A stretch of 64,000 nt of DNA from Coleofasciculaceae cyanobacterium (lineage in GTDB: Bacteria; Cyanobacteriota; Vampirovibrionia; Vampirovibrionales; Vampirovibrionaceae). Positions 1 through 64,000 of this stretch are shown piece after piece. The DNA lies in contig DATNPJ010000034.1 of the NCBI GenBank assembly GCA_036703295.1, positions 262,451 to 326,450 of the forward strand. The letters run 5' to 3'. The notes below the pieces were generated by a model. The model searched no databases. It was not told the DNA's origin and saw nothing but the letters and a program-made list of their open reading frames with translations. Numbering within the stretch: position 1 is the stretch's first letter; each line of letters starts with the position of its first letter. The position numbers were made by a program, and so were the translations under genes.

Positions 1-1
1 G

Positions 2-727
2 GAACTGGGCGCCGTGATTGATGTGGCGCTGGATCATGGCGTCACCGAAATCCTGGTCAACGATTCGCATTGCACCATGACCAACCTGTACCTGGAGCAG
101 GTGCATCCTCGGGTGTCGCTGCTTTCCGGAAAGCCCAAGCGCTGCGCCATGTCCGCCGGGCTGGATAAAACGTTTGACGCGGCCATGTACGTGGGCTATC
201 ACGCCAAGGCAGGCACCCACAAAGGGGTTTTGTGTCATACGTTCCATTCCAAGCTGTTTGATGTGTCCGTTAATGGCGTCTCCTACGGAGAAGGCGGCAT
301 CAACGCGTTGCATGCCGGGTTGACGTACGGTGTGCCGGTGATTCTGGCCAGTGGGGATCGTGCCTTTGCCGAAGAGATTCTCCAATTGATTCCGGATCTG
401 GCGATCGTGGAAACCAAGGAAGGGTTGACCCATACCGCCGCGCGCTGCCGTCCGATGGAAGCGGTGCTGGAAGAGTATGCCGAAAAGGTCCGCCACGTCC
501 TGGAAAACCGGGCGTCCTGGAAGAAGAACATTCTCCAGGTTCCCGGCCCCTTCGCACTCCGCATGACTTTCATCAACACCCTGGCGGCAGATGCGGCTAA
601 CAGCATCCCCGGTCTGGATCGGATTGATGGCCGCACGCTGGGATATAAAACAGATACCTTCGAAACCCTCTACCAGATGTTGCAATCCTGCTACAGTATT
701 CTCTCTTATACCAGCTTTCTGGAGTAG
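2..727 (+). CDS. dppA: D-aminopeptidase DppA / peptidase M55 family (5' end truncated by window edge)
   Basis: Motifs VNDSH, GYHA, HT, NG..YGEGGINA, SGD and KE match the M55 family. The frame is open from position 2. Confidence 0.85.
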   Translation, partial: ELGAVIDVALDHGVTEILVNDSHCTMTNLYLEQVHPRVSLLSGKPKRCAMSAGLDKTFDAAMYVGYHAKAGTHKGVLCHTFHSKLFDVSVNGVSYGEGGINALHAGLTYGVPVILASGDRAFAEEILQLIPDLAIVETKEGLTHTAARCRPMEAVLEEYAEKVRHVLENRASWKKNILQVPGPFALRMTFINTLAADAANSIPGLDRIDGRTLGYKTDTFETLYQMLQSCYSILSYTSFLE

Positions 728-952
728 GTGAGCCTGGAAAGATAGGTCTGTAGCGGGCTTTACGCATTTGCTGAGTTGGATTTGTCCCTGGTGGATGGTT
801 TTTTGCCTGCTTGGGCTGGGCATTGATTGTGAATGAATGTAAATCTTTTTGAAGAATGTGGGGGGATCTGTAGCACTTCTTTACGTGGGTTTGGGTTTTA
901 TGCCAGTAACTAAAATGCACGTTACAGGGTACGGGAATTAGGATTCATCACC

Positions 953-1150
953 ATGTCGACGCCGATTAACAATCCGGGCTCGCTGCTTTTTGCCGCTGCG
1001 GCTTCTTATGCCAAGGGGCATGAGACTTCCGCGTCCAACTCCAAGGAAAAGGCAGAAAAAGAGAATGCCTTGCGGATGATTCTGTTTGGCGCCCAGAAGG
1101 CGAAAGAGCAGCAGAAGGCCAACGATCCGGAAAAAGGCTTCCTGGCTTAG
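953..1150 (+). CDS. small hypothetical protein (65 aa)
   Basis: ATG follows an AGGA-type RBS; isolated intergenic ORF; Lys/Glu/Ala-rich helical sequence ending KGFLA. Confidence 0.6.
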   Translation: MSTPINNPGSLLFAAAASYAKGHETSASNSKEKAEKENALRMILFGAQKAKEQQKANDPEKGFLA

Positions 1151-1202
1151 GATGGCCAGCCTTACAACGTATTAGATGCCAGTCTGAATAGGTTCTGAGC
1201 GC

Positions 1203-1940
1203 CTAGGGCGCTTTCCGTCCGGTTTGCAAAGAGACGGAGCCCAGCATCAGGGTTTGGGAGCTGACATTGACACACCCTGCCGACTCAAAGGCTGTTTTCA
1301 GCTGCGCGGGGGTGAGAAAATGCCGGGTGGATTCCGACAGGTACTGGTAGGCTTGCTGATCCTTGGCCAAAGTGCCGCCAATCAGGGGCATAATGCGTGA
1401 GAAATAGAAATTCATGCCGGGAATGGCCGGGGTGGGGCAGGTGTCCAGATTGACCATCCAGCCGCCGGGCTTGATCACACGGTACATTTCGGCCAGCGCC
1501 TGCGGGGTATCCGTCACGTTCCGCAGGCCAAAGCTGATGATGGCCCCATCGAACGTCTTGTCCGGGTAGGGCAGAGCCAGGGCGTCCCCTTGGGTGAAAT
1601 TTACGTTGGGCTGGCCTTGAAAGCGCTGCCGGGCGATGGTCAGCATGTTTCCCGAGAAGTCCAGCCCCTCGATTTGCCCATGTGGGCCGACCAGCGGCTG
1701 CAAATAGCCCACCAGATCGCCGGTGCCGGTGCAGACATCCAGCACCTTGCCGCCCGGTGGTAGGTTCAGCTTGCCGCAGGCCAAGCGCTTCCATTGCTTG
1801 TGGAAACCCAGCGAGATGCAATTATTCAGGGTATCGTAAGTCCCGGCAATGCGGTCAAACATCTGCCGGACCTGAGTTGCCTTTTCAGTCTCCATCCTGG
1901 CCGGATCCGGCAGGACGGTCGATAACGCACGTTCGGTCAT
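1203..1940 (-). CDS. menG: demethylmenaquinone methyltransferase (MenG/UbiE family)
   Basis: V..MFD.IA..YD.LN..IS.G, VLDVCTGTGD SAM-binding motif, LPYPD.TFD and ISFGLRNV. Start placed at ATG 1940. Confidence 0.9.
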   Translation of the reverse strand: MTERALSTVLPDPARMETEKATQVRQMFDRIAGTYDTLNNCISLGFHKQWKRLACGKLNLPPGGKVLDVCTGTGDLVGYLQPLVGPHGQIEGLDFSGNMLTIARQRFQGQPNVNFTQGDALALPYPDKTFDGAIISFGLRNVTDTPQALAEMYRVIKPGGWMVNLDTCPTPAIPGMNFYFSRIMPLIGGTLAKDQQAYQYLSESTRHFLTPAQLKTAFESAGCVNVSSQTLMLGSVSLQTGRKAP

Positions 1941-2000
1941 GGTGGCTCTATTGTGGCACAAAGGCTCCCCGATTCGCCACCGGCCTGATGAAATGTGCGG

Positions 2001-3134
2001 CTATCGGGCGCTGAAGGGTGGGTAGCTGATTTTGGGAGGAAGCAGGGTGCCGTAGACCACCCGGTTTTTGCCCTGTTTCTTGGCCTCATAGAGGGCGGCG
2101 TCGGCTTTCTCGATGATTTCGTAGCCCTTGGCATGGTCCAGATCCAGTTGGGCCACGCCCACGCTGATGGTGATGGTCATCGGATTGTCCGGCATGCAAA
2201 AGACGGTGCGCTCCACCATGGCACGCAAACGTTCCAGGAGTTCGTAAGCGTCAATCTGTCCGGTTTCCGGCAGAATAAACGCGAACTCCTCGCCGCCGTA
2301 GCGTGCCGGGATATCCGATTCACGCACGTTCTGGATCAGCATGGCGCCCAGCTCGCGCAGGATGCGGTCCCCGGTGGGGTGGCCGTAGAAATCGTTGATC
2401 TTCTTGAAATCGTCAATGTCAAACAGCGCCAGCGAGAGGGGCTTGCGGTAGCGCTTGGCGCGGGCAATCTCGGCATCCAGTTGGTGATTGAACTGGCGGC
2501 GGTTGATGAGGCCGGTGAGCGCATCGGTGGCGGCCAGCGATTGCAGCTTGGAAACCTTGGTGGAAGTAGTACGGACCATTGAGCCGACGATGTTTCCCAG
2601 GTGGCTTAGCGTCCACATCAGCGGGATCAACATCAACAGCACTTGCATGCTGAGTGGCAGAGAGGCTGTGTTTATCGGCCCAAAGCCCAGCAGCATTGGA
2701 TAACCCAGCGGTAAAGTGATGGCGTAAAGCAGCGTGAAGGCCACCAGCATCATCCGCGCAATGCTTTTGTGACCGAGCGTTTGTGCCTGTAGCAGCACGA
2801 TGATGGAAAAGAGCAGAATGCCCAACTGGCCCGAGACAAGGTACATCAGGGCAACGAAGCCGAAACTGGTCAAGGGTGCCAGGAGGCTCAGCTTTTCCAG
2901 GGTCAATTCATCCATTTTAGGATGGCGTTTGAGCGACTTCAGGCTGGTTTCATTCAGCAGCAGGTAGCCGACGGTTATGAAGGCCATGATTCCAATGCGA
3001 ACCAGCGGCCAGACAGGGATTCCGGCCTGGAGTGAGTCCTTCAAGGAGAGTAACAGCAACGTTTCAAAGCCCAGCAAAGCGAACCCGAGGGTTCGGTTTA
3101 ATCGGAGGCCTTGTTTTAAATGTGTGTGCAGCAT
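2001..3134 (-). CDS. membrane-anchored diguanylate cyclase (GGDEF domain)
   Basis: About 6 hydrophobic N-terminal segments, then ATDALTGLINRR, DIDDFKKIND.YGH..GD, RESD I-site, RYGGEEF, AD.ALY.AK..GKN. Confidence 0.92.
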   Translation of the reverse strand: MLHTHLKQGLRLNRTLGFALLGFETLLLLSLKDSLQAGIPVWPLVRIGIMAFITVGYLLLNETSLKSLKRHPKMDELTLEKLSLLAPLTSFGFVALMYLVSGQLGILLFSIIVLLQAQTLGHKSIARMMLVAFTLLYAITLPLGYPMLLGFGPINTASLPLSMQVLLMLIPLMWTLSHLGNIVGSMVRTTSTKVSKLQSLAATDALTGLINRRQFNHQLDAEIARAKRYRKPLSLALFDIDDFKKINDFYGHPTGDRILRELGAMLIQNVRESDIPARYGGEEFAFILPETGQIDAYELLERLRAMVERTVFCMPDNPMTITISVGVAQLDLDHAKGYEIIEKADAALYEAKKQGKNRVVYGTLLPPKISYPPFSAR

Positions 3135-3164
3135 GCGCCAGCTTCCTTGTGGCTGTATGTAAGC

Positions 3165-3962
3165 CTATTTTGGCGCAGTTTTTTGGGTTGCGTCAATGGC
3201 TTCCAGTCTCCGGATCGCTTCCAATCCGATGGTGTTCCCAATTTCGACCCCTTTAGCCTTTTCGTAATAGGGCCGGGCTTCATCCAGCTTGCCCATGTTC
3301 TCCATCAACGTGCCCATGTTGAACAAGGCGCGCTGATCGTTGGGTTGGATTTTCAGTGCCTGCTCGTAGGCCGTCCGTGCTTCTTCCGCCCGTCCGGCTT
3401 TCTGCAACACGCTGCCCTTGTTGAAATAGTACTGACTGTTGCCCGGATCCAGCGTGGTCAGTTTGTCGAAAGTCTGGATGGCCTGATCAAGCTTGCCGTC
3501 AAAAGCATACGCTGTGGAAAGGCCGTTCAAGGTGTTGAGATGCTGCGGATTGATGGCCAGTGCCGTCTCAAAAGCCCCGATGGCCTTTTTGTGATCTTTC
3601 AGGGTCAGGTAGGCAAAGCCGATGTTGCTTTGAGCCTCCACCATCTTGGAATGACTGGCTAGCGCCAGTTCAAAATGCTTGATGGATTCTTTCAGCAGTT
3701 GTTTTTGTCCGGGCAGATTGCCTTTGTCCCTTTGAATCTGGGCAATCTGGAACAGCTCCACGCCCTTGTTGTATTCCACCAGCGCCTTGGCTTCTGGTGT
3801 GGCGGGCGTATCGTCGTCCTGTTTGGCTGCCGCCTGCCCGGAAACGTCGGTTTTTCCCGGCGGATTTTGCGCTTTGGCGTGCACCTCAGTGGCCGAAATT
3901 CCCATGCAGGACACGGCCAATATTAAGCTGATCGATAGATTGATTGCGGATAATCGGAACAT
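3165..3962 (-). CDS. exported tetratricopeptide-repeat (TPR) protein
   Basis: N-terminal signal-like segment and several TPR-pattern repeats (AYLTLKDHKKAIGAFETALAINP; YYFNKG.VL...GR.EEA..AYEQALKIQP). Its start overlaps the upstream stop (TAATG). Confidence 0.85.
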   Translation of the reverse strand: MFRLSAINLSISLILAVSCMGISATEVHAKAQNPPGKTDVSGQAAAKQDDDTPATPEAKALVEYNKGVELFQIAQIQRDKGNLPGQKQLLKESIKHFELALASHSKMVEAQSNIGFAYLTLKDHKKAIGAFETALAINPQHLNTLNGLSTAYAFDGKLDQAIQTFDKLTTLDPGNSQYYFNKGSVLQKAGRAEEARTAYEQALKIQPNDQRALFNMGTLMENMGKLDEARPYYEKAKGVEIGNTIGLEAIRRLEAIDATQKTAPK

Positions 3963-5308
3963 TAAACCACCTCCGTCCAGACATCGCGATTATTCAGGAT
4001 ATCACGATTCAGCTCACCCTCGCTGGAAGCGACCAAGGCCGCTACCGTGCAGCTGCTGATGACGTTGACCGCTGTTCTGCACATATCTAGCACCCGGTCG
4101 ATGGACCATATCAGAGCCATTCCACCCGCGAACAGTTCCACGTTTATATGGCCCAATGCATTCAGCACAATGGCCATGGTGATGAGGCCCGCGCTGGGAA
4201 CCCCGGCCGCCCCAATGGAGGCGATGATCGAAAACACGATGATCATGCCGATGTGATAAGGGCTGAGCGGGAGATGATAGGCCTGCGCCAGGAAAATAAC
4301 CGCGATAACCTCGAACATGGTGGTGCCGGTCTTGTTGATGGTGGCTCCGGTGGGCAGCACGAAGCTGGCAATGCGGTTGGAAACACCTGCCCGGCGCTCC
4401 ATGCAGGCAATGGTGATGGGCAGCGTGGCCGAACTGCTGGCCGTGCCGAACGCCACCATGATGGCCTCCGAGATGGCCCGGTACAGGTTCATGAAATTGA
4501 TTTTGGCCAGAACTCGCAACAAAATGGGGAAAATGACGAAGACCTGAATGAGCAGGCCGCCCAGAATGGCCACGCCGTACAGCCAAAGTTCGCTAAAGAC
4601 GTCCAGGCCGGATTTGGCCACCGTGACGAAGGCCAACGAGAAGACGCCCGGTACCGCAAAAATCATCACCCAGTCCGTCAGCTTCATGGTGGCGGAAAAC
4701 AGGGCTTCAAAGAAACTGACGATGGGCCGTCCGGCATCTCCAATGCTGGCCACGGCTCCCCCAAACAGTAGGGTGAATAGAATAACGGGCACCAGATCCG
4801 CCCGTGCCAGGGATTCCACCGGGTTACGGGGGATCATGTCGAAGAAAAGCTGCCGCAAATCCTGTGGGGTGTTTTGCAGTTGCTGAAGAATCGAGGTGGG
4901 ATCGGTTTGGGCAAACAGGCTATGGTGTAACTGGGTGCCGGGTTCCAGCATCCAGGCCAGGAAGCCACCCAGCAGGGCGCTCAAGGACATCAGGACCAGA
5001 AAATAAACCAGAACCTTGCCGCCCATGCGGCCCAACTGACGACTGTCTCCCAGTGAAGAGACCCCGACAATCAGCGAGCTGACCACCAACGGGACCACAA
5101 TCATGGTAATCAGCCGGATAAAGAGCTGTCCGACGATATCGAAGAACTGGTGAATGAAGAAGAATTGGTCCGGATCGGTGGTGCTGGGCGGGTAGGGCAG
5201 GTAGATCCCCAGCATAACCCCCAGCAGGATGGCCACCAGGATGTGCCAATGGCGTTTTGTTCCCAGCCCCAACGCAACCAGTACCAGCCAGAACGCTTTC
5301 GTTTTCAT
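3962..5308 (-). CDS. dicarboxylate/amino acid:cation symporter (DAACS, GltP/GltPh family) with atypical ion-site residues
   Basis: G.LFIRLI.MIVVPL, GTASSSATLP serine motif, LPTGATIN and DR.LDM.RT.VNV. The canonical NMDG reads NKTG and the canonical GD reads SS. Confidence 0.9.
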   Translation of the reverse strand: MKTKAFWLVLVALGLGTKRHWHILVAILLGVMLGIYLPYPPSTTDPDQFFFIHQFFDIVGQLFIRLITMIVVPLVVSSLIVGVSSLGDSRQLGRMGGKVLVYFLVLMSLSALLGGFLAWMLEPGTQLHHSLFAQTDPTSILQQLQNTPQDLRQLFFDMIPRNPVESLARADLVPVILFTLLFGGAVASIGDAGRPIVSFFEALFSATMKLTDWVMIFAVPGVFSLAFVTVAKSGLDVFSELWLYGVAILGGLLIQVFVIFPILLRVLAKINFMNLYRAISEAIMVAFGTASSSATLPITIACMERRAGVSNRIASFVLPTGATINKTGTTMFEVIAVIFLAQAYHLPLSPYHIGMIIVFSIIASIGAAGVPSAGLITMAIVLNALGHINVELFAGGMALIWSIDRVLDMCRTAVNVISSCTVAALVASSEGELNRDILNNRDVWTEVV

Positions 5309-5455
5309 TCACGGGTCCTTCAGCAAATTCAAGATTATCTTCATTATACCTGTTGACGCGGGAAGTCCTGGCTTTTCCTCATTTGAATGCTGGATACGGC
5401 AGCCGGGAATGACGGGGGTGAAAGCGCTGGGGCTTGGAAAAGACGGTTTTAATGT

Positions 5456-5980
5456 CTATCGGCGGGCGCGTTTCCTGGGGACCCATCCGCCAAAAATATC
5501 ACTGAGCCGGTCCAGGATAATGTGAATCAGCGAACCCAGCCAGATTCCCGCTCCGAGCAGCAGGAAATCGTGGAGATGCGTTTTCAGAAAAGTCAGGATG
5601 GTTTGGCGGGGAGTGTGGAGGTCGGCAGAGAGCCCCGCGGCTTGAGCCAGATAGAGATAAAGTCCGGTATAGATGGCAATCAGCACGGCGGATAAATACA
5701 GCAATCGCAGCCACGGCGCCAGAATGACCCCATGCGAAAGTCCGGAGCGGTGCTTGGCGACCCACTGGTAAGGCCACCAGATGAACCGAAACACGCCCCA
5801 TCGGTAGAATGGGCGACTGCGGGTGTCTAAATCCGGGCTGAGTAAAAAGCCGCCCACCCAAGTGCCCACCGTAATCATGGCGACTGCGGGCCAGTCCAGG
5901 TGCAAGCCCCAGCGACAAGCCATCAAAACCGGCGGCAAAAAGCCCACCGTCACCCATTCATGCGTCTTCCCGGAAGCCAT
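5456..5980 (-). CDS. DUF2227-family putative metal-binding membrane protein
   Basis: M.SG.TH start, LSPDLD, RWG..R.IWWPY...HR..LSHG, and H..LD at the C-terminus; family recalled from cyanobacteria. Confidence 0.75.
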   Translation of the reverse strand: MASGKTHEWVTVGFLPPVLMACRWGLHLDWPAVAMITVGTWVGGFLLSPDLDTRSRPFYRWGVFRFIWWPYQWVAKHRSGLSHGVILAPWLRLLYLSAVLIAIYTGLYLYLAQAAGLSADLHTPRQTILTFLKTHLHDFLLLGAGIWLGSLIHIILDRLSDIFGGWVPRKRARR

Positions 5981-6091
5981 AGGGGGTTACCGCCAGTAAG
6001 TTGTCTGCTTTATGAAGAGTCTACTTTGAAAGATAATTTTACCTTGTTATATGGTAAGGGCATTATAGGAAAGCTTGGTAAAGCAATTACT

Positions 6092-6886
6092 ATGGCGAAG
6101 GAGAAACATCACGTGAACCCTAAAAATATATCTTTTTGGAAGAGGCTCTCGGCTTCGGAATGGATTGCGCTTTTTTCGTGCATTTTGTCTCTTTCTTCCT
6201 TCTGGTTCACCTATAGCATTACAAATTTAAAAGAGATAAATGATCGGCATATAGAATTGCAACATGTCATTCAACATCTTACAGAAATTCATCGGGAGAT
6301 AGCCCTTCCCAGAGCTCGAATGAGTCCCGGCATGACTAAGTTTACACTTGATGAATACGAGTTAGAACTGGAAGTCTTTATAATGAAGGCTTACAAATTG
6401 ATAAAAGAAATTCCAAAAGAAAAATTATCACCTTCAGAAATTTTCTATGTTGGTTCTAACTTGGCAGAACGGGGAATTGAGCATATAGACAAAGCAGAAG
6501 AAATGTACATTTTGGGTCAAGATATTGCAAGTAGGGACCCTTATTACTTTCAGCAGTACGCAGAGATTTCAGTTAGTCTGGCCAAACTGTTTTATGAAAA
6601 AGGAGATATCGAAAAGGGAAAAGAGCTTTTCGAAAAAACGCTCAACAATATCTCTAACACTGCGGTAATAAACAGTCCGAGGAGAATGTTAATGCAAGGA
6701 ACAGTTTATATGTATTGGGCAAGTGCTGAGACCGAAACTGAGAGGCCAAATTGCCAAAATGTTATATTTTACTTGAATCAAGCTGAAAAAATGTTGGATT
6801 CTATAAATAAACGTTCATACTTGTTACTTGTAAATCTTTATAAGGCCAATCTAAAACAAATAGGACTTGAGTCAGATTGCCAGTAA
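6092..6886 (+). CDS. AT-rich hypothetical protein with one N-terminal TM helix and TPR-like helical repeats
   Basis: Codon usage is strongly AT-biased relative to the flanks. Likely start is ATG 6092 (MAKEKHH); hydrophobic WIALFSCILSLSSFWF; YAEISVSLAKLFYEKGDIEKGKELFEK is TPR-like. Confidence 0.6.
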   Translation: MAKEKHHVNPKNISFWKRLSASEWIALFSCILSLSSFWFTYSITNLKEINDRHIELQHVIQHLTEIHREIALPRARMSPGMTKFTLDEYELELEVFIMKAYKLIKEIPKEKLSPSEIFYVGSNLAERGIEHIDKAEEMYILGQDIASRDPYYFQQYAEISVSLAKLFYEKGDIEKGKELFEKTLNNISNTAVINSPRRMLMQGTVYMYWASAETETERPNCQNVIFYLNQAEKMLDSINKRSYLLLVNLYKANLKQIGLESDCQ

Positions 6887-7060
6887 TGTTTAATGGTACT
6901 TATCAGGCTAATTCATCTTGCTTATAAAGTAAAAGTCTCTACACTGTTCGAAGTCCAGAGTATCAAGCTCTACATACGATCATAAGATATCGCTTTGGGT
7001 ACCTTTTCGCTATAATCGGGTTCTGTCAGAATCTGGATTATCAAGCGAGGAGTGAGCGAA

Positions 7061-8605
7061 ATGGCTGCAACCGTGCAGAATCCCCAAATGCAATTCGAGA
7101 TTAAGCCCAGCAAAACCAGCGGGCAATCGCAGTTTTTGAACTATATCGGCGGCCAGTGGGTCTCGGCCAAGTCCGGCAAAACCTTCGAGAGCCGCAACCC
7201 GGCGGAGCCCAGCGATGTGATCGGGGTGTTCCCGTCTTCCGGCAAGGATGAAGTGGACGCCGCCGTGGCCGCCGCGAAAAAAGCCTTCGAGAGCTGGCGG
7301 CTCTTCCCGGCGCCCAAGCGGGGTGAGATTCTGTTCAAGGCCGGGCAGATCATGATCGAGCGCAAAGAGGAACTGGCGCGCGAAATGACCCGCGAGATGG
7401 GCAAAGTGCTGGCCGAGGCTCGTGGCGACGTGCAGGAAGTGATCGATATGACCTTCTACGCCGCCGGTGAAGGCCGCCGCATGTTCGGGGAAACCACGCC
7501 TTCCGAATTGCAGAACAAGTTTGCCATGTGCGTGCGGGTACCGTTGGGCGTGGTGGGTCTCATCACCCCCTGGAACTTCCCCATGGCCATTCCCAGCTGG
7601 AAAATCATGCCCGCCCTCATCTGCGGCAACACCTGCGTGATTAAACCGGCCACCGATACCCCGTTGCTGGCGCACCGTCTGGTGGAAATCATGGAAGAAG
7701 CCGGTCTGCCCAAAGGCGTACTGAACATCGTGCATGGTTCCGGCAGCCAGGTGGGCGAACCCCTGATGAGCCATCCGGATGTGAAGCTGATTTCCTTTAC
7801 CGGCTCCACCGATGTGGGCCGCCGGGTGAACGAGGCCTGCGCGCCCAGCTTCAAACGGGTCTCTCTGGAAATGGGCGGCAAGAACGCAGTGGTGATCATG
7901 CCGGATGCCAACCTCGATCTGGCAGTCGACGGCTGCGTCTGGGCGGCCTTCGGAACGTCTGGCCAGCGCTGTACGGCGGCCAGCCGCATCATCGTTCACA
8001 AAGACGTGCACAAGCAAGTGCGCGAAAAGCTGATTGCCCGCATCAACCAATTGAAAACCGGCTACGGACTCAATCCGGAAGTGCAAATCGGGCCGGTGGT
8101 GAACGAAAGCGCCATGAAGAAAATTCTGGAATATATTGAAATCGGCAAGAAAGAAGGCGCCGAACTGGTGACGGGTGGCGAGCGGGATACCGCAGCCGGT
8201 GCCGGCTGGTTCATCAAGCCCACGCTGTTTGATAACGTGAAGCCGAGTATGCGCATCGCCCAGGAGGAAATCTTCGGGCCGGTAACCGCGCTCATCCCGG
8301 TCGGCAGCTTCGATGAAGCCATTCAGGTGGCCAACGGCACCAACTTCGGTCTGTCGCTGGCGATTTACACCAAGGACGTGAACCGCGCGTTTACAGCCTT
8401 GCGCGATCTGGAGTCCGGTCTGGTCTACGTGAATGCGCCCACCATCGGAGCGGAAGTCCACCTGCCCTTCGGCGGTACCAAGGACACCGGTAACGGCCAC
8501 CGCGACGCCGGTCAGACCGCGCTGGAAGTCTTCTCCGAGTGGAAGGCCTGCTTCATCGACTACTCCGATAAACTCCAACGCGCCCAAATCGACACCACCG
8601 ACTAG
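7061..8605 (+). CDS. NAD(P)+-dependent aldehyde dehydrogenase
   Basis: ITPWNFP, KPA, FTGST, catalytic LEMGGKN and GQRCTA, EEIFGP. GAGGAG RBS before ATG 7061. Confidence 0.93.
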
Positions 8606-8622
8606 GCGATTCGGAACCATCA

Positions 8623-8657
8623 AAAAAGCCCCGGAAAATAATCCTCCGGGGCTTTTT
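8623..8657. terminator. bidirectional intrinsic terminator
   Basis: AAAAAGCCCCGGA / TCCGGGGCTTTTT inverted repeat between convergent genes. Confidence 0.85.
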
Positions 8658-8675
8658 AACTTCAGGATGCCGTAA

Positions 8676-9194
8676 TCAGGCGTTCCACTTGTTGAGTACA
8701 AACCGTTCCGTCTTGTCGAGCGGTTGCTGGGTTTCTTGCTCGAATTCTTGCAACCACGCGTCTTTGGCGGGATCGGTTTCTCCACGAAGGCGTTTGACCA
8801 CTTCCCTCAGCTGATTAAGATTCTTCGCACGTTCAGAAGATTTCTGGTCGTATGCCTCACCGGCTTCCTGGCTTTTGGCATGCGCGCGAATCCCGGCTTT
8901 ACCGTCCATATCCGCACCATATTGCACAAAGGCTCCGACCAGTGCCCTTGCGGCCAGAGCGATTTCCCTGGCCCGCAGGGCCTTCAGCTGGAGAGTACGG
9001 ACCAGGGAAGGCGGCTGTTTTTTCAGCTCGGCCTGGCGCTTTTCTACTTTGCGTAATTGCTCACCTGTTTTATCCACAGTGATGTCCAATTTCAGCTCGT
9101 CATAGAGCGGTTTTACTCGCTCGCGCAGTTGTTGCAGGTCCTGCATGTACTCCGGACGACCGGCAAACAGAATCGGTCGGAATGAAGTTTTCAT
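8676..9194 (-). CDS. hypothetical coiled-coil protein (172 aa)
   Basis: GAGGAG RBS upstream; charged helical sequence; converges on the terminator. Confidence 0.7.
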   Translation of the reverse strand: MKTSFRPILFAGRPEYMQDLQQLRERVKPLYDELKLDITVDKTGEQLRKVEKRQAELKKQPPSLVRTLQLKALRAREIALAARALVGAFVQYGADMDGKAGIRAHAKSQEAGEAYDQKSSERAKNLNQLREVVKRLRGETDPAKDAWLQEFEQETQQPLDKTERFVLNKWNA

Positions 9195-9512
9195 CCGTTT
9201 CTAACTCCTCAAACAAAATCTTATTTATGGGATAAACCCAGCCAGTATGGCAAGCGATTTCATGCAGAGTGTAAATAGGGCAGCGAGCCAATTCAGCCCA
9301 GAGGCCCTTTTACTGGTTACTTGCCACCGCTGATGCTGGAGAATTGATTGTATGAGCCCGGTTTTGCTTTTCGAGGGAGCTATCTGCTGGATAGAGTTTC
9401 TGGCAAAAGGTATAAAGATTTTGCTGATTGGACTGACAGAGGGCTGGCGTTGTCATGCGCCTGGTAAAGGGCTATGATGGACGCGGAGAGCATTGAGAAG
9501 AGAGAGAGAGGC

Positions 9513-10868
9513 ATGTCTACCGAGTCCGTTCAAGCAGCATCCGCCAGTGGGACTTCTCCGCTGAAGCAAGTCTACATTGAAGACATCAGTCGGCATGAAG
9601 GCCAGCAAGTGACTTTGCGGGGCTGGATTTACAACAAGCGCTCCAGCGGCAAGCTGCATTTTTTGCAGGTGCGGGACGGCACCGGGGTGATCCAGTGCGT
9701 GGTGTTCAAGGGCGATGTGTCTCCCGAGGTGTTCGAGGCCGCCGAGCATGTCGGCCAGGAATCCTCCGTGGAAGTGACCGGTCTGGTGAAGGAAGACAAG
9801 CGCTCTCCGCTGGGCTTTGAGCTGGGCGTGACCGATTTCAAGGTCCTGCAACCGGCAACCGATTACCCCATCAGCCCCAAGGAACACGGGGTGGCCTTCC
9901 TGATGGATCATCGCCATCTCTGGCTGCGCTCGTCGCGCCAACATGCCATCATTCGCATCCGGGCGGAGATTATCCGGGCGGTTCGCAATTATTTTGATGG
10001 TCAGGGCTTCACCCTGATCGACGCGCCTATTTTTACCCCCAGTGCCTGCGAAGGTACTACCAACCTGTTTGAAACCGAGTACTTCGATGAAAAGGCGTAC
10101 CTCACCCAGAGCGGACAGCTCTACATGGAGGCCGGGGCGGCAGCGTTTGGCAAAGTCTATTGCTTCGGGCCGACTTTTCGGGCGGAAAAATCCAAAACCC
10201 GCCGCCATCTCACCGAATTCTGGATGGTAGAGCCGGAAGTGGCCTTTATGGACCTGGCTGGCGATATGGATCTGGCCGAGGATTTTGTGGCGTTTATCGT
10301 TCAGCAGGTGCTGCGCAACCGCCGCCCGGAACTGGAACTGCTGGAACGGGACATCAGCAAGCTGGAGGCCATTCAAAAGCCTTTCCCCCGCGTGACCTAC
10401 GATGAGGCCATCGAGATCATCCGGCAGCACGGGACGGAGCCTGAACACAAGAATTTTCCGTGGGGCGAGGATTTCGGCGGTGATGAGGAGACCATTATTT
10501 CCAACCGCTTTGATCGCCCGGTGCTGATCCATCATTATCCGGCTGAAATCAAGGCGTTTTACATGAAGGCGGATCCGCAGAATCCGAAGCTGGCCTTGAA
10601 TGTAGACATGATTGCGCCCGAAGGCTACGGTGAAATCATTGGGGGCGGGCAGCGCGAGGAGGATTTAGACGTGCTGTTGGGTAAAATTCAGGCGCATGGC
10701 TTGCCGATGGACGCGTTTGAATGGTACCTGGATTTGCGCAAGTACGGTAGTTTCCCGCATTCCGGCTTCGGACTGGGAATTGAACGCACCGTCGCCTGGA
10801 TCTGCGGTCTGCACCATGTTCGCGAAACCATTCCCTTCCCCCGCCTGATGGAGCGTCTGCGCCCCTGA
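9513..10868 (+). CDS. asnS: asparagine--tRNA ligase
   Basis: OB-fold ([22 protein letters not shown]), [50 protein letters not shown]. Confidence 0.95.
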
Positions 10869-11740
10869 GAATCCGTTGCTGGCGGCTTTGGCAATAGGAA
10901 ATGCTTGAAGAACAATTTGAAGTCCATGTGGATGCCCACATCCGTATTATGGGGATCCCGGAGCGAGATTTGCTGGTTGGGGAGATCAATCGTTTCAACC
11001 GCAAAGCCATGGGTGCCACGTATTTTGTCCCCGAGATCCAGGAATTTGTTCTCTGTTACAGGTTGCTTGGTGAAAGTGGTCATAACATACCGGTCAGGAT
11101 TGTCGGCATACCGCTCGAATGCTTTTAAAGCGGTTTCCGTATTAGCGATACGGACTGGTTCTATTTGCCAGCCGGTGAAGTCCCCGATAACTTTAGAAGA
11201 AGAGTAATGATATTCCTTGCTGTTATAAACATCTAAAACCTTGTGGTCCGGTATTTTCCTATATTTCAGAGGATGTAACGTCTTCATGAGCCTGGCATAA
11301 GCTACCTCAAGGATTCTGGCTTCCAGGCTGCCACGCACTTGTTTAGGTTGGAACCCTTCCATCATTTTCCGCTGATCTCTGATTTCTGCAGCACGCACAG
11401 GAATCTTGAGGTGAGGGTATGGTTTGAATTCAATCAGGAAATCGCCATTTTTCTGAGGGTGAATCATCCGGGACAGTAGTCGGGTGCCTGTTCGATTGCG
11501 CGACAAGGCAAAGAGGACGCTTAACAACTGGCAATCATTCAAGGCCCCTTGCGCCAGGTGTAAGGACTTTATATTGGACGGCATCGATCGAACGTGCAAA
11601 TTTCTGGCGGTTTTGCCAAAACCTACAGTGTCTTGAGTGTTGGTTCGTCTTGTCGTCAGGCTTTGTGGCGCCCCTTTGGAGCCCCTAAAGGGATCAGAGG
11701 TGTCCTGTACCCACTTGAAGGAATGTACTGACAGGGACAT
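10688..11740 (-). CDS. calpain-like (clan CA) cysteine peptidase; 3' end overlaps asnS
   Basis: [11 protein letters not shown] resembles the calpain QG.LGDCW motif; LE.AYA; HGFAV (His); LRDPH where calpains have LRNPW; F..F.KHF terminal motif. Confidence 0.6.
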
Positions 11741-11929
11741 TATGCTTTTCTCACTTACTTTGAATAAAATATTAACTAAGCTACTACATTTGACGCAAGA
11801 AATGTAAATTTTCGGGTAGTTTAGGTCAGGGCGCTTGCATTCCCGAGAAGCATATCCTTCCGAACAGTTTCATTCGGACAGAGGATAAGGAGCGGATCGT
11901 AAAGAGGGTATGCTTCCAGAGAGGAAGGC

Positions 11930-11956
11930 TAAACTTTTGCCGAATTCTGCCGAAAA
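11930..11956 (+). promoter_or_regulatory. sigma-28 (FliA)-type promoter of the tad operon
   Basis: TAAACTTT-N11-GCCGAAAA, 7/8 and 7/8 matches to TAAAGTTT-N11-GCCGATAA, about 100 nt upstream of cpaB. Confidence 0.75.
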
Positions 11957-12054
11957 TACCCTGGTGACGAACCCCTGGTAATGAGCCAAGGTTTCCAAGG
12001 AGCCGCGCTCCGATTCAACGTCGGATGCTCGCAAGTGGAAAGGTAAGACCGTAC

Positions 12055-13107
12055 ATGCCAGCGCCCCGTAAACCCAAGAAAGTTCTCATCCAGTTCGCGA
12101 TTGCCCTGGTGGTCGCTGCCGTGCTGGGCATTGGCGCCGTGATTGCCGGCTTCTCCGTGATCATGTCGATTAATGATGGCGCGACCAAGGCGCAGGAGGA
12201 AGCAAAACAGGCAGCGGCAGAGGCCAAGGCGGAACTTGACAGAATTAAGAAGCAGAATGAGAAGCCTGTGGTGGAGGCGCCCCAGGAATTCGAAATTGTT
12301 CAGGCGGTTGGCGAAATCAAGCAGGGTGAGCCAATCACTCAGGGTAAATTGACCAAGCTTACAGTGAAAGAACGTCCGATGCCGGGTACTATCGAGAATT
12401 TGTCCCAGGCGGTCGGTAAAATCTCCAAGGTGCGGATCATTGAAGGTGAAATCCTGAATATGAGTAAGCTGATTGATTCCTCCAGCATGCTGAACGTTGA
12501 TACCGGCATGCGGGCCATTACCATCAACGTGGATAACATCGGCAGCCTGAACGGGGCTTTGATGCCCGGTATGCGGGTGGATGTTCTGGCCACGGTCAAG
12601 CAGGACGAGAAAGTGGTCACCCGCACCATGTTGCAAAACATCCAGGTGATAGGCGTTGGCAGTGGCGGTGCGGCGGCGGGGCCTGCAATGCCGACAATGC
12701 CGGCGGCATTGAGCTCCAAAATTCCCGCTCAGGTCAGTGCTCCCAGCGGTGGGGGGGCTGCCAGTGCAGTGACGTTCTTGGTCAGTCCCAAGCAAGCCGA
12801 GCTGCTGTCACTGGCCAACCAGACATCCCAGATTCATCTGACTTTACGCAACTACGGCGACAAGCAGGTAACGAAGGTGATGGGTGCTGATGTCAGTGTG
12901 CTGATGACCGGCATTGAGAGCGACACCGTCAAGAAATCGTTGCCTAATATGCCTTTCCCGCCGGGTGACAGTGGTTTTCATAATGTTAATTACGCGCCGG
13001 GCGGCAATCTGCCCAATCCGCCGGATGCCGTCGGTTCGTCAAAGAACAAGTTCAGTATGCGCATCTATCGGGGCACTGGCGCGGAAACCGTGGATTTTGA
13101 GCAGTGA
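12055..13107 (+). CDS. cpaB: Flp pilus assembly protein CpaB/RcpC
   Basis: N-terminal TM helix, SAF-like domain, GMRAITINVD...GAL.PG.RVDVL, T..MLQNI.V, VTFLVSP.QAE.L.LA. First gene of the tad cluster. Confidence 0.9.
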   Translation: MPAPRKPKKVLIQFAIALVVAAVLGIGAVIAGFSVIMSINDGATKAQEEAKQAAAEAKAELDRIKKQNEKPVVEAPQEFEIVQAVGEIKQGEPITQGKLTKLTVKERPMPGTIENLSQAVGKISKVRIIEGEILNMSKLIDSSSMLNVDTGMRAITINVDNIGSLNGALMPGMRVDVLATVKQDEKVVTRTMLQNIQVIGVGSGGAAAGPAMPTMPAALSSKIPAQVSAPSGGGAASAVTFLVSPKQAELLSLANQTSQIHLTLRNYGDKQVTKVMGADVSVLMTGIESDTVKKSLPNMPFPPGDSGFHNVNYAPGGNLPNPPDAVGSSKNKFSMRIYRGTGAETVDFEQ

Positions 13108-13132
13108 TGGACTTGGAAGAGCAGAGGAAGAC

Positions 13133-14650
13133 ATGAGTATGAGTGGGAGACGAGGAGCACGCATCGTGCCGGTAGCGATGGCCATCGCTATTGTGGCTCA
13201 GTTGCTGCCGGTTGTGACTTTGGCAGGCGAGGGTCCGGCAAAATCGACTGCTTATTCCGGCCAATTGCAAGGGGTTGGGTTTGATATCCCGATGCCGAAA
13301 GCTGGCAAAACTGCAGCAAAAAGCGATGATGACAAGTCCGGCTACGCTTTTCAGCAGTTGGATGAAGAGGGGGATGCGTCCCTGTCTTCGGGAAAGACAC
13401 TGCAAGGAACCGTGACCAGCATCAACGTGACGCGTGGTCGCTCACAAATCGTCAAGTTTGCCCAACCCATCATGCGCATGTCGATTGCCCAGCCTGATGT
13501 TGCGGATGTGATTCCGCTGGCTCCCGATCAAATCATGATCAACGGAAAGCTGCGCGGGGTGACTTCGCTCATTGTCTGGGATGAGAACGGTCAGGAAGGC
13601 ATCTTTGACCTCTACGTGCAAAACGATACCAGCGAGTTGCTGGAGGCGGTCAAGGCCGTGGCTCCCCGCGAGAAAATTCAGGCACGGGTAACGGATGACT
13701 CTTTCATCCTGACGGGGCAGGTGTCCAGCAGCGTGACCCTGGATGAAATCCGCAAGACTGCGGCGGCCTATGGCTACCGCGAGGACAAATTTATCGATCT
13801 GACCGATACGCCGGTACCCCAGGTGATGCTGGAAGTCAAAATGGTGGAAGCCAACCGCAGTGTCGGGCGGCAGTTGAAGACTTCCTTCAATCTGGAAAAT
13901 TCCAACCAGGCATTCAATGCCGTGCGTTTAGCCAATCCCATCGATGGCAAGGTTCTTGAGGGAGCCGCCCGTCAGACTAGCGGCTTAAGGGCTGATCGCT
14001 TGTTCAGGACGGGCTCGTCTCCCCTGAACAATATTGCGCTTAGCCAGGCAGGCGGCAATGTGGGTGGCCTTACCGGTTCCATGTATTGGGGCAAGCATTT
14101 CCAGAGCGTGTGGGACCTGTTGGAAACAAAGGGGAAGATCAACACGCTGGCCAACCCCACTCTGGTCTGTACTCACGGCCGTTCGGCCAGCTTCCTGGCT
14201 GGTGGTGAATTCCCCTTTGTCGGTTCCGTGGATGCCAACGGCAGTCCGATTGTATCGTATAAGGAATTTGGGGTGAAGCTCAATTTTACCCCCTGGATTG
14301 CCATCAAGTCCGGCCGGATCGAACTGACAGTTCAGCCCGAAGTCAGCAGCGTCGATTCATCCCATTGTGTCACTTCGACTTCCGGTAATCAGGTCTGCGG
14401 TATTTTGAAGCGGACCACCAATACGACCGTTGAATTGATGGATGGTGAAAGTTTGATGATTTCGGGGATTCTAAGCCGCGAAGAACAGAACACCTTTGCC
14501 AATGTCCCTTTCATCGCCAGCGTGCCAATTCTGGGCAACATGTTCAGAAATGCGAACATGTCCAAGAACGATAGCGAACTGATTGTGATTGTGACCCCGC
14601 ACATCATCAAATCGAGCGATTACGGCAGAATCCTGGGCGCTGCCCAATAG
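13133..14650 (+). CDS. cpaC: Tad secretin RcpA/CpaC
   Basis: Signal peptide; pilus-N domain (GRSQIV.F...I.R.SIA.PDVADV); QV.LEVK.VE; LANPTL...GRSASFLAGGEFP; EFGVKL.FTP; P...S.PILG.MFR; ELIVIVTP. Confidence 0.9.
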   Translation: MSMSGRRGARIVPVAMAIAIVAQLLPVVTLAGEGPAKSTAYSGQLQGVGFDIPMPKAGKTAAKSDDDKSGYAFQQLDEEGDASLSSGKTLQGTVTSINVTRGRSQIVKFAQPIMRMSIAQPDVADVIPLAPDQIMINGKLRGVTSLIVWDENGQEGIFDLYVQNDTSELLEAVKAVAPREKIQARVTDDSFILTGQVSSSVTLDEIRKTAAAYGYREDKFIDLTDTPVPQVMLEVKMVEANRSVGRQLKTSFNLENSNQAFNAVRLANPIDGKVLEGAARQTSGLRADRLFRTGSSPLNNIALSQAGGNVGGLTGSMYWGKHFQSVWDLLETKGKINTLANPTLVCTHGRSASFLAGGEFPFVGSVDANGSPIVSYKEFGVKLNFTPWIAIKSGRIELTVQPEVSSVDSSHCVTSTSGNQVCGILKRTTNTTVELMDGESLMISGILSREEQNTFANVPFIASVPILGNMFRNANMSKNDSELIVIVTPHIIKSSDYGRILGAAQ

Positions 14651-14680
14651 TTTCCGGAAATCTGGAGAAAATTCCAAATC

Positions 14681-15916
14681 ATGGCCGAACATCTGACAGT
14701 CCTGATCATCGACGAGGATGCCGCGAACCGGGCGTTGATCCGTGACACGCTGTCCGAGAACCAGAACGTGGAAATCCTGGCGGAAACGGACAGCCTGGTA
14801 TACGGCTATGAGCTGATTCGCCAGAACCGGCCCAAAATGGTGTTCATGGATCTTCGCCAGGATCCAGGCAAGGCGCTGGACATGGCCCGGCGCGTTTCCT
14901 CCTTTTTTAACGAAGTTCTGATGATCGCCTCGGGCGATACGATGAGCCTGGATATGATCAAAGCCTGCATGGAGGCCGGTGTTCGGGATTTCCTGCAACG
15001 GCCACTGCAAGCGGCTGATATTCGGAGCATCATCGATAAGCACAAAATGGCCCTGGTGGCGGATAACAAGGCGGGTGACCGCACCGGACGCATCGTGACA
15101 GTTTTCAGTAACAAGGGTGGCTTGGGTAAAACCACCATTGCCGTCAATTTGGCCATCGCCTTGTCCGAGACCGTCGGGAAACCCGTGGCCCTGGTCGATT
15201 TGAACCTGCAATTGGGGGACATCACCACTTTCCTGGATGTGGAACCCAAGCAGACCATTGTGGATATTGCGCGCAACATCGGGCGGGTCGATGCCGCCTA
15301 CCTCGAAAGCTCGCTGGCCCAGTTTGTCTGCCCCACCAACGGGGCGACCCTGCATGTGCTGGCCGATCCGCTGCACGTGGAAGACGCGGAGGAACTGACC
15401 GCCGATCAGATTAACGCGGTGTTGACCGTGCTTCGGGCGTCGTTTGAATACGTGGTGATTGATACGACCACTTCATTTGACACCAAGACCTTGGCCGCCT
15501 TGGATTTGGCGGATCATATCCTGCTGGTTTCCATGGTGAACCTGCCCAGTATCCGTAGCAGCCAGCGTTTGTTGAAATTGTTTGAACGCCTGGGTTACGA
15601 GGAACAAAAGATCAAGCTGACGCTGAATCGTTATATGCCGGACGAAGAGATCACCGTGGATGACGTGGAAGAGACATTGGAACACCAAGTTTTCTGGAAA
15701 ATCCCCAACGCCTACCAGGTGGTGATGACGGCCATCAACCGGGGGATTCCGATTGCCATGGTCGACAACGGACATAACATGCAGAAGAATTTCCTGGATT
15801 TTGCCGCCAAGCTGACTGGGGTTGTGCGTCCCACCACGAATGCCGGGTCGGCTGCCGCGCCCCAGCAGAAGAAAGAATCGAAGAGTATGCTGGGTGGGCT
15901 TTTTGGAAAACGTTGA
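14681..15916 (+). CDS. cpaE: pilus assembly protein CpaE/TadZ (receiver domain plus ParA/MinD-like ATPase)
   Basis: N-terminal REC domain (IIDED, VFMDL); KGGLGKTT deviant Walker A; LVDLNLQLGD; follows the secretin. Confidence 0.88.
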   Translation: MAEHLTVLIIDEDAANRALIRDTLSENQNVEILAETDSLVYGYELIRQNRPKMVFMDLRQDPGKALDMARRVSSFFNEVLMIASGDTMSLDMIKACMEAGVRDFLQRPLQAADIRSIIDKHKMALVADNKAGDRTGRIVTVFSNKGGLGKTTIAVNLAIALSETVGKPVALVDLNLQLGDITTFLDVEPKQTIVDIARNIGRVDAAYLESSLAQFVCPTNGATLHVLADPLHVEDAEELTADQINAVLTVLRASFEYVVIDTTTSFDTKTLAALDLADHILLVSMVNLPSIRSSQRLLKLFERLGYEEQKIKLTLNRYMPDEEITVDDVEETLEHQVFWKIPNAYQVVMTAINRGIPIAMVDNGHNMQKNFLDFAAKLTGVVRPTTNAGSAAAPQQKKESKSMLGGLFGKR

Positions 15917-15956
15917 AAGTCGGAAAAACACTGAGCAAGAGGAACGCTGAAGGTTT

Positions 15957-17441
<1,485 letters not shown>

Positions 17442-17457
17442 TCCGAGAGCCTGATCC

Positions 17458-18462
17458 ATGTCGATTGAGTTAACCCTGATTCTGATTCTGGTTTTCGCCG
17501 GACTGGCCACGCTGGCCGTGGGCTCTGCCGTGTTCTTCTTCCAGCGGTACAGCAATCCGGAGCCATCGGTGATCCAGCAGCGGCTGATCCGAATCAAGGC
17601 GAAACAGCAGCAGCAGGACAAGCAGGCGGAAACCGAGGCAATGCAGCGGTTTTCCAAGTTGTATAAAGAGGGTGGTTATAACAACGAGAACCTGGGCAAG
17701 CAGCTCGAACAGCTCAACTTTTTCAATCACCTGAAAACCATGATGCAACAGGCCGGCATGAAAACCCCACCGGACAAGTATTTCATTACCAGCATGCTGA
17801 TGCCTTCCATTCTGTTGATGGTGCTGGGACTGGCGATTGGTATGTTCCCACTGGCGCTGCTAGGTCCAGGCGCTGGGGTTTTGGCTTATTTTGTGGTGGT
17901 TTTCAAGCGCGGCAAGCGCTTCGATAAATTCGTCACCCAGTTGCCGGACGCCCTCTCCATGATCACCAGCGCCCTGCGGGCCGGGCATTCCTTCCAGTCA
18001 GCGCTTGGCGTGGTCGCAACCGAGTTGGCGGATCCCATCGGGTCCGAGTTCTCGAATATCGTACGGGATATTAACCTGGGGATTCCGGTGAAAGAAGCTT
18101 TGAATCGTATGGTCGGCAAGCTGGACGCCCTGCCCGATGTGCGCATGTTTGCAACCGCCGTCCTGATTCAACGGGAGGCGGGCGGGAACCTGGCCGAGAT
18201 TCTGGAGAAATTGGGCTACACCATTCGGGAACGCTTCAAACTGAAGGGGCAAATTGCTTCGCTGACCGGTCAGGCCCGATTGACCGGTTACGTTTTGGGT
18301 GGCGCGCCCGCCTTTCTGCTCGTGGGCTTGTCGCTCTTTATGTACAGTTACGTTAAACCCTTGTGGGAAACGGATTTGGGTCATGCTTTGCTGATTCTGG
18401 CCGTGATTATGCAGGGGATTGGATTTTTTATCATGAAAAAAATCGTCGACATCCGGGTGTAG
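17458..18462 (+). CDS. tadB: Tad inner-membrane platform protein TadB
   Basis: QLPDAL.MI.SALRAGHSF, GGNLAEILEKL..TIRER.KL.GQI.SLTGQAR. Confidence 0.92.
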   Translation: MSIELTLILILVFAGLATLAVGSAVFFFQRYSNPEPSVIQQRLIRIKAKQQQQDKQAETEAMQRFSKLYKEGGYNNENLGKQLEQLNFFNHLKTMMQQAGMKTPPDKYFITSMLMPSILLMVLGLAIGMFPLALLGPGAGVLAYFVVVFKRGKRFDKFVTQLPDALSMITSALRAGHSFQSALGVVATELADPIGSEFSNIVRDINLGIPVKEALNRMVGKLDALPDVRMFATAVLIQREAGGNLAEILEKLGYTIRERFKLKGQIASLTGQARLTGYVLGGAPAFLLVGLSLFMYSYVKPLWETDLGHALLILAVIMQGIGFFIMKKIVDIRV

Positions 18463-18465
18463 TGC

Positions 18466-19458
18466 ATGGATAAGACAGCCGCCACAGAAATCCTGAGTCC
18501 AAACCATATCGTGTTGCTGATTATCGGCGGCATTATTCTGATCCTCTCCATTTTTGGCGTGCTGGCGGTGCTGATCTCCATTTTGAACTACCAGGAAACT
18601 CCCGTACGCGATCGTCTGATGATGCTGAAAGACAAAGGGGCCACTTTCGAAGCGGGACAACGCAATTCCGGCGCGTTTGATGATCTGAAAGAGGCGCTGC
18701 TGACATATTCCGGCCCCATTTCCCAAAAACTTTACGGCGAGAACCAAAAGCTCCAGAAAGAGATTAAGCAGTTGCTGACGGAAGCCGGACTGCCGGACAC
18801 GGAAACCCATGTCTGGGCATTCTTGACCAACATGGTGGCGGCGGGTTTGGCTTTGGGCATCATTATGGGCGCGTTGGGCCTGTTGGTATCGGGATTCAAC
18901 GTGGCAATGGCTGCGGTCGGTCTGCTGGTCGGGTTTATTGTGGGAACCAAGCTCCCCAAGTTCCAGTTGCATGGCCGGACCAAAAGCCGTAAAACCGAGA
19001 TCCGGTTCGCCTTGCCCGATACGTTGGACCTGATGGTGGTTTGCGTGGAGGCCGGTCTCGGGCTGGACTCCACCATTCAGCGGGTGGCCGAGGAAACCGA
19101 ACGCATGGCGCCCGAAATTTCCCAGGAATTCAAGCGACTGAACAAGGAACTGAACGCCGGTATTTCTCGAATAGAGGCATTCCAGAACATGGGACAGCGG
19201 GCGGGAGTGGATGAACTCCGTTCGTTATGCGCCATGATTGTCCAGGCCGACAAGATGGGGACCAGCATTTCCGATACCTTGCGGGTGTATGCCGACGATT
19301 TGCGGGTTAAGCGGAAGCAGAAGGCGGAAGAACTCGCCTCCAAGGCCAGCATCAAGATGACGTTTCCGCTGGTCCTGTTTATTTTTCCGCCCATGTTCAT
19401 CGTGCTGATCGGTCCCACGGTCATTATGGCCATCCAGCAGTTCTTCCCCTCCAAATAG
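18466..19458 (+). CDS. tadC: Tad inner-membrane platform protein TadC
   Basis: LPDTLDLMVVCVEAGLGLD, Q.DKMGTSISDTLRV.ADD.R.KR.QKAEE.A.KAS.KM.FPLVLFIFP. Confidence 0.92.
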   Translation: MDKTAATEILSPNHIVLLIIGGIILILSIFGVLAVLISILNYQETPVRDRLMMLKDKGATFEAGQRNSGAFDDLKEALLTYSGPISQKLYGENQKLQKEIKQLLTEAGLPDTETHVWAFLTNMVAAGLALGIIMGALGLLVSGFNVAMAAVGLLVGFIVGTKLPKFQLHGRTKSRKTEIRFALPDTLDLMVVCVEAGLGLDSTIQRVAEETERMAPEISQEFKRLNKELNAGISRIEAFQNMGQRAGVDELRSLCAMIVQADKMGTSISDTLRVYADDLRVKRKQKAEELASKASIKMTFPLVLFIFPPMFIVLIGPTVIMAIQQFFPSK

Positions 19459-19492
19459 CGATCGCTGCCGCTGATTCGGCTAGAATAACGCT

Positions 19493-20314
19493 ATGCCACT
19501 ATTCACCCATAACACGCTGCGCCTGACCGAGCGCCGGATTCCCCTTCAGCGGTTGCCCCAGGCATTCGAGGGGCTTAAAATCGCGCAGATTTCGGACCTG
19601 CATTTTTACGAATATACCGATCACGCCTATTACGACCGCGTGGTGGAAGCCGTCAACGCGATGGCGCCGGATGTCATCGTGTTAACCGGCGATGTGGTGC
19701 ATTACGGTCCGGATTTTATTCCGGCGGCGGGGGCTTTTTTGAGGCGGTTGGAGGCCCGGCATGCCCGGCTGGCGATTCTGGGCAACCATGATTACCAGGA
19801 CGGGGCCATGAGTCGTCATATTGCCGCCATGTACGCCGACATCGGCTTTGAGTTGCTGGTCAACCAAAGCCGGGCCATCGAACAGGACGGCCATCGCCTT
19901 TGGTTTGCCGGGCTGGATGACTTGTACTACGGCGAGCCGGATATCGCGCGGGCACTTTCGGGTGTTCCCACGCAAGATGAGATGACCATTATGCTGGCGC
20001 ACAACCCGCTGCTGTTTGATCCGGTGGCCCTGGCAGGGCAAGGCCGGGTGGATTTGGTGATTTCCGGGCATACTCATGCCGGGCATATCTATATTCCCCC
20101 GCTGGGGCCGATTTACCGCAAGGTGTTCCGCATGAAGTACCGTTACGGCCTGTACGAGAAAAACGGCTGCCAGCTGCATGTGACCAGCGGCGTGGGCTCC
20201 GCTGCGTTTTATCTCAAAAAACACCGCATCGGCTTCCCCCGCCTCCGCTTCAATACCCACCCGGAAATCGCGGTGTTGGAGCTGGTTTCCGGAGATGTCA
20301 TCGCTTCAGTGTAG
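19493..20314 (+). CDS. calcineurin-like metallophosphoesterase (YkuE-like)
   Basis: SDLH, LTGDVV, LGNHD, LAHNP and SGHTHAG metal-binding motifs. Confidence 0.88.
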   Translation: MPLFTHNTLRLTERRIPLQRLPQAFEGLKIAQISDLHFYEYTDHAYYDRVVEAVNAMAPDVIVLTGDVVHYGPDFIPAAGAFLRRLEARHARLAILGNHDYQDGAMSRHIAAMYADIGFELLVNQSRAIEQDGHRLWFAGLDDLYYGEPDIARALSGVPTQDEMTIMLAHNPLLFDPVALAGQGRVDLVISGHTHAGHIYIPPLGPIYRKVFRMKYRYGLYEKNGCQLHVTSGVGSAAFYLKKHRIGFPRLRFNTHPEIAVLELVSGDVIASV

Positions 20315-20339
20315 GTACTCTCTTGCGTCCCGCCTTGGG

Positions 20340-21320
20340 TTAAGTAGTTTGCTGCTGGCTGGTTATTTTGCTGTCTGCATGCCTGCCTGAAAAGCCCAAA
20401 TAAACCACCAGAAACACGGCCGAAGCAACGGCGACCGCAGTGCGTTCCGTCGATCCGACGTTACGATTGAGGGAAATCATGCCTTCAATCAGCCCGGCAA
20501 TCACCAGCAGCGGCACACAACCCAGGATCAGCACCAGAGATTCCTTGGCTTTCAGTCTCACGGCCTGCCAGCGGGGCAGATCACCGGGAAACAACAGCGT
20601 GAACCCAATCAGCATACCAGCGGCCCCGGCGATAAAAATGGTGCTCAGCTCAATCACGCCGTGGGCAGTGATGAAATTTAGCAACCTCCCACCCATGCCA
20701 TGCTGAATACAAACCTGAAGCGGCCCCCCGAAGGCGAACAATCCGTTATGCAGCAGCAACAATAAACTGCCCACGCCGAAGACAATCCCGAAAGCAAAGG
20801 CGTTGAAGGCCACCCGGATGTTGTTGGTCATCAGGAAGCTGGATTCCGACGGGTTGGCCTGGGTGCGATCCGTCCACAGCACGCCTTGGTCCAGTTGCGC
20901 GATGACCGGGGGTGGCAGGAAAAACGTTTCGGTTTCCGGGTTTGTGCGCACGATGATCATGGCGATGGCCGAGCCCAGCAGGAACATGAAAGTCGCCAGA
21001 ATAATCAGCATGATGTTTTTGCGGAAACAGCGGGGAAACTCGATCAAGAAAAAATTCGACACATCCTGGAAACGGGCGGGCGGATGTTCGTATACCCGGC
21101 CATGACCACGCTGTACCAGGTTGTTCAGATAAGGCTCCAGATGCTGGAACTCGGGCGAAGCCTGTGCGCGGGACAGATCGGTGACCGCCTCGCGATATAA
21201 CGTAGCCATCTCCCGGATTTCTGCTGGAGAAAGTAGGGCCACAGAATGCCTGGACTTTGCCAGCAGCGTTTCCAGCTTTTCCCAGTGGGGCTCCTGCTCG
21301 ATGAACCAGCGCTTCATCAT
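20340..21320 (-). CDS. stage II sporulation protein M (SpoIIM/DUF95) family membrane protein
   Basis: W..LE.LL, LYR....DLS.A, YLN.LV.R.H..VY, I.TNNIRVAF.AFA.G, HGVIELS.I.IAG.AG, AG.IEG. Start placed at ATG 21320, not the long ORF start. Confidence 0.82.
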   Translation of the reverse strand: MMKRWFIEQEPHWEKLETLLAKSRHSVALLSPAEIREMATLYREAVTDLSRAQASPEFQHLEPYLNNLVQRGHGRVYEHPPARFQDVSNFFLIEFPRCFRKNIMLIILATFMFLLGSAIAMIIVRTNPETETFFLPPPVIAQLDQGVLWTDRTQANPSESSFLMTNNIRVAFNAFAFGIVFGVGSLLLLLHNGLFAFGGPLQVCIQHGMGGRLLNFITAHGVIELSTIFIAGAAGMLIGFTLLFPGDLPRWQAVRLKAKESLVLILGCVPLLVIAGLIEGMISLNRNVGSTERTAVAVASAVFLVVYLGFSGRHADSKITSQQQTT

Positions 21321-21455
21321 ATGTCGGTTTTTCGTTTCCTCCTCGGGTCCAGGCTTGCCTTTCCGGATCCACTCTCCTACTATCGGTGAAAAGGGTCGGT
21401 TTTGACAAGCGTCCCTGACCAGAGAGGCACCGCGGCAACCGGACAAAGGGCTTTC

Positions 21456-22184
21456 ATGGAATTTCGCTCCATCCATACGGTAGAAACCGCCGACCACATC
21501 CAACTGAAAGTGGAATTGGCCGGGCTGGCCAATCGGCTGTTCGCTTATCTGATCGACAGTCTGGTCATGATGTCCATGATGGGGGTTTTGGTGCTGGTGT
21601 TCACCTTGCCCGCCTTTCTCCGCGGGACGCCGGAGCTGAGCAAGACCGCGATGCCGCTGGGCATGTTCCTGATTATTTTTGGGTATCACCTGGTGCAGGA
21701 ATGGTTGTGGAACGGAAAAACCATCGGCAAGAACATCATGGGTATTCGGGTGGTGCGCAACGATGCGCAACCGATTGGTTTCTGGGAGTCCCTGGGCCGC
21801 AACCTGCTGCGGGTGCTGGATGTCTATGTGTCCGGCATCGGGTTGCTGGTCATGCTGTTCAACCCGGATGAAAAACGCCTGGGCGACTTTCTGGCCGGGA
21901 CCATTGTTATTAACGATCAACCGGTCCTCAAGCCGAGCCGTCCCCAATGGACTCCCCCCGAACCGGCGGCGGATGAGGGCATGCTGACCGCCGCCTGTCA
22001 GCTTTCCCCCGAGGAGGCTGAGCTGTTGAAGGCATACCACACTCGGCGGGCGGGCCTGTTTGCGGAATCGCGCCGCAAGATAGCCTCGGCGCTGTGTCGC
22101 TATCTCAGCGAGCGCCTGCATCAGCCGGTTGAAAACGAGGCGGCACTGGACGCCCTGCTGGCTGATTATGCCCGGCAGCGATAA
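21456..22184 (+). CDS. RDD family membrane protein
   Basis: LAGL.NR.FAYLID, GKTIGK..MGIRVV, LGRNLLR.LD, EKRLGD.LAGTIV; divergent from the SpoIIM-family gene. Confidence 0.85.
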   Translation: MEFRSIHTVETADHIQLKVELAGLANRLFAYLIDSLVMMSMMGVLVLVFTLPAFLRGTPELSKTAMPLGMFLIIFGYHLVQEWLWNGKTIGKNIMGIRVVRNDAQPIGFWESLGRNLLRVLDVYVSGIGLLVMLFNPDEKRLGDFLAGTIVINDQPVLKPSRPQWTPPEPAADEGMLTAACQLSPEEAELLKAYHTRRAGLFAESRRKIASALCRYLSERLHQPVENEAALDALLADYARQR

Positions 22185-22187
22185 CTA

Positions 22188-23657
22188 CTACGGGCCGTAA
22201 GCTGGAACCCGTGTGGCGTGTGCGGCGACGATGGCGTTCAGCTGGGCTTCCGTCACCGCTTCCACGGTGGCTTGCAGGATGGGCGTGAGCGCGTCCGGAT
22301 GTATGACGCTTAATGAAAGCACGGCGGGAGCCTGGGCGCCCAGCGGCAGCGGACTGGCCGTGCTGAAGGCAATGGCGAAATCTCCGCTGGTGGTGGCCAT
22401 GATGCTGCCCGTATTCCCGATTCCCAACGCTGCCCGCTGAGCCACCTGACGCAATGCCTGGGCATCCAGGGGCAAGTCGGTGGCAATCACCACGATTGCC
22501 GAACCTTGCCGGGACTCAGGGTGGGTTCCCGTGGTTGAGGGGCGGACGGCCTCATCGGCGCTATCGGCGGTTCTCATGCGCTCCACCGGCATACTCCACG
22601 AACGCTCTAGCGCTGTTTTTAGCAGCGGGTTCAGGGTGTTCAGCTTGCTGTGGTTTGCGTTCACCAGTACTCCGATGGTGTACTCCCGGTTGTTGACGAC
22701 CACCCGGCGGGAAGCCGAGCCGATGCCCGCATGCAACTCAAACGAACGCATGCCGGTTCCGGCGCCGACCCGTCCTTGGGGCACCACGCCGCTTCGGGCG
22801 CTCTCAATGGCCATAACGGTATCTTGCGCAGCCTGCACAGGTTCTTCAATCGTGTTGAAAAAGCCGTCCCAGCATTCGCCCACTACGGGCAGCTGACCTT
22901 CCCACTGGCCGGGATAATGCTGCGCGAAATACTCGAAAACCCCCTGATGGGCCGCACCGACCGCATAGGTGTTGGTAAGGATGATGGGTGAATTCAGAAT
23001 CCCGGCGGTTTGCAGCGGCCCCATGCCGGTGAGTTCGCCGTTGCCGTTCAGCATGACCGCCGAAGCCCGAAAGCCGGTGGTTGCCAAGTTCCCTTTGCCG
23101 CCGGTCAGCAGGGTCGCATCCGGCACGATGGCGGTGACCCCGGTCCGGATTTTGTTGGGGCGGTCCCGGTATAAACTGAGATGGCCGACCTGAATCCCCG
23201 GAACATCCGTAATGGCGTTGTACGCCCCAGTGGGAAACTGTTGCCAGTGCCCCGGAATCAGCCGTTCCGGACGGGTGGAGACGCCCATCACGATGGGATC
23301 GCTGCCTGCCGGAATCACCAGCAGTCGTAGCGAGTCGCCTTCGGGCCTTGGGCCTTCAGATGCAGGTGCGCCCGCCGTTGGTTCCACTTGCTGGGTGGGG
23401 CCTTGTTGTGTGATTGGCACCTCCGGCAGTTTATCCGGAAGGCTGGCCGGGCGTGTTTCGGTTTGCGCACCTGGGATTTTCGAGGCTGGTTTTTCCAAGC
23501 CCGCAGCAGGCGTTGGGTTGGCAGGGATAACCGATTGCCCCATCACGGGCGGGGCCGCGACTGTCACGCCAGCATTCAGCAGCAACGCGCACACGGCCAA
23601 CACGATGAGCGGTGCTGGCCGCCGTTGGAAACCGGCGGGCGGGGATGCTGTTTTCAT
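22188..23657 (-). CDS. secreted DmpA/P1-family aminopeptidase (Ntn-like, self-processing)
   Basis: NAITDVPGIQVGH, RTGVTAI, NGNGELTG, PVVGECWDG, GRVGAGTGM, G|SAIVVIATD processing site. Signal peptide plus Pro-rich linker. Confidence 0.85.
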   Translation of the reverse strand: MKTASPPAGFQRRPAPLIVLAVCALLLNAGVTVAAPPVMGQSVIPANPTPAAGLEKPASKIPGAQTETRPASLPDKLPEVPITQQGPTQQVEPTAGAPASEGPRPEGDSLRLLVIPAGSDPIVMGVSTRPERLIPGHWQQFPTGAYNAITDVPGIQVGHLSLYRDRPNKIRTGVTAIVPDATLLTGGKGNLATTGFRASAVMLNGNGELTGMGPLQTAGILNSPIILTNTYAVGAAHQGVFEYFAQHYPGQWEGQLPVVGECWDGFFNTIEEPVQAAQDTVMAIESARSGVVPQGRVGAGTGMRSFELHAGIGSASRRVVVNNREYTIGVLVNANHSKLNTLNPLLKTALERSWSMPVERMRTADSADEAVRPSTTGTHPESRQGSAIVVIATDLPLDAQALRQVAQRAALGIGNTGSIMATTSGDFAIAFSTASPLPLGAQAPAVLSLSVIHPDALTPILQATVEAVTEAQLNAIVAAHATRVPAYGP

Positions 23658-23773
23658 GCAGTGCCTCACTCTGGTTGGAATGCGTTCAAGCTGGGTTTTA
23701 CTCTCAGTTTAAAGCATTTTGAAGGGTTTTATACACTTCCGCGCTCCGATTTCGACCCCGGAACCCTCAAAGG

Positions 23774-25540
<1,767 letters not shown>

Positions 25541-25684
25541 GGGTCCCCTCCCTCGAATGTCTATTGAACAAATATGCCTCTATTTTAGAGGATTTCGCGG
25601 CGCTTGTGAGTAGTTTGCCCTTTAGATTCCGGCGGATAACGGAGGGATTCTTAAACCCGCGCTTGAAGCATCGGTTAGAATAGG

Positions 25685-26749
25685 ATGATGAGCGCAGTTT
25701 CGATCACAGAGGGTTCAACCGGCGCGGAGGCTTCTTCCCCGCAGCCTCTCATTCGCCTGGAGGGCCTGACCAAGCACTTCCCCATTCACAAGGGCTTTTT
25801 TGGCCGCAAAGTCGGCGAGGTGCAGGCGGTCACGGAGGTGGACCTCACCATCTTCCAGGGCGAGACCCTGGGGTTGGTGGGAGAATCGGGCTGCGGCAAA
25901 TCGACGGTGGGGCGTTGCATTTTGCAGTTGCTGCGGCCCAGCGGCGGTCATGTGTTCCTGGATGACCAGGATCTCACCCAACTGCCCAACCGGGCGCTGC
26001 GCTCCTTGCGCAAAGACATGCAAATCGTTTTCCAGAATCCCTATTCCAGCCTGGACCCTCGCATGACTATCGGGTCAACGCTGGCGGAGCCGTTGCAAGT
26101 GCATCATCTGTATCAGGGCAAGGCCCTGGAACAACGGGTTTATGAGCTGCTGGACATGGTGGGTCTCCCCCGGGATGCCTTCCGGCGCTACCCGCATGAG
26201 TTCTCCGGCGGGCAACGCCAGCGGGTGGGAATTGCCCGTGCCATTGCGCTAAACCCGCGTTTTATCGTGGCCGATGAGCCGGTCAGCGCGCTGGATGTTT
26301 CCATCCAAGCCCAAATTCTGAACCTGCTCGATGATTTGAAAAAGCAGTTCAACCTGACTTACCTGTTTATCGCCCATAACCTCAGCGTGGTGGAATATAT
26401 CAGCGACCGGGTGGCCGTGATGTACCTGGGCAAAATGGCGGAAATCGCGCCCGCAGCCCAGTTGTACCGGAATCCGTTGCATCCCTACACCAAGGCGTTG
26501 CTATCGGCCATCCCGGTACCGGACCCGGACGCGGATCATAGCCAGCGGATGTTGCTGCAAGGGGACTTGCCCAGCCCTTCCAATCCGCCCACCGGCTGCC
26601 GCTTCCATACTCGCTGCCCGTACGTAGTGGAAAAGTGCAAACAGGTGGTGCCTGAGGGCATCGAGTACCTGCCGGGCCACATTGCCTATTGTCATCGGGT
26701 GCCGGAGATTAATGATCTCCAAAAGCTGCGGGAGATGGGGGCTTCATAG
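25685..26749 (+). CDS. oppF: oligopeptide/dipeptide ABC transporter ATP-binding subunit (OppF/AppF type), no partner genes adjacent
   Basis: [41 protein letters not shown]-terminal GCRFHTRCP. Confidence 0.9.
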
Positions 26750-26851
26750 AGGGGTATAGCGGCTGTTTGTAGGGCTTTGCGCTGCTGGGCGCAGGGGCGT
26801 CTTTAAGTTTTAACTTTTTTTAAAAAAACAAGGGTGAAAGCGCCTGAGGTC

Positions 26852-26878
26852 TAAAGTTTTCCTCCGGTTTGCCGATGC
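26852..26878 (+). promoter_or_regulatory. sigma-28-type promoter
   Basis: TAAAGTTT-N11-GCCGATGC with a perfect -35, upstream of the 69-aa ORF. Confidence 0.75.
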
Positions 26879-26954
26879 AAAAAATACAGTTCAATTCACC
26901 ATGTAGTAATAGAGTCGCAATATACAGAGTAGTATCTACAAAAGGAGCTCTATC

Positions 26955-27164
26955 TTGAAATCGCGTAAAGGAAACTGGGGAGAACTCTTTGGCTTCGATA
27001 ACGAGGAAGAAGAGTTCGAGGTCCCGCTTGGATTGGAAAACGCGGAAGGCGAAGGGATTGAATTTCTGGACGAAGCCCATGAAGCCATCAATCGCCTGAG
27101 CCAGAAGACCAACAAGCGTGGCAGGCTGATGAGACAACCCCGGCGCGCCGAGAGCTGGTATTAA
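26955..27164 (+). CDS. small protein with acidic N-half and basic C-tail (69 aa)
   Basis: AAAGGAG RBS 7 nt before the TTG start; sigma-28-type promoter upstream. Confidence 0.7.
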   Translation: MKSRKGNWGELFGFDNEEEEFEVPLGLENAEGEGIEFLDEAHEAINRLSQKTNKRGRLMRQPRRAESWY

Positions 27165-27370
27165 GTCATCCTTTACAATTGAATCAGATTGTTTTTCCAA
27201 AGGGAGTCGCAAGACTCCCTTTGCGCATGGAGGGCACAATTCCGCCCAGGTGTCGTCTTGGGGCATCGTCCCGGAGTTCTGGCTGTCCGGATGAGGGGAA
27301 AAATGCGGAAAAATCCCCGGTCTCCTTGTGAATCAGCTAGAATAGGCTTGTTGAATCGAAGAGGACGATT

Positions 27371-29218
27371 ATGCCCGGTATTGTGGGCCACTCGGAAGGC
27401 ATCAAGAAAAACCTGCTGCACCGGCTTGAAAAGCTCTATCAGCGGCGCATTAAAGGTGGGCAGGTGTTGTCTTACGATCTGTCCGAGGAACTCTGCGAGC
27501 TGTCGCTGGCGATTAAGCGCGAAATTACCCTGCTGATGGACCTCCAGGGGCGGGTCGATCTGGTCATTGTCGGGGACGCCGAGAGCTTGGACCAGATTCC
27601 CAACATCACGCTGCCGGATAGTACCGATGGCCTCAGCAAGCGGTATTGCCTGACCACGCGCCTGGGCTGGAAGCCGCCCGCGCTTGGCGACCGGGTGACC
27701 CTGCTGCAATTTCACTTCCCGGTGATGGCGGTACTCATGGCAGGCATGAATCCCAAGTTGCCCGGCGGTTTCAGCCGCCAGTTCGGGGAGCATCCCCATT
27801 TCTGCGATGCGGTTTATCTCCTGCATCCAGTGCTGCACGTCTACGAAGGAGACGGGCGGGCTGCCGTGCGCCCGGAAGGTGAAAGCCGGAGGGAGCAGGC
27901 AACCGGGCTAATTTCCAACTGCGAGGCGCTGGAACCCATGACCGCCCGGCAGGTGGCGGAGGAACCTCTGGAAAAATGGATTGAATGGGCCGAACCGGTC
28001 TTTGAGGGCAACCGCCGTCAACGCACACGGGAGACGGAGCGGGCGCTGCTGATGGGCATCCATGCCAGCGGGCGGGAAGCCGAAAGCACGCTGGAGGATT
28101 CCCTGGACGAACTGCGGCAACTGGCCAAGACCGCCGGGGCCGTGGTGGTGGATGCGGTCAGTCAGGTGCGTTCGTCCCCGGACCCCAACACCTATCTTGG
28201 TTCCGGCAAGGCGGAGGAGCTGGCGTTTCTCATCCAGCAACTGGGGGTGAATTTGGTGATTGCCGATGACGAGATGACCCCGGTGCAGCAGCGAAACCTG
28301 GAGCGCATTTTGCGGGTGAAAGTCATTGATCGCACCGAGCTGATCCTGGATATCTTTGCCCAGCGCGCCCAGTCCCGCGAAGGGAAAATCCAGGTCGCGC
28401 TGGCCCAGTTGCAATACGAACTGCCCCGGCTGAAAGGGCGCGGACGCATATTCAGCCAACAAACCGCCGTGGGCGCCAAGGGGGGCATTGCCACCCGTGG
28501 CCCCGGTGAAACCAAGCTGGAGACCGATCGCCGCCTGCTGCGGGAGCGGATTACCACGCTGGAAAAAGAGGCCCACGAGGTGGTGCGGCATCGCCAGTTC
28601 CAGCGCCAGTCCCGCAAGCGGTCTAATGTGCCGCTGATTGCGCTGGTGGGCTACACCAACGCGGGTAAGTCCACCCTGATGAACCGCCTGACCCAGGCCG
28701 ACGTGCTGGCGGAAAACAAGCTGTTCGCCACGCTGGACCCGACCATTCGCAAGTTGTACATTGGCCCGCCAGGCGAGCAGCCGATTGAAGTGCTGCTGTC
28801 CGATACGGTGGGTTTTATTCGCAAGCTGCCCACGTTCCTGATTAAGGCCTTCCGGGCCACGCTGGAAGAGGCCGCTTCCGCCGATCTGCTCTGGCACGTC
28901 TGGGATGTCAGCCATCCTGAGCGTCTGAGCCAGGCCCAGTCCGTTCACGAGGTGTTGACGATGCTGTGGGAGGATTTGGAGATTGAGCCGCCGCCGCTCT
29001 GGACCGTCTGCAACAAGATCGATCAGCTCTCTAATTCCGAAGCCGAGCTGCCGGTGCTGACCGCCGGGTTGGAGCAGGCCTTTCCGGTGTCCGCCCTGAC
29101 CGGTGAAGGGTTGCCGGAGTTGTTGGACGCTGCCCGCATTTATCTGCTGGAGGCGCGGAACAAACGGCGGGAAGATGCGACCATGGAGTTGGCCTTTGAT
29201 CAGAAATCATATGAATAA
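27371..29218 (+). CDS. hflX: ribosome-splitting GTPase HflX with long N-terminal extension
   Basis: IDRT.LILDIFAQRA.S.EGK.QV.LAQL.Y.LPRL, GPGET.LE.DRR, G1 GYTNAGKS, LFATLDPT, DTVGFI, NKID. The N-terminus (G...GIKK..L.RL.KLY.RR) resembles cyanobacterial long HflX. Confidence 0.93.
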   Translation: MPGIVGHSEGIKKNLLHRLEKLYQRRIKGGQVLSYDLSEELCELSLAIKREITLLMDLQGRVDLVIVGDAESLDQIPNITLPDSTDGLSKRYCLTTRLGWKPPALGDRVTLLQFHFPVMAVLMAGMNPKLPGGFSRQFGEHPHFCDAVYLLHPVLHVYEGDGRAAVRPEGESRREQATGLISNCEALEPMTARQVAEEPLEKWIEWAEPVFEGNRRQRTRETERALLMGIHASGREAESTLEDSLDELRQLAKTAGAVVVDAVSQVRSSPDPNTYLGSGKAEELAFLIQQLGVNLVIADDEMTPVQQRNLERILRVKVIDRTELILDIFAQRAQSREGKIQVALAQLQYELPRLKGRGRIFSQQTAVGAKGGIATRGPGETKLETDRRLLRERITTLEKEAHEVVRHRQFQRQSRKRSNVPLIALVGYTNAGKSTLMNRLTQADVLAENKLFATLDPTIRKLYIGPPGEQPIEVLLSDTVGFIRKLPTFLIKAFRATLEEAASADLLWHVWDVSHPERLSQAQSVHEVLTMLWEDLEIEPPPLWTVCNKIDQLSNSEAELPVLTAGLEQAFPVSALTGEGLPELLDAARIYLLEARNKRREDATMELAFDQKSYE

Positions 29219-29316
29219 TTTGCGGGCAGGCTGGCGATGGCCCGTTAAAAATTGATATACTGCCAGCACGAGGCACCCAGCATTCAGGACCAGAAGCAGT
29301 CAGGAAAGGAAAGAGC

Positions 29317-29724
29317 ATGGCCAGACCCGCTCATCCCTCCATCGTCCGAGCCCGCCAGATTGCCCGGTTGATGGATTCCGCCATTACCATTCCCATCATC
29401 CGCAAGAAAATCGGTTTGGACCCCTTGCTGGGTATGTTGCCGGTCGGCGGGGATGTGGTTTCCGCCCTGATGGCGCTTTACTTGATTTACCTGGCCTACG
29501 ATCTGCGCCTGCCCAACCACGTGCTGGCCCGGATGGGCGTGAATGTCGCGGCGGATATCCTGGTGGGACTGATTCCCGTGGTGGGAGACATCGCCGACAT
29601 GGTTTGGAAATCCAATGACATGAACCTCAAAATCCTGGAAGCCGCCTACCAGAAGCACGGCGTCGGTCCCCGTCGTGACGAACAGGGCCAAGTGACCGTG
29701 GATGTGGTCGCCGAACCGGCATAG
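29317..29724 (+). CDS. DUF4112-family protein
   Basis: ARLMDSAI.IP...KIGLDPLLG.LPVGGD, RM..NVA.D.LVG.IP.VGD..D..WK.N. Confidence 0.8.
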   Translation: MARPAHPSIVRARQIARLMDSAITIPIIRKKIGLDPLLGMLPVGGDVVSALMALYLIYLAYDLRLPNHVLARMGVNVAADILVGLIPVVGDIADMVWKSNDMNLKILEAAYQKHGVGPRRDEQGQVTVDVVAEPA

Positions 29725-29849
29725 GCTGCGCTGATTACCGAATAGCGCAATTTTTCTGCTAATCCTGTTTTTATTTGGTAGGTAGGTGATCTGGCAGTGG
29801 TGGTGTTTACACCGGCGTATGCTTTGGCATGGGAAAAGGAGTGAATGAT

Positions 29850-30218
29850 ATGGGATCCGTAGGAAACAGTAATGGTTATTTGGCGTCGGAAGCGCGGCGT
29901 TGCTACACGCAAGCGGCCCAAGTCAAGCAGATATTAGGCCGGTTGGAACCGGACTCTCCAGAGGCTCAGCAACTGAAGGGCAAATATGCTCAACTGCGCA
30001 TACAAGGCCAAACAGCTCAGCTTTTTGATAAGTTAGCCGCGCTGGACCCGTCTTCCGTTGAAGCGGGACTGACCAAGCTACAGATTAACCAGCTTCAGAC
30101 ACAAAGACAGGCCTTGGGCCTAGTATCGAATTTGGAGCCCGAGTCTCCAGAGGCGAATCAAATACTGACAAATATGCCCTTGCTGCAATGTGGCGCTAGC
30201 TTGAATGGGCTCGGCTGA
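29850..30218 (+). CDS. hypothetical protein with three LEP.S.EA repeats
   Basis: AAGGAG RBS 8 nt before ATG 29850; LEPDSPEA, LDPSSVEA and LEPESPEA spaced about 30 aa apart. Confidence 0.7.
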   Translation: MGSVGNSNGYLASEARRCYTQAAQVKQILGRLEPDSPEAQQLKGKYAQLRIQGQTAQLFDKLAALDPSSVEAGLTKLQINQLQTQRQALGLVSNLEPESPEANQILTNMPLLQCGASLNGLG

Positions 30219-30248
30219 TTGGGTCGGATCCGATAGTATAGCTGGATT

Positions 30249-31754
30249 TTAGTCGTCTTCGCCGAGGTGGTAGATCTTCAGCATGTTGGTGGCGCCCTTC
30301 AGTTGGGTGTTACCGGCGCAGAACACCACGCTATCACCCCGATGGAGCAGGTTGCGGGCTATGATGGCTTGCTCGCCGCTTTCCAACAGCTCGTCCGTGC
30401 GGTGCGGCTCTTCAATCAGCAGCGGAATCACGCCCCAAAGCATGCTCATCCGGTTGCAGACATCCGGCTTGGGTGTCAGGGCAATGATGGGACGGGCGGG
30501 CTTCAGCTTGGAGACCCGCTGGGCCATGCTGCCCGAGTTTGAGAAGACCACCAGCGCTTTCACGTTGGCCTTGCGGGAAGCATAGCTGGCCGTGTGGGCG
30601 ATGGCATGGTAAAAGTTGGGGGAAACCAGCCGACTTTCCTCGGCGGGACGGTCAATCTGGTGGGTGAAGATGTTGCGCTCGGCCTCGTGGATAATCCGGC
30701 CCATCATGGCCACGGTCTCCACGGGATGCTCGCCTACGGAGGTTTCCCCGGAGAGCATCAGCACGTCCGCACCATCAAAAACGGCGTTGGCAATGTCGCT
30801 GACATCCGAACGGCTGGGTTGCAAGGAATCGATCATGGATTCCAGCATTTGTGTGGCGATAATCACCGGCTTTTCAGCCCAGTTGGCTTTATCCACCAAT
30901 CGCTTCTGGGCAATCGGCACTTCCTCAGGCTTCAATTCCACGCCTAAATCGCCACGGGCCACCATCAGGCCATCGGCTTCACGCAGGATGTTATCGATAT
31001 CCCGCATCGCCTGGGGCTTTTCAATCTTTGCGATGACCGGCGGGCACTCCAGGCCCAGGTTTTTCACGTAGGTTTTCAGTTCAACGATATCCTGGGCGCG
31101 CTGTACGAAGGACAAGGCCAGATAATCAATGTGGCCTTGCTCGACCACCCGCTGCACGTCCGCTTTGTCCTTGTCCGTCATGGCGGTGATGGGCAGCATG
31201 GTGCCCGGAACATTGATGCCTTTACGGGCTTGCAGAGTGCCACCCTGGGTCACCCGGCACTTCAAAGTGTTCTGATTAACCCGTTCCAGGACTTCCAGAT
31301 GGATTTTTCCGTCATCGATCAGTACGGGTGCTCCCGGTTCCAGCGCGTCAACCAGCTCCTGGCTGGTGGTTGAGATCAGCCCCGGGCTGCTCTCGCGGGT
31401 GCGGGTGGTCAATTCCAACACGCTATCGACTTCCAGTGGGATAGGCTGATCGTTTTGCAGGTATCCGGTGCGCAGCTTGGGGCCTTGCAAATCGGCAAGA
31501 ATAGCTACAGGATGCTTCATTTCGGCGGTGACTTGGCGGATTCTGTCTGCCCGCGCCAGATGGTCCTCAATCGCGCCGTGCGAAAGGTTCAGCCGGAACA
31601 CGCTGACGCCAACCTCAATCAGCTGCCGGATTCTCTCGGGAGAATCCGTGGCGGGGCCTAGCGTGGCGATGATCTTGGTGCGGTTGATGTGACTCAAATC
31701 TTCGGTGATGGGCACATTAGGGCTGTGCGCTTGAGGGTTCATTACGGTGGTCAT
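30249..31754 (-). CDS. pyk: pyruvate kinase
   Basis: RTKIIATLGPA, FRLNLSHG, DLQGPKLR, IAKIEK, MVARGDLGVE, ATQMLESM, DVLMLSGET. Confidence 0.95.
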   Translation of the reverse strand: MTTVMNPQAHSPNVPITEDLSHINRTKIIATLGPATDSPERIRQLIEVGVSVFRLNLSHGAIEDHLARADRIRQVTAEMKHPVAILADLQGPKLRTGYLQNDQPIPLEVDSVLELTTRTRESSPGLISTTSQELVDALEPGAPVLIDDGKIHLEVLERVNQNTLKCRVTQGGTLQARKGINVPGTMLPITAMTDKDKADVQRVVEQGHIDYLALSFVQRAQDIVELKTYVKNLGLECPPVIAKIEKPQAMRDIDNILREADGLMVARGDLGVELKPEEVPIAQKRLVDKANWAEKPVIIATQMLESMIDSLQPSRSDVSDIANAVFDGADVLMLSGETSVGEHPVETVAMMGRIIHEAERNIFTHQIDRPAEESRLVSPNFYHAIAHTASYASRKANVKALVVFSNSGSMAQRVSKLKPARPIIALTPKPDVCNRMSMLWGVIPLLIEEPHRTDELLESGEQAIIARNLLHRGDSVVFCAGNTQLKGATNMLKIYHLGEDD

Positions 31755-32319
31755 TGACGATGGTCGAGCTCGAAACTAACGGAGCGGATAGACTCTTGGG
31801 CGTATAAGTAATTTGATACTGATCCGCCTTGGCCTCCGCGGGTACCATGAAAACAAAATAGCGCTCCAGTTGCAACCGCGGATACAAATTGGAGGACGCG
31901 ACGTCCATCAGTTTATCCTGGGCGGCTGTGCCGTAGGTCTTCCCGAACGGCATGGTGATGAACTTCTCGGCAGGCTGGGTGTAGCGCTCTTCCGGTTTTT
32001 CGGTGATATTTTCCAGCTTGAAGTCATCGGGGTTCAGCACGACGGTTTCATTGCCGTTATTCTTCATCAGGATGCGGGCGATCATGAACTGGCCATCGGC
32101 TGTTTTATCTCCGATGCTGGTCAGTTGATTGATTTCGGCCACTTCCATCTGGAGGGTTTCATCTTTCTGTTCGGCTGCCTGCTGGGTGTTGCCACCGGCA
32201 CAACCGCCGAGCATCAAGCCGCCGGTCGCCAGCAAGCCAATGCAACTCAAGGCCAGAACACCGGTCATCATACCGGAAACGATGGATGAAAATTTCTTTT
32301 GAGCGCTGAACAGGGTCAT
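31717..32319 (-). CDS. DUF4352-like lipoprotein
   Basis: Lipobox LGGC, then an Ig-like pattern (F.I..I.MKN.G.E...L...DFKL; YF.F.VP). Confidence 0.6.
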   Translation of the reverse strand: MTLFSAQKKFSSIVSGMMTGVLALSCIGLLATGGLMLGGCAGGNTQQAAEQKDETLQMEVAEINQLTSIGDKTADGQFMIARILMKNNGNETVVLNPDDFKLENITEKPEERYTQPAEKFITMPFGKTYGTAAQDKLMDVASSNLYPRLQLERYFVFMVPAEAKADQYQITYTPKSLSAPLVSSSTIVNDHRNEPSSAQP

Positions 32320-32389
32320 GGTCTCTCGCCTCTCACAAAAATGGGATCCTTGAATGGGGACTGTTTTGTTCATTCTACCAAAAACTCAC

Positions 32390-33328
32390 TCAGCGGTGGG
32401 CACAACCGCAAAGCTGGGACAGGGAGTCCAGTTTTTCCGCCTCGCAGTACGCGTGCAGTTCCCGGATCATCTGGTGGAAAATCATCGGATTGCGGAAGCA
32501 ACTCGTCCCGACCTGAACCAGGGATGCCCCGGCCATCAGGAATTCCAGGATATCTTCGGAAGTGGAAATCCCGCCAACACCCATGATGGGGGTTTCCGGA
32601 AAATGCTTGTGCAGGTTCCAGATGGCATGCAGGGCGACCGGTTTGATGCCTGGCCCGCTGTATCCGGCTGAAACGCGGGGCATGACTGGTCTCTTGCGGC
32701 GGATATCAATCGCCACGCCCAGCAGGGTATTGATGGCCGTCAAGCCCTGTGCGCCGCCTTCAATGGCCGCGCCGCCGATGGCGACGATATCAGTGACATT
32801 CGGGGTTAGTTTGGCAAAAACAGGCTTACTGGAGACGGCAACCACTGCCTGGACGGCTTCCCGGACGGAATCCGGCGCGCTGCCGAAGTGGACGCCACCC
32901 TTCTCCACGTTCGGGCAGGAGAGATTGAGTTCAAAGGCTTCGATTAGCTTCCCGCTGGGATGAGACAGCGCCGATGCTGCCATTTCGGCGAATTCCCGGC
33001 TGCTGTGGGCTGAAATGCTGAGAATGACTGGTACGTTACACGCCTTCAGGGCGGGAATGTCTTTTTCCAGGCTGTAAGCCAGGCCCGGATTTTGCAGGCC
33101 GATGCTGTTCAGCATCCCGATGCCGGGTAGTTCCGTGGTGCGAGGTTGCGGATTTCCGGCCAGCGGTTCGCGGGTGACGGTTTTGGTGACAATCCCGCCC
33201 AGGGCGCTGTCTAATGGGTAAAGTTCGTTGAACAGCGGCGCGTTAAAAGCACCGGAGGCATTCAACAGCGGGCTGGTAAGCCGAATCCCGGCCACGGTCG
33301 TGGCGAGTGCAGGCGCTAGAGCGGGCAT
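32390..33328 (-). CDS. pyrD: dihydroorotate dehydrogenase B, catalytic subunit
   Basis: LNASG, GN..PR..E, MLNSIGLQNPG, ELNLSCPN, KLTPN, AINT, GYSGPGIKP, VQVGT. GAGGAG RBS before ATG 33328. Confidence 0.93.
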   Translation of the reverse strand: MPALAPALATTVAGIRLTSPLLNASGAFNAPLFNELYPLDSALGGIVTKTVTREPLAGNPQPRTTELPGIGMLNSIGLQNPGLAYSLEKDIPALKACNVPVILSISAHSSREFAEMAASALSHPSGKLIEAFELNLSCPNVEKGGVHFGSAPDSVREAVQAVVAVSSKPVFAKLTPNVTDIVAIGGAAIEGGAQGLTAINTLLGVAIDIRRKRPVMPRVSAGYSGPGIKPVALHAIWNLHKHFPETPIMGVGGISTSEDILEFLMAGASLVQVGTSCFRNPMIFHQMIRELHAYCEAEKLDSLSQLCGCAHR

Positions 33329-34182
33329 GGGCTCTCCTCGCAAAAGGCGCTCATGGGTAACAGGGTGCCGTCCCACTGGATGGACCGCGCATCAAAGACC
33401 GGGCCTTCCACGCAGACCTTGGAAGGCAGGTATTGATCGCTTCTGGAAACGACGCAGCCGGTACAAGCACCGGTGCCGCAGGGCATATGCTCTTCCAGCG
33501 AGACCTGGACCCGAAGTTGTGGATTGATTCGGTACAGCAGGGCGGCGGCGGCTTCCATCATGCGGGTGGGGCCACAAATATAGGCTTCCTGGGCCGCGAG
33601 AATTTTATCCGAATACTGCTCCAGCAGGCCACAAACATTTCCATGAAACCCGTAGGAACCGTCATCGGTGGAAATATGAAGATTCTCTTCGCCGAAGGCA
33701 TCCTTGAGTTCGAATTCCAAGCCGATATCCTCTTGCCCGCGCACCCCATAAAAGCAGTGGCCGGGTGTTTTCACGCAGCGCTGCATTAAATAAAGCGGTG
33801 CAATGCCAATTCCGCCGCCAATGTACAGGGTGGTTTCCGGCTCTTTAGGCTCGTTAAAGCCGATGCCCAGAGGGCCCAGGCACTGGATGTGGTCTCCCTG
33901 CATCAGTTCCTGCATCATGCGGGTGCCTTCGCCCACGATTTTGTAATAAATATCCAGATCGCAACTGTTATAAGTGGCGAGAATGCTGAACGGCCGTCGG
34001 AAACGAAACTCCGAAGCCGGTAAATCCAGCATGACAAACTGTCCCGGCTGGCATTCAAAGGAAGCTGGCGCGCCATTCGTTGCCAGGGGACGCAAGCGCA
34101 TAATTTTCAGCCCATTGCCGCAGTCTCGGTTGTGGACAACCTCGCAAGTCATATCCTGAATTTTGCTTGGAGTGGGCAGCAT
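33316..34182 (-). CDS. pyrK: dihydroorotate dehydrogenase electron-transfer subunit
   Basis: PGQFVM, RRPFS, GPLG.GF, GGGIGIAPL, CGP..MM, 2Fe-2S motif CGTGACTGC..C..GPVF. Confidence 0.92.
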   Translation of the reverse strand: MLPTPSKIQDMTCEVVHNRDCGNGLKIMRLRPLATNGAPASFECQPGQFVMLDLPASEFRFRRPFSILATYNSCDLDIYYKIVGEGTRMMQELMQGDHIQCLGPLGIGFNEPKEPETTLYIGGGIGIAPLYLMQRCVKTPGHCFYGVRGQEDIGLEFELKDAFGEENLHISTDDGSYGFHGNVCGLLEQYSDKILAAQEAYICGPTRMMEAAAALLYRINPQLRVQVSLEEHMPCGTGACTGCVVSRSDQYLPSKVCVEGPVFDARSIQWDGTLLPMSAFCEESPCPL

Positions 34183-34188
34183 TGGAAT

Positions 34189-35169
34189 TTACCGGGGGAT
34201 CGGGACCTTGTGGAGAGTCTGTTGGACGATTTGATCGGGTGTCAGCTCATCGAGTTCGGCTTCGGCGGTGAGAATCAGCCGGTGCCGAATGACGGCGGGG
34301 GCCACCATCTTTACGTTGTCCGGGCTGACGAAGGGCTGCCCGGAGATGGCGGCGTGAGCGCGGCTGGCCGCCAGCAACGATAGCGCGGAGCGCGGACTGC
34401 AACCTAGCTCGACGTTAGGGTTTGTGCGGGTATCCTGAATAATTTGCAGGATGTAGTCCATGACGCTTTCTTCAATGGTAATGTCGCCCAGCATGCGTCG
34501 GCAATGCAGGATCTCTTCCCGGCTGGTGATGGGTGCCAGGTTGCGCTCGTACAAATAGCGGTTTCCGTGCTGGGCAAACTCAGTCAGCATTCGTTTCTCG
34601 GCCTGGGGCTCGGGATAGGTAATGCTGATTTTCATCATGAACCGGTCCAGCTGTGCTTCCGGCAGAGGGAAGGTGCCCTCGAACTCGATGGGGTTCAGGG
34701 TGGCGATGACCGTAAACAACTGCGAAAGCACATGCTTTTCTCCGTCGGCGGTCACCTGGTGCTCTTCCATGGCTTCCAGCAGTGCCGATTGCGTTTTGGG
34801 CGGCGTCCGGTTAATTTCATCCGCCAGCAGCAAATCGGTGAAAATCGGCCCCTTGCGGAAGGAGAAGCTCCGGGTATTGAGATCGTAAATACTGGTGCCG
34901 GTAATCTCGGCGGGCAGCATATCCGGCGTCAGTTGAATCCGGTTGAAATCCATGTGCAGCAGCTGGGCCAGACTTTTGGCCAGCGTGGTTTTGGCGGTGC
35001 CCGGCAGGCCTTCAATCAACACATGCCCTTCGGAAAGCAGGCCGATCAGCAGTAGGTCAATGACCTGCTCTTGCCCGAAAATAACCGATTCCAGTTGCTG
35101 GTGCAGATTGCGGGCAATGGTCCGTATCTGGGAGGCGGCTGCCTCAGCGGCGGGGTGGCCGTGTTCCAT
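34189..35169 (-). CDS. MoxR-family AAA+ ATPase
   Basis: GHVLIEGLPGTAKT, RIQLTPDMLP, DEINRTPPKTQSALLEAMEE, NPIEFEGTFPLPEAQLDRF, SPR, RHRL. Confidence 0.93.
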   Translation of the reverse strand: MEHGHPAAEAAASQIRTIARNLHQQLESVIFGQEQVIDLLLIGLLSEGHVLIEGLPGTAKTTLAKSLAQLLHMDFNRIQLTPDMLPAEITGTSIYDLNTRSFSFRKGPIFTDLLLADEINRTPPKTQSALLEAMEEHQVTADGEKHVLSQLFTVIATLNPIEFEGTFPLPEAQLDRFMMKISITYPEPQAEKRMLTEFAQHGNRYLYERNLAPITSREEILHCRRMLGDITIEESVMDYILQIIQDTRTNPNVELGCSPRSALSLLAASRAHAAISGQPFVSPDNVKMVAPAVIRHRLILTAEAELDELTPDQIVQQTLHKVPIPR

Positions 35170-36427
35170 GTTGATGGGCCTTCCGTTCCAGTCTGTCCTG
35201 GATGATACTGAGCTGCCGGGATAGCTTCAACAGCTCCCGGTGCGGGATGCGTTCCTGCCGGTCAACCGCTCCATGGGCCTTTTGGAGGCTCTCCCAGAGC
35301 ACCGCCGGGGATTCATCCCTACTACTATACCCGCCGGACAGTTCGTCGAGCAAGTGCCGCACACGCGCCTCTTCCTTCATGGTCACCCGGTAACGTTTGC
35401 TTAAAATTGCTTCAATCCGCAGAACCTGCGGTTCCAACGCGGCGCTGGCGGCATGCGTGCGGTGATAAATATTGGCCAGCGAATGGGTATATGCTTCCAT
35501 GCTCCCGGATGGGCTTGGTTCTTGCCCGTTGGGCACCCCGATTAGCCTGGGTGTCCAGCGTACAAAGCTCAGCCACAGGATGACCAGAAAACCGAGCATC
35601 AACTGCATAAAAATCTGTCCGAGCGGGGTTTTTTGTTGTAAGTAAGCGAAAATATCGTTGATTTCCGTGTAGCCATGCACGAATTCGTTCACAAAGATCG
35701 GCTTGCTTTCCACAACCAGTAGGTTGGACAGGAACTGGTAGTTGTCGTTCGCTGGGTCATACAGGTAGGCGTTGCTGCCCAGGTCCAACGGCGTGCCCAT
35801 GATGATAGTTCCGGCTTGATAAGGCACCTGAACCAGCAAGGGGCGGTGGGCTTCATCAGCCAGCAGGACTCTCGCCTGGCTGGAAGCCCTTGTGAACGCC
35901 AATCGGCGTGTATTCGATGTGCGCAGGGAGGCCGCCACATAACTTCGGAGGATAGCCGGTGACTGGCTGAGACCGATAGTTTTGGGCGGGCTTTTGGCCG
36001 CCTGCACTTTTAGGGCGGGCTCCAGTTGATTCAGCAGGTACTCCGAGCCGCGTCGCTGGAAATCATCCAACAGAACCAGGGTATTTCCCCGGCCAACCCA
36101 GGACAGCAGCGCTCTGGTATCCTTTGGGGTGAAAGTGACCGTGTTGCTGGAAACCGTATAGGGTTCCACAATCAGCATGGTGGAGGGGCCGGGCAATTCG
36201 CTGATCTTGCTGAAAGGCTTTTGCCAGATGCGTATTGGTAGGCCTGTTTTGCGGCTGGCCAGGAACCAGGCCCGGTAGCCGGTCACGTCGTTGTTAAAAA
36301 CCGAGCGGTTGGCAAAGGGTTCGGCTTCCATGCCTTTCTGTGAAAGCTGAGTCATCAGGAAGACCAGGATCAGCAAGCCTCCCAGCATCAACGGCAGCCA
36401 TAGGTTCCGGAATCTGTCCTTAGCCAT
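35144..36427 (-). CDS. DUF4350-family membrane-anchored protein (MoxR-cluster partner)
   Basis: N-terminal TM helix; L.WV..GN.LV; G.II....D...N; FV.EF.HGY; C-terminal TM and LA.IY.R. Start overlaps the upstream stop (ATGGCTAA). Confidence 0.65.
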   Translation of the reverse strand: MAKDRFRNLWLPLMLGGLLILVFLMTQLSQKGMEAEPFANRSVFNNDVTGYRAWFLASRKTGLPIRIWQKPFSKISELPGPSTMLIVEPYTVSSNTVTFTPKDTRALLSWVGRGNTLVLLDDFQRRGSEYLLNQLEPALKVQAAKSPPKTIGLSQSPAILRSYVAASLRTSNTRRLAFTRASSQARVLLADEAHRPLLVQVPYQAGTIIMGTPLDLGSNAYLYDPANDNYQFLSNLLVVESKPIFVNEFVHGYTEINDIFAYLQQKTPLGQIFMQLMLGFLVILWLSFVRWTPRLIGVPNGQEPSPSGSMEAYTHSLANIYHRTHAASAALEPQVLRIEAILSKRYRVTMKEEARVRHLLDELSGGYSSRDESPAVLWESLQKAHGAVDRQERIPHRELLKLSRQLSIIQDRLERKAHQHGTRPPRR

Positions 36428-37196
36428 GATGGGCTGCCAATGCCTCCAGATGATGGTAGACCTGATCGCATTCGGAAAACTGGGTTTCTGTGACTGGTTG
36501 TTGGCCGTAGTGTGTGGCTTCAAACCGTTGGGAAATCTGTGCAAATCCTGTCCCAATTTCAGTCTGTCCCTGTCGGGAAAGGATTTCTGTATATTCGCGG
36601 TTGGAGCGGGTCGCTTCAAAGCGCACCAGTGCCCGTTCATCCAGCACGCAGAGCTGGGCGAGGTAAAGCTGCCGGATGGCCGTGTCATATTGCCCGAGTT
36701 CGGCCATCTCCCGAGCTTTTTGGGCGTGATGCGTCGAGTTGATCAGGCAGATTTGCGTCAGAAATCGGGGTTCCGGCAAGCCGCTTCGTTTTTGTTGCCG
36801 CTGTTGCAGGCGGAGCAGCCATCCCAGCATGATATAAAATGCATACAGGCCCAGCAAAATCAGGATAAACCCCACCAGGCCGCTGAAAATATCCTGGATG
36901 CTTTCCGGCATGGCGGCCAGGCCCGGTGGCCGGATCTGGGAGAGCAGATGGTGGATGGCATTGACCAGGCGAGACATGAATTGGTTTAAGGCATCGCCGA
37001 ATTGTCGCACCAGAGGAAATTTGAGAAACTCATCCATGAAGTCGGGCTGAGGAGGTCTGAATTCCGGCATCCGGCGAACACTTTCAATGGCAGGATGCAA
37101 ATCCACCGGGGATTGCGGCGAAGTCCCGTTGCCCAACTGCGTGAGTAGCGCAGAGGGGTCTGTTGAATGCGTGCTGGAGGGGCTGCCGATGGTCAT
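36420..37196 (-). CDS. DUF4129-family protein (MoxR-cluster partner)
   Basis: TM helix, then A..G.Y..AIR.LYLA.L..LDE..L.....RSNREY...L and FE...YG. Confidence 0.72.
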   Translation of the reverse strand: MTIGSPSSTHSTDPSALLTQLGNGTSPQSPVDLHPAIESVRRMPEFRPPQPDFMDEFLKFPLVRQFGDALNQFMSRLVNAIHHLLSQIRPPGLAAMPESIQDIFSGLVGFILILLGLYAFYIMLGWLLRLQQRQQKRSGLPEPRFLTQICLINSTHHAQKAREMAELGQYDTAIRQLYLAQLCVLDERALVRFEATRSNREYTEILSRQGQTEIGTGFAQISQRFEATHYGQQPVTETQFSECDQVYHHLEALAAHHG

Positions 37197-37363
37197 GGGG
37201 ACTGTAAATTTTCCCAAATTGCTCTATAATTCATAGGAAGAAGGATTCTCTGATTTTACAATCAGACAGGACGTTATAGCCAGTAGTCCACATGGTCGCG
37301 TAGGCATCCTTGCAGTGAACGCAGTGTATACGGAGTCGTATGAGATAGGAGCAACCCCATCCG

Positions 37364-37933
37364 ATGGCCATTCTGAAAGTTGTTAATTACGGTGATCCGG
37401 TCTTGCGCCAGGATGCGGAAAAGGTCGTGAAGGTCTCCGCCAAGATCCAGAAGCTGGTGGCGGATATGTTCGACACCATGTATGCCTATAATGGTGTTGG
37501 GCTGGCCGCTCCGCAGGTGGGCGAACTGAAACGTATCTTTGTGCTGGATTGTTCCACCGATGACGAGCCTATGGCACAGATGACTTTTATCAATCCGGTC
37601 ATCGTCAAGAAGGAAGGCGCCATCATCAGCCGCGAGGGCTGCCTGAGCTTTCCAGGTGTGTATACGGACGTGAAGCGCTACGAGGGTGTCACGGTCCGCT
37701 ATATGGACTTGAAAGGCAAAACCCAGACTATGACTGCCCCGACCGGGACACTCCTGTGCCGGGCCATTCAGCATGAGCTGGACCACCTGAACGGTGTATT
37801 GTTCGTGGACCACGTTATTGACCGCTTCAGCACCGAACAACTACTGGTTGAGCATAACCTGCCGCCCATCGAGCCCGAAAAAATCCTCGTCGAGCCTGAA
37901 CTCGATGAGGCTCTCGCGGGCGTGCGGATGTAG
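37364..37933 (+). CDS. def: peptide deformylase
   Basis: GVGLAAPQVG, EGCLS, QHELDHLNG. Confidence 0.96.
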   Translation: MAILKVVNYGDPVLRQDAEKVVKVSAKIQKLVADMFDTMYAYNGVGLAAPQVGELKRIFVLDCSTDDEPMAQMTFINPVIVKKEGAIISREGCLSFPGVYTDVKRYEGVTVRYMDLKGKTQTMTAPTGTLLCRAIQHELDHLNGVLFVDHVIDRFSTEQLLVEHNLPPIEPEKILVEPELDEALAGVRM

Positions 37934-38066
37934 CGGGGATTCGAATTTTGCCAGGGCCATACGAACTTTAAGGGAATTACGGGACGAGGTCTTGCCGTGT
38001 GAATGTGGCGGCATGGATGCCCTTACGGTATGATGAGGCCATGTGTTTGGCTTCGAGATCAAGGAT

Positions 38067-39095
38067 ATGACAACCCATTCGGGCAAAATCACGATTGTAT
38101 TCATGGGCACCCCGGCGTTCTCGCTGCCCGCATTGAAAGCGCTGGCTGCCGATAGCCGCATTGAAATCCTCGCGGTGGTGACCCAGCCCGATCGTCCGGC
38201 GGGCCGAGGGCAGAAGCTGACCCCGCCACCCATCAAAACACTGGCCGATGAACTGGGCTTGCCGGTCTTTCAGACCCAATCTATCCGCAAGGATGAGGCG
38301 TTGAAGGATCACTTGCGCACGCTGTCGGCGGATTTCCATGTGACCGTGGCTTTTGGGCAAATTCTAACCCAGGAAGTCCTGGAGATGCCAAAAATCGGGA
38401 CCGTAAACGCTCATGCCTCCCTGTTACCCGAGTTTCGTGGGCCAAATCCCATTCAGCAGGCCATTCTGCAAGGGAAAGCCCAAACCGGCATAACCACCAT
38501 GCTCACCGAGCTGGGCGTGGATACCGGCCCGATGTTGCTCAAGCACACTGTGGATATTGCTCTACAGGAAACCATGGGCGAGCTGACCGAGCGCCTGTCG
38601 CTGGCGGCGGGGCCCTTGCTGGTGGATACCCTGCTGGGAATGCAATCAGGGCAGGTGAAGGCGGAAGCACAACCGCATGAGCTGGCAACGCATGCGCCAA
38701 AATGCGAAAAAGAGGACGCCCTCCTGGATTGGAGCGAGCCTGCGGAAGTCCTGCATCGTAAAATTCGGGGCTTCAATCCGGCGCCCGGCGCTGCCACCTT
38801 TTTGAACGGGGATCGGGTCAAAATCCTGCGAGCCCGGCTGGCGGGGAATTCCGAAAATTTCCTTAACAACGGCGCGCCCGGCGAAATCCTGGGTATGATG
38901 GAAGCAGGATTAGCGGTCCGGACCGGTAGCGGTGTGCTGGAAATCCAGAGCCTGCAACCGGCTGGAAAGCGGGAAATGCCCGCTCGTGATTGGGCCATCG
39001 GGCATTTCAAGGATGCGGTCAACGGCAAGCAATCCTTGGGCCGGTTTACCCGCGAGCCTGCCCCTGCGGAACATTTGCAAAACTCCGGCATCTGA
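38067..39095 (+). CDS. fmt: methionyl-tRNA formyltransferase
   Basis: FMGTP.F, VVTQPDRPAGRG, N.HASLLP..RG..PI, GIT.M....G.DTG.ML. Confidence 0.95.
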   Translation: MTTHSGKITIVFMGTPAFSLPALKALAADSRIEILAVVTQPDRPAGRGQKLTPPPIKTLADELGLPVFQTQSIRKDEALKDHLRTLSADFHVTVAFGQILTQEVLEMPKIGTVNAHASLLPEFRGPNPIQQAILQGKAQTGITTMLTELGVDTGPMLLKHTVDIALQETMGELTERLSLAAGPLLVDTLLGMQSGQVKAEAQPHELATHAPKCEKEDALLDWSEPAEVLHRKIRGFNPAPGAATFLNGDRVKILRARLAGNSENFLNNGAPGEILGMMEAGLAVRTGSGVLEIQSLQPAGKREMPARDWAIGHFKDAVNGKQSLGRFTREPAPAEHLQNSGI

Positions 39096-39116
39096 GCGTT
39101 TCAGGAGGTTCAATCC

Positions 39117-39848
39117 ATGTTTTTACCTTTCGGTTTTAATGATCCCCTTTATATGATGGTCATGCTGGTGGGCCTGGTGCTGGTCTTTGTGCCCCAGATG
39201 TGGGTGAAAAGCACCATCGGTAAGTTCAGCGAGATCCGGACTTCTCGCGGCGTCGCCGGTCGGGATGTTGCCCGCGCCATTCTCAGTGAGCATGGGCTGA
39301 GCAACGTGAGTGTGGAGATGGTGGACGGCTTTCTTAGCGACCACTACGATCCGCTATCCAAGACGGTGCGCTTGTCTCCGGATATTTATCAGGGAAATTC
39401 CATTGCCAGTGTGGCGGTGGCGGCCCATGAGTGCGGCCATGCCATCCAGCATGCCAAAGGCTATTTCCCGGTGGTGATTCGCTCCGCGATGGTGCCGGCG
39501 GTCAATTTCGGCAGCAGCCTGGGGCCGCTGCTGCTGATGCTCTCTCTGGGGCTGGGTTTTACCAGTCACGTGATGCCTGCCTGGGCCTGGTACACGGCCT
39601 GGATTGGCGTGGCGCTCTATGGTGCGGCGGTGGCCTTTCATTTTGTCACCCTGCCGGTGGAGCTGGATGCCAGCGGACGGGCGCTGAAGGTGCTGGAAAG
39701 CCGCTATTTCTTGAATGCCGATGAGATGTCCGGGGCAAAAAAAGTGCTGACTGCGGCGGCCTTCACCTATATTGCCACCGCCATGTACGCTCTGATCCAG
39801 CTTTTGTATTATGTCTTCCGCCTGATGGCCTCGCGGCGGGAGGACTAG
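39117..39848 (+). CDS. putative neutral zinc metallopeptidase (YugP-like)
   Basis: LSDHYDP, VAAHECGHAIQH (HExxH), TLPVE.DAS.RAL, L.AAA.TY. Confidence 0.88.
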   Translation: MFLPFGFNDPLYMMVMLVGLVLVFVPQMWVKSTIGKFSEIRTSRGVAGRDVARAILSEHGLSNVSVEMVDGFLSDHYDPLSKTVRLSPDIYQGNSIASVAVAAHECGHAIQHAKGYFPVVIRSAMVPAVNFGSSLGPLLLMLSLGLGFTSHVMPAWAWYTAWIGVALYGAAVAFHFVTLPVELDASGRALKVLESRYFLNADEMSGAKKVLTAAAFTYIATAMYALIQLLYYVFRLMASRRED

Positions 39849-39857
39849 CGTAAATAC

Positions 39858-41177
39858 GTGGCTGATCTATCCAGAAAGAGTGCCTTCGAGATTTTACTTC
39901 GCTTTGAACGGGGCGGGGCAACACGCTTAAAGGCGGATAGTCTGATTCAGGATACCCTGGCGACCGCTTCCAAAATCTTGAGTGAGACGGATCGGGGTTT
40001 TACGCGTGCCCTGGTGATGGGCACCCTCCGGCATTGGCTGCGCCTGGACGAATGGATTAAACTCCTCACCGGCCGCCCGTTGAAAAATATGACGCCGCCG
40101 GTTCGGACGCTGTTGCGGGTAGGCTTGTTCCAGCTCTATGGCATGGCGCATGTGCCGGCTTACGCCGCAATTGATACCACCGTGGAGCTGGCTAAAGCTC
40201 TCAAAGTCTCTCCCAAAACCGTGAAATTCATCAACGCCGTGTTGCGGGAAGGGCAGCGAGCCCTGGAGAGCAATCGCTTCGATCCGCCCCCGGCGTCAGA
40301 GAGTCTCAGTCGCCATTTGCTGATGGCCTATGGTTGGCCGGAAGCCTGGGTAGTGCTTTTGCAACAGCAGTATGACGATGAGTCTATCCTGCAAATGGCG
40401 CGGGTGTCGCAAAGCCCGGCCCCGTTATCCGTGCGGGTGAACACCCTGAAGATATCACCGGCAGCCTACCAGGAGCAACTGGCGCAGGCGAATGTGACTT
40501 GCTCGGTGCCGGATTCTGCGCTGCCTGAGAGTTTGCGGATTGATGGCTGGTCCGGTTCCCCACGGGCGCTGCCCGGCTACGAGGAAGGCTGGTTCTATGT
40601 GCAGGATCCTTCCTCGGTGTGGGTGTCCCGATTTTTGAACCCGGAGCCCGGTGAACAAGTGCTGGATCTCTGTGCCGCACCCGGCTCTAAAACCACGCAT
40701 ATGTCGGCTTTGATGGAGAATCAAGGCAAAATCCTGGCGATTGAGCCCAAGAAGGACCGCTTGCTGCTGCTGAAAGAAAACATGGCGCGTCTTGGCGTGG
40801 AGAATACGGAGACGGTTCAGGCGGATGGCCTGGCGTTTGAGCCGGAGGCGGGGCTTTATGACCGGGTGCTGGTGGATGCGCCTTGTTCCGGCACGGGCAC
40901 CCTGCGGCGTCACCCTGAAATCCTGTTGCAACTGAAAAAGCCGGATTTTTCCACCTATACCGCCCAGCAATCCGCCCTGCTGACCCAGGGTTTTTCCTGC
41001 CTGAAACCGGGGGGTGTCCTGGTCTACAGTACGTGCAGCCTGATGCGTGCAGAAAACCATAGTGTGGTGGCTGCCTTCCTGAAAAAAAATCCGGAAGCGA
41101 CGCTTGATGCCGAAGAACAGCGGTTGATTACGGAAAGCTGCGATGGTTTCTATGCGGCCCGTCTCCGTAAAAAGTAA
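39858..41177 (+). CDS. rsmB: 16S rRNA m5C967 methyltransferase RsmB/Sun
   Basis: NusB-like N-terminus, VQD.SS, DLCAAPGSKT, DAPCSGTG, YSTCS; follows def-fmt. Confidence 0.92.
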   Translation: MADLSRKSAFEILLRFERGGATRLKADSLIQDTLATASKILSETDRGFTRALVMGTLRHWLRLDEWIKLLTGRPLKNMTPPVRTLLRVGLFQLYGMAHVPAYAAIDTTVELAKALKVSPKTVKFINAVLREGQRALESNRFDPPPASESLSRHLLMAYGWPEAWVVLLQQQYDDESILQMARVSQSPAPLSVRVNTLKISPAAYQEQLAQANVTCSVPDSALPESLRIDGWSGSPRALPGYEEGWFYVQDPSSVWVSRFLNPEPGEQVLDLCAAPGSKTTHMSALMENQGKILAIEPKKDRLLLLKENMARLGVENTETVQADGLAFEPEAGLYDRVLVDAPCSGTGTLRRHPEILLQLKKPDFSTYTAQQSALLTQGFSCLKPGGVLVYSTCSLMRAENHSVVAAFLKKNPEATLDAEEQRLITESCDGFYAARLRKK

Positions 41178-41221
41178 GATTAAAGATCTTTACAATTTGG
41201 ACTATTTTCAGTGGACAGGCC

Positions 41222-41248
41222 TCTAGTTTTTGGCTGCCCTGCCGATTC
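41222..41248 (+). promoter_or_regulatory. sigma-28-type promoter
   Basis: TCTAGTTT-N11-GCCGATTC, 40 nt upstream of the giant Flp-like gene. Confidence 0.62.
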
Positions 41249-41287
41249 TTTTTTGTAGCGACTGATGAAGGATATTAAGGTGAGTCA

Positions 41288-42190
41288 ATGACCAATCGCC
41301 TTTCTGGAAATGTTCTGACAGAGTACGGAATTATCATTGCTCTTGTTGTGATTCTAGCCATTGGGGCAGTGACTCTGTTGGGAAGAACCACGTCTGACCT
41401 GTTTCAGAATACCGAGGACCAGCTTGCCAACCCAGCCGTAAAGGATTATATGAGCCTTCAATTCGGTTCGGCTTCCGGCAATGTTTATGATGCTTCCATG
41501 GGTAGTCGGGTGATGAGCCTCAACGCTCAGACGGGCATGCCATCGATTGGCATTGCTACCAGCAGCAGTGCTCCAGTGAATGCCACCAGTATAGATGGTA
41601 TGGTGACTAGCTCGCAGCAAACCTTGACGCTTGCCACGCAAATGGACCAACTCGCCCTGACCATTACAGACCCAAAAACAGTGCAATGGTTGGAAAAGAT
41701 TACTCAATACACGCATTATATGGCGGGTGCCGAGGGAGATTACAGTGGCGTACAGGCGCTCACTGTCAGTACCCCGGATTCCTCGACCTATACATCAGCC
41801 AATTCCCTCATGGATATCTATCGTTATCAGCAGGCGTTGGAAAAGCTTATCAATAGCCCGCCCAAAGATGCCAGCCCACAGGATATCCAGCAAATTACCA
41901 CCCTGGCGATGGATGCGTGGAATAATGCCGAGACCTTTAATGCGCAGCTTCAGCCCTATCTGAAAAATAATGGGGATATTGACAATGGGGCATTGGCAAA
42001 AAGCAACTTGGCCAACTCCAACAACGGCAAGATGACCGCCAAGAAATACGATCAACTGGTCAAATATGATACCTTGCAACAGAACGTCGTCACTGCCAGC
42101 AGTGATGGGAGCGCCACCAATACACCTGCCTTGCAATCCACTCTTCAGGATGCTGTCACGCTGAACAATACGACTCAATCGACGCCCTAA
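41288..42190 (+). CDS. giant Flp/type IVb-like prepilin (300 aa), paralog 1
   Basis: MTNRLSG|NVLTEYGIIIALVVILAIGAV has Gly-1, Glu+5, Tyr+6 and a hydrophobic helix. The body shares TGMPS, NATSIDG, YMAGAEG and PP motifs with the genes at 61535 and 62733. Confidence 0.8.
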   Translation: MTNRLSGNVLTEYGIIIALVVILAIGAVTLLGRTTSDLFQNTEDQLANPAVKDYMSLQFGSASGNVYDASMGSRVMSLNAQTGMPSIGIATSSSAPVNATSIDGMVTSSQQTLTLATQMDQLALTITDPKTVQWLEKITQYTHYMAGAEGDYSGVQALTVSTPDSSTYTSANSLMDIYRYQQALEKLINSPPKDASPQDIQQITTLAMDAWNNAETFNAQLQPYLKNNGDIDNGALAKSNLANSNNGKMTAKKYDQLVKYDTLQQNVVTASSDGSATNTPALQSTLQDAVTLNNTTQSTP

Positions 42191-42256
42191 TTCCCGGTTT
42201 TGTTTTTTGATGTAAAAAAAGAGACTGAGAGAGGGATTAGCTTCAGAAGAATCGAC

Positions 42257-42295
42257 TCAAATGGCCCATCACCGAATAAGCAATGGGCCATTTGA
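42257..42295. terminator. perfect 13-bp inverted repeat between convergent genes (probable terminator)
   Basis: TCAAATGGCCCAT-N13-ATGGGCCATTTGA. Confidence 0.65.
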
Positions 42296-42317
42296 AAGAT
42301 GGGTTTGGAGATTGGCG

Positions 42318-43409
42318 CTAGGCGCGGTCGGCTTTGACGTCCACCACCTGCTCGGAAGGCTTGTCGGCTTTGCCTGCCTTCTTGCGGTCTTCGCTGAAGT
42401 TGACCCACAGGGTCTGAATCAGCATCAGCGCGGTGGTGACCACCAGGTAAATCATAACCCCGGCAGGAATGGGGATGAAGAACAGCATCACCACGAAAAC
42501 CATGGGCATCATCTTCATCATGGGGTTGTTCATCGCGGCGGCGGCCGGATCATCCTTGGCGGCGGGCGCTGCCGGCTTCTGGCCAGCCGTCATCACCTTC
42601 TGGTAGCCCAGCGTCAGCGCGCCATAAATCAGAATCAGGACCAGGACATCGATGTTCAACTGGTTGGTGCCTTTGGCCGTGGGGACTGTTTGGATTAACA
42701 CGCCGTTCTGGTTGGTGAAGTCCACCTTCTCCAGCTCCCGGCTCTTCTCATCGACGACCAGAACCTGGGCGGATTGAATCAGGCTTCGGTAATCGTCGCT
42801 CAGACCCAGGGCGGACAGGTTCAGGGTCATCGTCACCGGGCTGCCGGGCAGAATCGGGTGAGGTTTGTAGGTGATGGCCTCGGCTTGGTTTTTTACTTCC
42901 TGTTCCTGCGTTTTGCCGTCATTCAGGACCAGGGTGACGGTTTTGTCCGCGCTGAACTTGTCATCGGACATCACGTGGAAGGTGCCGTCCAGCGGCTTGC
43001 CCGCGTGGCTTTGCAGGGTGTGCGACAGGTTGTCGATAAACATGAAATTCTCGTTGACGGTTTCCGCCAGGAAGTGCGGGCTGCTGAGCGCTCCGTACAG
43101 CCCGATAAAGATGGGCAACTGCACCAACATCGGCAGGCAGCCGGCCATCGGGTTGAAGGAGTTCTCACTATAGAACTTCATCATGACTTCCTGCATCTTT
43201 TGCGGATTGTCCTTGTGTTTCTCTTGCAGGGCTTTCAGCTTGGGTTGCAGCTCCTGCATTTTTTTCATGGAACGGGCCTGTGAAGAGTTCAAAGGCCACA
43301 AGGCGGCCCGAATGAGGACCGTCAACAGGATAATGGCCAAACCGTAGTTGCCAACCAGCTCATGGAGCAGGTTCAAGAGGTAAAACATGGCCTGGTAAAT
43401 AAAGTTCAC
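42318..43409 (-). CDS. yidC: membrane protein insertase YidC (short-N-terminus type with an internal soluble insert)
   Basis: GNYGLAII.LT.LIR.AL.PL, M..LQPKL..LQE, NPMAGCLP.L.Q.PIF..LY, P.G..IY; located in the rpmH-rnpA-yidD cluster. Confidence 0.93.
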   Translation of the reverse strand: MNFIYQAMFYLLNLLHELVGNYGLAIILLTVLIRAALWPLNSSQARSMKKMQELQPKLKALQEKHKDNPQKMQEVMMKFYSENSFNPMAGCLPMLVQLPIFIGLYGALSSPHFLAETVNENFMFIDNLSHTLQSHAGKPLDGTFHVMSDDKFSADKTVTLVLNDGKTQEQEVKNQAEAITYKPHPILPGSPVTMTLNLSALGLSDDYRSLIQSAQVLVVDEKSRELEKVDFTNQNGVLIQTVPTAKGTNQLNIDVLVLILIYGALTLGYQKVMTAGQKPAAPAAKDDPAAAAMNNPMMKMMPMVFVVMLFFIPIPAGVMIYLVVTTALMLIQTLWVNFSEDRKKAGKADKPSEQVVDVKADRA

Positions 43410-43430
43410 AGGGAAGTCTCCTGATTGGTT

Positions 43431-43679
43431 CTAAGACTGATGGACGGGAGAGGGGTGATCCGGTACGGGATCGAGCCCGCCGGGATTCAAGGGATGGCAT
43501 CGTAACAGGCGTTTGAATCCCAGCCAGGTTCCGGCCGCCACACCGTGGCGTTCGACTGCCTCATACATGTAGCTTGAACAGGTGGGGTGGAACCGGCATA
43601 GCGGGGGGAAAATCCATCGCCGCCACCCGGCACTCATCCGATAAGCCTTTATTAAAGCAAGAACAAGGGATTTCAGCAC
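43431..43679 (-). CDS. yidD: membrane protein insertion efficiency factor YidD
   Basis: CRF.PTCS.Y..EAV..HG...G.WL...RLLRCHP...GG.DPVP. Confidence 0.93.
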
Positions 43680-43701
43680 GTATTTAATGCTTTCTTAAGG
43701 A

Positions 43702-44073
43702 TTAACGGAAACAGCGTTCCATCCGGTTTTTGAGATCCTGGTAGCTGGCTGTCACGCTGCCGTTACGGGCAATGAACACCAGTGTTCGGTACCGGTAAAC
43801 CGCTTCGCGCTTTTCCGTCAGCAGAAACGTACGCACCAGCTCGCGCAGTCGCCGCTTGATGAGGTTGCGATGCGTGGAATTCTTGTGCACTTTCTTGCTG
43901 ACGATGAAACCGACCCGAGGTTCGGTCTTGGAAACGACAACGACAGATGGCCCCGCAGCTGGATTGGCTGCAAGGCCATAAAGAACAAAGCAATCATTGG
44001 CGCAAATTCGCCGTCCTGCCAGCGTCCGTTTGAAATCCCGCGGGGATTTCAGCCGATGGGCTTTCTTGAGCAT
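43702..44073 (-). CDS. rnpA: ribonuclease P protein component
   Basis: ML.K.HRL....DF, RVGF.VSKKV.K....RN.IKRRLRE. Confidence 0.92.
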   Translation of the reverse strand: MLKKAHRLKSPRDFKRTLAGRRICANDCFVLYGLAANPAAGPSVVVVSKTEPRVGFIVSKKVHKNSTHRNLIKRRLRELVRTFLLTEKREAVYRYRTLVFIARNGSVTASYQDLKNRMERCFR

Positions 44074-44098
44074 GATGCGCCGCGATCAGAAGTGATCG

Positions 44099-44233
44099 TT
44101 AGATGGCAATCTTGTGGCGGCCTTTGGCCCGGCGACGGTTGAGGGTGCGCTGCCCACCGGGGGTGGCCATTCTGGCGCGGAAACCGCTCACGCGACGTCT
44201 TTTGCGTTGTGTCCCTTCCAGGGTGCGTTTCAT
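44099..44233 (-). CDS. rpmH: 50S ribosomal protein L34 (not in ORF track)
   Basis: Hand translation gives [44 protein letters not shown]; GGAG RBS upstream. Confidence 0.97.
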
Positions 44234-44674
44234 GGGGAGATCTCCTAATTGATGAGCGCTTTTTTTCAGCAGTGAGGATCATTATATTTACCACAAAGAT
44301 CTTTTAACAGGTTGCAAAAAATCTTTATGTTAAAGCTTTGATACGCTTGCGTAACAGCGCAAGCCTCTATGCTAAACTAAATTCCCGAGGAACGGCAAGG
44401 GGAGTTTTCCTGTGTCGATCCCGGCTCCGCCCGCTGTGACGGGCATCAGCTCCAGGTAAACTCGTCAAGGGAATGGTATTTAAAGAGAGGACTGGGTCCC
44501 GAAGGTTTCCAACAAGCCTTTCGGTCAAAAATGGGCTGCTTGCGCCGGTTTTCCGTGCGCCCTAATTCTTGGGCTCGATTTTTGGAAAGGTCTTTTGGAA
44601 AGCCATTTCCGGACGCGCGACCCTGGCGGAAAAATGGTTAGAGTGACAGTATTACAAGGAACTCACGACATCTG

Positions 44675-46057
44675 ATGGCAACGCTTGTCTCACCGGTCAA
44701 TCACCCTCAAACGGATCTCGAAAGCCTCTGGCAGGCCGCCCAGGAAATTCTGAAGGGCCGCATGAGCCAGCCCAGCTTCGAGACCTGGATTGTCCCGTTG
44801 CAGATTGAAGCGGCCGATGTGAAAACCATCACTCTCCAGGCGGAAAGTGACTTTAACCGGGATTTGATCCTGAAACGCTACCGAACGGAATTGAAAGAAG
44901 CCTTTGCCGAGGTGCTGGGCCGCCCGATGGAAGTGGCCGTGGTGGTCGTGGAACCGACAACCATCCAAGCCGAGGATTCTGAAGCGGTTGAGGCCGGTGC
45001 CCGGGAACTTCCCCAGCGTGCCTGGACGCCCCGGACCACCACCAGCAACCTCAATCCGCGCTACACCTTTGAAGCCTTTGTGGTGGGCCAGCACAACCGT
45101 TTTTGTCACGCGGCGGCGCTGGCCGTGGCCGAGACTCCGGCCCAGAGCTACAATCCTTTCTTTATCTATGGTGGCGTCGGTCTGGGCAAGACCCACCTGA
45201 TGCAAGCCATCGGGCACTTCGTGCTGCAGCACCACCCTGATTTGAAAGTGCGCTACGTCACCGCCGAGCAGTTCACCAACGACATGATTAACGCGCTGGG
45301 CAAGAAGGACATGAAAGGCTTCCAGGATCGCTACCGGCGCAACGACATCCTGATTATCGACGATGTTCAGTTCCTGGAAGGCAAGACCCGCACGCAGGAA
45401 GAAGTGTTCCATACTTTTAACGCCTTGCATGAAGCCGGAAAACAGGTGATTCTGTCCAGCGACCGGCCTCCGAACCGGCTTTCTCAACTGGAAGACCGTC
45501 TGCGCAGCCGTTTTAGCTGGGGCTTGATTGCCGACATCCAGCCAGCCGACTTCGAGACCCGCTTGGCCATTCTGCAAGGCAAGGCCGAACGGGAAAAGTT
45601 CGCGGTGGGCATGGATGTGCTCTCATATATTGCCGAGACCCATCCCACCAACATCCGAGAATTGGAAGGCGCTTTGAACAAAGTGGCCGCCTACGGCATG
45701 CTCACCCGCACCCCCGTGGATCTGGTGATTGCTCAGACCGTGCTGGGCGCGCCGGTGGATACCGCCCGCATCTCGCTGGAGGAGATTCTGGACGCCGTGG
45801 CTGCCTACTATCACATGCGCACCGTGGATTTAAAAAGCCCCTCGCGGGCCAAGGATGTCTCCCACGCGCGGCAAGTGGCCATTTTTACCATCCGAACACT
45901 CACCGAGGCCAGCTTTCCCAAGATTGGCACCCTGCTGGGTGGCCGTAAGCACACCACCGTGCTGTATGCCTACGAGAAAATCCGCGAAGAAATGGAACAC
46001 CACCCCGTCCTCAAGCAGCAAATCGAGGAAATCAAGGGACGAATCAAGGCCCGTTGA
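44675..46057 (+). CDS. dnaA: chromosomal replication initiator DnaA
   Basis: LNP.YTF..FVVG..N, YNP.FIYGGVGLGKTHL, IDD.QF, SDRPP, RL.SRF.WGL, NIRELEGAL, domain IV ARQVA.F and GGRKHTTV.YA. Confidence 0.97.
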   Translation: MATLVSPVNHPQTDLESLWQAAQEILKGRMSQPSFETWIVPLQIEAADVKTITLQAESDFNRDLILKRYRTELKEAFAEVLGRPMEVAVVVVEPTTIQAEDSEAVEAGARELPQRAWTPRTTTSNLNPRYTFEAFVVGQHNRFCHAAALAVAETPAQSYNPFFIYGGVGLGKTHLMQAIGHFVLQHHPDLKVRYVTAEQFTNDMINALGKKDMKGFQDRYRRNDILIIDDVQFLEGKTRTQEEVFHTFNALHEAGKQVILSSDRPPNRLSQLEDRLRSRFSWGLIADIQPADFETRLAILQGKAEREKFAVGMDVLSYIAETHPTNIRELEGALNKVAAYGMLTRTPVDLVIAQTVLGAPVDTARISLEEILDAVAAYYHMRTVDLKSPSRAKDVSHARQVAIFTIRTLTEASFPKIGTLLGGRKHTTVLYAYEKIREEMEHHPVLKQQIEEIKGRIKAR

Positions 46058-46137
46058 AGATTTTTGAGGTGCCAGGCAATTTTCAAAATTCAGGTGCTTT
46101 GTCTGCTTGGAAATCATTAGTTTGAAAGGAATTCCAC

Positions 46138-46380
46138 ATGAACTTACCTCCTCTGTCTCCCGATCATTTTCAAATGATGAGACTTTCCCAAGGGTTTGAA
46201 GGATGGGGGAACCATCATCAAACATATTTGGTCCCGAGACTACAACCTAACTCTATTGGGTACTCGATTCCTCTTGTATTAACCTCAACGGACAAGCATG
46301 GCGCATATCAGATTTTTCCACCAGCAAGTCGTCAGCCTGGGAAACTTGAGCTTGCAGACGACCAATTCATAAAGAGATAG
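46138..46380 (+). CDS. small AT-rich hypothetical protein (80 aa)
   Basis: GAAAGGA RBS 7 nt before the ATG; no recognisable motif. Confidence 0.45.
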   Translation: MNLPPLSPDHFQMMRLSQGFEGWGNHHQTYLVPRLQPNSIGYSIPLVLTSTDKHGAYQIFPPASRQPGKLELADDQFIKR

Positions 46381-46436
46381 TTTTTAAAAACATTTTTCGC
46401 CTAAGGTTGCTTTGGTTCGTACTATCCGTACATAGG

Positions 46437-47714
46437 CTATAGGTTCTCTAAAATGCGTTGGAGAGCTAGCCTCGTATGCGCGTAAGTCAACCCGCCTTGC
46501 AGGTACACCGCATACGGCGCGCGTAACGGGCCGTCGGCGGAGAGTTCCAGCGTCGAACCATCAATGAAGGTGCCGCCGGCCATGACCACTTCATCGGCAT
46601 AGCCGGGCGGGTTGGCGGGGATGGGGGTGATGTGGCTATTGATGGGGCTGAGGCTCTGCAACACCTGGCAAAAGCGAACCAGCTTTTGGGGATCCCGCAG
46701 GGTGAGAATCTGGATGATATCTCTGCGACTGTCCTGCCAGTGGGGAGCCGTGTCGTATCCGGCGGATTCAAACAGTTTGGCGGCCAGCGTCATGCCTTTC
46801 AGGGCTTCTTTCACCACGCCGGGTGCGAGATACAGGCCTTGCAGCAGCACGCGGGTCAGGTCAAACGTGTAGCCCCCTTCGGCGCCCACGCCGGGGCAGG
46901 TCAAAACATCCGCGCAGGCTTCAATCAAATCAGCCCGACCGGCCACATAGCCGCCGGTGGGTACAATGCCCCCGCCGGGGTTTTTAATCAGCGAGCCCGC
47001 GATGAGATCCGCGCCCACGGCGGTGGGCTCCCGGTCCTGGGTGAATTCGCCGTAACAGTTATCCACCATCACGATGGCGTTGGGGTTGATATGTTTCACT
47101 TGAGCAATCAAGGTTTCCAGTTGGGCAATGGTCAGCGATGGTCGCAGGCTGTAGCCTCGGGAGCGCTGAATGAAGACCAGGTTCGCCTGGGAAATCTCTT
47201 CGGCTTCCGGTTCGTTGAAAGTCTCGCTCACCCGGTAGCTGGTAGCATTGTCCGGGTCGCCTTCCTGCCGGAAAACGGAAATTTCCCGGTAGGTCACTCC
47301 GCGTGCGGCCAGCGATTGCCGGTTGTTGCCGCGCAGGCCGATGACCTCTTCCATCGTGTCGTAAGGCCGCCCGGTGATGGACAGCATGGTGTCCCCCGCA
47401 TTCAGGCAGCCGTTTAGGCCCACGCTTAGCGCGTGCGTGCCGGAAACCATCTGCAGACGCACCAGCGCGGCTTCGGCCTGCAAGGCATCGGCAAACACGG
47501 CATCCGTGACCGTGCGTCCCAAGTCATCATGCCCGTAGCCGGTGACGGATAGAAAATGCTCCTCACCCACTTTGTGGCGGATAAAAGCATTCAGCACCCG
47601 CTCAAAGGTATGGTGATAGGTGGCTTCCAGTTGGGGCCAGACGGTTTCAGCCAGAATGGTTTCGGCTTCTTTAAGCGGTGAGCTGAGCGAGAGGGGCGAC
47701 ATGGGGATTCTCAT
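46437..47714 (-). CDS. PLP-dependent methionine gamma-lyase-family / YnbB-like protein
   Basis: TGYG.DDLGR, VSGTHAL, TG.PYDT.EEVIG, IQRSRGYS.R, VDNCYGEF, GSLIKNPGGG (PLP Lys), MAGGTF..G...ELSADGP.R.P. Confidence 0.88.
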   Translation of the reverse strand: MRIPMSPLSLSSPLKEAETILAETVWPQLEATYHHTFERVLNAFIRHKVGEEHFLSVTGYGHDDLGRTVTDAVFADALQAEAALVRLQMVSGTHALSVGLNGCLNAGDTMLSITGRPYDTMEEVIGLRGNNRQSLAARGVTYREISVFRQEGDPDNATSYRVSETFNEPEAEEISQANLVFIQRSRGYSLRPSLTIAQLETLIAQVKHINPNAIVMVDNCYGEFTQDREPTAVGADLIAGSLIKNPGGGIVPTGGYVAGRADLIEACADVLTCPGVGAEGGYTFDLTRVLLQGLYLAPGVVKEALKGMTLAAKLFESAGYDTAPHWQDSRRDIIQILTLRDPQKLVRFCQVLQSLSPINSHITPIPANPPGYADEVVMAGGTFIDGSTLELSADGPLRAPYAVYLQGGLTYAHTRLALQRILENL

Positions 47715-47796
47715 ACAATAAACACAACGTTTTGCCTGAAAGGCATAGTTTTATTTATAATCTTCAAGTTTAATATGACGGTGGAATGGATTCATC

Positions 47797-48099
47797 ATGA
47801 TGCAGATACCTCTGTGGCCTTTTGCTAAAGTGGAAGAGGACGTCAAAAAGAGACAAAAGAGGGTTTTAGGCGCTGGCGTATTGGCTTGTGTTCTTGCGGT
47901 AGGTGGTGATAAGGGTGCAGAAGTGGCCGCCGATACTTATGTTCAGCATCATTATCCGACAATGGAAGCTGGTATGCGAGAGAAGATAACGAATGGCATT
48001 GGCACTTTGTTTTTTTTGCTTGCTGGCAGCCTAGGTGGCCTGAACCTCTTGCGAGTCAGTTATAAGATGCTTAAAGAACAACAGGCAGATTCGAAATAG
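47797..48099 (+). CDS. small hypothetical membrane protein (100 aa)
   Basis: Two hydrophobic segments; followed by a terminator. Confidence 0.6.
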   Translation: MMQIPLWPFAKVEEDVKKRQKRVLGAGVLACVLAVGGDKGAEVAADTYVQHHYPTMEAGMREKITNGIGTLFFLLAGSLGGLNLLRVSYKMLKEQQADSK

Positions 48100-48179
48100 A
48101 CACCCCAATGGATTATTGCTGTGTGCACCCAGAGAATAGATATCTGCTGCCAAGTTTCGTGCGTTTTTTATAGATGCAA

Positions 48180-48205
48180 AAGAGCCTCCCATCCGGGAGG
48201 CTCTT
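48180..48205. terminator. bidirectional intrinsic terminator
   Basis: AAGAGCCTCCC-atcc-GGGAGGCTCTT (11-bp stem) between convergent small genes. Confidence 0.85.
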
Positions 48206-48241
48206 CAAAACCCTAGCGTTCTGTCCCTTGTGTCTATGAAG

Positions 48242-48397
48242 CTATTTCACGCTGACCAGGTGTGGCGTAACGCCCAGTTCGCTTTGGAGCATTTTGGCCT
48301 TGGCATAGGCCATGGTCCGGCGTTTTTCGGCGCCCTTGATGACAAAATGGACCGGAAAAGCTGTATTTTTGCTGGGTTTACGCTGATTGCTCGTCAT
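48242..48397 (-). CDS. small basic protein (51 aa, not in ORF track)
   Basis: Hand translation MTSNQRKPSKNTAFPVHFVIKGAEKRRTMAYAKAKMLQSELGVTPHLVSVK*; GGAGG upstream, sigma-28-type promoter, terminator downstream. Confidence 0.68.
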   Translation of the reverse strand: MTSNQRKPSKNTAFPVHFVIKGAEKRRTMAYAKAKMLQSELGVTPHLVSVK

Positions 48398-48439
48398 GTT
48401 TTAAACTCTGCCTCCGCCGTCGGGTCTCTGTAATAATGG

Positions 48440-48466
48440 CTATCGACGAGCCGGCAAAAATCTTTA
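48440..48466 (-). promoter_or_regulatory. sigma-28-type promoter
   Basis: Minus strand reads TAAAGATT-N11-GTCGATAG, 43 nt upstream of the 51-aa ORF. Confidence 0.72.
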
Positions 48467-48741
48467 ACGAAAGGGTGAAAATCTCGCGCAAAAAGATTAA
48501 TATTTGTTTACAGGTGCCGTCATTGCTTGTTAAAGCCATCGTCAGGCATCCGGACAGGCAGAAGAATTGCTATCGTTTATAATGGTAAGGCGTCGGCTTC
48601 CCCCCGGCCCGCTATGAGAAATACAAGAACCGGATCAGAGGCCTATGATAGACTTCTTTCGACAGCATTCCCGCTGGATAGCGGCAATAATGGTGCTTTC
48701 ATTCTTGCTAACCTCCTTTATCGTCCTTTTCTGACTTGTTT

Positions 48742-49917
48742 ATGAGCATATTTCCCGGAACGAGAGCGCTTAAAAGTTTCCTCTGCCTGCTATTGGCGGT
48801 GGGTTTGATGTGCGGTGCCGTGCCGGGTGGCTTTGCGGATAATCGCAGTCGTCTCCAGGAATTGCAGGGTAAAACTCGGTCAGTGAAGGCCCAGGCCGCC
48901 GAGATGCGTCGGAAGAAATACGAAAAAATGCGTGCCGCGCAGCGCGTCAGCATGAACATCGCGGCCAACCAGCAGCGTTTGGAGCGTGAAAAGCGTTCCC
49001 TGAAGTTTCATGAACAGCGCTTGGGCCAGACCAAGGACAGGCTAGTGTACCTGGATGACCGGCTGGACCGGACTATGGGCGATGCCATGCGGCTGGGACA
49101 GGATGCCGGACAAAGGCTGCGGAGCCTGTACATGGGTGAGCGCCTCAGCATGCTGCAAATGATTCTGGAAGCCAATGATCTCTCTACGCTGCTGGATCGG
49201 ATCTACTATAAAAAGCAGATTATGGCGCAGGACAAGCGGGTGCTGGACAATTTGCGCTCTAAAATCCAGGAGTTGAACGGTCTGAAGACGGAACTGGCCC
49301 GTCAAAAGACGCTGATTGGGCAGACCATTGCCACCATCCGAGTGAAAAATGTTGAAATACAGCGCTCTATTTCTATCGATCGGGTTTTGCGTGACAAGTA
49401 TAAAAACGATGCCGCTTTCTATGATCGCGCGGAATCAGAGCTTTTGGCCGAATCCGCGAATATTACCTCTCAAATTCGGGCTCTGACGTCCCGGCGCTCA
49501 TTCCGACAGGTTCGTGGCAGTACGGGCAGCTTTATTTGGCCAATCAGCGGATCGATTTCCTCCGGTTTCGGGTCTCGTTTTCACCCGATCCACAGGCGCA
49601 CCAAGATGCATACCGGTCTGGATATTGCCGGTCCCAACCGGGGAGCGGTCCGCGCCGCAGATGGCGGCCAGGTCATTTGGGCTGGTTGGAAAGGCGGGTA
49701 CGGAAAGGCCATCATGATTAACCACGGTACCCGGAACGGTCGGAACCTGGTCACTCTGTACGGCCATTTGTCCTCAATTTCAGTATCATCCGGGGAAAAT
49801 GTTTCCAAGGGACAGGTGATTGGCGCGGAAGGCTCCACGGGATACTCAACTGGGCCGCATTTGCACTTTGAGGTCCGGGTGGATGGCGCGCCCGTCAATC
49901 CGATGGGCTACCTGTAG
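48742..49917 (+). CDS. coiled-coil plus M23 peptidase (EnvC/NlpD-like murein hydrolase or activator)
   Basis: Signal peptide and long coiled coil; WP..G.ISS.FG.R.HP, HTGLD, T.YGHL, STGPHLHFEVR. Zn ligands appear intact. Confidence 0.9.
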   Translation: MSIFPGTRALKSFLCLLLAVGLMCGAVPGGFADNRSRLQELQGKTRSVKAQAAEMRRKKYEKMRAAQRVSMNIAANQQRLEREKRSLKFHEQRLGQTKDRLVYLDDRLDRTMGDAMRLGQDAGQRLRSLYMGERLSMLQMILEANDLSTLLDRIYYKKQIMAQDKRVLDNLRSKIQELNGLKTELARQKTLIGQTIATIRVKNVEIQRSISIDRVLRDKYKNDAAFYDRAESELLAESANITSQIRALTSRRSFRQVRGSTGSFIWPISGSISSGFGSRFHPIHRRTKMHTGLDIAGPNRGAVRAADGGQVIWAGWKGGYGKAIMINHGTRNGRNLVTLYGHLSSISVSSGENVSKGQVIGAEGSTGYSTGPHLHFEVRVDGAPVNPMGYL

Positions 49918-50133
49918 ACTGGTGGCGGCAGCGTGATCGTGGAAGGCAATCCGGGAAGCCCAACCGTTTTTGTTCAGAAAAAGTCTGGTAGAATATTGAC
50001 GTGTTAAGAAGATATTAAAATTATTTCCGAAACTCGTTAGAACTTTTTTTTGCTCGTGGCATCATTGACTCTCAACAGCAAAACTCAGCTATCATGCCTG
50101 GGCCCGCTCGCTAACAAATATAAGGATTTTCCT

Positions 50134-52302
50134 ATGACTCTCCCTCTCCGCGTGGAACCGCATCCGATGAGAAACTGGCCGATTGCCTCCATCCCGTTGC
50201 TTCCCCGGACGGCTGTGGGTTTGATGGTGTTGGTCAGCCTGGGTTGCGGCCTGCCTGCGAGAGCCCAGTTGGTCAACGATCCGGCGGAGACGATCATTTT
50301 CAACGGCAACTCCCGCTTTGCGCCGGTGGAGAAAGACAAACTTCAGGAGAAAATCTCGGTTGAGACCGAAAAAGCCTCCGGCAAGAAGAATGAGACTGCC
50401 AAGGTCGAACCTTTGCCATCGGAACTTCAGCCGGAAATGGACGTGCAGGATTCGCAAACCACCGAAGCGCTTCCGCCGCCGCCTCCAGCTGATGATGCCT
50501 TGCAAGCCAAAGCGGTGATTGTGGATATCAACAGCAACACGCTGAACTACGACAAGGATCGCGACGTTTATGTGGCGACCGGTGCGGTGCACATGGTTAT
50601 CTCCGAGCAGAATTCCGAGCTGTATGCCGATCGGTTGGTCTTTGACCAGAACCAGGACCTAGTGATTGCGGAAGGCAGCGTGACCATCATCAAGGCAGGC
50701 CAGAAAACGCACGGCAGCTATGCCAAGATTGATCTCGTGCGTAAGTCGGCCCTCATCAACGATGCCACCACGACGGTTTCTGCGGTGCGGGTCAAGGCCA
50801 AGCAGTATTTTGTCAGTCACGACGGCATCGAGATGGAAAACGGGCGCATGATCATCAGCGGCGCCCTGTACAGAAAGATGGCCAATGCGGGTGGTTTGGG
50901 CAACCTGGGCCAGACGACCGGCAAACGGGCCAACCAGGCTCGGTTGAATCGCGCCTACTCCAAGCGGGTGGTGGATAACCGGGAGATGTTCAATCAGCTG
51001 TCCATTGATCAGCAGATGATGCTGAGAAACGTGAATGCCAAAAAATCGGACGCGGAACAGTTTGACGAGAGCAAAGGCGCCGTTTCTCACCTGAACATGA
51101 GGGTGAAGGAACTGGAAGTCGTCCGGAACGAAGATGGTTACGATGAAATCACCATGAAGCGCCCCAGCTTGTACTGGAATAAGTTCAAGCTCTTCGGCTT
51201 CCCGGATACGGATTTCTCTTACGACCAGGAAGCCCAGCAGATTCAGTACCTGGGGCCGGATATCGGTTCCAACCGCTCCTATGGCGGTCTGTATGCTGGT
51301 CCGGGTTGGGATTTTCACGTGGGGCGCGGTTCCTTGCGCGTATCTCCTGTTGCAAGTTACGGTTCTCCCGGCTTCTGGTCCTCTAACGGGAAGGACGGCA
51401 AGAATATTTCTGCCGGTCCGGGTGTGGGCGGGGTGCTGCACTTCCGGGATCCGGACACCACCCTTGATCTCGCCTACAACAGCCGCGTCGGCTCTCCGGT
51501 GATGTTTCTGGACCGGCGGATATACGGGGACAACACCCACTTCATGGCGTCGGTGAACGATTTCTACAACAACGGTCTGCTGGGCCAGCGGGAACGTCCC
51601 AACTATATCGCCCAGATTACGGATTATCGGGTGCTGAAGGAGTACAAGAACTTCCAGCTGACTTCGTTCGAGAGTCTCGGCTATGCCCGGGACAACTTTT
51701 ATCCCAACTTCAAGGATACCTACTTCGTCGAATCCAAAGGCCGCCAGCTCCAGACGCTGGGCCGGGCCCAGTTGCAGTTCCAGGTCCAGAACGTGGCGCC
51801 CTTGCTGCGTATTGGTAAATATGGCTCGGTCGGTATGCGCGCCCAGTTAATCTCTTCTGCCTATTCATCCGGGGATTTTGCTGGGCTGGCTAGGATTGGC
51901 CCGACCATGAACCTGAACCTGCTGGGCAGTCGCTTGCAGTCCTCCTTGGGGTTCACGCTCAGCCACTCCGTGGGCGAATCGCCGTTTGTCTTTGACAGCT
52001 ACTACGGTGGTTCCCAGAACTTCTCCATGAACAACCTGTTCCGGGTGAACAAATATCTCAGCGTCGGAACCTCCAACAGCTTTGCTCTGAAGCGGGACAA
52101 CGCTCGCGGCGCCCTGGCGGTGGGCAACAGCGTTTACATGATGGTGGGACCGCAGGACGTCAAGGCCACCATCGGCTACGACGTCGTGAACGGGCGCTCT
52201 TACTTCGGTATCAACTACTATCCGGGCGCTTCCAACACCGTCATCAACTTCGACAAATTGCGCATGATGCAGCCTTCGGCCTATGCGCCCCCGCCCATCT
52301 AG
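50134..52302 (+). CDS. LptD/OstA-like outer-membrane LPS assembly protein
   Basis: N-terminal OstA-like jellyroll pattern (A.G.V.M....L.AD...FD...D...AEG.V), then an aromatic/Gly-rich beta-strand region. Confidence 0.55.
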   Translation: MTLPLRVEPHPMRNWPIASIPLLPRTAVGLMVLVSLGCGLPARAQLVNDPAETIIFNGNSRFAPVEKDKLQEKISVETEKASGKKNETAKVEPLPSELQPEMDVQDSQTTEALPPPPPADDALQAKAVIVDINSNTLNYDKDRDVYVATGAVHMVISEQNSELYADRLVFDQNQDLVIAEGSVTIIKAGQKTHGSYAKIDLVRKSALINDATTTVSAVRVKAKQYFVSHDGIEMENGRMIISGALYRKMANAGGLGNLGQTTGKRANQARLNRAYSKRVVDNREMFNQLSIDQQMMLRNVNAKKSDAEQFDESKGAVSHLNMRVKELEVVRNEDGYDEITMKRPSLYWNKFKLFGFPDTDFSYDQEAQQIQYLGPDIGSNRSYGGLYAGPGWDFHVGRGSLRVSPVASYGSPGFWSSNGKDGKNISAGPGVGGVLHFRDPDTTLDLAYNSRVGSPVMFLDRRIYGDNTHFMASVNDFYNNGLLGQRERPNYIAQITDYRVLKEYKNFQLTSFESLGYARDNFYPNFKDTYFVESKGRQLQTLGRAQLQFQVQNVAPLLRIGKYGSVGMRAQLISSAYSSGDFAGLARIGPTMNLNLLGSRLQSSLGFTLSHSVGESPFVFDSYYGGSQNFSMNNLFRVNKYLSVGTSNSFALKRDNARGALAVGNSVYMMVGPQDVKATIGYDVVNGRSYFGINYYPGASNTVINFDKLRMMQPSAYAPPPI

Positions 52303-52494
52303 GGATTGCGGAGTCAAGGCCCTGTCCTGCCTTCGGAATCGTTCCGGCAGCGGCCTGAAAAGGCATGCCAATATGGCTTTTTTTGTTTTACATTTTTGTT
52401 GCGGTTTTGGAAAGTCGGCTTTGGATTGTGCTAGACTAGCCTCGCTCGCAACACCAGAGACACTCCCTCAAAGTATCAATCCGGGAAAACATTT

Positions 52495-53409
52495 ATGACC
52501 CTTCGAGATTGGTTCGCATCCAAGCGTAATAAGTCCAAAAAGCTGGATGTAGCTGCCATGAATAACCGCCTTACGGACGAAGAGCTCTGCAAGCTTTGGA
52601 CTCAGTGCTTTAACTGCCATGAGAACCTGCCCACCAAGGATCTGGAGAGTAACTATCTGGTCTGCATGCATTGCGGCTACCACTTCCGGATTGGCGCGCA
52701 CAAGCGCATTTTGCAGCTGTGCGATGATTTTACCGAGATGGATGAAGACTTGACTCCCTCGGATCCGCTGGAATTCACGGACACCGAGCCCTATATCAAG
52801 CGTCAGGAAGATGCCCGCAATAAAAGCGGCCTGAATGAAGCCATTGTAACGGGTATCGGGCAGATCGGAAATGAGCAATTGGCTCTGGCTGTGATGGATT
52901 TCAGCTATCTGGGCGGCAGTATGGGCAGCGTGGTGGGCGAAAAAATCACCCGCCTCATTGAAAAAGCCCTGGAGCTGCGTTTGCCACTCGTGATTTTCTC
53001 CTCTTCCGGCGGCGCCCGGATGCAAGAAGGAACTTTTTCCTTGATGCAGATGGTAAAGACCGGCGCTGCGCTGGCCAAGCTGCACGAGGCGGGTCTGTTG
53101 TACCTTTCGGTGCTGACCGAACCCACCTTCGGTGGGGTGACGGCCAGCTTTGGGACATTGGGCGATATCATCATCGCCGAGGAAGGGGCCCGGATCGGTT
53201 TTGCCGGACGCCGGGTCATCGAGCAGACCATCCGGCAAAAGCTGCCCGCGGATTTCCAGACGGCCAACTACCTGTTGAACTATGGGCAGGTGGATATGGT
53301 ATTGAACCGCAGCGAGCTTCCCGGAATGATCGTCAACCTGATTCGCCTGCACCGGGAGTCTTCCGGACAGCAGCCGCTTGCACAACCGCTCAGCTCCTCG
53401 CCGGTTTAG
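52495..53409 (+). CDS. accD: acetyl-CoA carboxylase carboxyltransferase beta subunit
   Basis: C4 Zn finger (C..C / C..C), MDFS.LGGSMGSVVGEKI, SGGARMQEG, PTFGGVTASF, IGFAGRRVI. Confidence 0.96.
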   Translation: MTLRDWFASKRNKSKKLDVAAMNNRLTDEELCKLWTQCFNCHENLPTKDLESNYLVCMHCGYHFRIGAHKRILQLCDDFTEMDEDLTPSDPLEFTDTEPYIKRQEDARNKSGLNEAIVTGIGQIGNEQLALAVMDFSYLGGSMGSVVGEKITRLIEKALELRLPLVIFSSSGGARMQEGTFSLMQMVKTGAALAKLHEAGLLYLSVLTEPTFGGVTASFGTLGDIIIAEEGARIGFAGRRVIEQTIRQKLPADFQTANYLLNYGQVDMVLNRSELPGMIVNLIRLHRESSGQQPLAQPLSSSPV

Positions 53410-53453
53410 GAGGGGTTGCCTTGAGCGCCTTGCCATGTAAGGAATACTAGAAA

Positions 53454-54443
53454 ATGTCAGACAAGATTCTTCCTTTGGACTTTGAAAAACCTGTCATTGC
53501 AATGGAAGAGAAGATCGAGGAACTGATGCAGCTCAGCCAGGACTCCAAAATCGATTTCAACGAGGAAATTGCCAAGCTTCGCGCCCAGGCCGAGGATGTC
53601 AAATCCAAACTGTACCAGCGTCTGACGCCCTCCCAGAAATTGCAGATCGCCCGCCATCCCCAGCGCCCCAATTTGCTGGAAACGGTGAAGATGCTCTCGC
53701 CCAACATGTGGATCGAGTTGCGCGGCGACCGTGCGGGTTCCGATGACCGGGCCATCATTGGCGGCATCATCGAGCTGTCCACCGGTCCGGTGATGGTGGT
53801 GGGCACCCAAAAAGGCCGTGGGATGAAGGAAAACCTGGTTCATAACTTCGGGATGGCCCATCCCGAGGGCTACCGCAAAGCCTTGCGTCTTTTCTACCAT
53901 GCGGAAAAATTCAAGATGCCGGTGCTGACCGTGGTGGATACGCCCGGTGCTTATCCGGGGATTGCCGGGGAAGAGCATGGCATTGGCCAGGCGATTGCCT
54001 ACAACATCCGCGAACTGGCCCGCCTTCGGGTGCCGATTGTTTCGATTGTCACCGGGGAAGGTGCTTCCGGCGGTGCATTGGGAATCGGGGTGGCCAACCG
54101 CATCTACATGATGGAGCATGCCCTGTATACCGTGATTTCACCGGAAGGTTGCGCATCCATTCTCTGGCGCAGCGCCGAGTATGCTTCCCGTGCGGCGGAA
54201 GCCCTCCGTATTACCGCCCAGGATCTGCTGGAGTTTGGCATGGTGGACGGCATCATTGAAGAGCCCTCAGGCGGCGCGCATCACGATCCGGCGCTGGCCG
54301 CCCAGCGGATTCTGGAAACCGTGGAAACCGCATTTACCGAGCTGAAGGGCCTGAAGGCCGAACAGTTGGTGGATGACCGTTACGCCAAGTTCCGCAAAAT
54401 CGGCGCCTTCCAGGAGAGCAAGACTGCGGCGCTTTCTTCGTAG
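53454..54443 (+). CDS. accA: acetyl-CoA carboxylase carboxyltransferase alpha subunit
   Basis: LDFEKP, ARHPQRP, GDR...DD.AI.GG, NFGM..PEGYRKA, DTPGAYPG, GEGASGGALG, VISPEGCASILW. Confidence 0.96.
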   Translation: MSDKILPLDFEKPVIAMEEKIEELMQLSQDSKIDFNEEIAKLRAQAEDVKSKLYQRLTPSQKLQIARHPQRPNLLETVKMLSPNMWIELRGDRAGSDDRAIIGGIIELSTGPVMVVGTQKGRGMKENLVHNFGMAHPEGYRKALRLFYHAEKFKMPVLTVVDTPGAYPGIAGEEHGIGQAIAYNIRELARLRVPIVSIVTGEGASGGALGIGVANRIYMMEHALYTVISPEGCASILWRSAEYASRAAEALRITAQDLLEFGMVDGIIEEPSGGAHHDPALAAQRILETVETAFTELKGLKAEQLVDDRYAKFRKIGAFQESKTAALSS

Positions 54444-54733
54444 GTTGGTCCTTCCGGTTTTGAAGAGATCTGTTGCCTTTGCCCGCAGGGCGGTGTTATT
54501 GAACTATCGTTCCAGGTGTTTGGGTTTGGCTGCCGGGAACTCCTTCTGTCGCAGAGATGGGGTGCCGGAAGCCTTTCAGCCCTGTGAAACGGCTTGTTGT
54601 TAAGGATTGTAAATGTTTGCATATCCTTCGGGGGATTGCTAGCACCAGATTTGCTTGACCCCGTTCATGCAAGTGCAAGCAAACACAAAACGAAAGACGC
54701 CCCTTACCGGGAGATGATGAGGAAGTTTTTCCA

Positions 54734-55015
54734 ATGGCTACAACGTATCATGCCCTGACTACTTTCAACGTCAATGAACTTGAGAACCTGCCGGAATACG
54801 AAGGCACCAGCCAACGTTTTCTGGAAGGCTTCCCCCCGTTCGTGATGTTGAAAAAGGAGCAGGCCGTCCGCACGCTGCTGAAAGAGGAAATCCCCAATGA
54901 GACCCTGGTGAAAAACCCGGATTTCATTGCGGCGATTGCCAACCGCGTGGTGGACGAAGCCCTGGTTGAAAAGCGCTATATTTTCCTGTCTCTGAATCCG
55001 GTCGTTCCTGCTTAG
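54734..55015 (+). CDS. small hypothetical protein (93 aa)
   Basis: GAGGA RBS; host-like codon usage; globular-looking sequence; terminator downstream. Confidence 0.7.
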   Translation: MATTYHALTTFNVNELENLPEYEGTSQRFLEGFPPFVMLKKEQAVRTLLKEEIPNETLVKNPDFIAAIANRVVDEALVEKRYIFLSLNPVVPA

Positions 55016-55107
55016 GCAGGAACCCGGACCAAGAGCGGATTTTTGCTGTTCCATTTTTCTGTAATTTGGGGCGGCAAATGACCTGAAATAAAACTGTTGT
55101 TCTCCTG

Positions 55108-55140
55108 GCCAGCTCCCCGACGCAGGGTGCTGGCTTTTTT
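55108..55140 (+). terminator. intrinsic terminator
   Basis: GCCAGC...GCTGGC stem followed by a T-tract. Confidence 0.7.
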
Positions 55141-55192
55141 CTTGGATTGTAAATAATTGTTTCTTTTGGATATCTCCGGTATCTCCAGCCTT

Positions 55193-55219
55193 TGAAGTTT
55201 TGGTCAATCCTGCCGATAC
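55193..55219 (+). promoter_or_regulatory. sigma-28-type promoter
   Basis: TGAAGTTT-N11-GCCGATAC (7/8 and 7/8), 34 nt upstream of ATG 55253. Confidence 0.75.
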
Positions 55220-55252
55220 CACACTTGGTTATCAAACAGGGTTGGTTCAAAG

Positions 55253-56587
55253 ATGAGTGTTAACGTGCCACAACTGACGCTCTTTCCCCTGTACCGGGGT
55301 GGTCCTCAGGTGCAGGGCAGAAGCGGTGTCAGCGCAAATTCTGCCTTCTACACCCAGGCCAACGGCTTTTCTCCCGCCTATGCCGTGAACATTCCGCCCA
55401 CCACCAGCCGGGATTTTTCAACCAACTACCTGACCCTGGGTAACAGCGGCAGCAAGCGTATCGAGCAGCGCGCCACCAGCCAAATCCGAGATTTCGATCG
55501 GCCGGTCTGGCTGGGTGATATTCCGGGCAGTATCCGGCAGGCTCCGGTGCCTGCGGTGGCGCCGGTCATCCCGAATATTTACCAGGCGATGGCCGACCTG
55601 CTGGCCGTGACTGATGCCCATTACGACGATTTGATGGCTCAGCCTTCGTTCCGGATTCCGACCATCGGGTTGGGACTGAAAGTGACCACGGATGGGATGG
55701 GTGGGGTGGATACGATCGAGATCAGTCCCAGCTCCCGCAAGGCCAACCCGCAACTTGGCGCGACCAGCCCTGATTTCCCGCTGCAAAATCGGACGGATGT
55801 AACTTCCGGGGCTATGGTCGGCGCGGACACTGGGGTGGGACTGAGCATAAAACGGCCTGTGAAACCGACCTCCACCATCGATAACCCGCCTCAGCCTATT
55901 AATGCTCACCAGTCCGGTTTGGGAGATCTCTCAAATCCTTTCCAAAAAGACTTGGGCCGCAATGCAGGTATCTTTAATCTTCAGCGCCCCGGCGCTCTCC
56001 CACCGCAACCACCCGTGAATTTCCGGGAATTGAACCCCATTCAGCAGCGCCTGTTTCAATTGCAGCCCCCCGAGTTGGGTCTGGCAGTGTCCGGAGCCGG
56101 GGCCGCCGTGGCGGCGGACCAGGCGCGCCAGATTGCCACGGTGCAGGCCCGCCTGGAAGTAAACACCAGCACCCGCACCAAGGATAACATCGCCAATCTG
56201 GCTAGCGGCAGCAAACAAACGGAAAGCTACGCCGCCGCCTTTCGTCCGCAGAACCTAGACGGTCGCATTCCCATGGCACCGTCGCTGCCCAATGCTTTTG
56301 CCAATGCGGGCGGGGCCAGCACGGGCTTTGGTGGCAACGAGGGCTTTAACATGGGCGGTGCCGTGTCAGATGCCATGAACCGCAAGGGCCGGGGCGGCTA
56401 CATCCCGTTCCAGATGCAAGGACAGGATGCGGGCACTTCCGGCAGCGGTACCGGGGCCAGCCCATTCTTCAGCGGCGGCAATCAACAAGGCGGCATGGGT
56501 TTTGGAGCCGGCCAAGGTGGCATGAGCTTCGGCAGCCAGGGCGAGCAACCCCGCCAGCGCCGCAGACCTTTGGCCTTTACGGCTTGA
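55253..56587 (+). CDS. Pro/Gly/Gln-rich, probably largely disordered hypothetical protein (444 aa)
   Basis: Long ORF with host-like codon usage; low-complexity Gly-rich C-terminus ending RRRPLAFTA. Confidence 0.75.
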   Translation: MSVNVPQLTLFPLYRGGPQVQGRSGVSANSAFYTQANGFSPAYAVNIPPTTSRDFSTNYLTLGNSGSKRIEQRATSQIRDFDRPVWLGDIPGSIRQAPVPAVAPVIPNIYQAMADLLAVTDAHYDDLMAQPSFRIPTIGLGLKVTTDGMGGVDTIEISPSSRKANPQLGATSPDFPLQNRTDVTSGAMVGADTGVGLSIKRPVKPTSTIDNPPQPINAHQSGLGDLSNPFQKDLGRNAGIFNLQRPGALPPQPPVNFRELNPIQQRLFQLQPPELGLAVSGAGAAVAADQARQIATVQARLEVNTSTRTKDNIANLASGSKQTESYAAAFRPQNLDGRIPMAPSLPNAFANAGGASTGFGGNEGFNMGGAVSDAMNRKGRGGYIPFQMQGQDAGTSGSGTGASPFFSGGNQQGGMGFGAGQGGMSFGSQGEQPRQRRRPLAFTA

Positions 56588-57418
56588 TTACAGGACATTC
56601 AGCAACTTGTGAGTCTGGGGGATGACCCGCACGTCCTCGAAGTGGGCGGTCAGGGTTTGTTCGATTTCCAGAATGCGCTGGGGCGGCACATGCACGGTGC
56701 GATCAATCAGGCTGGTTTCCGGCTGCAAGATGATGGGCGTGTTCCGGTCGGTGACGATGGCTTTCACTGCTTCCAGCTCTTCTGGTGTGGTTTGCGCATT
56801 AAAAACCAGTTTGACGAAGCATTCTTTGCCGGGCGCGTGGGCCAGTTCGTAAAACCGGGCGTGGTTTTCGTATTGGGGTGGCTCGTGGGTGGCTGAGGGC
56901 AGCTTGATGTCCATGGCGATGATATCCACCCAGGGCAGCACGGCCTGCAAAAATTCGGGCTGGGTGCCGCTGGTTTCCAGGTAAACCGGGGCCAGCTTCT
57001 GGATGTGTGGTAGGACTTCCTTCAGGAAAGCGTGATAGAGCAAGGGCTCTCCGCCGGTAAAGCTCACGCTGTGGTGTCGGGTGGTCTTGAGCAGGCTGGT
57101 GATGATAGCCACCAGTGTTTCTGGTGGCATGGGGTTGGGATAGTAGGAAACCTGTCCGCTGCCTGGGGGATTCTCTACGTGGCATTGCCCGCTGGCCGAA
57201 GTCATGGGGGTATCGCAGTAGGCGCACTTTAAATGGCAATGGGCAAAGCGCACAAAGACCTGCCGCTTGCCCACGTGGATGCCTTCTCCTTGAATCGAGG
57301 AGAAAATCTCCTGCAATGGGGCCAGCTTGCTTCCCGGAGGCTGCAAACCGGCGCTGGTGGCCTGGGCTTCGGTTGAAGATGGTGGTATCATAGAAGGTCC
57401 GGTGGTTGTAATGGTCAA
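56588..57418 (-). CDS. queE: 7-carboxy-7-deazaguanine synthase (radical SAM)
   Basis: EIF.SIQGEG..VG..QVFVRF..C.LKC.YCDT, SFTGGEPL, YLET.G, MD.KL, LQP, R..PQ.HK.L. Confidence 0.88.
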   Translation of the reverse strand: MTITTTGPSMIPPSSTEAQATSAGLQPPGSKLAPLQEIFSSIQGEGIHVGKRQVFVRFAHCHLKCAYCDTPMTSASGQCHVENPPGSGQVSYYPNPMPPETLVAIITSLLKTTRHHSVSFTGGEPLLYHAFLKEVLPHIQKLAPVYLETSGTQPEFLQAVLPWVDIIAMDIKLPSATHEPPQYENHARFYELAHAPGKECFVKLVFNAQTTPEELEAVKAIVTDRNTPIILQPETSLIDRTVHVPPQRILEIEQTLTAHFEDVRVIPQTHKLLNVL

Positions 57419-57500
57419 TGGTACGACAAGACTCGCATTTGATTGTAATCCAAGCGGGGAAACTTGTCTCGCAACCGCTCGTCGTTTGCTATAGTTCTGT

Positions 57501-59969
57501 TTGGGCCATCAGCGCCCTCCTCAAGAAGAGAAGAAGGAGTCTTTGGTGAAGCGGTTGAAGAAAGCGGCCTGGATGGGCTTGGCCTCCCTGCTGATAGTCG
57601 TGACGATGCTTGCCAACAGTGGTTCGGCCCAGTTGGCCATTCGGTTGGTTGCTGCTGACGGCACCACTTCCGACGTAACCGCCAAGAACATGCCCCGGGG
57701 AGAAGAATCGCTGGTGCTTTACGACCAGGCGTTCGGCAAGACCACCCGGACCAATCCCTTCGGCGTGGAAGTGATTGCCCTGCCTGCGGAGAACAAAGTC
57801 GAGAACGGGCGGGCCTACAAGGTGGTCAAGGTCACCAGCGTCTGGCAATGCGAGACCGGCACCGAGCAGACCGAATGCGGCGACGCGGAGATTCCCAGAA
57901 ACGGGGTGGTGCTTTCCGCCACCGGCAGCAAGCGGGACTTGCTGAAAGACTACAAGCCCGGAGATACCCTGGTTCTGCAAGAAGACTGGTTCCATCGCAA
58001 GCAGGCCCCCATCAACGTGGTTGATCCCTCGCCGGAAACCAACCCTGCGGGTTCCGGCTTTCCGGGATTCCGGGCTTCCAACCAGCTCATTATTTATGAT
58101 GCCGGTTACGGGCGCCCCACCACCGGCACCAACGAGTTCGGTTTTGAAGTGACCGTTGAGAACGGGCTGGTGACGGAACAGGAAGGCTCCGATTCCGCGA
58201 TTCCTGCTGCAAACGGGTTTGTGGTCAGCGGGCATGGACGCAGCCGCAGTTGGTTGATTGCCAACGCGCCCCTCGGGGCCAAACTGGAGTACGACCCGGC
58301 CACACAGACCTTGACCTCGACGATTGATTTCAATACCTATGCCTATCAGTTTGATAAACGTTGGTACGAAGGCCCGTGCAGCGGCAAGCTGCTGTCCGGC
58401 AACCAGGATCCCGGCTGCGATGAGATTCGCAAGAGCCACGATCAGGCCCTGCGCTTGTTCCATGACGGTCGCGAAGCATTGGCGGCCGCAACCATGAACG
58501 ATGCTCTGGAGCGTCTAAATCGCCGGGTCTGGCTGGGTTATACCGCTTTTTCAGGTGATACGGTCCGGGGGGCTTGGCATCGCCCGGTTGAAAAGAACCG
58601 CGTCGCCATCGGGCAAACCCTGGACACCCTGAAGGAAGCCGGTCTGAACAGCGTGTTCCTGGAGACTTTCTTCCATGGCTATACCATTTTTCCTTCGCAA
58701 ACCTTTGCCAACTACGGCATGGTGAACGAGAATCCTAAATTTGCCGGGGTGGATCTCCTGAAGCTTTGGGTGGAGGAGGCCCATAAGCGGGGTATGAAGG
58801 TGCATGTCTGGTTTCAGACCTTCTATGGCGGCACCAAGGCTTATATGCCGCCTGGGCCGATTCTGACGAAGCATCCCGAATGGGCCAACGTGCAGTTTTC
58901 CGCGCTCAAGCCCGAGCCTGCCCCTGAACAGAACGGGGAGAATGGGATTAACGGCAAGGCGGCTCATCGCAACGGCGCTAAACCGTCCGGTGCCCCTATC
59001 CCTTCTTCTGCCAGTAAAAAGACAGCGCACGGCGCTGCCAAGAAGTGGCATGTCCCTCCCTCCGTGAACGCCGGGGCATTGGCCAACGGAACGGCCGAAC
59101 CGGCTCCCCGGCCCAAGCTGGTAACGCCGGATCAACCGATGCCCTCCAATCTGGAACTGGGCGGTTATTTCCTGGATCCGGCAAACCCGGCTGTGCAGGA
59201 TTTCCTGGCGAAATTGTCTCTGGAGATTGTCAGCCGTTACGATGTAGATGGCATTCAACTGGATTACATCCGGTACCCGGCCAGCTTTCCCCCGGAGCGC
59301 TTCAGTTACCGGCGTACCACCTGGGGCTATACCAAAATCGCCCGAAACGCCTTCAAATCGCGTTACGGGGTAGATCCGGCCGAAGTGGATCCCAAGGATC
59401 CTCGGGCCGAAGAGCTGTGGACCGCCTGGAACAACTTCAAGACCGAGCAGGTGACGCACTTCGTGGAACGGGTGACCAAGGCTATCCGGGCGCAGCGTCC
59501 CGGTATTAAAATCTCGGCGGCCGTTTTTCCGGATGCCGAAGCGGCCCTGCTGATGAAGCACCAGGATTGGCAGTGCTGGGCACGAAATGGCTGGGTGGAT
59601 TTCTTCGCCCCCATGACGCTGACCAGCGCCATCAAGGTGGTGGAACACGATACCCGCTACATGGTGAACGCGACCAATGGCAAGGTGCCGGTGTATTCTG
59701 GGATTTTTGGGCCGTTTAACGACAACAGCGCCGAGCACATCCTGCGGCAGATCAACACCGCGAAAACCGCCGGCGCCAGCGGCTACGTGTTGTTTGATAC
59801 CGCCCATCTCTCCGCACGCATGCTGGAGGCCCTGAAGGCCATCCAGAGCCCCCAGCCGATCGTGACGACACCGGAGCCGGTCGCTTCTCCGTCAGCCCCC
59901 GTTCCCTCATCCGAGCAACCGGCCAAGCAGAAAAAGCGCCACTGGTGGCAACGGAGAGGAAAAATTTAG
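57501..59969 (+). CDS. GHL10 (family 10 glycosylhydrolase-like, DUF187) protein with duplicated N-terminal beta domains
   Basis: RG.W, L...G.N.VF.E.F..G..I.PS, DLL...VEEAH.RG.KVH.WF, .LDPANP.VQ, Y.VDGIQLDYIRYP, S.AVFP, QDW..W...G.VD...PM. Confidence 0.82.
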   Translation: MGHQRPPQEEKKESLVKRLKKAAWMGLASLLIVVTMLANSGSAQLAIRLVAADGTTSDVTAKNMPRGEESLVLYDQAFGKTTRTNPFGVEVIALPAENKVENGRAYKVVKVTSVWQCETGTEQTECGDAEIPRNGVVLSATGSKRDLLKDYKPGDTLVLQEDWFHRKQAPINVVDPSPETNPAGSGFPGFRASNQLIIYDAGYGRPTTGTNEFGFEVTVENGLVTEQEGSDSAIPAANGFVVSGHGRSRSWLIANAPLGAKLEYDPATQTLTSTIDFNTYAYQFDKRWYEGPCSGKLLSGNQDPGCDEIRKSHDQALRLFHDGREALAAATMNDALERLNRRVWLGYTAFSGDTVRGAWHRPVEKNRVAIGQTLDTLKEAGLNSVFLETFFHGYTIFPSQTFANYGMVNENPKFAGVDLLKLWVEEAHKRGMKVHVWFQTFYGGTKAYMPPGPILTKHPEWANVQFSALKPEPAPEQNGENGINGKAAHRNGAKPSGAPIPSSASKKTAHGAAKKWHVPPSVNAGALANGTAEPAPRPKLVTPDQPMPSNLELGGYFLDPANPAVQDFLAKLSLEIVSRYDVDGIQLDYIRYPASFPPERFSYRRTTWGYTKIARNAFKSRYGVDPAEVDPKDPRAEELWTAWNNFKTEQVTHFVERVTKAIRAQRPGIKISAAVFPDAEAALLMKHQDWQCWARNGWVDFFAPMTLTSAIKVVEHDTRYMVNATNGKVPVYSGIFGPFNDNSAEHILRQINTAKTAGASGYVLFDTAHLSARMLEALKAIQSPQPIVTTPEPVASPSAPVPSSEQPAKQKKRHWWQRRGKI

Positions 59970-59980
59970 TGTCCTTGACC

Positions 59981-60241
59981 TCAGGCGATTAAGAAGAGCC
60001 CTGAATCTTGTAGCTTCTCTTCGACCTGTAAGAGGCGTGCTTTGCTGCCCGGGAAGTAAAAGGGAATGCCCGACTGTAACAGCTTGGCCACCAAGCCGAG
60101 TTGGTTCTCTGGAGTGGGGACTAGCCTTACCAGGGGAAGGTCATCCTGAGAAACCTGGACAGCAGGGCCAAAGTTGTGTATAAATTTGCACTTTTCCGGG
60201 CTATAAGGGAAATAAATGGGTGGCAAATATCTGGTAGACAT
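59981..60241 (-). CDS. small AT-rich hypothetical protein (86 aa)
   Basis: AGGAAGGAG RBS before the ATG; no recognisable motif. Confidence 0.55.
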   Translation of the reverse strand: MSTRYLPPIYFPYSPEKCKFIHNFGPAVQVSQDDLPLVRLVPTPENQLGLVAKLLQSGIPFYFPGSKARLLQVEEKLQDSGLFLIA

Positions 60242-60449
60242 AACTCTCCTTCCTTTTTATTAAAATTTTTATTGATAAGGATTTATGGAATCTAGCAAAA
60301 GGGTCGCGGGAATTCAATTTCGAATGATGAGTGACTCCTCTCTTTGCAAAACATGAGTCGTTCGTTATAATACGCATATGCTTTAGGCTATTCATTTGTG
60401 CAATAGTCGAGCTTACTGGCATCACAGGCCAAAGGATAGAGAGAGACAA

Positions 60450-60764
60450 GTGAATTATCAATTGTGTCGGTGGTACGATCCTTACCCCCGGCTGGCATTC
60501 GCCTTGAAGTTGCTATACCTGGCTCCGGGGAGCCTTCAGAACAGGGCTGCCCAGGAGCTGCAACGTTTTCTGGGGGAAGACTGGGGAAGCGCCGCGACGG
60601 AAAAGGCCCGGCATGCAGCCGAGACAAACCCCAAGGGCAAGCGCTGGTACGATGAGGATTTCGATACGGCCCAGGCGGTCGAACTCATCAAAATAAGCCC
60701 CGAGTCTATGAAAAGCCGGGCAGCCGATACGCTGCTGGAGATCCTGATCGCCGATTGCGCCTAG
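60450..60764 (+). CDS. hypothetical protein with duplicated RWYD motif
   Basis: GTG start after a purine-rich RBS; RWYDPYPRLAFAL and RWYDEDFDTAQAV; terminator downstream. Confidence 0.72.
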   Translation: MNYQLCRWYDPYPRLAFALKLLYLAPGSLQNRAAQELQRFLGEDWGSAATEKARHAAETNPKGKRWYDEDFDTAQAVELIKISPESMKSRAADTLLEILIADCA

Positions 60765-60798
60765 GTGCCATGATCGATCGGATCAGTGTTTGGGATCC

Positions 60799-60834
60799 CC
60801 CGCGATCTGAAAACCCATGCAGATCGCGGGTTTT
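60799..60834 (+). terminator. intrinsic terminator
   Basis: CCCGCGATCTG / CAGATCGCGGG 11-bp stem followed by TTTT. Confidence 0.8.
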
Positions 60835-61087
60835 CGGATCGCGAAGTGTAAATGTTTCTTCAAGATCGGCTGTTTTCACATGACAGAGGAATATCAGCAA
60901 ATATAGAATTGCTTAAACTCTAACTCTCTATCCTTTGTGCCTATGCATGCCTCCGGCCTGCAAGGCTTTTTTTTTGAGGGGTTTTTTTTAGAGGCCCAGA
61001 AGAAAGATGCCAGCCGAAGAGGCCGGTACTGACTGCTCAGTTTAAAGGCTGTTGGTCCTGATTGGCTTCAAGTTCGTTCACATATCC

Positions 61088-61114
61088 TTCAGAAATTCAC
61101 TGTTCCTTCGAAAA
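61088..61114 (+). promoter_or_regulatory. variant sigma-28-like promoter motif
   Basis: TTCAGAAA-N11-TTCGAAAA, 38 nt before ATG 61152; same geometry as the motifs at 61463 and 62670. Confidence 0.45.
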
Positions 61115-61151
61115 CATGGGTAGCGGATCTGAAGTGATAGGATTGTTGTGA

Positions 61152-61379
61152 ATGCGGCTTGCGCAAGATTCAAAAAACACCACATTACTGCAATACGGCT
61201 TGATCATCTGCCTTTTTGCCTTGCTGACCATGGGTGCTTTGGTGTTGCTCGAATTTGCTGCTCCGGATGCGTCAGGCGGAATCCGGCAGTCCCGGAGTGT
61301 TTTGATTCGGTTAGCCAACATGGATTCCCTCACCCGGGACCATTCCCCTGTTCCTGAACCCTCGGTGAGTGCCGAGTAA
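61152..61379 (+). CDS. short degenerate Flp-like pilin (75 aa)
   Basis: N|TTLLQYGLIICLFALLTMGAL is Flp-like, but Gly-1 reads Asn and Glu+5 reads Gln; first of three tandem pilin-like genes. Confidence 0.55.
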   Translation: MRLAQDSKNTTLLQYGLIICLFALLTMGALVLLEFAAPDASGGIRQSRSVLIRLANMDSLTRDHSPVPEPSVSAE

Positions 61380-61462
61380 GAGGCCTCACCGAGGGTTCAG
61401 CAATAGCTGCTGTGCGATGTGCGCCGAGTGGATTACAAGATGTAACAATCGGTCCAAGGCGC

Positions 61463-61489
61463 TTCAGAAATTTTCCGAATGACCGAAGA
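61463..61489 (+). promoter_or_regulatory. variant sigma-28-like promoter motif
   Basis: TTCAGAAA-N11-ACCGAAGA, 46 nt before ATG 61535. Confidence 0.45.
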
Positions 61490-61534
61490 GAAATACGAAG
61501 TTAAGGATTAGGATCGAAAGAGGCCAAGAAACCA

Positions 61535-62548
61535 ATGATGATTTTTGTTTGCCGAGGCAGCGCGTTGACCGAATATGGCCTGATTCTAGGCTTGGTGGTG
61601 CTGCTCGGTGTGGCTGGCTTACAGGTCACCGGGGGGTCCGTCAGTTCTCTGCTGGGTGGCTTTGAAAAAAATGACACTACCGTTGCCAAAATGATGAGTT
61701 TGAATTTTGGATCGGGCAGCACCACCACGAGCTCACAGGGAGGTCCAAATGGTTCCGTTTCCTTGTCGGGTTCTGGTTATTATACATTCGTGACGGATCC
61801 CGCTACCGGGATGCCGACTCTGCAGATGACGGACTCGGGTTCCGGCGCCGTATCCAACGCGACCAGCGTGGATGGCCAGCAATGGAACGTCTTGGGCGGC
61901 ATGCGCTTGGCCGGTTCCCTGGAACAAATGGCCTCCTCGCAGACCGATCCTGCGGTTTCCCAGTATTTACAAAAGATGGCAACCCTGAGTTATTATCTGG
62001 GTGGCGCCGAGGGGGAACTCGATGGTGTTCCCGGCCTGGAACTGGATGATAATTACGGCAATTTGGATGCTTATCTGGATATTGAAAAGTATAAGGGACA
62101 ATTGAACGCCCTGTTGAGTAACCCTCCGGCGGGGATGAGCCAGCAGACATACCGGGAGGCGATGCCATTGGCTGCGGATGCCTATAATATTGCGCAGGCT
62201 TATTATCAACATTTGGAGCCGGTGGTTGCCAAGCATCCCGATCAGAATTTTTATCTTCCTCAGTACGAAAATCTGGATTTTGGTACAGGGAAAGTAAGCG
62301 AGGCTTTGACGTCACCCACTTCCGAGTTTACCTATCAACCGACGTTCCCACCCAGTGGAGAGTCATTTGCTCAGGTGATGTCGCTACAGGAATTGAAAAC
62401 GGCTTCGACACAGATGTTGAAAGATAACAAGGTGACTTCGGATCCGGTGGTCAGCACCCTGACGGACGCAACCCAACTGGATCAGACTTCAATGAGCGGG
62501 TCCGGTACAACGGTTCCTCCCCAGATGGCTACCACGGCTGCCCCATGA
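61535..62548 (+). CDS. giant Flp/type IVb-like prepilin (337 aa), paralog 2
   Basis: MMIFVCRG|SALTEYGLILGLVVLLGVAGL, followed by about 300 aa that align with the paralogs at 62733 and 41288. Confidence 0.82.
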   Translation: MMIFVCRGSALTEYGLILGLVVLLGVAGLQVTGGSVSSLLGGFEKNDTTVAKMMSLNFGSGSTTTSSQGGPNGSVSLSGSGYYTFVTDPATGMPTLQMTDSGSGAVSNATSVDGQQWNVLGGMRLAGSLEQMASSQTDPAVSQYLQKMATLSYYLGGAEGELDGVPGLELDDNYGNLDAYLDIEKYKGQLNALLSNPPAGMSQQTYREAMPLAADAYNIAQAYYQHLEPVVAKHPDQNFYLPQYENLDFGTGKVSEALTSPTSEFTYQPTFPPSGESFAQVMSLQELKTASTQMLKDNKVTSDPVVSTLTDATQLDQTSMSGSGTTVPPQMATTAAP

Positions 62549-62669
62549 TCCGTGATTCTGGCATAACTGGATTTACCAACGTTAGCACCGATGAGGCTAG
62601 TATTTTGGCCGCACAGAGAGGCTCTTTTTATTCGGTTTAACGAAATGTTAAATTTTTGCGATGCCGGGA

Positions 62670-62696
62670 TTCAGAGATTGCCGGGATGGTCGATAA
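62670..62696 (+). promoter_or_regulatory. variant sigma-28-like promoter motif
   Basis: TTCAGAGA-N11-GTCGATAA, 37 nt before TTG 62733. Confidence 0.5.
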
Positions 62697-62732
62697 CCAA
62701 AAAACGCAGCAATCAGAGAAGTGGGATAGCGC

Positions 62733-63740
62733 TTGAAATTATTGCCGACTACAGAAGTTCCAGAACGCGGTAACGTGTTGACCGAATATGGCCTGATTCT
62801 GGGCTTGGTGGTGTTGCTGAGCATTGCTGGCTTGCAAGTGACTGGTGGCTCCGTCAGTTCCTTGCTGGGCGGTTTTAACCGAAACGAATCCTCGGTTTCC
62901 CGGCTGGTGAGCCTGAAATTTGGCGATGGCAACACGGCCACCGCCGGGCAGAGCATCACCAACGGGCCGGTGAGCTTGAACGGGGCCGGTTATTATACGT
63001 TTGAGATCGATCCGGCGACCGGCCTGCCTTCCTTGAAGCTGACGGACGGCAATACGGGCGCGGTCTCCAACGCGACCAGCGTGGACGGCCAGCAGTGGAA
63101 TGTCTTAGGGCAGTTTCATCTGGCGGACAGCCTGGATAAACTGGCCGCCGCCGAGACGAACCCCGCCACCGCGGCATATTTAAAAAAATTGGCGAACATT
63201 TCCTACTATCTGGGTGCCGCTGAGGGTGAGGCGGATGGTATTCCCGGTTTGGAACTGGGGGATAACTACGGCAAGTTGCATGCTGCCCAGGATATCGTCT
63301 ACTATCAGTCACAACTGACCCAATTGATCAATAATCCCCCTGCCGGAATGGATCGGGCAACCTTGACGCAGGCAACGGCGCTGACTGCCGATGTTTACAA
63401 CATTGCTCAGGGCTATAACGCGGTGCTGACACCCATGCTTAAATCTGGAACGCCACAAGACTTTATTTTTCCGTGGGTTGCTGATGGTTTGGGCTTAGGC
63501 CAGCCGGGTGCCGCACTGAATGTGCCCCTGGCCGATGTCACCTACTTCCCGCCAGATTCGTCTTCATCGACGGCTAATGTGACAATCGAGCAGGTTTTTA
63601 CGGTGAGTCAAATTCAGGGCCTTGCCCAGAATATTCTCAGCGGCTATCAGGTCTCGACCGAACCGGTGAGAGCCACCATGACAGGTGCGACCCAGCTGAA
63701 TCAAGCTTCAACAGGAGCCGCGCCAACGGCTGCTCCGTAG
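62733..63740 (+). CDS. giant Flp/type IVb-like prepilin (335 aa), paralog 3
   Basis: ...ERG|NVLTEYGLILGLVVLLSIAGL; tandem paralog of 61535 with near-identical DNA blocks (ttgaccgaatatggcctgattct; tccaacgcgaccagcgtgga). Confidence 0.82.
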   Translation: MKLLPTTEVPERGNVLTEYGLILGLVVLLSIAGLQVTGGSVSSLLGGFNRNESSVSRLVSLKFGDGNTATAGQSITNGPVSLNGAGYYTFEIDPATGLPSLKLTDGNTGAVSNATSVDGQQWNVLGQFHLADSLDKLAAAETNPATAAYLKKLANISYYLGAAEGEADGIPGLELGDNYGKLHAAQDIVYYQSQLTQLINNPPAGMDRATLTQATALTADVYNIAQGYNAVLTPMLKSGTPQDFIFPWVADGLGLGQPGAALNVPLADVTYFPPDSSSSTANVTIEQVFTVSQIQGLAQNILSGYQVSTEPVRATMTGATQLNQASTGAAPTAAP

Positions 63741-63760
63741 CATAAGAGTCGGCAGGCAGC

Positions 63761-64000
<240 letters not shown>

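What the first reader, a model, noticed from the sequence alone, without database searches (positions are those of the whole stretch)
2001..5308. Transporter-TPR-diguanylate cyclase operon: possible solute-sensing c-di-GMP module
The DAACS gene stop overlaps the TPR gene start (TAATG at 3962), and the GGDEF gene begins about 30 nt further on, so co-transcription is very likely. The DGC has an intact GGEEF and RxxD I-site and about 6 TM helices with no recognisable sensor. The exported TPR protein could bridge the two membrane proteins. Transporters acting as co-sensors are established (DcuS/DctA). A DAACS-TPR-DGC trio is not an arrangement I recognise, and coupling of amino-acid sensing to c-di-GMP here is inference.
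Basis: partly seen in the sequence, partly recalled or inferred. Interest (0 to 1): 0.62.

Follow-up and report, generated by a model that had tools for sequence, protein, structure and literature searches.

The report
Conserved transporter-TPR-diguanylate cyclase operon
A glutamate/aspartate-type transporter gene, a secreted TPR protein gene and a membrane enzyme gene that makes the signal c-di-GMP form one operon kept together across two orders of Vampirovibrio-like bacteria, which makes "transporter as sensor for c-di-GMP" a testable idea, though no interaction has been shown.

Summary
On the minus strand lie a DAACS/SLC1 transporter (5308-3962), an exported TPR protein (3962-3165, TAATG overlap) and a 6-TM GGDEF cyclase (3134-2001, 30-nt gap) with intact GGEEF and RESD I-site.

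The genome belongs to Vampirovibrionaceae. The trio is not a local accident.
- It is present in 23 of 25 family genomes, in three genera of a sister family, and in a second order of the class. Flanking genes often differ.
- One family keeps transporter-cyclase without the TPR gene.
- Two lineages keep TPR-cyclase with the transporter elsewhere.
- One genome keeps transporter-TPR only.

The cyclase's membrane domain is a narrow family: 24 clusters among 1.84 billion proteins, with GGDEF as the only Pfam domain in the ten tested. A profile of it recognises every transporter-linked cyclase, even in the other order. It scores at noise level in the two lineages where the transporter moved away, although their catalytic domains are still orthologous.

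This favours functional coupling between transporter and cyclase through the membrane domain, with the TPR protein as a dispensable periplasmic accessory rather than a bridge. Interaction, ligand and signal direction remain inference. No RNA data could be obtained. I rate it a new variant of known co-sensor systems.

The parts
5343..5348 (-). Perfect TATAAT -10 box, 35 nt upstream of the DAACS start; candidate operon promoter
   Evidence: It is the only minus-strand TATAAT between 1 and 6000. A perfect TATAAT within about 100 nt upstream of the DAACS start recurs in 14 of 15 family loci. The sigma-70 scan missed it because there is no good -35 box.
3962..5308 (-). DAACS/SLC1 transporter, paralogue B (448 aa)
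   Evidence: PF00375 E 1e-107. Aligns over its length to GltPh and to aspartate transporter structures. Substrate residues are kept: SSATLP, GVPSAG, D408, R411, T412, N415. The Na+ site residues are lost.
4322..4336 (-). NKTGT in place of the NMDGT motif (Met to Lys, Asp to Thr)
   Evidence: Read from the sequence, mapped on PDB 9bgz, conserved as NKT[GA]T in families f1 and f3.
3165..3962 (-). Exported TPR protein (265 aa): signal peptide, about 25-aa low-complexity linker, 11 helices (5.5 TPRs, residues 56-262)
   Evidence: Pfam TPR families. AF2 pLDDT 87.3. Only generic TPR superhelix matches in PDB. A signal-like N-terminus in 24 of 27 orthologues, with no conserved Cys.
2001..3134 (-). 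Membrane diguanylate cyclase (377 aa): 6-TM domain plus GGDEF
   Evidence: PF00990 E 2e-46. AF2 model. 47 invariant GGDEF-domain columns in 37 orthologues.
2526..3134 (-). Lineage-specific 6-TM input domain (residues 1-203), not in Pfam
   Evidence: No Pfam hit at E 10. Unique in the genome. Only 24 clusters in 1.84 billion representatives; the full-length ones are about 360-413 aa, and GGDEF was the only Pfam domain in the 10 of 10 tested.
2283..2297 (-). GGEEF active-site motif
   Evidence: Sequence. GGEEF in all orthologues listed except GGEEY in genus g25 and GGEEL in L059.
2313..2324 (-). RESD inhibitory (I) site, five residues before GGEEF
   Evidence: Sequence. R271 and D274 are invariant.
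1203..1961 (-). ubiE/menG methyltransferase, 39 nt after the cyclase; probably a fourth gene of the transcript in this family, not part of the conserved module
   Evidence: PF01209 E 1e-57, NF001244 above cut-off. It follows the cyclase in most family f1 loci but not in G001, G008, G010, G040, or families f2 and f4.

Best explanation
The three genes are one operon that encodes a membrane signalling unit, inherited vertically since before Vampirovibrionales split from a second order of Vampirovibrionia.

The cyclase is an active, product-inhibited GGDEF enzyme. Its only input element is a lineage-specific 6-TM domain, joined to the catalytic domain by one continuous helix. It has almost no periplasmic surface, so it must read a signal in or at the membrane.

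The most likely signal source is the adjacent SLC1 paralogue B. This protein still has the residues that bind an acidic amino acid (Asp/Glu), but in this lineage it has dismantled its Na+ sites. Its occupancy or elevator state would be passed to the cyclase by contact between membrane domains, so c-di-GMP synthesis would follow external Asp/Glu supply. The logic is that of DctA with DcuS or DctS.

The exported TPR protein would be a periplasmic accessory that tunes or scaffolds the unit. It is not an obligatory bridge.

Shown: gene order, junctions, conservation, motif integrity, predicted topology, and the association between transporter linkage and membrane-domain identity.

Inferred: physical contact, ligand, direction and sign of control.
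For: 1. Operon structure. There is a 1-nt overlap and a 30-nt gap, with Shine-Dalgarno sequences at both junctions. Gaps run from -4 to about 65 nt in most orthologous loci, including ATGA overlaps of TPR and cyclase. A TATAAT is conserved upstream of the DAACS gene.

2. The trio occurs in 23 of 25 family f1 genomes, in G039, G040 and G144 of family f3, and in G041 and G047 of family f4, which is another order. Two further metagenome contigs carry it. Flanks are unrelated in G001, G008, G010, G040, L059 and f4.

3. All pairwise sub-arrangements exist.
- f2 has DAACS-cyclase with a 31-36 nt gap and no TPR gene.
- Genera g19 and g25 have TPR-cyclase.
- G005 has DAACS-TPR only.

4. The DAACS-B tree follows taxonomy, so the cluster is vertically inherited.

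5. An HMM of the f1 membrane domain scores 104-124 bits in f2, 35-41 in the f3 trios and 25-40 in f4. In g19 and g25 it scores -7 to 0, against a shuffled maximum of 7.2. The GGDEF domains of g19 and g25 are still best hits to this cyclase. The g19 and g25 membrane domains are also unrelated to each other, which makes two independent events.

6. The membrane domain has no other partner. GGDEF was the only Pfam domain in the ten library hits tested, and the domain is confined to 24 clusters.

7. Every genome also has a canonical GltP-like paralogue A, which leaves B free to specialise.

8. Precedents exist. ImcA is a 6-TM GGDEF enzyme controlled through TM contacts by a separate membrane sensor. 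DctS/DctA/DctB form a tripartite sensor unit. Sd-Amt1 is a transporter fold repurposed as the input of a cyclase.
Against: - No interaction, transcript or activity data exist.
- Much of the family-level synteny is general collinearity: DUF2227, ALDH, ubiE and the M55 peptidase gene are conserved there too.
- The membrane-domain association rests on two independent lineages only.
- The trio predates the loss of the Na+ sites, because f4 keeps NMDGT and Asp-405. The odd transporter chemistry is therefore not needed for the linkage.
- SLC1 proteins are trimers and GGDEF enzymes act as dimers, so the stoichiometry is not obvious.
- TPR-cyclase survives without the transporter in g19 and g25, so the cyclase can work with other inputs.
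- The extracellular loop 3-4 of the transporter shows no length pattern tied to TPR presence.
Confidence: 0.45

Rival explanations
1. Co-expression only. The genes share an operon because amino-acid uptake and c-di-GMP production are needed at the same time, for example on prey contact. The proteins do not touch. The 6-TM domain senses a membrane or envelope cue on its own, or merely anchors and dimerises the enzyme.
For: Many membrane GGDEF enzymes have TM-only N-termini with no known partner. ubiE, which has no obvious functional link, also rides in the same transcript in this family. The cyclase persists without the transporter in g19 and g25.
Against: Adjacency is kept over two orders while the flanks turn over. 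The membrane domain is conserved only where the transporter is adjacent. This is not expected if the domain worked alone.
Confidence: 0.25
2. The TPR-cyclase pair is the real unit. An exported TPR protein reports an envelope or periplasmic state to the cyclase, as YfiR does for YfiN or NspS for MbaA. The transporter would be a long-standing passenger.
For: Every TPR orthologue with enough downstream sequence, except in G005, is followed by the cyclase gene, often with a 4-nt overlap. The pair survives without the transporter in g19 and g25.
Against: Family f2 keeps transporter-cyclase and has lost the TPR gene. The cyclase's periplasmic loops are about 5, 2 and 17 residues, which leaves little to bind. 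G005 keeps transporter-TPR without a cyclase.
Confidence: 0.12
3. Reverse direction. The cyclase, through locally made c-di-GMP or by direct contact, together with the TPR protein regulates uptake by the transporter. The transporter would be the output and not the input.
For: Local c-di-GMP signalling between a cyclase and a neighbouring membrane effector is established elsewhere, for example in exopolysaccharide synthase systems listed. The linkage data do not show direction.
Against: No c-di-GMP-binding motif or domain is known in SLC1 proteins, and none was found here; the transporter is a single PF00375 domain. The cyclase would then lack any input.
Confidence: 0.1
4. The linkage is neutral. 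It reflects slow genome rearrangement in this clade and has no functional meaning.
For: Strong collinearity within the family.
Against: The flanks differ in at least eight lineages while the core stays. The cluster also spans two orders.
Confidence: 0.03

Closest known systems
DctS/DctA/DctB tripartite sensor unit of Bacillus subtilis, and DcuS/DctA of E. coli (Graf et al. 2014, as cited in PMC6978683)
   Same: A DAACS-family transporter acts as co-sensor for a membrane signalling enzyme. In B. subtilis an extracytoplasmic accessory protein is a third partner. That gives the same three roles: transporter, secreted accessory, membrane transducer.
   Different: The output there is a histidine kinase with its own periplasmic ligand-binding domain. 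Here the output is a GGDEF cyclase with no periplasmic domain. The accessory is a solute-binding protein there and a TPR protein here. No interaction has been shown here.
ImcA (PA1851) with IsmP of Pseudomonas aeruginosa (PMC10904736; PDB 8wcn)
   Same: A cyclase of about 380 aa made of a 6-TM domain plus GGDEF with no sensor of its own. Its activity is set by a separate membrane protein, and the TM regions are needed for that interaction. It gives a whole-length structural match.
   Different: No sequence similarity between the membrane domains. The partner there is a CHASE4 iron sensor and not a transporter. The paper gives no indication that the genes are adjacent.
RcbAB of Vibrio vulnificus (PMC12282931)
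   Same: A bicistronic operon of a TPR protein and a diguanylate cyclase. The TPR protein controls cyclase activity.
   Different: Both Rcb proteins are polar-localised, and no export is described. The cyclase itself carries a TPR domain that pairs with RcbA. Here the TPR protein has a signal peptide and the cyclase has no TPR.
Sd-Amt1 (Amt-HAMP-GGDEF, PMC11152129) and SLC5-STAC sensor kinases CrbS/CbrA (PMC5715377)
   Same: A transporter fold repurposed as the input module of a signalling enzyme. In Sd-Amt1 the enzyme is a diguanylate cyclase, and a trimeric sensor feeds a dimeric output.
   Different: Those are single fused polypeptides of other transporter families. Here the parts are separate genes and the transporter is SLC1.
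YfiBNR (TpbB) system
   Same: A three-gene operon in which a periplasmic protein controls a membrane cyclase.
   Different: YfiN has a periplasmic PAS domain and a HAMP domain, YfiR and YfiB are not TPR proteins, and there is no transporter. None of these domains is present here.

Membership tests
DAACS / SLC1 (Pfam SDF, PF00375) | Full-length match to the family profile and to solved members | tested here: met
   PF00375 E 1e-107, profile positions 3-386 of 387. Aligns to GltPh over query residues 23-438 and to 9bgz over 54-437.
DAACS / SLC1 (Pfam SDF, PF00375) | Acidic amino-acid binding residues (HP1 serines, HP2 GVPxAG, and Asp394, Arg397, Thr398, Asn401 of GltPh) | tested here: met
   SSATLP, GVPSAG and LDMCRTAVN are conserved in all paralogue B orthologues.
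Na+-coupled GltPh/EAAT-type transporters | Na+ site residues: NMDGT with Asp312, Asp405, Thr92/Ser93 | tested here: not met
   The window has NKTGT, Ser at position 405 and Leu/Met at 92/93. Family f2 has NMNGT with Asp405 kept. Families f4 and f7 are canonical.
Active GGDEF diguanylate cyclases | GG[DE]EF active site and conserved catalytic-domain residues | tested here: met
   GGEEF is present. D239, D241, N247, D256, K352 and others are invariant in 37 sequences. PF00990 E 2e-46 and TIGR00254 above cut-off. Enzyme activity was not measured.
Active GGDEF diguanylate cyclases | RxxD inhibitory site five residues upstream of GGDEF | tested here: met
   RESD at residues 271-274. R271 and D274 are invariant.
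Transporter co-sensor systems (DcuS/DctA, DctS/DctA/DctB) | Physical interaction of transporter and sensor, and transporter-dependent signalling | not testable with these tools
   No multimer prediction and no experiments. The only indirect support comes from linkage and from the membrane-domain pattern.
Transporter co-sensor systems (DcuS/DctA, DctS/DctA/DctB) | The sensor is a histidine kinase with a periplasmic PAS/Cache domain | tested here: not met
   The only domain is GGDEF, and the periplasmic loops are at most 17 residues.
YfiBNR | YfiR-type periplasmic repressor, OmpA-like YfiB, PAS-HAMP-GGDEF YfiN | tested here: not met
   None of these domains was found. The NCBIfam DgcN/YfiN match covers the GGDEF part only and is below cut-off.
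RcbAB | TPR domain on the cyclase itself; polar-localised TPR partner with no export described | tested here: not met
   The cyclase has no TPR. The TPR protein carries a signal peptide.
ImcA-type 6-TM GGDEF | Six-TM domain plus GGDEF architecture | tested here: met
   AF2 model with six TM helices. Whole-length Foldseek alignment to 8wcn.
ImcA-type 6-TM GGDEF | Homology of the membrane domain | tested here: not met
   phmmer of residues 1-200 against PDB sequences finds no ImcA match at E 10.

The most novel reading that the evidence does not exclude
SLC1 paralogue B is a dedicated receptor or transceptor. It has given up Na+ coupling by replacing a bound cation with a tethered Lys, and it gates a partner-specific 6-TM diguanylate cyclase by intramembrane contact. 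In predatory Vampirovibrio this would convert Asp/Glu leaking from algal prey into a c-di-GMP signal for attachment or attack. It would be the first SLC1 protein serving as input to c-di-GMP signalling. The membrane domain would then be a portable 'transporter-reading' module that is discarded when the partner is lost.
Probability: 0.22. Interest if true: 0.8.

Novelty: new variant of a known kind. Interest (0 to 1): 0.6.

Why it matters
Most diguanylate cyclases have unknown inputs, and membrane-only N-termini are the least understood. This is a compact, strongly conserved case where comparative genomics names a candidate input: a specific SLC1 transporter paralogue. It also offers a natural control, because two lineages lost the linkage and their membrane domain is no longer recognisable. 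If confirmed, the transporter co-sensor principle known for histidine kinases would extend to c-di-GMP signalling. Nutrient perception would then be linked to lifestyle switching in the non-photosynthetic, partly predatory relatives of cyanobacteria. The stepwise loss of the Na+ sites in the same transporter (NMDGT, then NMNGT, then NKTGT) is a separate question for transporter mechanism.

Tried and rejected
- Riboswitch or leader RNA: nothing reaches the Rfam thresholds in 1-9000.
- Known sensor domain in the cyclase N-terminus: none in Pfam at E 10, and none by sequence in PDB.
- Structure searches: the TPR model matches only generic TPR superhelices such as consensus TPR, OGT and MamA. The cyclase model mainly matches GGDEF domains.
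- Lipoprotein idea for the TPR protein: rejected, because the Cys is not conserved.
- Alternative transporter upstream of TPR in genera g19 and g25: rejected. The neighbours are LptF/G or a CrtC-like lipocalin.
- TPR homologues in families f5 and f10 (E about 1e-30): they are not next to a DAACS or GGDEF gene. They are therefore not part of the module, and they make the orthology of the f4 TPR gene rest partly on its position.
- Gut lineage f7: it has the transporter alone.
- Length of transporter loop 3-4 against TPR presence: no pattern.
- Word-based protein search with the membrane domain reached only close relatives.
- Literature: no paper combines Vampirovibrio with diguanylate cyclase. 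The three papers that mention both Melainabacteria and c-di-GMP concern other subjects by title and abstract; I did not open them. Nothing was found on a glutamate transporter-cyclase operon.
Full report
**Observation.** Three genes lie head to tail on the minus strand.
- A 448-aa DAACS/SLC1 transporter at 5308..3962 (PF00375, E 1e-107).
- A 265-aa TPR protein at 3962..3165.
- A 377-aa GGDEF protein at 3134..2001 (PF00990, E 2e-46).

The transporter stop and the TPR start share one base (TAATG), and a GGAGG lies 8 nt upstream. The TPR-cyclase gap is 30 nt, with AAGGAAG before the ATG. GGEEF (2283-2297) and RESD (2313-2324), five residues upstream, are intact. One addition: ubiE/menG follows the cyclase after 39 nt and probably belongs to the same transcript in this family.

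**Anatomy of the proteins.**
- Cyclase. An AlphaFold2 model built on 37 orthologues (pLDDT 85.9) shows six TM helices. The periplasmic loops are about 5, 2 and 17 residues. TM6 continues as one helix (161-202) straight into the GGDEF domain.
- Cyclase input domain. The 6-TM domain has no Pfam match even at E 10 and no sequence match in PDB.
- TPR protein. The model (pLDDT 87.3) has a disordered signal peptide and linker (1-55) followed by 11 helices. It resembles only generic TPR superhelices. A signal-like N-terminus is present in 24 of 27 orthologues, and no Cys is conserved. The protein is thus exported and soluble, not a lipoprotein.

**Organism.** Related loci come from Vampirovibrio chlorellavorus and from Vampirovibrionales MAGs. 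The window genome (3.25 Mb, 61 contigs) is another genus of the same family, here called f1.

**Synteny.** The TPR orthologue is found in all 24 other genomes of the family.
- Family f1. The order transporter-TPR-cyclase is verified in 23 of 25 genomes. G012 is cut by a contig end. G005 has transporter-TPR followed by convergent lpdA/E2 genes, and no cyclase orthologue anywhere in its assembly.
- Collinearity caveat. Much of this is family collinearity, because DUF2227, ALDH, ubiE and the M55 peptidase gene are conserved around it. In G001, G008 and G010, however, the flanks differ and only the trio remains.
- Sister family f3. G039, G040 and G144 keep the trio. Genera g19 and g25 keep TPR-cyclase, preceded by unrelated genes (LptF/G or a CrtC-like lipocalin). 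Their transporter paralogue sits elsewhere, next to miaA and flagellar rod genes or to gmk. Genera g23 and g26 have the transporter alone.
- Family f2. The transporter is followed after 31-36 nt by the orthologous cyclase, with no TPR gene.
- A second order (family f4). The full trio is present again. The middle gene matches PF00515 at E 2e-36, and amino-acid permease genes lie next to the cluster. Two independent metagenome contigs with yet other flanks show the same.
- Gut-type family f7. The transporter is alone.
- Vertical inheritance. The transporter tree follows taxonomy: f4, f7, then f2 as sister to f1 plus f3. The cluster is therefore old and vertically inherited, with partial losses. 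After each verified partial loss (f2, g19/g25, G005), two of the three genes remain adjacent.
- Junctions. Gaps are short almost everywhere, with ATGA overlaps of TPR and cyclase in several lineages.
- Promoter. A perfect TATAAT lies 35 nt upstream of the transporter start codon here, and a perfect TATAAT within about 100 nt of that start occurs in 14 of 15 family loci. It is the only minus-strand TATAAT between positions 1 and 6000. No terminator-like site falls in a junction.

**The membrane domain tracks the transporter.** I built a profile from the 6-TM domains of family f1.

| Lineage | Arrangement | Score (bits) |
|---|---|---|
| f2 | transporter-cyclase | 104-124 |
| f3 (G039, G040, G144) | trio | 35-41 |
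| f4 and f4-like contigs | trio | 25-40 |
| g19, g25 | TPR-cyclase only | -7 to 0 |
| shuffled controls | none | maximum 7.2 |

- The GGDEF domains of g19 and g25 still have this window's cyclase as their clear best hit in the genome: 155-182 bits against 125-139 for the next paralogue.
- The g19 and g25 membrane domains are also unrelated to each other, so this happened twice.
- The domain is unique in this genome and does not occur next to the relocated transporters.
- In a library of 1.84 billion representative proteins, only 24 clusters carry it. The full-length ones are about 360-413 aa. In all ten I tested, GGDEF is the only Pfam domain.

The input domain of the cyclase is thus conserved exactly where the transporter is its neighbour. 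This is what a transporter-reading domain would look like. It rests on only two independent losses.

**The transporter.** Every genome of the order sampled has two SDF genes, apart from incomplete or fragmented assemblies. One is a GltP-like paralogue A (NLDGS, NLLGN). The other is paralogue B, the one in the operon.
- The residues that bind an acidic amino acid are kept.
- The Na+ sites are gone: NMDGT has become NKTGT, the Asp405 equivalent is Ser, and Thr92/Ser93 are Leu/Met.

The change is stepwise across lineages.

| Lineage | NMDGT motif | Asp405 equivalent |
|---|---|---|
| f7, f4 | NMDGT (canonical) | Asp |
| f2 | NMNGT | Asp |
| f1, f3 | NKT[GA]T | Ser |

Two conclusions follow. The odd chemistry is younger than the trio, so it is not the reason for the linkage. 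And paralogue B is not an ordinary Na+-coupled carrier in this genome. Whether it still transports cannot be told from sequence.

**Mechanism.** The cyclase has no sensor of its own and almost no periplasmic surface, so its signal must come through the membrane domain.
- Best reading (confidence 0.45): paralogue B acts as co-sensor, and its ligand or conformational state reaches the cyclase by contact in the membrane. The exported TPR protein is an accessory on the periplasmic side, more likely touching the transporter or an envelope component than the cyclase.
- Rivals: co-expression without contact (0.25), TPR-cyclase as the true unit with the transporter as passenger (0.12), the reverse direction of control (0.10), and neutral linkage (0.03).

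**Comparison with known systems.**
- The closest logic is the DctS/DctA/DctB tripartite sensor of B. subtilis and DcuS/DctA of E. coli. Their outputs are kinases with periplasmic sensor domains.
- The closest architecture for the cyclase is ImcA of P. aeruginosa. It is a 6-TM GGDEF enzyme controlled through TM contacts by the separate sensor IsmP. Its membrane domain is not detectably homologous.
- RcbAB shows that a TPR protein can control a cyclase from the same operon, but the Rcb proteins are polar-localised with no export described, and the pairing is TPR to TPR.
- Sd-Amt1 shows a transporter fold serving as cyclase input, as a single fused protein.

I found no paper describing an SLC1-TPR-GGDEF module. 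Nothing combines Vampirovibrio with diguanylate cyclase, and the three Melainabacteria/c-di-GMP hits concern other subjects by title and abstract; I did not open them.

**Verdict.**
- Supported: a real, old, probably co-transcribed module with good comparative evidence for functional coupling of transporter and cyclase.
- Unproven: solute sensing.
- Unlikely: bridging by the TPR protein.

I rate it a new variant of a known kind, with interest 0.6.

**Limits.** There is no multimer model. The second order is unnamed. Orthology of the f4 TPR gene rests partly on position, because unlinked TPR homologues in family f5 score similarly.

Noticed in passing
window 5981-7051: The 1.07-kb stretch between the DUF2227 and aldehyde dehydrogenase genes carries an orphan ORF (5900-6886, no Pfam hit). 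It is absent in relatives, where the two genes are only about 130-160 nt apart.
   Followed up: partly
window 4322-4336 and 4052-4054; L083-L106: The Na+ sites of SLC1 paralogue B are dismantled stepwise across lineages. Families f7 and f4 have NMDGT with Asp405. Family f2 has NMNGT with Asp405. Families f1 and f3 have NKT[GA]T with Ser405 and Leu/Met at 92/93. All have Glu (Gln in f7) at the position of the EAAT proton-acceptor residue. The identity of that EAAT residue is from my own knowledge.
   Followed up: partly
G000:C3:176730-177914 (L089:4632-5939): Every Vampirovibrionales genome sampled, apart from incomplete or fragmented assemblies, has two SDF genes. The second is a GltP-like paralogue (NLDGS, NLLGN) that is only 32% identical to the operon copy.
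   Followed up: partly
L092, L093 (G032, G036; genus g23): Where both TPR and cyclase are missing from the neighbourhood, paralogue B sits on a very long branch (1.78). It has a one-residue deletion in the NMDGT motif (-KLATA) and altered HP1 (YGATLP). This suggests a changed constraint after loss of the partners.
   Followed up: no
L095:2084-3673, L096:328-3603, L130:1-3073: In the second order (family f4) the trio is flanked by one or two divergently oriented APC-family amino-acid permease genes. A small ORF of 117-128 aa follows the cyclase.
   Followed up: no
L052 (G005:C62): One family genome has lost the cyclase gene from the operon. Transporter-TPR is followed by convergent lpdA and E2 genes. 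No orthologue was found elsewhere in the assembly, which is 91% complete.
   Followed up: partly
window 8615-8695 (-): Several sub-threshold Rfam matches pile up on one short hairpin-like element: NsiR1 at E 0.054, His_leader and STnc310. It overlaps the start codon of the 172-aa ORF (8676-9194, minus strand) and extends into the gap toward the convergent aldehyde dehydrogenase gene, which ends at 8605. It may be a shared terminator, but nothing here tests that.
   Followed up: no

What the first reader, a model, noticed from the sequence alone, without database searches (positions are those of the whole stretch)
3962..5308. DAACS transporter that lost both Na+-site aspartates and gained a Lys in the NMDGT motif
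TM7 reads GATINKTGT instead of NMDGT (checked in DNA near 4321-4350: aac aag acc ggc acc). TM8 reads DRVLDMCRTAVNVISS instead of ...NV.GD. In GltPh, D312 (Na3) and D405 (Na1) are key cation ligands, and both equivalents are absent here. The substrate-binding set (SSS motif; D394, R397, T398, N401 equivalents) is retained. A Lys next to the empty site could act as a built-in cation. This suggests a Na+-independent, uncoupled or sensor-only family member (inference).
Basis: partly seen in the sequence, partly recalled or inferred. Interest (0 to 1): 0.66.

Follow-up and report, generated by a model that had tools for sequence, protein, structure and literature searches.

The report
Glutamate-transporter homologue with built-in lysine cation
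A conserved amino-acid transporter of predatory Vampirovibrio-type bacteria has lost the side-chain ligands of two of its three sodium sites and gained an invariant lysine at the third, a change that evolved twice independently, so it very likely works without sodium in a way not yet described for this well-studied family.

Summary
ORF 3962..5308 (-) encodes a 448-aa SDF/DAACS transporter. It also carries T92L, S93M and L305T, so no Na1 or Na3 side-chain ligand remains except N310. All substrate-binding residues are kept.

This is not decay. Across 120 relatives from Vampirovibrionales, down to about 55% identity, K311 is 120/120 and T312 is 117/120, and no member has Asp at 405. dN/dS is about 0.1.

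The clade arose within a Melainabacteria-wide family whose other members keep D312 and D405, at a locus with the same gene order. It is unrelated to the known H+-coupled GltP/DctA clade, whose signature is L311/N405/E279.

A second, unrelated lineage (Acidobacteriota and relatives) independently evolved NK[TS]G together with loss of D405. It passed through the same NMNG intermediate.

Best reading: a Na+-independent Asp/Glu transporter in which Lys311 supplies a fixed positive charge in place of bound Na+. Transport is probably proton-driven through the retained Glu318, the EAAT proton-acceptor position, or otherwise uncoupled. No evidence supports a sensor-only role. This is a new variant of a known kind, and its function is untested.

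The parts
3962..5308 (-). CDS of the 448-aa SDF/DAACS (glutamate-transporter family) protein
   Evidence: The AF2 model has pLDDT 76.8 and TM-score about 0.80 to inward-facing GltPh.
4322..4336 (-). TM7 motif N325-K326-T327-G328-T329, equivalent to GltPh N310-M311-D312-G313-T314. The Lys codon AAG is at 4331..4333.
   Evidence: K is 120/120 and T is 117/120 in the clade. The helix break at N325-K326 is kept in the AF2 model.
4052..4066 (-). TM8 motif N415-V-I-S418-S419, equivalent to GltPh N401-V-T-G404-D405. The Na1 aspartate is replaced by Ser (codon AGC).
4988..4993 (-). TM3 residues L106-M107, equivalent to GltPh T92-S93, the Na3 side-chain ligands. Both are now hydrophobic.
4349..4351 (-). 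T320, equivalent to GltPh L305, next to the Na1 carbonyl ligand G306. This is a K-clade-specific change.
4310..4312 (-). E333, equivalent to GltPh Q318 and hEAAT3 E374. Candidate proton acceptor.
   Evidence: PMC7929514
4430..4438 (-). HP1 S291-S292-S293, equivalent to GltPh S277-S279. Substrate-binding serines, retained.
4064..4099 (-). TM8 substrate-binding stretch D404...D408, R411, T412, N415, equivalent to GltPh D390, D394, R397, T398, N401. Retained.
3165..3962 (-). Downstream TPR-repeat protein with an N-terminal signal or lipoprotein-like sequence. Its ATG overlaps the transporter's TAA stop by 1 nt (TAATG).
   Evidence: Synteny is conserved.
2001..3134 (-). Downstream membrane-bound diguanylate cyclase with about 5 TM segments, a GGEEF active site and an RESD I-site.
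   Evidence: Synteny is conserved.
5456..5980 (-). Upstream DUF2227 membrane protein, a conserved neighbour.
1203..1961 (-). UbiE/COQ5-family methyltransferase, the last conserved gene of the same-strand cluster.

Best explanation
The gene encodes a functional acidic-amino-acid (Asp/Glu-type) elevator transporter of the glutamate-transporter (DAACS/SLC1) family that no longer uses Na+.

Shown:
- Every side-chain ligand of Na3 (T92, S93, D312) and of Na1 (D405) is replaced by an uncharged residue (L, M, T, S). N310 is the only one kept.
- The Met of the NMD motif is an invariant Lys.
- The substrate-binding residues and the fold are intact.
- The state is under strong purifying selection.
- It evolved twice independently.

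Inferred:
- In canonical members the residue-311 side chain swings toward the substrate site and helps form Na2. The Lys311 ammonium is therefore proposed to act as a tethered cation.
- The formal charges match. Two Asp plus three Na+ gives +1, and no Asp plus one Lys also gives +1. The binding site would therefore be held in a 'sodium-loaded-like', substrate-competent state without any ion.
- The hydrophobic L92 and M93 fill the former Na3 cavity.
- Net uptake is most likely driven by protons. The candidate proton carrier is the conserved Glu318, the proton acceptor of EAATs, which was inherited from a canonical ancestor that also had E318. Reversible deprotonation of Lys311, as in ApcT K158, is an alternative or additional route.
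- If no proton is coupled, the protein would be a cation-independent exchanger or facilitator like AncInt.
For: - Family and fold.
- Site mapping.
- Conservation in 120 clade members: K311 120/120, T312 117/120, no Asp at 405 in 120/120, hydrophobic residue 92 in 120/120, M93 118/120, E318 112/120. Substrate residues are 99-100% conserved except S278 (116/120).
- dN/dS is 0.09-0.14.
- Positions conserved in the K-clade but different from both sister groups are almost all at the cation sites: 305, 311, 312 and 405, plus 365. No substrate-contacting residue changes.
- Phylogeny: the K-clade is monophyletic (90%) and sister to an NMNG..DD clade (94.5%), inside a Melainabacteria clade (100%) whose remaining members keep D312 and D405. 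It lies far from EcGltP, EcDctA and AncInt.
- Independent second origin: NK[TS]G with D405N/T, nested among canonical Gemmatimonadota-type sequences (84.5%). It never groups with the first clade (0/200), even with the focal columns removed. It also has an NMNG sister.
- Family-wide association of K311 with a non-acidic 405: 4/5 versus 6/143, p = 5e-5.
- Codons fit single-step paths through Asn.
- Literature: M311 flips toward the substrate site and contributes to Na2, and E374(318) is the proposed EAAT proton acceptor, Gln in non-H+-coupled members (PMC7929514). The Na+ and H+ signatures are defined in PMC12668577. Surrogate cationic side chains occupy Na+ sites in LaINDY, ApcT and CaiT (PMC11782487).
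Against: - There are no functional data for any member.
- The position of the Lys side chain could not be measured, because model coordinates are not exposed and AF2 side chains would not be decisive.
- E318 is not specific to the clade. Canonical Vampirovibrionales relatives and many other bacterial members with intact Na+ sites have it, and 8/120 clade members have Gln. It is therefore only a candidate proton carrier.
- The second lineage has Lys, not Glu, at 318 and keeps T92/T93, so the two lineages may not share one coupling mechanism.
- One sequence (P0111) has K311 together with both aspartates, so Lys is tolerated without their loss.
- The backbone carbonyl ligands of Na1 and Na2 are still present, so weak residual Na+ binding cannot be excluded from sequence alone.
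- The trees are neighbour-joining only.
Confidence: 0.5

Rival explanations
1. The protein is a cation-independent exchanger or facilitator, uncoupled like the reconstructed AncInt and its predicted descendants. The Lys only stabilises the high-affinity conformation. No ion gradient is used, and uptake is pulled by metabolism or by exchange.
For: - The best sequence match in the PDB is AncInt, 9BGZ/9BGY, at E about 1e-80. It is also the best Foldseek E-value.
- The protein carries Q327, one of the two AncInt 'switch' residues.
- It lacks both the full Na+ and the full H+ signature, which Reddy et al. take to predict uncoupling (PMC12668577).
- A permanently 'Na-loaded-like' site would be expected to hinder return of the empty carrier, which favours exchange (inference).
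Against: - The other switch residue is S295, not P.
- The clade is not phylogenetically close to AncInt or ExtH.
- In the ExtInt clade the Na-site residues are poorly conserved, indicating relaxed selection. Here the replacement residues are nearly invariant, so they are doing something.
- E318, a buried carboxylate, is kept in 112/120 members.
Confidence: 0.28
2. The protein has altered substrate specificity. Lys311 lines the binding pocket and provides a second positive charge alongside R397. This would let it bind a more anionic or differently shaped ligand, with the ion-site losses being secondary.
For: In canonical transporters the residue-311 side chain points into the substrate site when loaded (PMC7929514). 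K311 is invariant.
Against: - All known substrate-contacting residues are unchanged relative to the canonical sister clades (S277-279, T314, D394, R397, T398, N401, HP2 tip).
- The co-varying residues T92, S93, D312 and D405 are pure cation ligands.
- D394 is kept, whereas DctA has Ser there. This argues for an alpha-amino acid substrate.
Confidence: 0.1
3. The protein is a sensor or co-sensor. It mainly reports ligand occupancy to the adjacent membrane diguanylate cyclase, as DctA does for DcuS, with little or no transport.
For: - The SDF-TPR-GGDEF order is conserved across Vampirovibrionales, down to about 57% transporter identity, with a 1-nt stop/start overlap.
- The cyclase has an intact GGEEF motif and I-site, plus a TM domain of unknown function.
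- There is a precedent for SDF transporters acting as co-regulators of sensors (PMC4280142).
Against: - The same gene order is present next to the canonical NMDG/D405 orthologue (L021) and the NMNG variants (L019, L023). It is missing next to several K-type genes (L016, L017, L020, L022). The link is therefore independent of the K state.
- Purifying selection across the whole protein is uniform and strong, and the stem branch is not long.
- Co-sensing in DctA does not exclude transport.
Confidence: 0.07
4. Residual Na+ coupling persists through the remaining backbone ligands or a relocated site, so the protein is still a Na+ symporter with lower stoichiometry.
For: The backbone carbonyl donors of Na1 (G306, N310, N401) and Na2 (T308, S349, I350, position 352) are in place, and N310 is invariant.
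Against: - Both buried carboxylates that neutralise Na1 and Na3 are gone.
- The Na3 cavity is filled by Leu and Met.
- A Lys now occupies the position of the Na2 ligand, and no new acidic residue appears nearby.
Confidence: 0.05

Closest known systems
Na+-coupled archaeal/bacterial aspartate transporters GltPh and GltTk (DAACS/SLC1 family, PF00375)
   Same: Same fold (TM-score about 0.80) and about 32% identity. Same HP1 and HP2 hairpins. Same substrate-binding residues (S277-279, T314, D394, R397, T398, N401). The TM7 helix break is retained.
   Different: T92L, S93M, D312T and D405S remove all Na1 and Na3 side-chain ligands except N310. M311 is Lys, R276 is Ala, and Q318 is Glu.
H+-coupled bacterial clade (E. 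coli GltP and DctA, GltT of B. caldotenax; 'ExtH' of Reddy et al. 2025)
   Same: Hydrophobic residue at 92 and no Asp at 405. Expected to be Na+-independent.
   Different: ExtH has L311, D312, N405 and E279. This protein has K311, T312, S405 and S279. It scores far below the NCBIfam GltP and DctA cutoffs (250 vs 638; 231 vs 513). It lies in a separate, strongly supported Melainabacteria clade, so its origin is independent.
AncInt / ExtInt, the cation-independent 'intermediate' transporters (PDB 9BGY/9BGZ/9BH0)
   Same: Best PDB sequence match. Q327 is shared. Neither the full Na+ nor the full H+ signature is present. Predicted to be Na+-independent.
   Different: AncInt keeps all Na-site residues and is uncoupled by allosteric changes (S295P, N327Q). 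Its descendants show poorly conserved site residues. Here S295 is kept and the sites are rebuilt into a new, strictly conserved pattern that includes a Lys.
EAAT1-3 (human SLC1), which carry the proton acceptor E374 (EAAT3 numbering)
   Same: Glu at the equivalent position (E333, GltPh 318), next to R397 and the substrate site.
   Different: EAATs keep all three Na+ sites and counter-transport K+. This protein has no Na1 or Na3 side-chain ligands except N310.
Surrogate-cation transporters in other families: ApcT K158 (APC/LeuT fold), CaiT R262, LaINDY R159/H392 (DASS, elevator type)
   Same: Same principle: a basic side chain takes the place of a coupling Na+ in a Na+-independent relative of Na+-coupled transporters.
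   Different: These are different protein families and folds. Here occupancy of a Na+ site by the Lys is inferred, not observed.

Membership tests
DAACS / SDF family (Pfam PF00375; glutamate-transporter fold) | Significant match to the family profile over the full length | tested here: met
   360.7 bits against a cutoff of 27.9, covering residues 21-428.
DAACS / SDF family (Pfam PF00375; glutamate-transporter fold) | 8 TM + HP1/HP2 fold similar to solved members | tested here: met
   The AF2 model (pTM 0.78) has TM-score 0.80-0.81 to inward-facing GltPh.
DAACS / SDF family (Pfam PF00375; glutamate-transporter fold) | Substrate-binding residues for an acidic amino acid (HP1 SSS, T314, D394, R397, T398, N401) | tested here: met
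   All are present and 99-100% conserved in the clade except S278 (116/120).
Na+-coupled subgroup (ExtNa signature of Reddy et al. 2025) | [S/T]92-93, N310, [M/S]311, [D/E]312, [D/E]405 all present | tested here: not met
   L92, M93, N310, K311, T312, S405. Only N310 is retained.
H+-coupled subgroup (ExtH: GltP/DctA/GltT) | Signature [ALIVMF]92, L311, N405 (plus putative protonation site E279) | tested here: not met
   L92 fits. K311, S405 and S279 do not.
H+-coupled subgroup (ExtH: GltP/DctA/GltT) | Reaches the NCBIfam GltP or DctA model cutoff, or clusters with EcGltP/EcDctA | tested here: not met
   250 vs 638 and 231 vs 513 bits. It falls in a separate clade in the NJ trees.
Uncoupled intermediate clade (AncInt/ExtInt) | Allosteric switch residues P295 and Q327 | tested here: inconclusive
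   S295 (the Na+-coupled state) but Q327 (the AncInt state). Both are universal in the Melainabacteria family.
Uncoupled intermediate clade (AncInt/ExtInt) | Descent from the AncInt node (Firmicutes phylogeny) | tested here: not met
   The Melainabacteria clade (100% support) does not group with AncInt, EcGltP or EcDctA. This rests on NJ trees only.
Uncoupled intermediate clade (AncInt/ExtInt) | Cation-independent substrate binding and exchange | not testable with these tools
   Requires proteoliposome and binding assays.
Tethered-cation (Na+-surrogate) transporters (ApcT K158, CaiT R262, LaINDY R159/H392 type) | A basic side chain replaces a coupling-ion ligand or site in a Na+-independent relative | tested here: met
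   Lys is at the position of the Na2-contributing Met. It co-occurs with loss of the Na1 and Na3 carboxylates, and this arose convergently in two lineages.
Tethered-cation (Na+-surrogate) transporters (ApcT K158, CaiT R262, LaINDY R159/H392 type) | The charged group physically occupies the former ion site | not testable with these tools
This needs an experimental structure or MD.

The most novel reading that the evidence does not exclude
Lys311 is both the replacement for the bound Na+ ions and the coupling-proton carrier. Its reversible deprotonation, possibly relayed through Glu318, would gate HP2 closure and return of the empty carrier. That would be a third ion-coupling solution in the glutamate-transporter family, mechanistically distinct from the Na+-coupled and GltP-type H+-coupled ones. 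Evolution would have found it at least twice through the same NMDG -> NMNG -> NKTG path.
Probability: 0.22. Interest if true: 0.8.

Novelty: new variant of a known kind. Interest (0 to 1): 0.6.

Why it matters
How glutamate transporters couple substrate binding to ions is a central, actively studied question. The latest work (Reddy et al. 2025) shows coupling being switched off allosterically with the Na+ sites left intact. It explicitly leaves open whether other Na+-independent solutions with different signature residues exist.

This clade is a natural, strongly conserved and convergently evolved example of the opposite route. The sites themselves are rebuilt around a lysine.

It gives a directly testable system:
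- One soluble-tag construct for reconstitution.
- Three to five point mutations to transplant into GltPh.

Such tests could show whether a tethered charge can replace three bound Na+ ions in an elevator transporter, and what then drives transport.

It also bears on the physiology of Vampirovibrionales, predatory non-photosynthetic relatives of cyanobacteria that live in low-sodium soil and freshwater.

Tried and rejected
1. Arg-311 lead. Representative P0182 (SRNGT, G405) looked like a third cationic-311 lineage. The last homology search showed it is a singleton among canonical relatives, so it is not used as evidence.

2. Measuring the Lys position in the AF2 model. Coordinates are not exposed to the scripting environment. 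Only secondary structure and pLDDT could be used.

3. Expression evidence. Only soil-metagenome DNA runs hold the gene, and no RNA runs were listed.

4. Promoter and terminator scan of the cluster. Nothing above chance at the intergenic positions. Operon structure rests on spacing, the 1-nt overlap and synteny only.

5. Literature. No paper in the library mentions M311K, and a Vampirovibrio-plus-transporter search returned nothing on this clade. A first search combining NMDGT, lysine and sodium-independent returned only unrelated papers.

6. Pseudogene or decay. Rejected on dN/dS of about 0.1 and invariant replacement residues.

7. Membership of the GltP/DctA H+-coupled clade. Rejected on signature, model scores and tree position.

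8. A second SDF paralogue in the window. None found.

9. My first regex tally of motifs missed half the sequences. It was replaced by alignment-based column reads.
Full report
**1. The observation**

The window carries an ATG-initiated ORF at 3962..5308 on the minus strand, 448 aa long. It matches the sodium:dicarboxylate symporter family PF00375 over its whole length, at 360.7 bits against a cutoff of 27.9. Every close match in the PDB is a glutamate-transporter homologue.

The HMMER alignments to AncInt (9BGZ) and GltPh are ungapped around both motifs. They place NKTGT opposite NMDGT and NVISS opposite NVTGD. A MAFFT alignment anchored on GltPh reproduces the known GltPh landmark residues. 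It gives the following changes in GltPh numbering:
- M311K, D312T, G404S and D405S.
- T92L, S93M and R276A.

The codons are AAC AAG ACC GGC ACC at 4322..4336. It understates the case, because the other two Na3 side-chain ligands (T92, S93) are gone as well.

The substrate-binding set is intact: S277-S279, T314, D390, D394, R397, T398 and N401.

An AlphaFold2 model built from a 26-sequence alignment has pLDDT 76.8 and pTM 0.78. It keeps the helix break at N325-K326. It superposes on inward-facing GltPh with a TM-score of about 0.80.

**2. A conserved clade, not a decaying gene**

The closest 120 database clusters are named Vampirovibrio, Vampirovibrionales or Melainabacteria wherever a name exists. 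A scan of GTDB species genomes returned 80 orthologous loci.

In the pooled set of 120 sequences carrying the K state, down to about 55% identity, conservation is as follows:

| GltPh position | State in the K-clade |
|---|---|
| 311 | Lys 120/120 |
| 312 | Thr 117/120 |
| 405 | Ser 108, Thr 10, Gly 2; never Asp |
| 92 | Leu, Phe, Met or Val 120/120 |
| 93 | Met 118/120 |
| 305 | Thr 117/120 |
| Substrate residues | 99-100% conserved, except S278 (116/120) |

Pairwise dN/dS against the window gene is 0.09-0.14 for orthologues at 76-83% identity. dS is close to saturation, so this value is approximate.

At 50% clustering the clade collapses to two or three representatives out of 1.84 billion proteins. 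Among 148 diverse family representatives only 5 have Lys at 311.

**3. Where it came from**

Neighbour-joining trees with bootstraps show the following:
- A Melainabacteria-wide clade has 100% support.
- The gut Gastranaerophilales orthologues have [ILV]92, T93, N[MF]DG, Q318 and D405.
- A group of Vampirovibrionales sequences is fully canonical: T92, T93, NMDG, E318, D405.
- A small clade carries T92, M93, NMNG, E318 and D404-D405.
- The K-clade is sister to that last group. K-clade support is 90%, and K plus NMNG is 94.5%, with the focal columns excluded.

E. coli GltP and DctA (I/V92, E279, NLDG, N405) sit with AncInt elsewhere in the tree. The K state is therefore an independent event, not an offshoot of the known H+-coupled clade.

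The positions conserved in the K-clade but different from both sister groups are L305T, M311K, D312T, M365I and D405S. Four of these five are at or next to cation ligands, and none contacts the substrate.

Codon usage fits single-nucleotide steps through Asn. D312 goes GAC->AAC->ACC and D405 goes GAY->AAY->AGY. This matches the NMNG sister state.

**4. Convergence**

Representative P0185 led to a second lineage, with Acidobacteriia-type names (P0185, P0236, P0271-P0278, P0295). It has T92, T93, NK[TS]G, K318 and N/T405.

Its nearest relatives, at about 50% identity, are uniformly canonical Gemmatimonadota/Longimicrobiales-type sequences. Its immediate sister (P0283) is NMNG with D405.

With the focal columns removed, this lineage groups with those canonical sequences in 84.5% of replicates. 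It never groups with the Melainabacteria K-clade (0/200).

So the same motif, the same loss of D405 and the same NMNG intermediate arose twice. Across the 148 representatives, K311 is associated with a non-acidic residue at 405. The counts are 4/5 versus 6/143, with Fisher p = 5e-5, not corrected for phylogeny.

Some exceptions exist: P0111 has NKDG with D405, and P0266 has NKTA with D404-D405. A candidate Arg-311 lineage (P0182) proved to be a singleton.

**5. What is known, and where this fits**

Reddy et al. (Nat Struct Mol Biol 2025, PMC12668577) define two signatures:
- Na+-coupled: [S/T]92-93, N310, [M/S]311, [D/E]312, [D/E]405.
- H+-coupled: [ALIVMF]92, L311, N405, with E279 as the putative protonation site.

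They also reconstruct an intermediate, AncInt, which is a cation-independent exchanger with intact Na+ sites. It was switched off allosterically by S295P and N327Q, and its descendants show poorly conserved site residues. [quoted passage not shown]

The window protein compares as follows:
- It fails the Na+ signature.
- It fits only position 92 of the H+ signature.
- It scores far below the NCBIfam GltP and DctA cutoffs.
- It has S295 but Q327.
- Unlike ExtInt, it shows strict conservation of its replacement residues.

No paper in the searchable library mentions M311K.

In EAAT3 and GltPh the residue-311 side chain flips from the lipid toward the substrate site when Na1 and Na3 fill, and it then contributes to Na2. 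E374 (GltPh 318) is the proposed proton acceptor and is Gln in non-H+-coupled members (PMC7929514). The window protein has Glu there (E333), as do 112/120 clade members. Its canonical Vampirovibrionales relatives and many other bacterial members have it too.

Basic side chains standing in for Na+ are documented in ApcT (K158), CaiT (R262) and the elevator-type LaINDY (R159/H392) (PMC11782487).

**6. Most likely mechanism**

Shown: Na1 and Na3 have lost every side-chain ligand except N310. The former Na3 cavity is lined by Leu and Met. A Lys occupies the position of the Na2-contributing Met. The substrate site and the fold are intact. The state is selected and convergent.

Inferred:
- The protein binds Asp/Glu without Na+.
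- The Lys ammonium acts as a tethered cation. It probably reaches the HP2/TM7a carbonyl cage of Na2 or sits beside the substrate.
- The formal charge of the canonical loaded site (two Asp plus three Na+, +1) equals that of the new site (one Lys, +1).
- Net uptake is most plausibly proton-driven, through E318 inherited from an E318-bearing canonical ancestor, through Lys deprotonation, or both.
- If no proton is coupled, the protein is an exchanger or facilitator like AncInt.

I put Na+ independence at about 0.8, the tethered-cation role at about 0.55, and H+ coupling versus no coupling at roughly 60:40.

**7. Context**

The gene sits in a same-strand cluster: DUF2227 (5456..5980), transporter, TPR protein (3165..3962), membrane diguanylate cyclase (2001..3134) and UbiE-type methyltransferase (1203..1961).

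The transporter's TAA stop overlaps the TPR start codon by one base. The cyclase has GGEEF and an RxxD I-site.

This order is conserved in most Vampirovibrionales loci. It includes the canonical-motif orthologue L021 and, without the TPR gene, the NMNG loci L019 and L023. It is absent from several K-type loci and from Gastranaerophilales.

The K state therefore evolved in place from a canonical gene. The possible functional link to c-di-GMP signalling does not depend on it. SDF transporters acting as co-regulators of sensors are known for DctA/DcuS, but here the idea rests on synteny alone.

The gene is found in soil metagenomes, and no RNA data were available.

**8. Verdict**

Two corrections apply:
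- Loss of T92 and D405 is already known from H+-coupled members. The novelty lies in K311/T312 and the complete removal of Na1 and Na3 side-chain ligands other than N310.
- 'Uncoupled' and 'sensor-only' are not favoured over proton coupling.

This is a new variant of a known kind, and its function has not been tested.

Noticed in passing
L019, L023, L024 and P0091/P0094/P0108 (sister clade of the window gene): A Vampirovibrionales sister clade carries NMNG (D312N) together with G404D next to D405 (NV.DD) and M93. The acidic charge seems to have moved from TM7 to TM8. This is another unstudied cation-site variant and the likely intermediate toward the K state.
   Followed up: partly
P0185, P0236, P0271-P0278, P0295 (not in the window): The second NK[TS]G lineage (Acidobacteriota and relatives) also has Lys at position 318, the EAAT proton-acceptor position, so it has two new lysines in TM7. 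Its NMNG sister P0283 already has K318.
   Followed up: partly
window 1203..5980 (-) and loci L002-L015, L018, L021, L025, L028: The cluster DUF2227 - SDF transporter - secreted/lipoprotein-like TPR protein - membrane GGDEF cyclase - UbiE-type methyltransferase is conserved across Vampirovibrionales. The transporter stop and TPR start overlap by 1 nt. This may link amino-acid transport or sensing to c-di-GMP signalling.
   Followed up: partly
L029-L080 (Gastranaerophilales orthologues): Gut Melainabacteria orthologues already have a hydrophobic residue at T92 (I/L/V) while keeping D312 and D405. About 40% have Phe instead of Met at 311 (NFDGT), coupled with D390E. Their HP2 reads S-S-x-C where GltPh has S349-I-G-T352.
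   Followed up: no
window 5236..5263 (-), residues 16-24 of the transporter: A strictly conserved cytoplasmic N-terminal motif G-T-K-R-H-W-H-I precedes TM1. H20 is invariant in the K and NMNG clades, but this position is Asn in all canonical Melainabacteria relatives.
   Followed up: no
L027 and P0122: Two divergent K-clade members look degenerate. L027 reads NKLG with N401G. P0122 has a deletion in the motif with N310K. They may be decaying copies.
   Followed up: no
window 5900..8000: GC content drops to 0.48 in 6001..8000, against about 0.55-0.57 on either side. The ORFs there have no Pfam match (5900..6886 +, 7010..8785 -). In related loci the homologue of the 591-aa ORF is broken into several reading-frame pieces.
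   Followed up: no
window 14..727 (+): A Peptidase_M55 (D-aminopeptidase DppA-like) gene lies on the opposite strand, downstream of the cluster just beyond the UbiE-type methyltransferase gene. It is conserved in synteny in many Vampirovibrio loci.
   Followed up: no

Follow-up and report, generated by a model that had tools for sequence, protein, structure and literature searches.

Putative sigma-28-type promoters precede three lineage-restricted genes and, with less certainty, the Tad pilus operon in a relative of Vampirovibrio chlorellavorus

Bdellovibrio bacteriovorus has a FliA-dependent attack-phase regulon (Karunker 2013, PMC3627812), and its TAD operon/flp1 promoter was FliA dependent in an E. 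coli reporter (Avidan 2017, PMC5430801). That FliA controls Tad pili has already been demonstrated experimentally, in Bdellovibrio. In cyanobacteria, SigF drives pilA1 and recognizes TAGGC (-32) and GGTAA (-12), and E. coli sigma-28 is no substitute for it (Asayama and Imamura 2008, PMC2532724). Here we compare with these systems a 64-kb stretch of DNA (the window), which is most closely related to Vampirovibrio chlorellavorus and other Vampirovibrionales. It comes from an uncultured V. chlorellavorus relative, and a Bdellovibrio origin is excluded. V. chlorellavorus is a nonphotosynthetic, flagellated cyanobacterium that kills the alga Chlorella (PMC4451040), and one sigma-28 gene is annotated for it (PMC4451040, Table S2). 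This annotation is the sole reported evidence for a cognate sigma-28 factor. Our literature search found no paper on Vampirovibrio sigma factors or promoters.

The initial annotation had proposed five sigma-28-type sites, located before the Tad gene cpaB, a giant Flp pilin gene (flp300), and three uncharacterized genes (orf69, orf51, and p444). A direct check found all five 27-mers in place and on the proposed strands, each with an 11-nt spacer (Table 1). All five lie in intergenic DNA, which makes up 12.9% of the window, and a start codon follows 34 to 99 nt 3' of each. A scan for TAAAGTTT-N11-GCCGATAA with up to 3 mismatches returned exactly four sites (11930+, 26852+, 48466-, and 55193+). 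The expected number was 0.38, and 0 of 100 shuffles held four or more. The 41222 site has 4 mismatches, as do about ten further matches in the window, mostly intragenic. Thus, four of the five proposed consensus matches held, and 41222 was at background level.

Table 1. Coordinates of the features in the window, with PWM scores of the sites
Feature	Position	Strand	Description
cpaB-specific conserved DNA block	11869..11929	+	Ends at -35-like box of 11930 site
Moderate sigma-28-like site	11930..11956	+	TAAACTTT-N11-GCCGAAAA, 16.5 bits; 99 nt 5' of cpaB
Tad pilus operon	12055..20314	+	cpaB, cpaC secretin, REC-domain CpaE, cpaF, tadB, tadC, metallophosphoesterase
Putative sigma-28-type promoter of orf69	26852..26878	+	TAAAGTTT-N11-GCCGATGC, 24.3 bits
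orf69	26955..27164	+	69-aa conserved protein without assigned function; TTG start after AAGGAG
Weak candidate site before flp300	41222..41248	+	TCTAGTTT-N11-GCCGATTC, 11.3 bits; 16th of 20 matches
flp300	41288..42190	+	300 aa; Flp-type prepilin N terminus (G/NVLTEYGIII...) in translation
orf51	48242..48397	-	Basic 51-aa conserved protein without assigned function; real conserved gene
Putative sigma-28-type promoter of orf51	48440..48466	-	TAAAGATT-N11-GTCGATAG, 24.3 bits
Putative sigma-28-type promoter of p444	55193..55219	+	TGAAGTTT-N11-GCCGATAC, 24.9 bits
p444	55253..56587	+	444-aa protein; conserved gene of a small lineage-restricted family
Two flp300 paralogues	61535..63740	+	61535-62548, 337 aa; 62733-63740, 335 aa; outside range of initial annotation

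We also scored the window with a position weight matrix (PWM) trained only on orthologous sites of other genomes; two of the five sites had orthologues among them, and orf69 sites were left out. There were 6 matches of at least 15 bits (0.57 expected) and 16 of at least 11 bits (4.7 expected). Judged by the 11-nt spacing and CGA core of sigma-28 boxes, 26852, 48466, and 55193 were clear matches at 24 to 25 bits, and 11930, the fourth best in the window, was a moderate one. The 41222 site fell short, with T in place of A at a -35 position that is invariant. None of the window's housekeeping genes is preceded by a comparably scoring site, as had been claimed; the next best matches (47910, 51701, 58759, and 7187) are all within ORFs.

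The three strongest sites precede conserved genes. orf69 has constant neighbors, an oppF-like ABC ATPase gene on one side and hflX on the other. The family comprises 26 clusters at 55 to 88% identity, with an invariant C-terminal half (FLEEAHEA.NRL.QKTNKRG..M.QPRRAESW), and Pfam, NCBIfam, and PDB searches found no relative. orf51 lies 3' of dnaA with an M23 peptidase gene divergent from it. It is 70 to 86% identical across 11 Vampirovibrionales loci, and family and PDB searches again found no relative. The p444 protein carries the N-terminal motifs PLY.GGP and GLKVTTDG.G, a Gly/Gln-rich, disordered C-terminal half, and a basic C terminus (RRRPLAF.A). Its family has 58 representatives among 1.84 billion. 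No Pfam domain was found in any of 37 members, and NCBIfam and PDB searches gave no relative for p444 alone or as a 37-member profile. The AF2 model had a pLDDT of 54 and a pTM of 0.21.

At these genes the boxes are kept in every orthologous locus compared, and spacers and flanks vary. Upstream of orf69, both boxes are retained in 4 of 4 loci, with spacers that differ in L089, L090, and L091. The motif stands 5' of all 12 orf51 orthologues, with at least five different spacers, one of them 12 nt long. For p444 it occurs at seven loci: before the orthologues in L005, L007, L009, L011, L012, and L017, and upstream of a family member at a nonsyntenic position in L089. These locus counts are not independent events, because the comparison loci were picked by synteny and the PWM was trained on orthologues. 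The intergenic region 5' of orf69 and the surroundings of the orf51 promoter contain no sigma-70-like site. The proposal that three uncharacterized genes lie behind sigma-28-type promoters is strengthened by this retention across 4 to 12 orthologous loci each. The alignments support a real, selected promoter element of the sigma-28 type at orf69, orf51, and p444; the Tad operon would join them less surely.

It is very improbable that the matches reflect chance or some other sequence constraint, since for the four sites other than 41222 the counts and the conservation rule chance out. At 41222 the score is inseparable from chance, given the 16 matches of at least 11 bits in the window and the 4.7 expected, although only about 0.004 matches at this score are expected in a single 100-nt upstream region. 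This site also overlaps a weak terminator-like hairpin and T-run, which possibly belong to a def-fmt-rsmB operon terminator. We rejected the site as a terminator, because the fold was no more stable than shuffles (z = -0.57).

The gene behind 41222 gave little to compare. flp300 has the Flp prepilin motif G/XXXXEY and a hydrophobic helix (SG/NVLTEYGIIIALVVILAIGAV), and its residues 11 to 40 weakly match the Tad pilins 8u1k and 8u2b (E 0.24 to 0.37). However, Flp proteins have about 50 to 80 aa rather than 300, and no Pfam or NCBIfam match was found. We therefore regard it as Flp-like at the N terminus only and do not file it in the Flp family; the name "giant Flp" is plausible from that end of the protein. 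It has no homologues outside its own cluster, relatives lack it between rsmB and yidC, and there are no orthologues to compare. The two paralogues are about 30% identical to it over the full length and share the G..LTEYG motif. Their best upstream sigma-28-like matches score below 0 bits; they and an Flp-like gene in L009 have -10-like boxes only, with poor -35 boxes and total scores below 4 bits. AF2 prediction of flp300 with the two paralogues reached a pLDDT of 44. With a background score, no orthologue, and two paralogues lacking good sites, the assignment of this gene to a sigma-28 site is not supported.

The Tad operon contains the Tad genes cpaB/rcpC, cpaC/rcpA, cpaE/tadZ, cpaF/tadA, tadB, and tadC, with the Pfam domains RcpC, Secretin plus T2SS-T3SS_pil_N, Response_reg plus ParA-like, T2SSE, T2SSF (twice), and Metallophos. 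Neither a prepilin peptidase gene nor a short Flp gene is in it. The gene order is the same in 7 related loci. The cpaB comparison loci were obtained by homologue search and contig look-ups; a metagenome scan with the CpaB protein gave no relative. The site occupies a fixed position relative to the upstream conserved block in 4 of 8 lineages: the window's, L088 (16.5 bits), L087 (16.7 bits), and L093 (18.0 bits), with different spacers. It is half kept in L094 and L086 and missing in L085 (V. chlorellavorus) and L092. The proposed cpaB site is present in half of the lineages and absent from V. chlorellavorus and two others.

All 8 cpaB loci carry the block itself, TTCATTCGGAyrGAGGATmAG-N19-21-GTATGsTG-N5-6-GGAGGAAG, which is missing from the rest of the window and from the other loci and is better conserved than the adjoining site. 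It may be an activator site or a second promoter, and it probably carries most of the regulation of cpaB. Rfam gave no match in the whole window at the gathering threshold, nor in 11700-12100 at E values up to 10. A structured RNA 5' of cpaB was considered and dropped, since an RNAalifold consensus of 7 lineages reached -0.41 kcal/mol without covariation.

One could go further and suppose, for the Tad operon only, that this 61-nt block mainly drives cpaB transcription as activator site and/or promoter (-10 TATGCT), the sigma-28-like match being a lineage-specific add-on or in part a by-product of the conserved TAAACTT at the block's end. The block is largely invariant in all 8 lineages, whereas 3 of the 8 no longer have the -10-like GCCGA, and L086 retains the -35-like TAAACTT although its -10 box is gone. 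However, in four lineages (window/L088, L087, and L093; 16.5 to 18.0 bits) the -10 box stands at exactly 11 nt despite different spacers, and L094 keeps GCCGATGA, a pattern that would be unexpected without selection. No sigma-70-like promoter was called before cpaB. We consider this alternative possible but rather doubtful.

Beyond the window, the motif marks the lineage and its pilin genes. Sites of at least 18 bits numbered 24 in 522 kb of Vampirovibrionales loci, whereas 930 kb of dnaA loci of other phyla contained none. In a type IV prepilin family on Vampirovibrionales-like contigs, a site of at least 15 bits lay within 200 nt upstream of 23 of 82 genes; none of the 75 control regions had one. 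These 23 sites give exactly TAAAGTTT-N11-GCCGATAA as their consensus, with CGA invariant. Sites of 25.9 and 19.9 bits precede pilin genes of V. chlorellavorus (L014), a 16.0-bit site precedes a pilin gene of Vampirovibrio sp. (L086), and a 19.3-bit site precedes a 72-aa Flp pilin gene (L037). Across the order, the proposed link between motif and pili is supported by the prepilin genes, the Flp pilin of 72 aa, and the cpaB sites of 4 of 8 lineages; at the giant Flp it is not supported.

No sigma-28, flagellar, or chemotaxis gene, nor a gene for any other sigma factor, lies within the window. A search with approximate query sequences found no FliA or flagellin in 586 kb of Vampirovibrionales DNA. 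One flagellin gene was found separately, at locus L151.

Behind the motif we found pilin genes, cpaB, and three families without known function, none of them flagellar. A sigma-28-family factor might then serve pili and predator-specific genes and not the flagellum, either as a second FliA-like paralogue or as a FliA that lost the flagellin gene, and "flagellar regulon" would be the wrong label. The Pfam-confirmed L151 flagellin, the single flagellin locus sampled and of uncertain lineage, lacks any site reaching 11 bits in the 720 nt upstream, yet the adjoining pilin gene has a 13.9-bit site. However, the consensus matches the flagellar FliA/SigD one exactly, a single sigma-28 gene is reported for V. 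chlorellavorus, and our loci were sampled around pilins, dnaA, cpaB, and orf69, so that late flagellar genes are hardly represented. We judge a nonflagellar factor unlikely, and we infer that the factor is flagellar FliA.

We show that the motif is real, exceeds chance expectation, is conserved, and is associated with pilin genes. The best explanation as a whole, with a probability of about 0.75, is that 26852, 48466 (minus strand), and 55193 are sigma-28 promoters, with a link to pilin genes and a probable input to the Tad operon. RNA polymerase with a sigma-28 (FliA/SigD/WhiG-type) factor would read these three through a -35 box, T(A/G)AAGnTT, and a -10 box, G(C/T)CGAT(A/G)n, 11 nt apart. 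Each would give a short monocistronic transcript for a lineage-restricted conserved protein. In the order, this promoter type also stands before numerous type IV prepilin genes and before at least one Flp pilin gene. At 11930, in the window's lineage, it would probably add a sigma-28 input to the Tad operon, 3' of a separate conserved control element.

By analogy with Bdellovibrio, this gene set may be co-induced in a free-swimming, prey-seeking stage. The motile or prey-seeking program of the initial annotation suits the organism, as V. chlorellavorus is a flagellated Chlorella predator. A bolder and rather doubtful extension is that Vampirovibrionales, independently of Bdellovibrio, expanded the flagellar sigma factor into a master switch of a free-swimming "attack" stage. 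It would co-induce many type IV pilins, Tad in some lineages, and orf51, orf69, and p444, whose products would have a direct part in locating algal prey or attaching to it.

Vampirovibrio destroys Chlorella cultures. To our knowledge, microscopy and genome annotation are the only sources on its life cycle, and this predator has no genetic system. If true, the attack-stage reading would be the first handle on its stage-specific genes. The promoter code would make such genes predictable from the sequence of any Vampirovibrionales genome, with nothing else needed, and it already points to orf69, orf51, p444, and one prepilin family as candidate genes of the motile or attachment stage.

Canonical class 3 flagellar promoters read by sigma-28 (FliA/SigD/WhiG) have the same two boxes, 11-nt spacing, and invariant CGA core, and the consensus of the 23 Vampirovibrionales pilin sites equals the enterobacterial one. 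In contrast to that class, no late flagellar or chemotaxis gene has so far been found behind the motif, and the one flagellin locus sampled is without it. SigF, a group 3 factor in the sister class within the Cyanobacteriota, is likewise an alternative, nonhousekeeping sigma factor that serves a pilin gene and motility. The two systems differ in promoter code, because the Vampirovibrionales motif is of the FliA type; pilin genes of oxygenic cyanobacteria use SigF and its other code.

The closest likeness is to B. bacteriovorus, also a flagellated predator, in which sigma-28-type promoters stand before the Tad operon, pilin genes, and numerous lineage-specific genes without known function. The logic that we infer is alike too, with pili co-induced in the free-swimming, prey-seeking stage. 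However, B. bacteriovorus belongs to a phylum unrelated to the Cyanobacteriota (class Vampirovibrionia) of the window, and Vampirovibrio attacks a eukaryotic alga epibiotically. The Tad link is partial in Vampirovibrionales (4 of 8 lineages), where the clearest pilus targets are the type IV (N_methyl) prepilin family. FliA dependence in B. bacteriovorus comes from reporter assays, whereas the Vampirovibrionales case comes from sequence. Since the organism is not Bdellovibrio-like by descent, the parallel would be convergent, and, if true, two unrelated predators would have reached the same regulatory solution with FliA.

A sigma-28 (FliA/SigD/WhiG)-type motif, with the -35 box TAAAGTTT, an 11-nt spacer, and the -10 box GCCGATAA, had been reported at five places in the window and taken as the mark of a regulon joining the Tad pilus, a giant pilin, and three unknown genes. 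We found all five 27-mers, with their 11-nt spacers, at the positions given in the initial annotation. All five lie, as it had claimed, in intergenic DNA, which makes up 12.9% of the window, and a start codon follows each of them by 34 to 99 nt. A window scan for TAAAGTTT-N11-GCCGATAA with at most three mismatches returned exactly four matches, those preceding cpaB, orf69 (69 aa), orf51 (51 aa), and p444 (444 aa), where 0.38 were expected; four were reached in 0 of 100 shuffles. The fifth site, preceding the gene of the 300-aa Flp-like protein, has four mismatches, and about ten more window matches at this level lie mostly within genes. We also scored the window with a weight matrix whose training set consisted solely of orf51 and p444 sites from other genomes. 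Six matches reached at least 15 bits versus 0.57 expected, and 16 reached at least 11 bits versus 4.7 expected. At 18 bits or more, there were 24 matches in 522 kb of Vampirovibrionales loci versus none in 930 kb of dnaA loci of other phyla, although both orthology and the makeup of the training set inflate all these weight-matrix counts. The original observation is largely confirmed, and its interpretation is partly supported, as described below.

Coordinates of sites, genes, and elements, with weight-matrix scores of sites
Feature	Locus	Position (strand)	Score (bits)
Site before cpaB	Window	11930 (+)	16.5
Site before orf69	Window	26852 (+)	24.3
Site before 300-aa Flp-like gene	Window	41222 (+)	11.3
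Site before orf51	Window	48466 (-)	24.3
Site before p444	Window	55193 (+)	24.9
cpaB block	Window	11869-11929	
cpaB block	Related cpaB loci	L085 9792; L086 9862; L087 9777; L088 527; L092 9798; L093 9788; L094 9811	
GGDEF and TPR protein genes	Window	2001-3962	
CpaE/TadZ-like ATPase gene	Window	14681-15916	
orf69	Window	26955-27164	
Hairpin between orf69 and hflX	Window	~27203-27224	
hflX	Window	27371-29218	
300-aa Flp-like gene	Window	41288-42190	
Flp-like paralogues	Window	61535-62548; 62733-63740	
M23 peptidase gene	Window	48736-49917	
GGATTGTAAAT element	Window	54608-54640; 55145-55180	
GGATTGTAAAT element	L151	8560-8600	
69-aa ORF, flagellin, and prepilin region	L151	8623-8832; 8906-9742	
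Prepilin gene with in-frame stop	L019	11466-12053 (-)	
Site before HTH_3 protein gene	L109	627 (-)	22.8

The pattern of conservation around these sites is independent of the inflated match counts. We took orthologues of orf51 and p444 from loci fetched around dnaA. TAAAGnTT and G(C/T)CGATAG are present upstream of 12 of 12 orf51 orthologues, while the spacer sequence varies and is 12 nt long in one lineage. TGAAGTT(T/C)-N11-GCCGAnnn is retained upstream of p444 orthologues in six loci. The p444 promoter of the distant locus L017 reads TCAAGATG-N11-GCCGATAA; in L089, where a member of the family lies outside the syntenic position, the site is TGAAGTTT-N11-GCCGAAGG. The orf69 promoter retains both boxes in three further lineages, and the spacers differ.

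None of the three proteins has a relative in Pfam, NCBIfam, or PDB. The p444 family has only 58 representatives among 1.84 billion, and half of p444 is predicted to be disordered. The orf69 family comprises 26 clusters (55 to 88% identity), always located between an oppF-like gene and hflX. It is directly upstream of hflX in every case, with a TTG start after a strong AGGAG every time, and the hairpin GGGAGTC-GCAA-GACTCCC, followed by TTTG, separates the two genes in the window. A functional link of orf69 to HflX, the ribosome-splitting GTPase, is possible. A gene whose product is an M23 peptidase carrying a PcsB-like coiled coil lies divergent from orf51, in conserved synteny, and in the window it has no sigma-28-like site directed toward it. 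In Bacillus, the targets of sigma-28 (SigD) include cell-wall hydrolases. A further element, GGATTGTAAAT..TTG...(G)ATATCC, recurs in several upstream regions, including those of p444 orthologues, and a GGATATCC-like palindrome lies 15 to 25 nt upstream of the p444 promoter -35 box in most orthologues. TTGTAA-type elements are found before other genes too, and the recurring element could be where a regulator binds, or it could serve as the housekeeping -35 in this lineage.

Pilin genes outside the window carry the same motif. Two type IV prepilin genes of Vampirovibrio chlorellavorus, both near dnaA, have TAAAGTTT-N11-GCCGATAC (25.9 bits) and TAAAGTTT-N11-GTCGATAT (19.9 bits) upstream of them. 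The site of a Vampirovibrio sp. pilin gene scored 16.0 bits, and that of a 72-aa Flp pilin gene (locus L037) scored 19.3 bits. An alignment of the prepilin family led to 80 metagenome loci, several of which share 55 to 90% translated identity with Vampirovibrionales loci in their non-pilin genes. We scanned the 200 nt before the mature N terminus with a matrix trained without any pilin promoter. Sites of at least 15 bits preceded 23 of 82 prepilin genes, and sites of at least 13 bits preceded 30 of 82, versus none of 75 control regions. Between the end of the -10 box and the Gly codon there are 39 to 94 nt. Taken together, the 23 sites give precisely the consensus TAAAGTTT-N11-GCCGATAA, and CGA is invariant among them. 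At the level of sequence, no other result argues as strongly that the motif is a sigma-28-type promoter and that it serves pili in this order.

Two other loci hold further sites. In L019, a prepilin gene has an in-frame stop, from either a pseudogene or a sequencing error, and TGGACTTT-N11-GCCGATAC is still present upstream; an 18.9-bit site belongs to a 334-aa Met/Gln-rich protein encoded on the opposite strand. In L109, the site precedes the gene of a 119-aa helix-turn-helix protein (Pfam HTH_3), which could be a regulator inside the regulon.

The Tad operon (Pfam annotation) runs cpaB, cpaC, cpaE, cpaF, tadB, tadC, and a metallophosphoesterase gene, and the gene order is identical in seven further loci, with cpaB orthologues at 41 to 84% identity. 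The CpaE/TadZ-like ATPase has an N-terminal response-regulator receiver domain, kept in all related loci, and GGDEF and TPR protein genes lie upstream of the operon in conserved synteny. The receiver domain and these neighbors hint that phosphorylation and c-di-GMP feed into pilus assembly. A cpaB-specific block is common to all eight cpaB upstream regions. It reads TTCATTCGGAyrGAGGATmAG-N19-21-GTATGsTG-N5-6-GGAGGAAG, and its 3' end is three bases short of the -35-like TAAACTTT. Across the eight lineages, the block is more strongly conserved than the abutting sigma-28-like site. It has no Rfam match and no consensus RNA fold, and it may well be protein-binding DNA (an activator site) or a second Tad promoter. 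Good sigma-28-like sites occur at a fixed position after the block in the window and L088 (16.5 bits), L087 (16.7 bits), and L093 (18.0 bits), with differing spacers. L094 has only the -10 box, L086 has only the -35 box, and neither box is present in L092 or in L085, the V. chlorellavorus locus. Therefore, the proposed sigma-28 link to the Tad pilus is real in this lineage and partial across the order. This link probably ranks behind the conserved block in importance.

For the giant pilin, the proposal is not supported, although it may still be true. The site before its gene scores at background and overlaps a weak hairpin, and the best upstream motif matches of its two paralogues are below 0 bits. 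The 300-aa gene is absent from the rsmB-yidC gap of relatives. Its translation has an Flp-type prepilin N terminus, and residues 11 to 40 bear a weak likeness to solved Tad pilins. All three proteins (300 to 337 aa) combine G..LTEYG and a hydrophobic helix with a long C-terminal part that is partly helical. None has a Pfam match; a homologue search, which covered the 300-aa copy, found nothing beyond its own cluster. The three make up a family of oversized Flp-like proteins that is specific to this lineage. The sequence evidence supports sigma-28-type promoters for orf51, p444, and orf69, where boxes are conserved and spacers vary, and partially for Tad, but gives no support for the 300-aa gene.

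The window is the replication-origin region of a bacterial chromosome. Pfam annotation places rpmH-rnpA-yidD-yidC opposite dnaA, together with the complete Tad operon, hflX, def-fmt-rsmB, accD-accA, and ordinary metabolic genes; it found no sigma factor, flagellar, or chemotaxis genes in the 64 kb. The DnaA protein is present on metagenome contigs, and its closest relatives among species genomes are V. chlorellavorus and other Vampirovibrionales (75 to 81% identity). Therefore, the host belongs to the predatory Vampirovibrio group of non-photosynthetic cyanobacteria and is no relative of Bdellovibrio. V. chlorellavorus has a single polar flagellum for swimming and bears pili in bundles. We examined one late flagellar gene, a flagellin (Pfam Flagellin_N and Flagellin_C) in the Vampirovibrionales-like contig L151, directly upstream of a prepilin gene and preceded by a 69-aa ORF. 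At this one locus, no site reached 11 bits in the 720 nt upstream of the flagellin gene. The regulon may be flagellar, or it may serve pili and predation under the control of a FliA-type factor.

We found no literature on Vampirovibrio promoters or sigma factors. The closest known system is that of Bdellovibrio, which belongs to an unrelated phylum. There, most attack-phase genes are under FliA, and an E. coli reporter showed the promoter of the TAD operon to be FliA responsive (PMC3627812; PMC5430801). In oxygenic cyanobacteria, the group 3 factor SigF drives the pilin gene pilA1 through TAGGC/GGTAA (PMC2532724). This code differs from the sigma-28-type motif, and E. coli sigma-28 does not read it (PMC2532724).

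Follow-up and report, generated by a model that had tools for sequence, protein, structure and literature searches.

A Tad core operon ending in a metallophosphoesterase gene, with candidate pilin genes at a distance, in a soil relative of Vampirovibrio

The seven genes of the operon

The window analysed here is a 64-kb stretch of DNA (64,000 nucleotides) from a soil relative of Vampirovibrio, the TadA of which is 80–82% identical to that of V. chlorellavorus. A predatory lifestyle of this host is assumed from its taxonomy. Using Pfam and NCBIfam for the assignment of gene content, positions 12055–20314 were found to hold seven genes, all of them with intact reading frames:

12055–13107, + strand: cpaB/rcpC (TIGR03177, 123 bits; PF16976; SAF and RcpC)
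13133–14650, + strand: rcpA/cpaC (PF00263 Secretin, 134 bits; PF13629 T2SS-T3SS_pil_N, 65 bits)
14681–15916, + strand: cpaE/tadZ (PF00072 Response_reg, 42.3 bits, cut-off 30.2; AAA_31, CbiA, ParA)
15957–17441, + strand: tadA/cpaF (PF00437 T2SSE, 220 bits)
17458–18462, + strand: tadB/cpaG, inner-membrane platform protein (PF00482 T2SSF, 62 bits)
18466–19458, + strand: tadC/cpaH, inner-membrane platform protein (PF00482 T2SSF, 82 bits)
19493–20314, + strand: MPE, calcineurin-like metallophosphoesterase of the YaeI/LpxG type (PF00149 Metallophos, 57.8 bits)

The intergenic gaps from cpaB through the MPE gene measure, in order, 25, 30, 40, 16, 3 and 34 nt, the last of them matching the distance of about 35 nt given in an earlier sequence-only reading of this DNA. 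No terminator-like site was detected in the gap between tadC and the MPE gene. A search of RNA runs gave no match to this DNA. Judged from its sequence, 12055–20314 is a single operon, the products of which make up the part of a canonical Cpa/Tad (type IVc) pilus machine that spans the envelope.

The cpaB product is a membrane-anchored periplasmic protein, the linker between platform and secretin, and its start (MPAPRKPKK) is common to the orthologues and identical in the JGI gene call. The rcpA product is a full-length outer-membrane secretin with an N-terminal pil_N domain, which in the PDB matched RcpA (8odn, E 1e-42) and aligned with 8jvb over query residues 97–498. The start of the listed open reading frame at 12914 was rejected as an over-extension; the signal peptide starts at M74, which corresponds to nucleotide 13133.

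The best PDB matches of CpaE are ParA/MinD-type ATPases. Its receiver domain with an acceptor Asp in the motif VFMDL, to which the sequence-only reading had drawn attention, is indeed present (Asp57; further residues of note are D11, D13, S84 and R107), but nothing special, as an Asp occupies this position in 51 of 78 related CpaE proteins. The conserved Lys is replaced by Arg in the window protein, and the V. chlorellavorus CpaE has Glu/Asn in the acidic pocket. Whereas the receiver-like domain of TadZ from Aggregatibacter actinomycetemcomitans has been described as atypical, the window CpaE passes the Response_reg cut-off and keeps the Asp, with the said exchange of Lys for Arg.

TadA aligns with the Caulobacter CpaF structure 9e24 over residues 16–476 (E 5e-137). 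A conserved N-terminal head (MSLRDRLKKPG), which is kept in nine orthologues and thereby supports 15957 as the start of tadA, is followed by a disordered linker of about 55 aa. The Pro/Ala-rich arm mentioned in the earlier reading is borne out by the composition of residues 12–66 (38% Pro + Ala, 80% P/A/G/S/T/Q). As a distinguishing feature it did not hold, since it is a variable disordered linker which is common among relatives, 14 of 80 having an arm of equal or greater length. The Caulobacter CpaF (501 aa) is similar in length to the window TadA and also has a disordered N-terminus; two of its three deposited forms start near the equivalent of residue 70.

Conservation of the block and its phosphoesterase gene

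The complete seven-gene order was found in seven other loci of the Vampirovibrionales (L001, L004, L005, L012, L087, L088 and L089), and two more, L003 and the locus of a V. chlorellavorus MAG (L002), keep whatever part of the block their contigs reach. Protein identities across the order range from 82% down to 30% (MPE: down to 36%), with values of 62–82% for TadA, 37–67% for TadB and 39–66% for TadC. Since none of the seven genes is disrupted and the set is kept throughout the order, the operon is under selection. The flanks vary upstream (asnS, aldehyde dehydrogenase or flagellar genes) and downstream (SpoIIM, an AMP-binding enzyme, PheST or others), with tadC and the MPE gene still joined. 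In two distant relatives, the block lies directly behind flagellar rod/hook genes.

Three sites stand out upstream of cpaB:

11868–11889, + strand: conserved block TTTCATTCGGACAGAGGATAAG, aligned with the sequences upstream of cpaB in L001, L003, L004 and L012
11907–11914, + strand: conserved motif GGTATGCT, holding a TAnnnT-type −10-like hexamer, TATGCT
11930–11956, + strand: predicted sigma-28 (FliA)-type promoter-like site, TAAA-N15-GCCGAAAA, a consensus match 99 nt before the cpaB start

A block resembling TTTCATTCGGACAGAGGATAAG is also present in L087; it is a possible regulator site. The motif GGTATGCT of the window recurs without change in L001, L004, L012, L087 and L088, and has one mismatch in L003 and two in L089. 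The sigma-28-like site is the sole match in the window at up to one mismatch (chance expectation: 0.14; one match in 14 of 100 shuffles). L003 and L004 have it at the corresponding position, L012 has the −35 part alone, and it was not seen in L001, L005 and L087–L089. This site, together with the position of the block behind rod/hook genes in distant relatives, suggests that the operon would probably be switched on along with the late flagellar genes.

The seventh gene encodes a protein with all metal-ligand motifs of its fold (D35-x-H37, GD67, GNH99, H170 and GH193-x-H195), which are invariant in 51 homologues, and its AF2 model has a pLDDT of 92. Its NCBIfam scores for YaeI (96.6 bits, cut-off 188) and LpxG (95.4 bits, cut-off 350) both fall short of the equivalog cut-offs. 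The PDB sequences yielded no match at E ≤ 0.01, and Foldseek returned the generic fold only (TM about 0.5 to Mre11, NadN, 5′-nucleotidases and YmdB). The calcineurin-like fold and the metal-binding motifs are shared with YaeI/LpxG/YkuE-type enzymes. Unlike these, the window MPE has a tad-specific operon context and lacks a signal peptide or anchor; neither was found in any tad-linked MPE, whereas the unlinked homologue P0134 has one.

The MPE gene is joined to tadC in the eight relatives whose contigs reach that part of the block, and its divergence keeps pace with that of TadB and TadC. Homologues at 37–41% identity in other loci show no tad linkage and lie in unrelated contexts, and the 74 tad loci of other phyla, a comparison set fetched with the same query as the Vampirovibrionales loci, contained no MPE of this kind. 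Since its seventh place is kept across the order despite the changing flanks, the MPE gene is regarded as part of the operon. The enzyme would be a cytoplasmic YaeI/LpxG-type protein that lost its anchor and was recruited into the operon in Vampirovibrionales. Its most likely activity is the hydrolysis of a small phosphodiester or phospho-protein signal, by which it may tune the machine.

Missing Tad parts and distant candidate pilins

The sequence-only reading had described a contiguous Tad core without pilin, prepilin peptidase or TadD/E/G, and the domain assignments as well as the scans of the window agree with this. No small open reading frame with an Flp motif was found inside or beside the operon, no GxGDxK prepilin-peptidase motif across the whole 64-kb window, and no Pfam match to Peptidase_A24, TadE or TadG among essentially all open reading frames of the window. 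The operon holds no gene for TadD, TadE, TadF or TadG, and the window no pseudopilin gene. In the tad loci of other phyla, a normal-size Flp open reading frame lies within about 10 kb in 49 of 74 cases and an A24 motif in 31 of 74, and in 13 loci tadC is closely followed by a gene for a TPR TadD-like protein. None of the nine Vampirovibrionales loci has an Flp open reading frame or an A24 motif within this distance.

The fibre subunits would come from elsewhere. Pilin-like genes had been placed 22–50 kb from the operon, and three such genes were found, which are the best candidates:

41288–42190, + strand: candidate pilin 1, 300 aa, Flp-type prepilin leader SG/NVLTEYG
61535–62548, + strand: candidate pilin 2, 337 aa, Flp-type leader and helical-bundle domain
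62733–63740, + strand: candidate pilin 3, 335 aa, tandem paralogue of candidate pilin 2

All three have G/xxxxEY and a hydrophobic helix. Candidate pilin 1 reaches 17 bits (E 0.005) against PF04964, which is below threshold, and aligns with a family of giant Flp proteins. The AF2 model of candidate pilin 2 is helical over residues 117–300 (pLDDT 75–94) with a low-confidence pilin N-terminus, and the fold has no match in the PDB. The giant Flp family comprises 14 clusters among 5.8 billion proteins, three of which carry the JGI name ‘Flp pilus assembly pilin Flp’; its members do not reach the Pfam Flp cut-off. G−1, E+5 and Y+6 (G8, E13 and Y14 in candidate pilin 2) are invariant in 15 sequences. 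In the contexts read, giant Flp genes never lie beside tad genes, and none of the giant-Flp arrays and tad blocks has a normal-size Flp gene nearby. A short Flp-like open reading frame at 61152–61379 was rejected as an ordinary Flp: it has Asn at −1, Gln at +5 and no Pfam match. Cleavage of the candidate pilins after the invariant Gly would fall to an A24 prepilin peptidase whose gene lies in another part of the genome, and minor pilins would likewise be encoded elsewhere.

Related systems and competing explanations

Among the closest described systems is that of V. chlorellavorus. Its published gene table (Soo et al., 2015; PMC4451040, Table S3) contains cpaB-cpaC-cpaE-cpaF-tadB, a second tad cluster with tadE, Flp genes at scattered positions, a single pulO and tadE-like genes. 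The first cluster (IMG 2600255508–2600255512) is an orthologous run, with L002 proteins 63–82% identical, and Flp genes, peptidase (pulO) and tadE-like genes also lie away from it. The cluster is labelled there as ‘type IV pili’ parts only, with no mention of tadC, a phosphoesterase, the pilin split, the size of the Flp-like proteins or an order-wide conservation. The same study refers to electron micrographs in which pili form bundles close to the flagellum.

The Cpa system of Caulobacter crescentus (pilA-cpaA-cpaB-cpaC-cpaD-cpaE-cpaF-tadB-tadC) has the same core order of cpaB, secretin, cpaE, cpaF, tadB and tadC, and the window secretin is RcpA/CpaC-like. In contrast to it, the window operon lacks a leading pilA or cpaA and the cpaD lipoprotein gene, has no TadD or TadE/F/G gene nearby and carries an MPE gene after tadC, and the candidate pilins have 300–337 aa compared with about 41–54 aa for mature Flp in related loci. 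The polar pilus of Caulobacter is co-ordinated with the flagellar pole, and by analogy the same is plausible for the window host. The flp-tadV-rcpCAB-tadZABCDEFG locus of A. actinomycetemcomitans contains homologues of rcpC, rcpA, tadZ, tadA, tadB and tadC in the same relative order; flp, tadV, rcpB and tadD–G are missing from the window locus. [quoted passage not shown]

A likeness to the Kil system of Myxococcus and its Bdellovibrio homologues had been suggested by the sequence-only reading, and the machine might accordingly be a contact-dependent killing apparatus instead of an adhesion pilus. The host lineage is predatory by taxonomy, and the Kil system of Myxococcus xanthus is likewise a Tad-derived machine of a predator, with genes in several loci, dispersed pilins and tip complexes, and no TadD, TadG or RcpB. 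Its tips are, however, TadE/F/G-type minor pilins and not Flp-type proteins, and Kil is characterised by an FHA-fused ATPase, many FHA proteins, the lack of TadZ/CpaE and a short secretin without N0 (Seef et al., 2021; Herrou et al., 2025). The architecture found here speaks against the analogy, as none of these four hallmarks was observed: TadA has no FHA domain, the cluster encodes no FHA proteins, CpaE is there, and the RcpA-like secretin has its full length, with pil_N. In the TadA tree, the Vampirovibrionales form a clade (62–82% identity) among ordinary CpaF ATPases of non-predatory phyla, the nearest outside relatives being CpaF of Chloroflexota, Bacillota, Wallbacteria, Acidobacteriota and others. 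Moreover, prey attack by V. chlorellavorus was attributed to a conjugative-type T4SS (Soo et al., 2015). A Kil-like weapon thus appears very improbable. Of the two outcomes which that reading had set against its own proposal, grouping with ordinary Tad machines was found, and a second tad cluster with tadE does exist, but in the sister species V. chlorellavorus. This cluster (tadE-cpaB-secretin(BON)-cpaE-cpaF-tadB-tadC, 13 genes from pulO) could be the main pilus maker there. If such a cluster made pili with ordinary Flp, the operon described here might be a back-up, or a secretion/pseudopilus device for the 300-aa Flp-like proteins, which would fit with neither pilin nor peptidase lying near it in any relative. 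The order-wide selection on seven intact genes, the lack of a normal-size Flp near the giant-Flp arrays and tad blocks read, and the Asn at −1, the Gln at +5 and the missing Pfam match of the sole short Flp-like frame make this unlikely.

More weight has to be given to the idea that the MPE is a mere passenger, i.e., a housekeeping enzyme (an LpxG-like lipid A pyrophosphatase or a YaeI-like phosphodiesterase) which shares a transcript with tadC but plays no part in the pilus. This arises because YaeI and LpxG, a lipid A enzyme, are its best named relatives, and it fits with the homologues in unrelated contexts, the absence from the 74 loci outside Vampirovibrionales and the generic fold. Yet the scores lie far under the equivalog cut-offs, the junction with tadC persists at identities as low as 36% and through at least four downstream and three upstream contexts, the pace of divergence equals that of TadB and TadC, and the lack of P0134's signal or anchor in the tad-linked clade would be odd for a membrane-lipid enzyme. 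We regard a passenger as a lesser possibility, to be kept in mind.

Taken as a whole, the data are probably best explained by a canonical Tad core with pilins encoded elsewhere, flagellar co-expression, attachment pili and tuning by the MPE. The order-wide linkage of the MPE gene and the split between core and pilins look undescribed. In the assembled machine, TadB and TadC form the inner-membrane platform and TadA/CpaF the hexameric motor, CpaE/TadZ (receiver and ParA-like ATPase) serves as docking and localisation factor, and CpaB joins the platform to the RcpA secretin channel. The resulting pili would be polar, probably retractile and used to attach to surfaces or prey, and we infer that the operon may have a role in prey contact.

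Gene content and conservation of the operon

The operon at 12055-20314 is a canonical Tad/Cpa core, a known machine in a new organisational variant. Its gene list, as drawn up in the sequence-only reading, was confirmed by the ORF listing and by profile searches.

Genes of the operon (coordinates, strand, assignment and supporting evidence)
12055-13107, +, cpaB/rcpC; PF16976-type RcpC assignment, TIGR03177 with 123 bits (cut-off 71)
13133-14650, +, rcpA/cpaC secretin, 505 aa; PF00263 and PF13629 (pil_N), RcpA structure 8odn with E 1e-42
14681-15916, +, cpaE/tadZ; PF00072 and AAA_31/ParA/CbiA
15957-17441, +, tadA/cpaF; PF00437 with 220 bits, CpaF structure 9e24 with E 5e-137
17458-18462, +, tadB, 334 aa; T2SSF, adjacent to tadC
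18466-19458, +, tadC, 330 aa; T2SSF, adjacent to tadB
19493-20314, +, calcineurin-like metallophosphoesterase (MPE); PF00149 with 57.8 bits (cut-off 21.5)

All seven genes share the + strand and are separated, in order, by 25, 30, 40, 16, 3 and 34 nt, and another 25 nt lie between the MPE stop and the start of a convergent SpoIIM-like gene. The cpaB start at 12055 (MPAPRKPKK) agrees with the orthologues and with the JGI gene call. The secretin starts at 13133, the beginning of its signal peptide, the listed ORF start at 12914 being over-extended, and the protein aligns almost end to end with PDB 8jvb (residues 97-498). Conservation of the head peptide MSLRDRLKKPG in nine orthologues places the tadA start at 15957. 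Two long ORFs on the opposite strand were rejected as artefactual or over-extended: 7010-8785 (-) is the antisense of an aldehyde dehydrogenase gene (7052-8605, +), and the 593-aa ORF at 20340-22121 (-) joins a 326-aa SpoIIM/DUF8413 gene to sequence antisense to a gene of the RDD family (21456-22184, +).

The closest relatives of the TadA protein, with 79-82% identity, belong to Vampirovibrio chlorellavorus and other Vampirovibrio/Vampirovibrionales MAGs, followed by a 'Melainabacteria' MAG with 70% identity. Soil metagenomes contain the window sequence, as does a JGI contig of 317 kb; among sequencing runs, the region was found in four DNA metagenome runs and in no RNA run. The presence of dnaA, rnpA, yidD and yidC (44675-46057 and 42318-44073) places the window at the chromosomal origin of replication or close to it; its cumulative GC skew climbs steadily. 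The window is also rich in hydrolases, with an M55 D-aminopeptidase (14-727), an S58/DmpA-type aminopeptidase (22188-23669), an M23 peptidase (48736-49917) and an 822-aa GHL10-type glycoside hydrolase (57501-59969).

The order cpaB-rcpA-cpaE-tadA-tadB-tadC-MPE is identical in six loci of relatives (L001-L005, L012) wherever the contig reaches. Since close relatives also share wider synteny, distant MPE orthologues were sought and their contexts read. The whole seven-gene block is intact in three such loci, L087 (MPE identity 49%), L088 (40%) and L089 (36%), with differing flanks. While L087 has asnS upstream and SpoIIM downstream, the block of L088 is preceded by FliJ-, FliK- and FlgE/F/G-like flagellar genes and followed by an AMP-binding enzyme, and that of L089 lies between a flagellar rod/hook gene and PheT and PheS. 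The gene 3′ of the block varies within Vampirovibrio, too. Furthermore, the divergence of the MPE keeps pace with that of TadB and TadC. As the block stays intact despite changing flanks and a window-type MPE occurs in 0/74 tad loci of other phyla, the MPE is, judged by these sequence comparisons, firmly established in the operon, though specific to this lineage.

The metal-binding motifs of the MPE, with residues D35, H37, D67, N98, H99, H170, H193 and H195, are invariant among 51 homologues. Its AF2 model (pLDDT 92) matches other metallophosphoesterases in Foldseek, these hits being generic for the superfamily (TM ~0.5), and a PDB sequence search yielded no close solved structure. YaeI (96.6 bits, cut-off 188) and LpxG (95.4 bits, cut-off 350) are the closest named families, and the protein falls far under both NCBIfam equivalog cut-offs. 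MPEs of the tad-linked clade lack an N-terminal signal peptide or anchor, in contrast to the unlinked homologue P0134. Homologues with 37-41% identity do not adjoin tad genes in three further loci (L090-L092). The preferred guess is that the MPE acts as a regulatory phosphodiesterase or phosphatase; it may instead be a housekeeping passenger in the tad operon.

Absent components and candidate pilins

Tad pili are usually encoded in one transferable locus with the pilin gene at its edge. This single-locus organisation is not found here: core and pilin genes are separated in the window as well as in 9/9 relatives. A motif search of the ORFs revealed no Flp-type leader in or beside the operon, and the 64-kb window contains no GxGDxK prepilin-peptidase motif. 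Practically every ORF of the window was scanned with Pfam, and none matched Peptidase_A24, TadE or TadG; neither the pseudopilins TadE/TadF nor the accessory proteins TadD, TadG and RcpB were found within the window. Likewise, about 10 kb around the block contain neither a Flp nor an A24 gene in any of nine Vampirovibrionales relatives. For comparison, 74 tad loci of other phyla were retrieved with the same TadA query. A normal-size Flp ORF (mature length 41-54 aa) is located within about 10 kb in 49 of them and an A24 motif in 31, so that the bare core of the window departs from the norm; a TPR TadD-like gene lies just 3′ of tadC in 13/74. Scattered Tad systems have been described as very rare (Denise et al., 2019).

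A TPR protein encoded 8 kb upstream of cpaB (3165-3962) was considered as TadD. It is secreted, TadD-sized (265 aa) and kept in position in the related locus L005; it was rejected because its TPR character is merely generic, a clear lipobox is missing and the operon is 8 kb away. Together with a GGDEF diguanylate cyclase gene that follows it (2001-3134), it forms a pair on the - strand (2001-3962), which is found at the same place in L005. This pair could provide a TadD-like function or a c-di-GMP input.

Three candidate pilins of 300-337 aa, here termed giant Flp, are encoded 22-50 kb from the operon.

Candidate giant Flp pilins (coordinates, features)
41288-42190, Flp leader G/NVLTEYG and hydrophobic helix
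61535-62548, Flp leader G/NVLTEYG and hydrophobic helix
62733-63740, Flp leader G/NVLTEYG and hydrophobic helix

Their PF04964 (Flp_Fap) scores of 17 and 13.7 bits are below the cut-off of 32.2. The family comprises 14 clusters in 5.8 billion proteins, and JGI calls three 'Flp pilus assembly pilin Flp'. The invariance of G-1, E+5 and Y+6 in an alignment of 15 sequences argues for the giant Flp proteins being prepilin-peptidase substrates. An AF2 model of the protein at 61535-62548 is confident for residues 117-300 only, which form a helical bundle without any PDB fold match at E <= 0.001. In relatives two to four such genes stand in tandem and in no case adjoin tad genes, and no linkage to tad or peptidase genes was found in three loci with such arrays (L082, L083, L086). 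One of these, L083 from a Vampirovibrio-like MAG (GCA_902168245.1), carries four tandem giant Flp genes at 8955-13185 (349, 327, 357 and 313 aa). Their leaders read EYA, EYC, EYC and EYS, compared with EYG in all three proteins of the window.

A relaxed motif search for a normal-size Flp, covering the window and 13 Vampirovibrionales-derived loci, gave a single doubtful candidate, an ORF of 75 aa at 61152-61379 (+), which immediately precedes the tandem pair of giant Flp genes. Gly at -1 is replaced by Asn and Glu at +5 by Gln; the ORF shows no Pfam match and is without a counterpart near the giant-Flp arrays of L082, L083 and L086. The giant Flp proteins are putatively tied to the Tad machine of the window by their motif and because both occur in this lineage. 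Throughout the order, three features are constant: the core is without pilin or peptidase, the MPE is fixed as seventh gene, and the only pilin candidates are of oversized Flp type and located elsewhere.

Relation to Kil and to flagellar genes

The sequence-only reading had inferred a role similar to that of Kil, the Tad-derived predatory apparatus of Myxococcus xanthus. Kil is defined by an FHA-fused ATPase and many FHA proteins, and further by a single ATPase without TadZ, a short secretin without N0 and a distribution over two gene clusters (Seef et al., 2021). In contrast to the FHA-fused Kil ATPase, the N-terminus of the window TadA is a low-complexity linker without FHA match, and Pfam revealed no FHA domain on TadA or on any other protein of the operon. 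While Kil is without TadZ/CpaE, CpaE is present and conserved here, and unlike the short Kil secretin the one in the window is of full length (505 aa) and includes a pil_N domain. The likeness is limited to pilins being encoded apart, as with the KilP and Tip clusters. Judged by predicted architecture, the system is not Kil-like.

A TadA tree of 81 rows, comprising the window protein and its 80 nearest relatives, unites the Melainabacteria in a single clade on a long stem (SH-aLRT 100), which nests inside CpaF of Chloroflexota, Bacillota, Wallbacteria, Nitrospirota, Thermodesulfobacteriota and Acidobacteriota. No FHA-fused ATPase is present among these 80 relatives. Some TadA homologues with long N-termini were considered as FHA-fused KilF and rejected, as they represent over-extended ORF calls without FHA.

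Two further features that had been highlighted from the sequence do exist, but are too common to be special. The CpaE receiver is recognised by PF00072 with 42.3 bits (gathering score 30.2), and its D57, the acceptor Asp in VFMDL, is kept in 10/10 Vampirovibrionales sequences; Asp, however, also occupies this position in 51/78 related CpaE proteins. The active site of the window CpaE is incomplete, with D11, D13 and S84 present and Arg107 instead of the conserved Lys, a replacement shared by all Vampirovibrionales members. In L001 and L002, V. chlorellavorus among them, the acidic pocket of CpaE has E11 and N13, and the Lys of the deviant Walker A motif is kept in 69/78 relatives. Similarly, the Pro/Ala-rich arm of TadA is present as a variable low-complexity linker (38% Pro+Ala) behind the head peptide, but in 14/80 relatives the arm reaches 69 residues or more. 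The head peptide itself occurs, more weakly, in other phyla as well.

Upstream of cpaB, a sigma-28-like site (TAAA-N15-GCCGATAA; at most one mismatch) has its single window match at 11930-11956, 99 nt before the gene, with a chance expectation of 0.14. L003 and L004 share this site at an equivalent position, whereas L012 shares its -35 half. Just upstream of it lie two more blocks: TTTCATTCGGACAGAGGATAAG (TTTCATTCGGAyAGAGGATaAG) at 11868-11889 is kept across Vampirovibrionales, and GGTATGCT at 11907-11914 is exact in 6/10 loci across the order. They may represent an activator site and, next to it, a -10 element of TAnnnT type, and may thereby constitute a second promoter candidate; a sigma-54 reading of GGTATGCT was rejected due to the wrong GG-GC spacing. 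In L088 and L089 the tad block is located directly downstream of flagellar genes on the same strand (flagellar genes at 117-2352 and 1685-2521, respectively). This position, together with the upstream sites, suggests that the operon may be co-expressed with the flagellar programme. In L089, a PilB-type ATPase (MshEN and T2SSE) is encoded about 1.6 kb upstream of cpaB, past the flagellar gene.

Divergent from cpaB, an ORF of 350 aa (10688-11740, -) contains calpain-like Cys/His motifs, with Pfam Peptidase_C2 at just 16.8 bits (E 0.004). It is not called by the JGI gene caller, and related loci have no counterpart at this position. As its last ~60 codons are antisense to asnS and just two homologues (280-284 aa, 39-41% identity) were found among 5.8 billion proteins, the ORF looks real but rare, with a true length of probably about 285 aa.

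The V. chlorellavorus precedent and biological meaning

The genome of V. chlorellavorus encodes a cpaB-cpaC-cpaE-cpaF-tadB cluster (2600255508-512), a second cluster with tadE-cpaB-BON-secretin-cpaE-cpaF-tadB-tadC (2600256298-304), one pulO peptidase (2600256317), four 'Flp pilin' genes, a TadE/G-like gene and a full type IVa pilus set (Soo et al., 2015, PMC4451040, Table S3). Because of its secretin type and the absence of tadE, the first cluster is regarded as the orthologue of the window operon. The text of that study handles the tad genes merely as 'type IV pili' and cites micrographs in which the pili form thick bundles close to the polar flagellum (Soo et al., 2015). A full-text literature search found no papers discussing Tad or Flp in Vampirovibrio. 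On the basis of taxonomy and these old micrographs, a role of the operon in attachment to prey is plausible.

A tentative and rather unlikely proposal would be that the Vampirovibrionales Tad core, uncoupled from its pilin genes, assembles Flp subunits with a helical-bundle domain of ~250 aa, and that the MPE and the CpaE receiver form a lineage-specific switch, which couples the timing of pilus extension or retraction to the flagellar programme while algal prey is attacked. If true, no Tad fibre with a globular head of its own would have been known before. If the parts do not cooperate, what is left is an ordinary adhesion-pilus core already contained in the V. chlorellavorus genome paper without comment. 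The whole order keeps the bare core and adds an enzyme gene seen in none of the 74 loci of other phyla, and its only Flp-type pilin genes are oversized and located elsewhere. Should the parts cooperate, this would be a natural case of a Tad machine tolerating very large subunits, with the phosphoesterase as a candidate new regulatory input, and it would give concrete molecular access to the polar 'pili bundles' that electron micrographs show in V. chlorellavorus, a pest of algal cultures.
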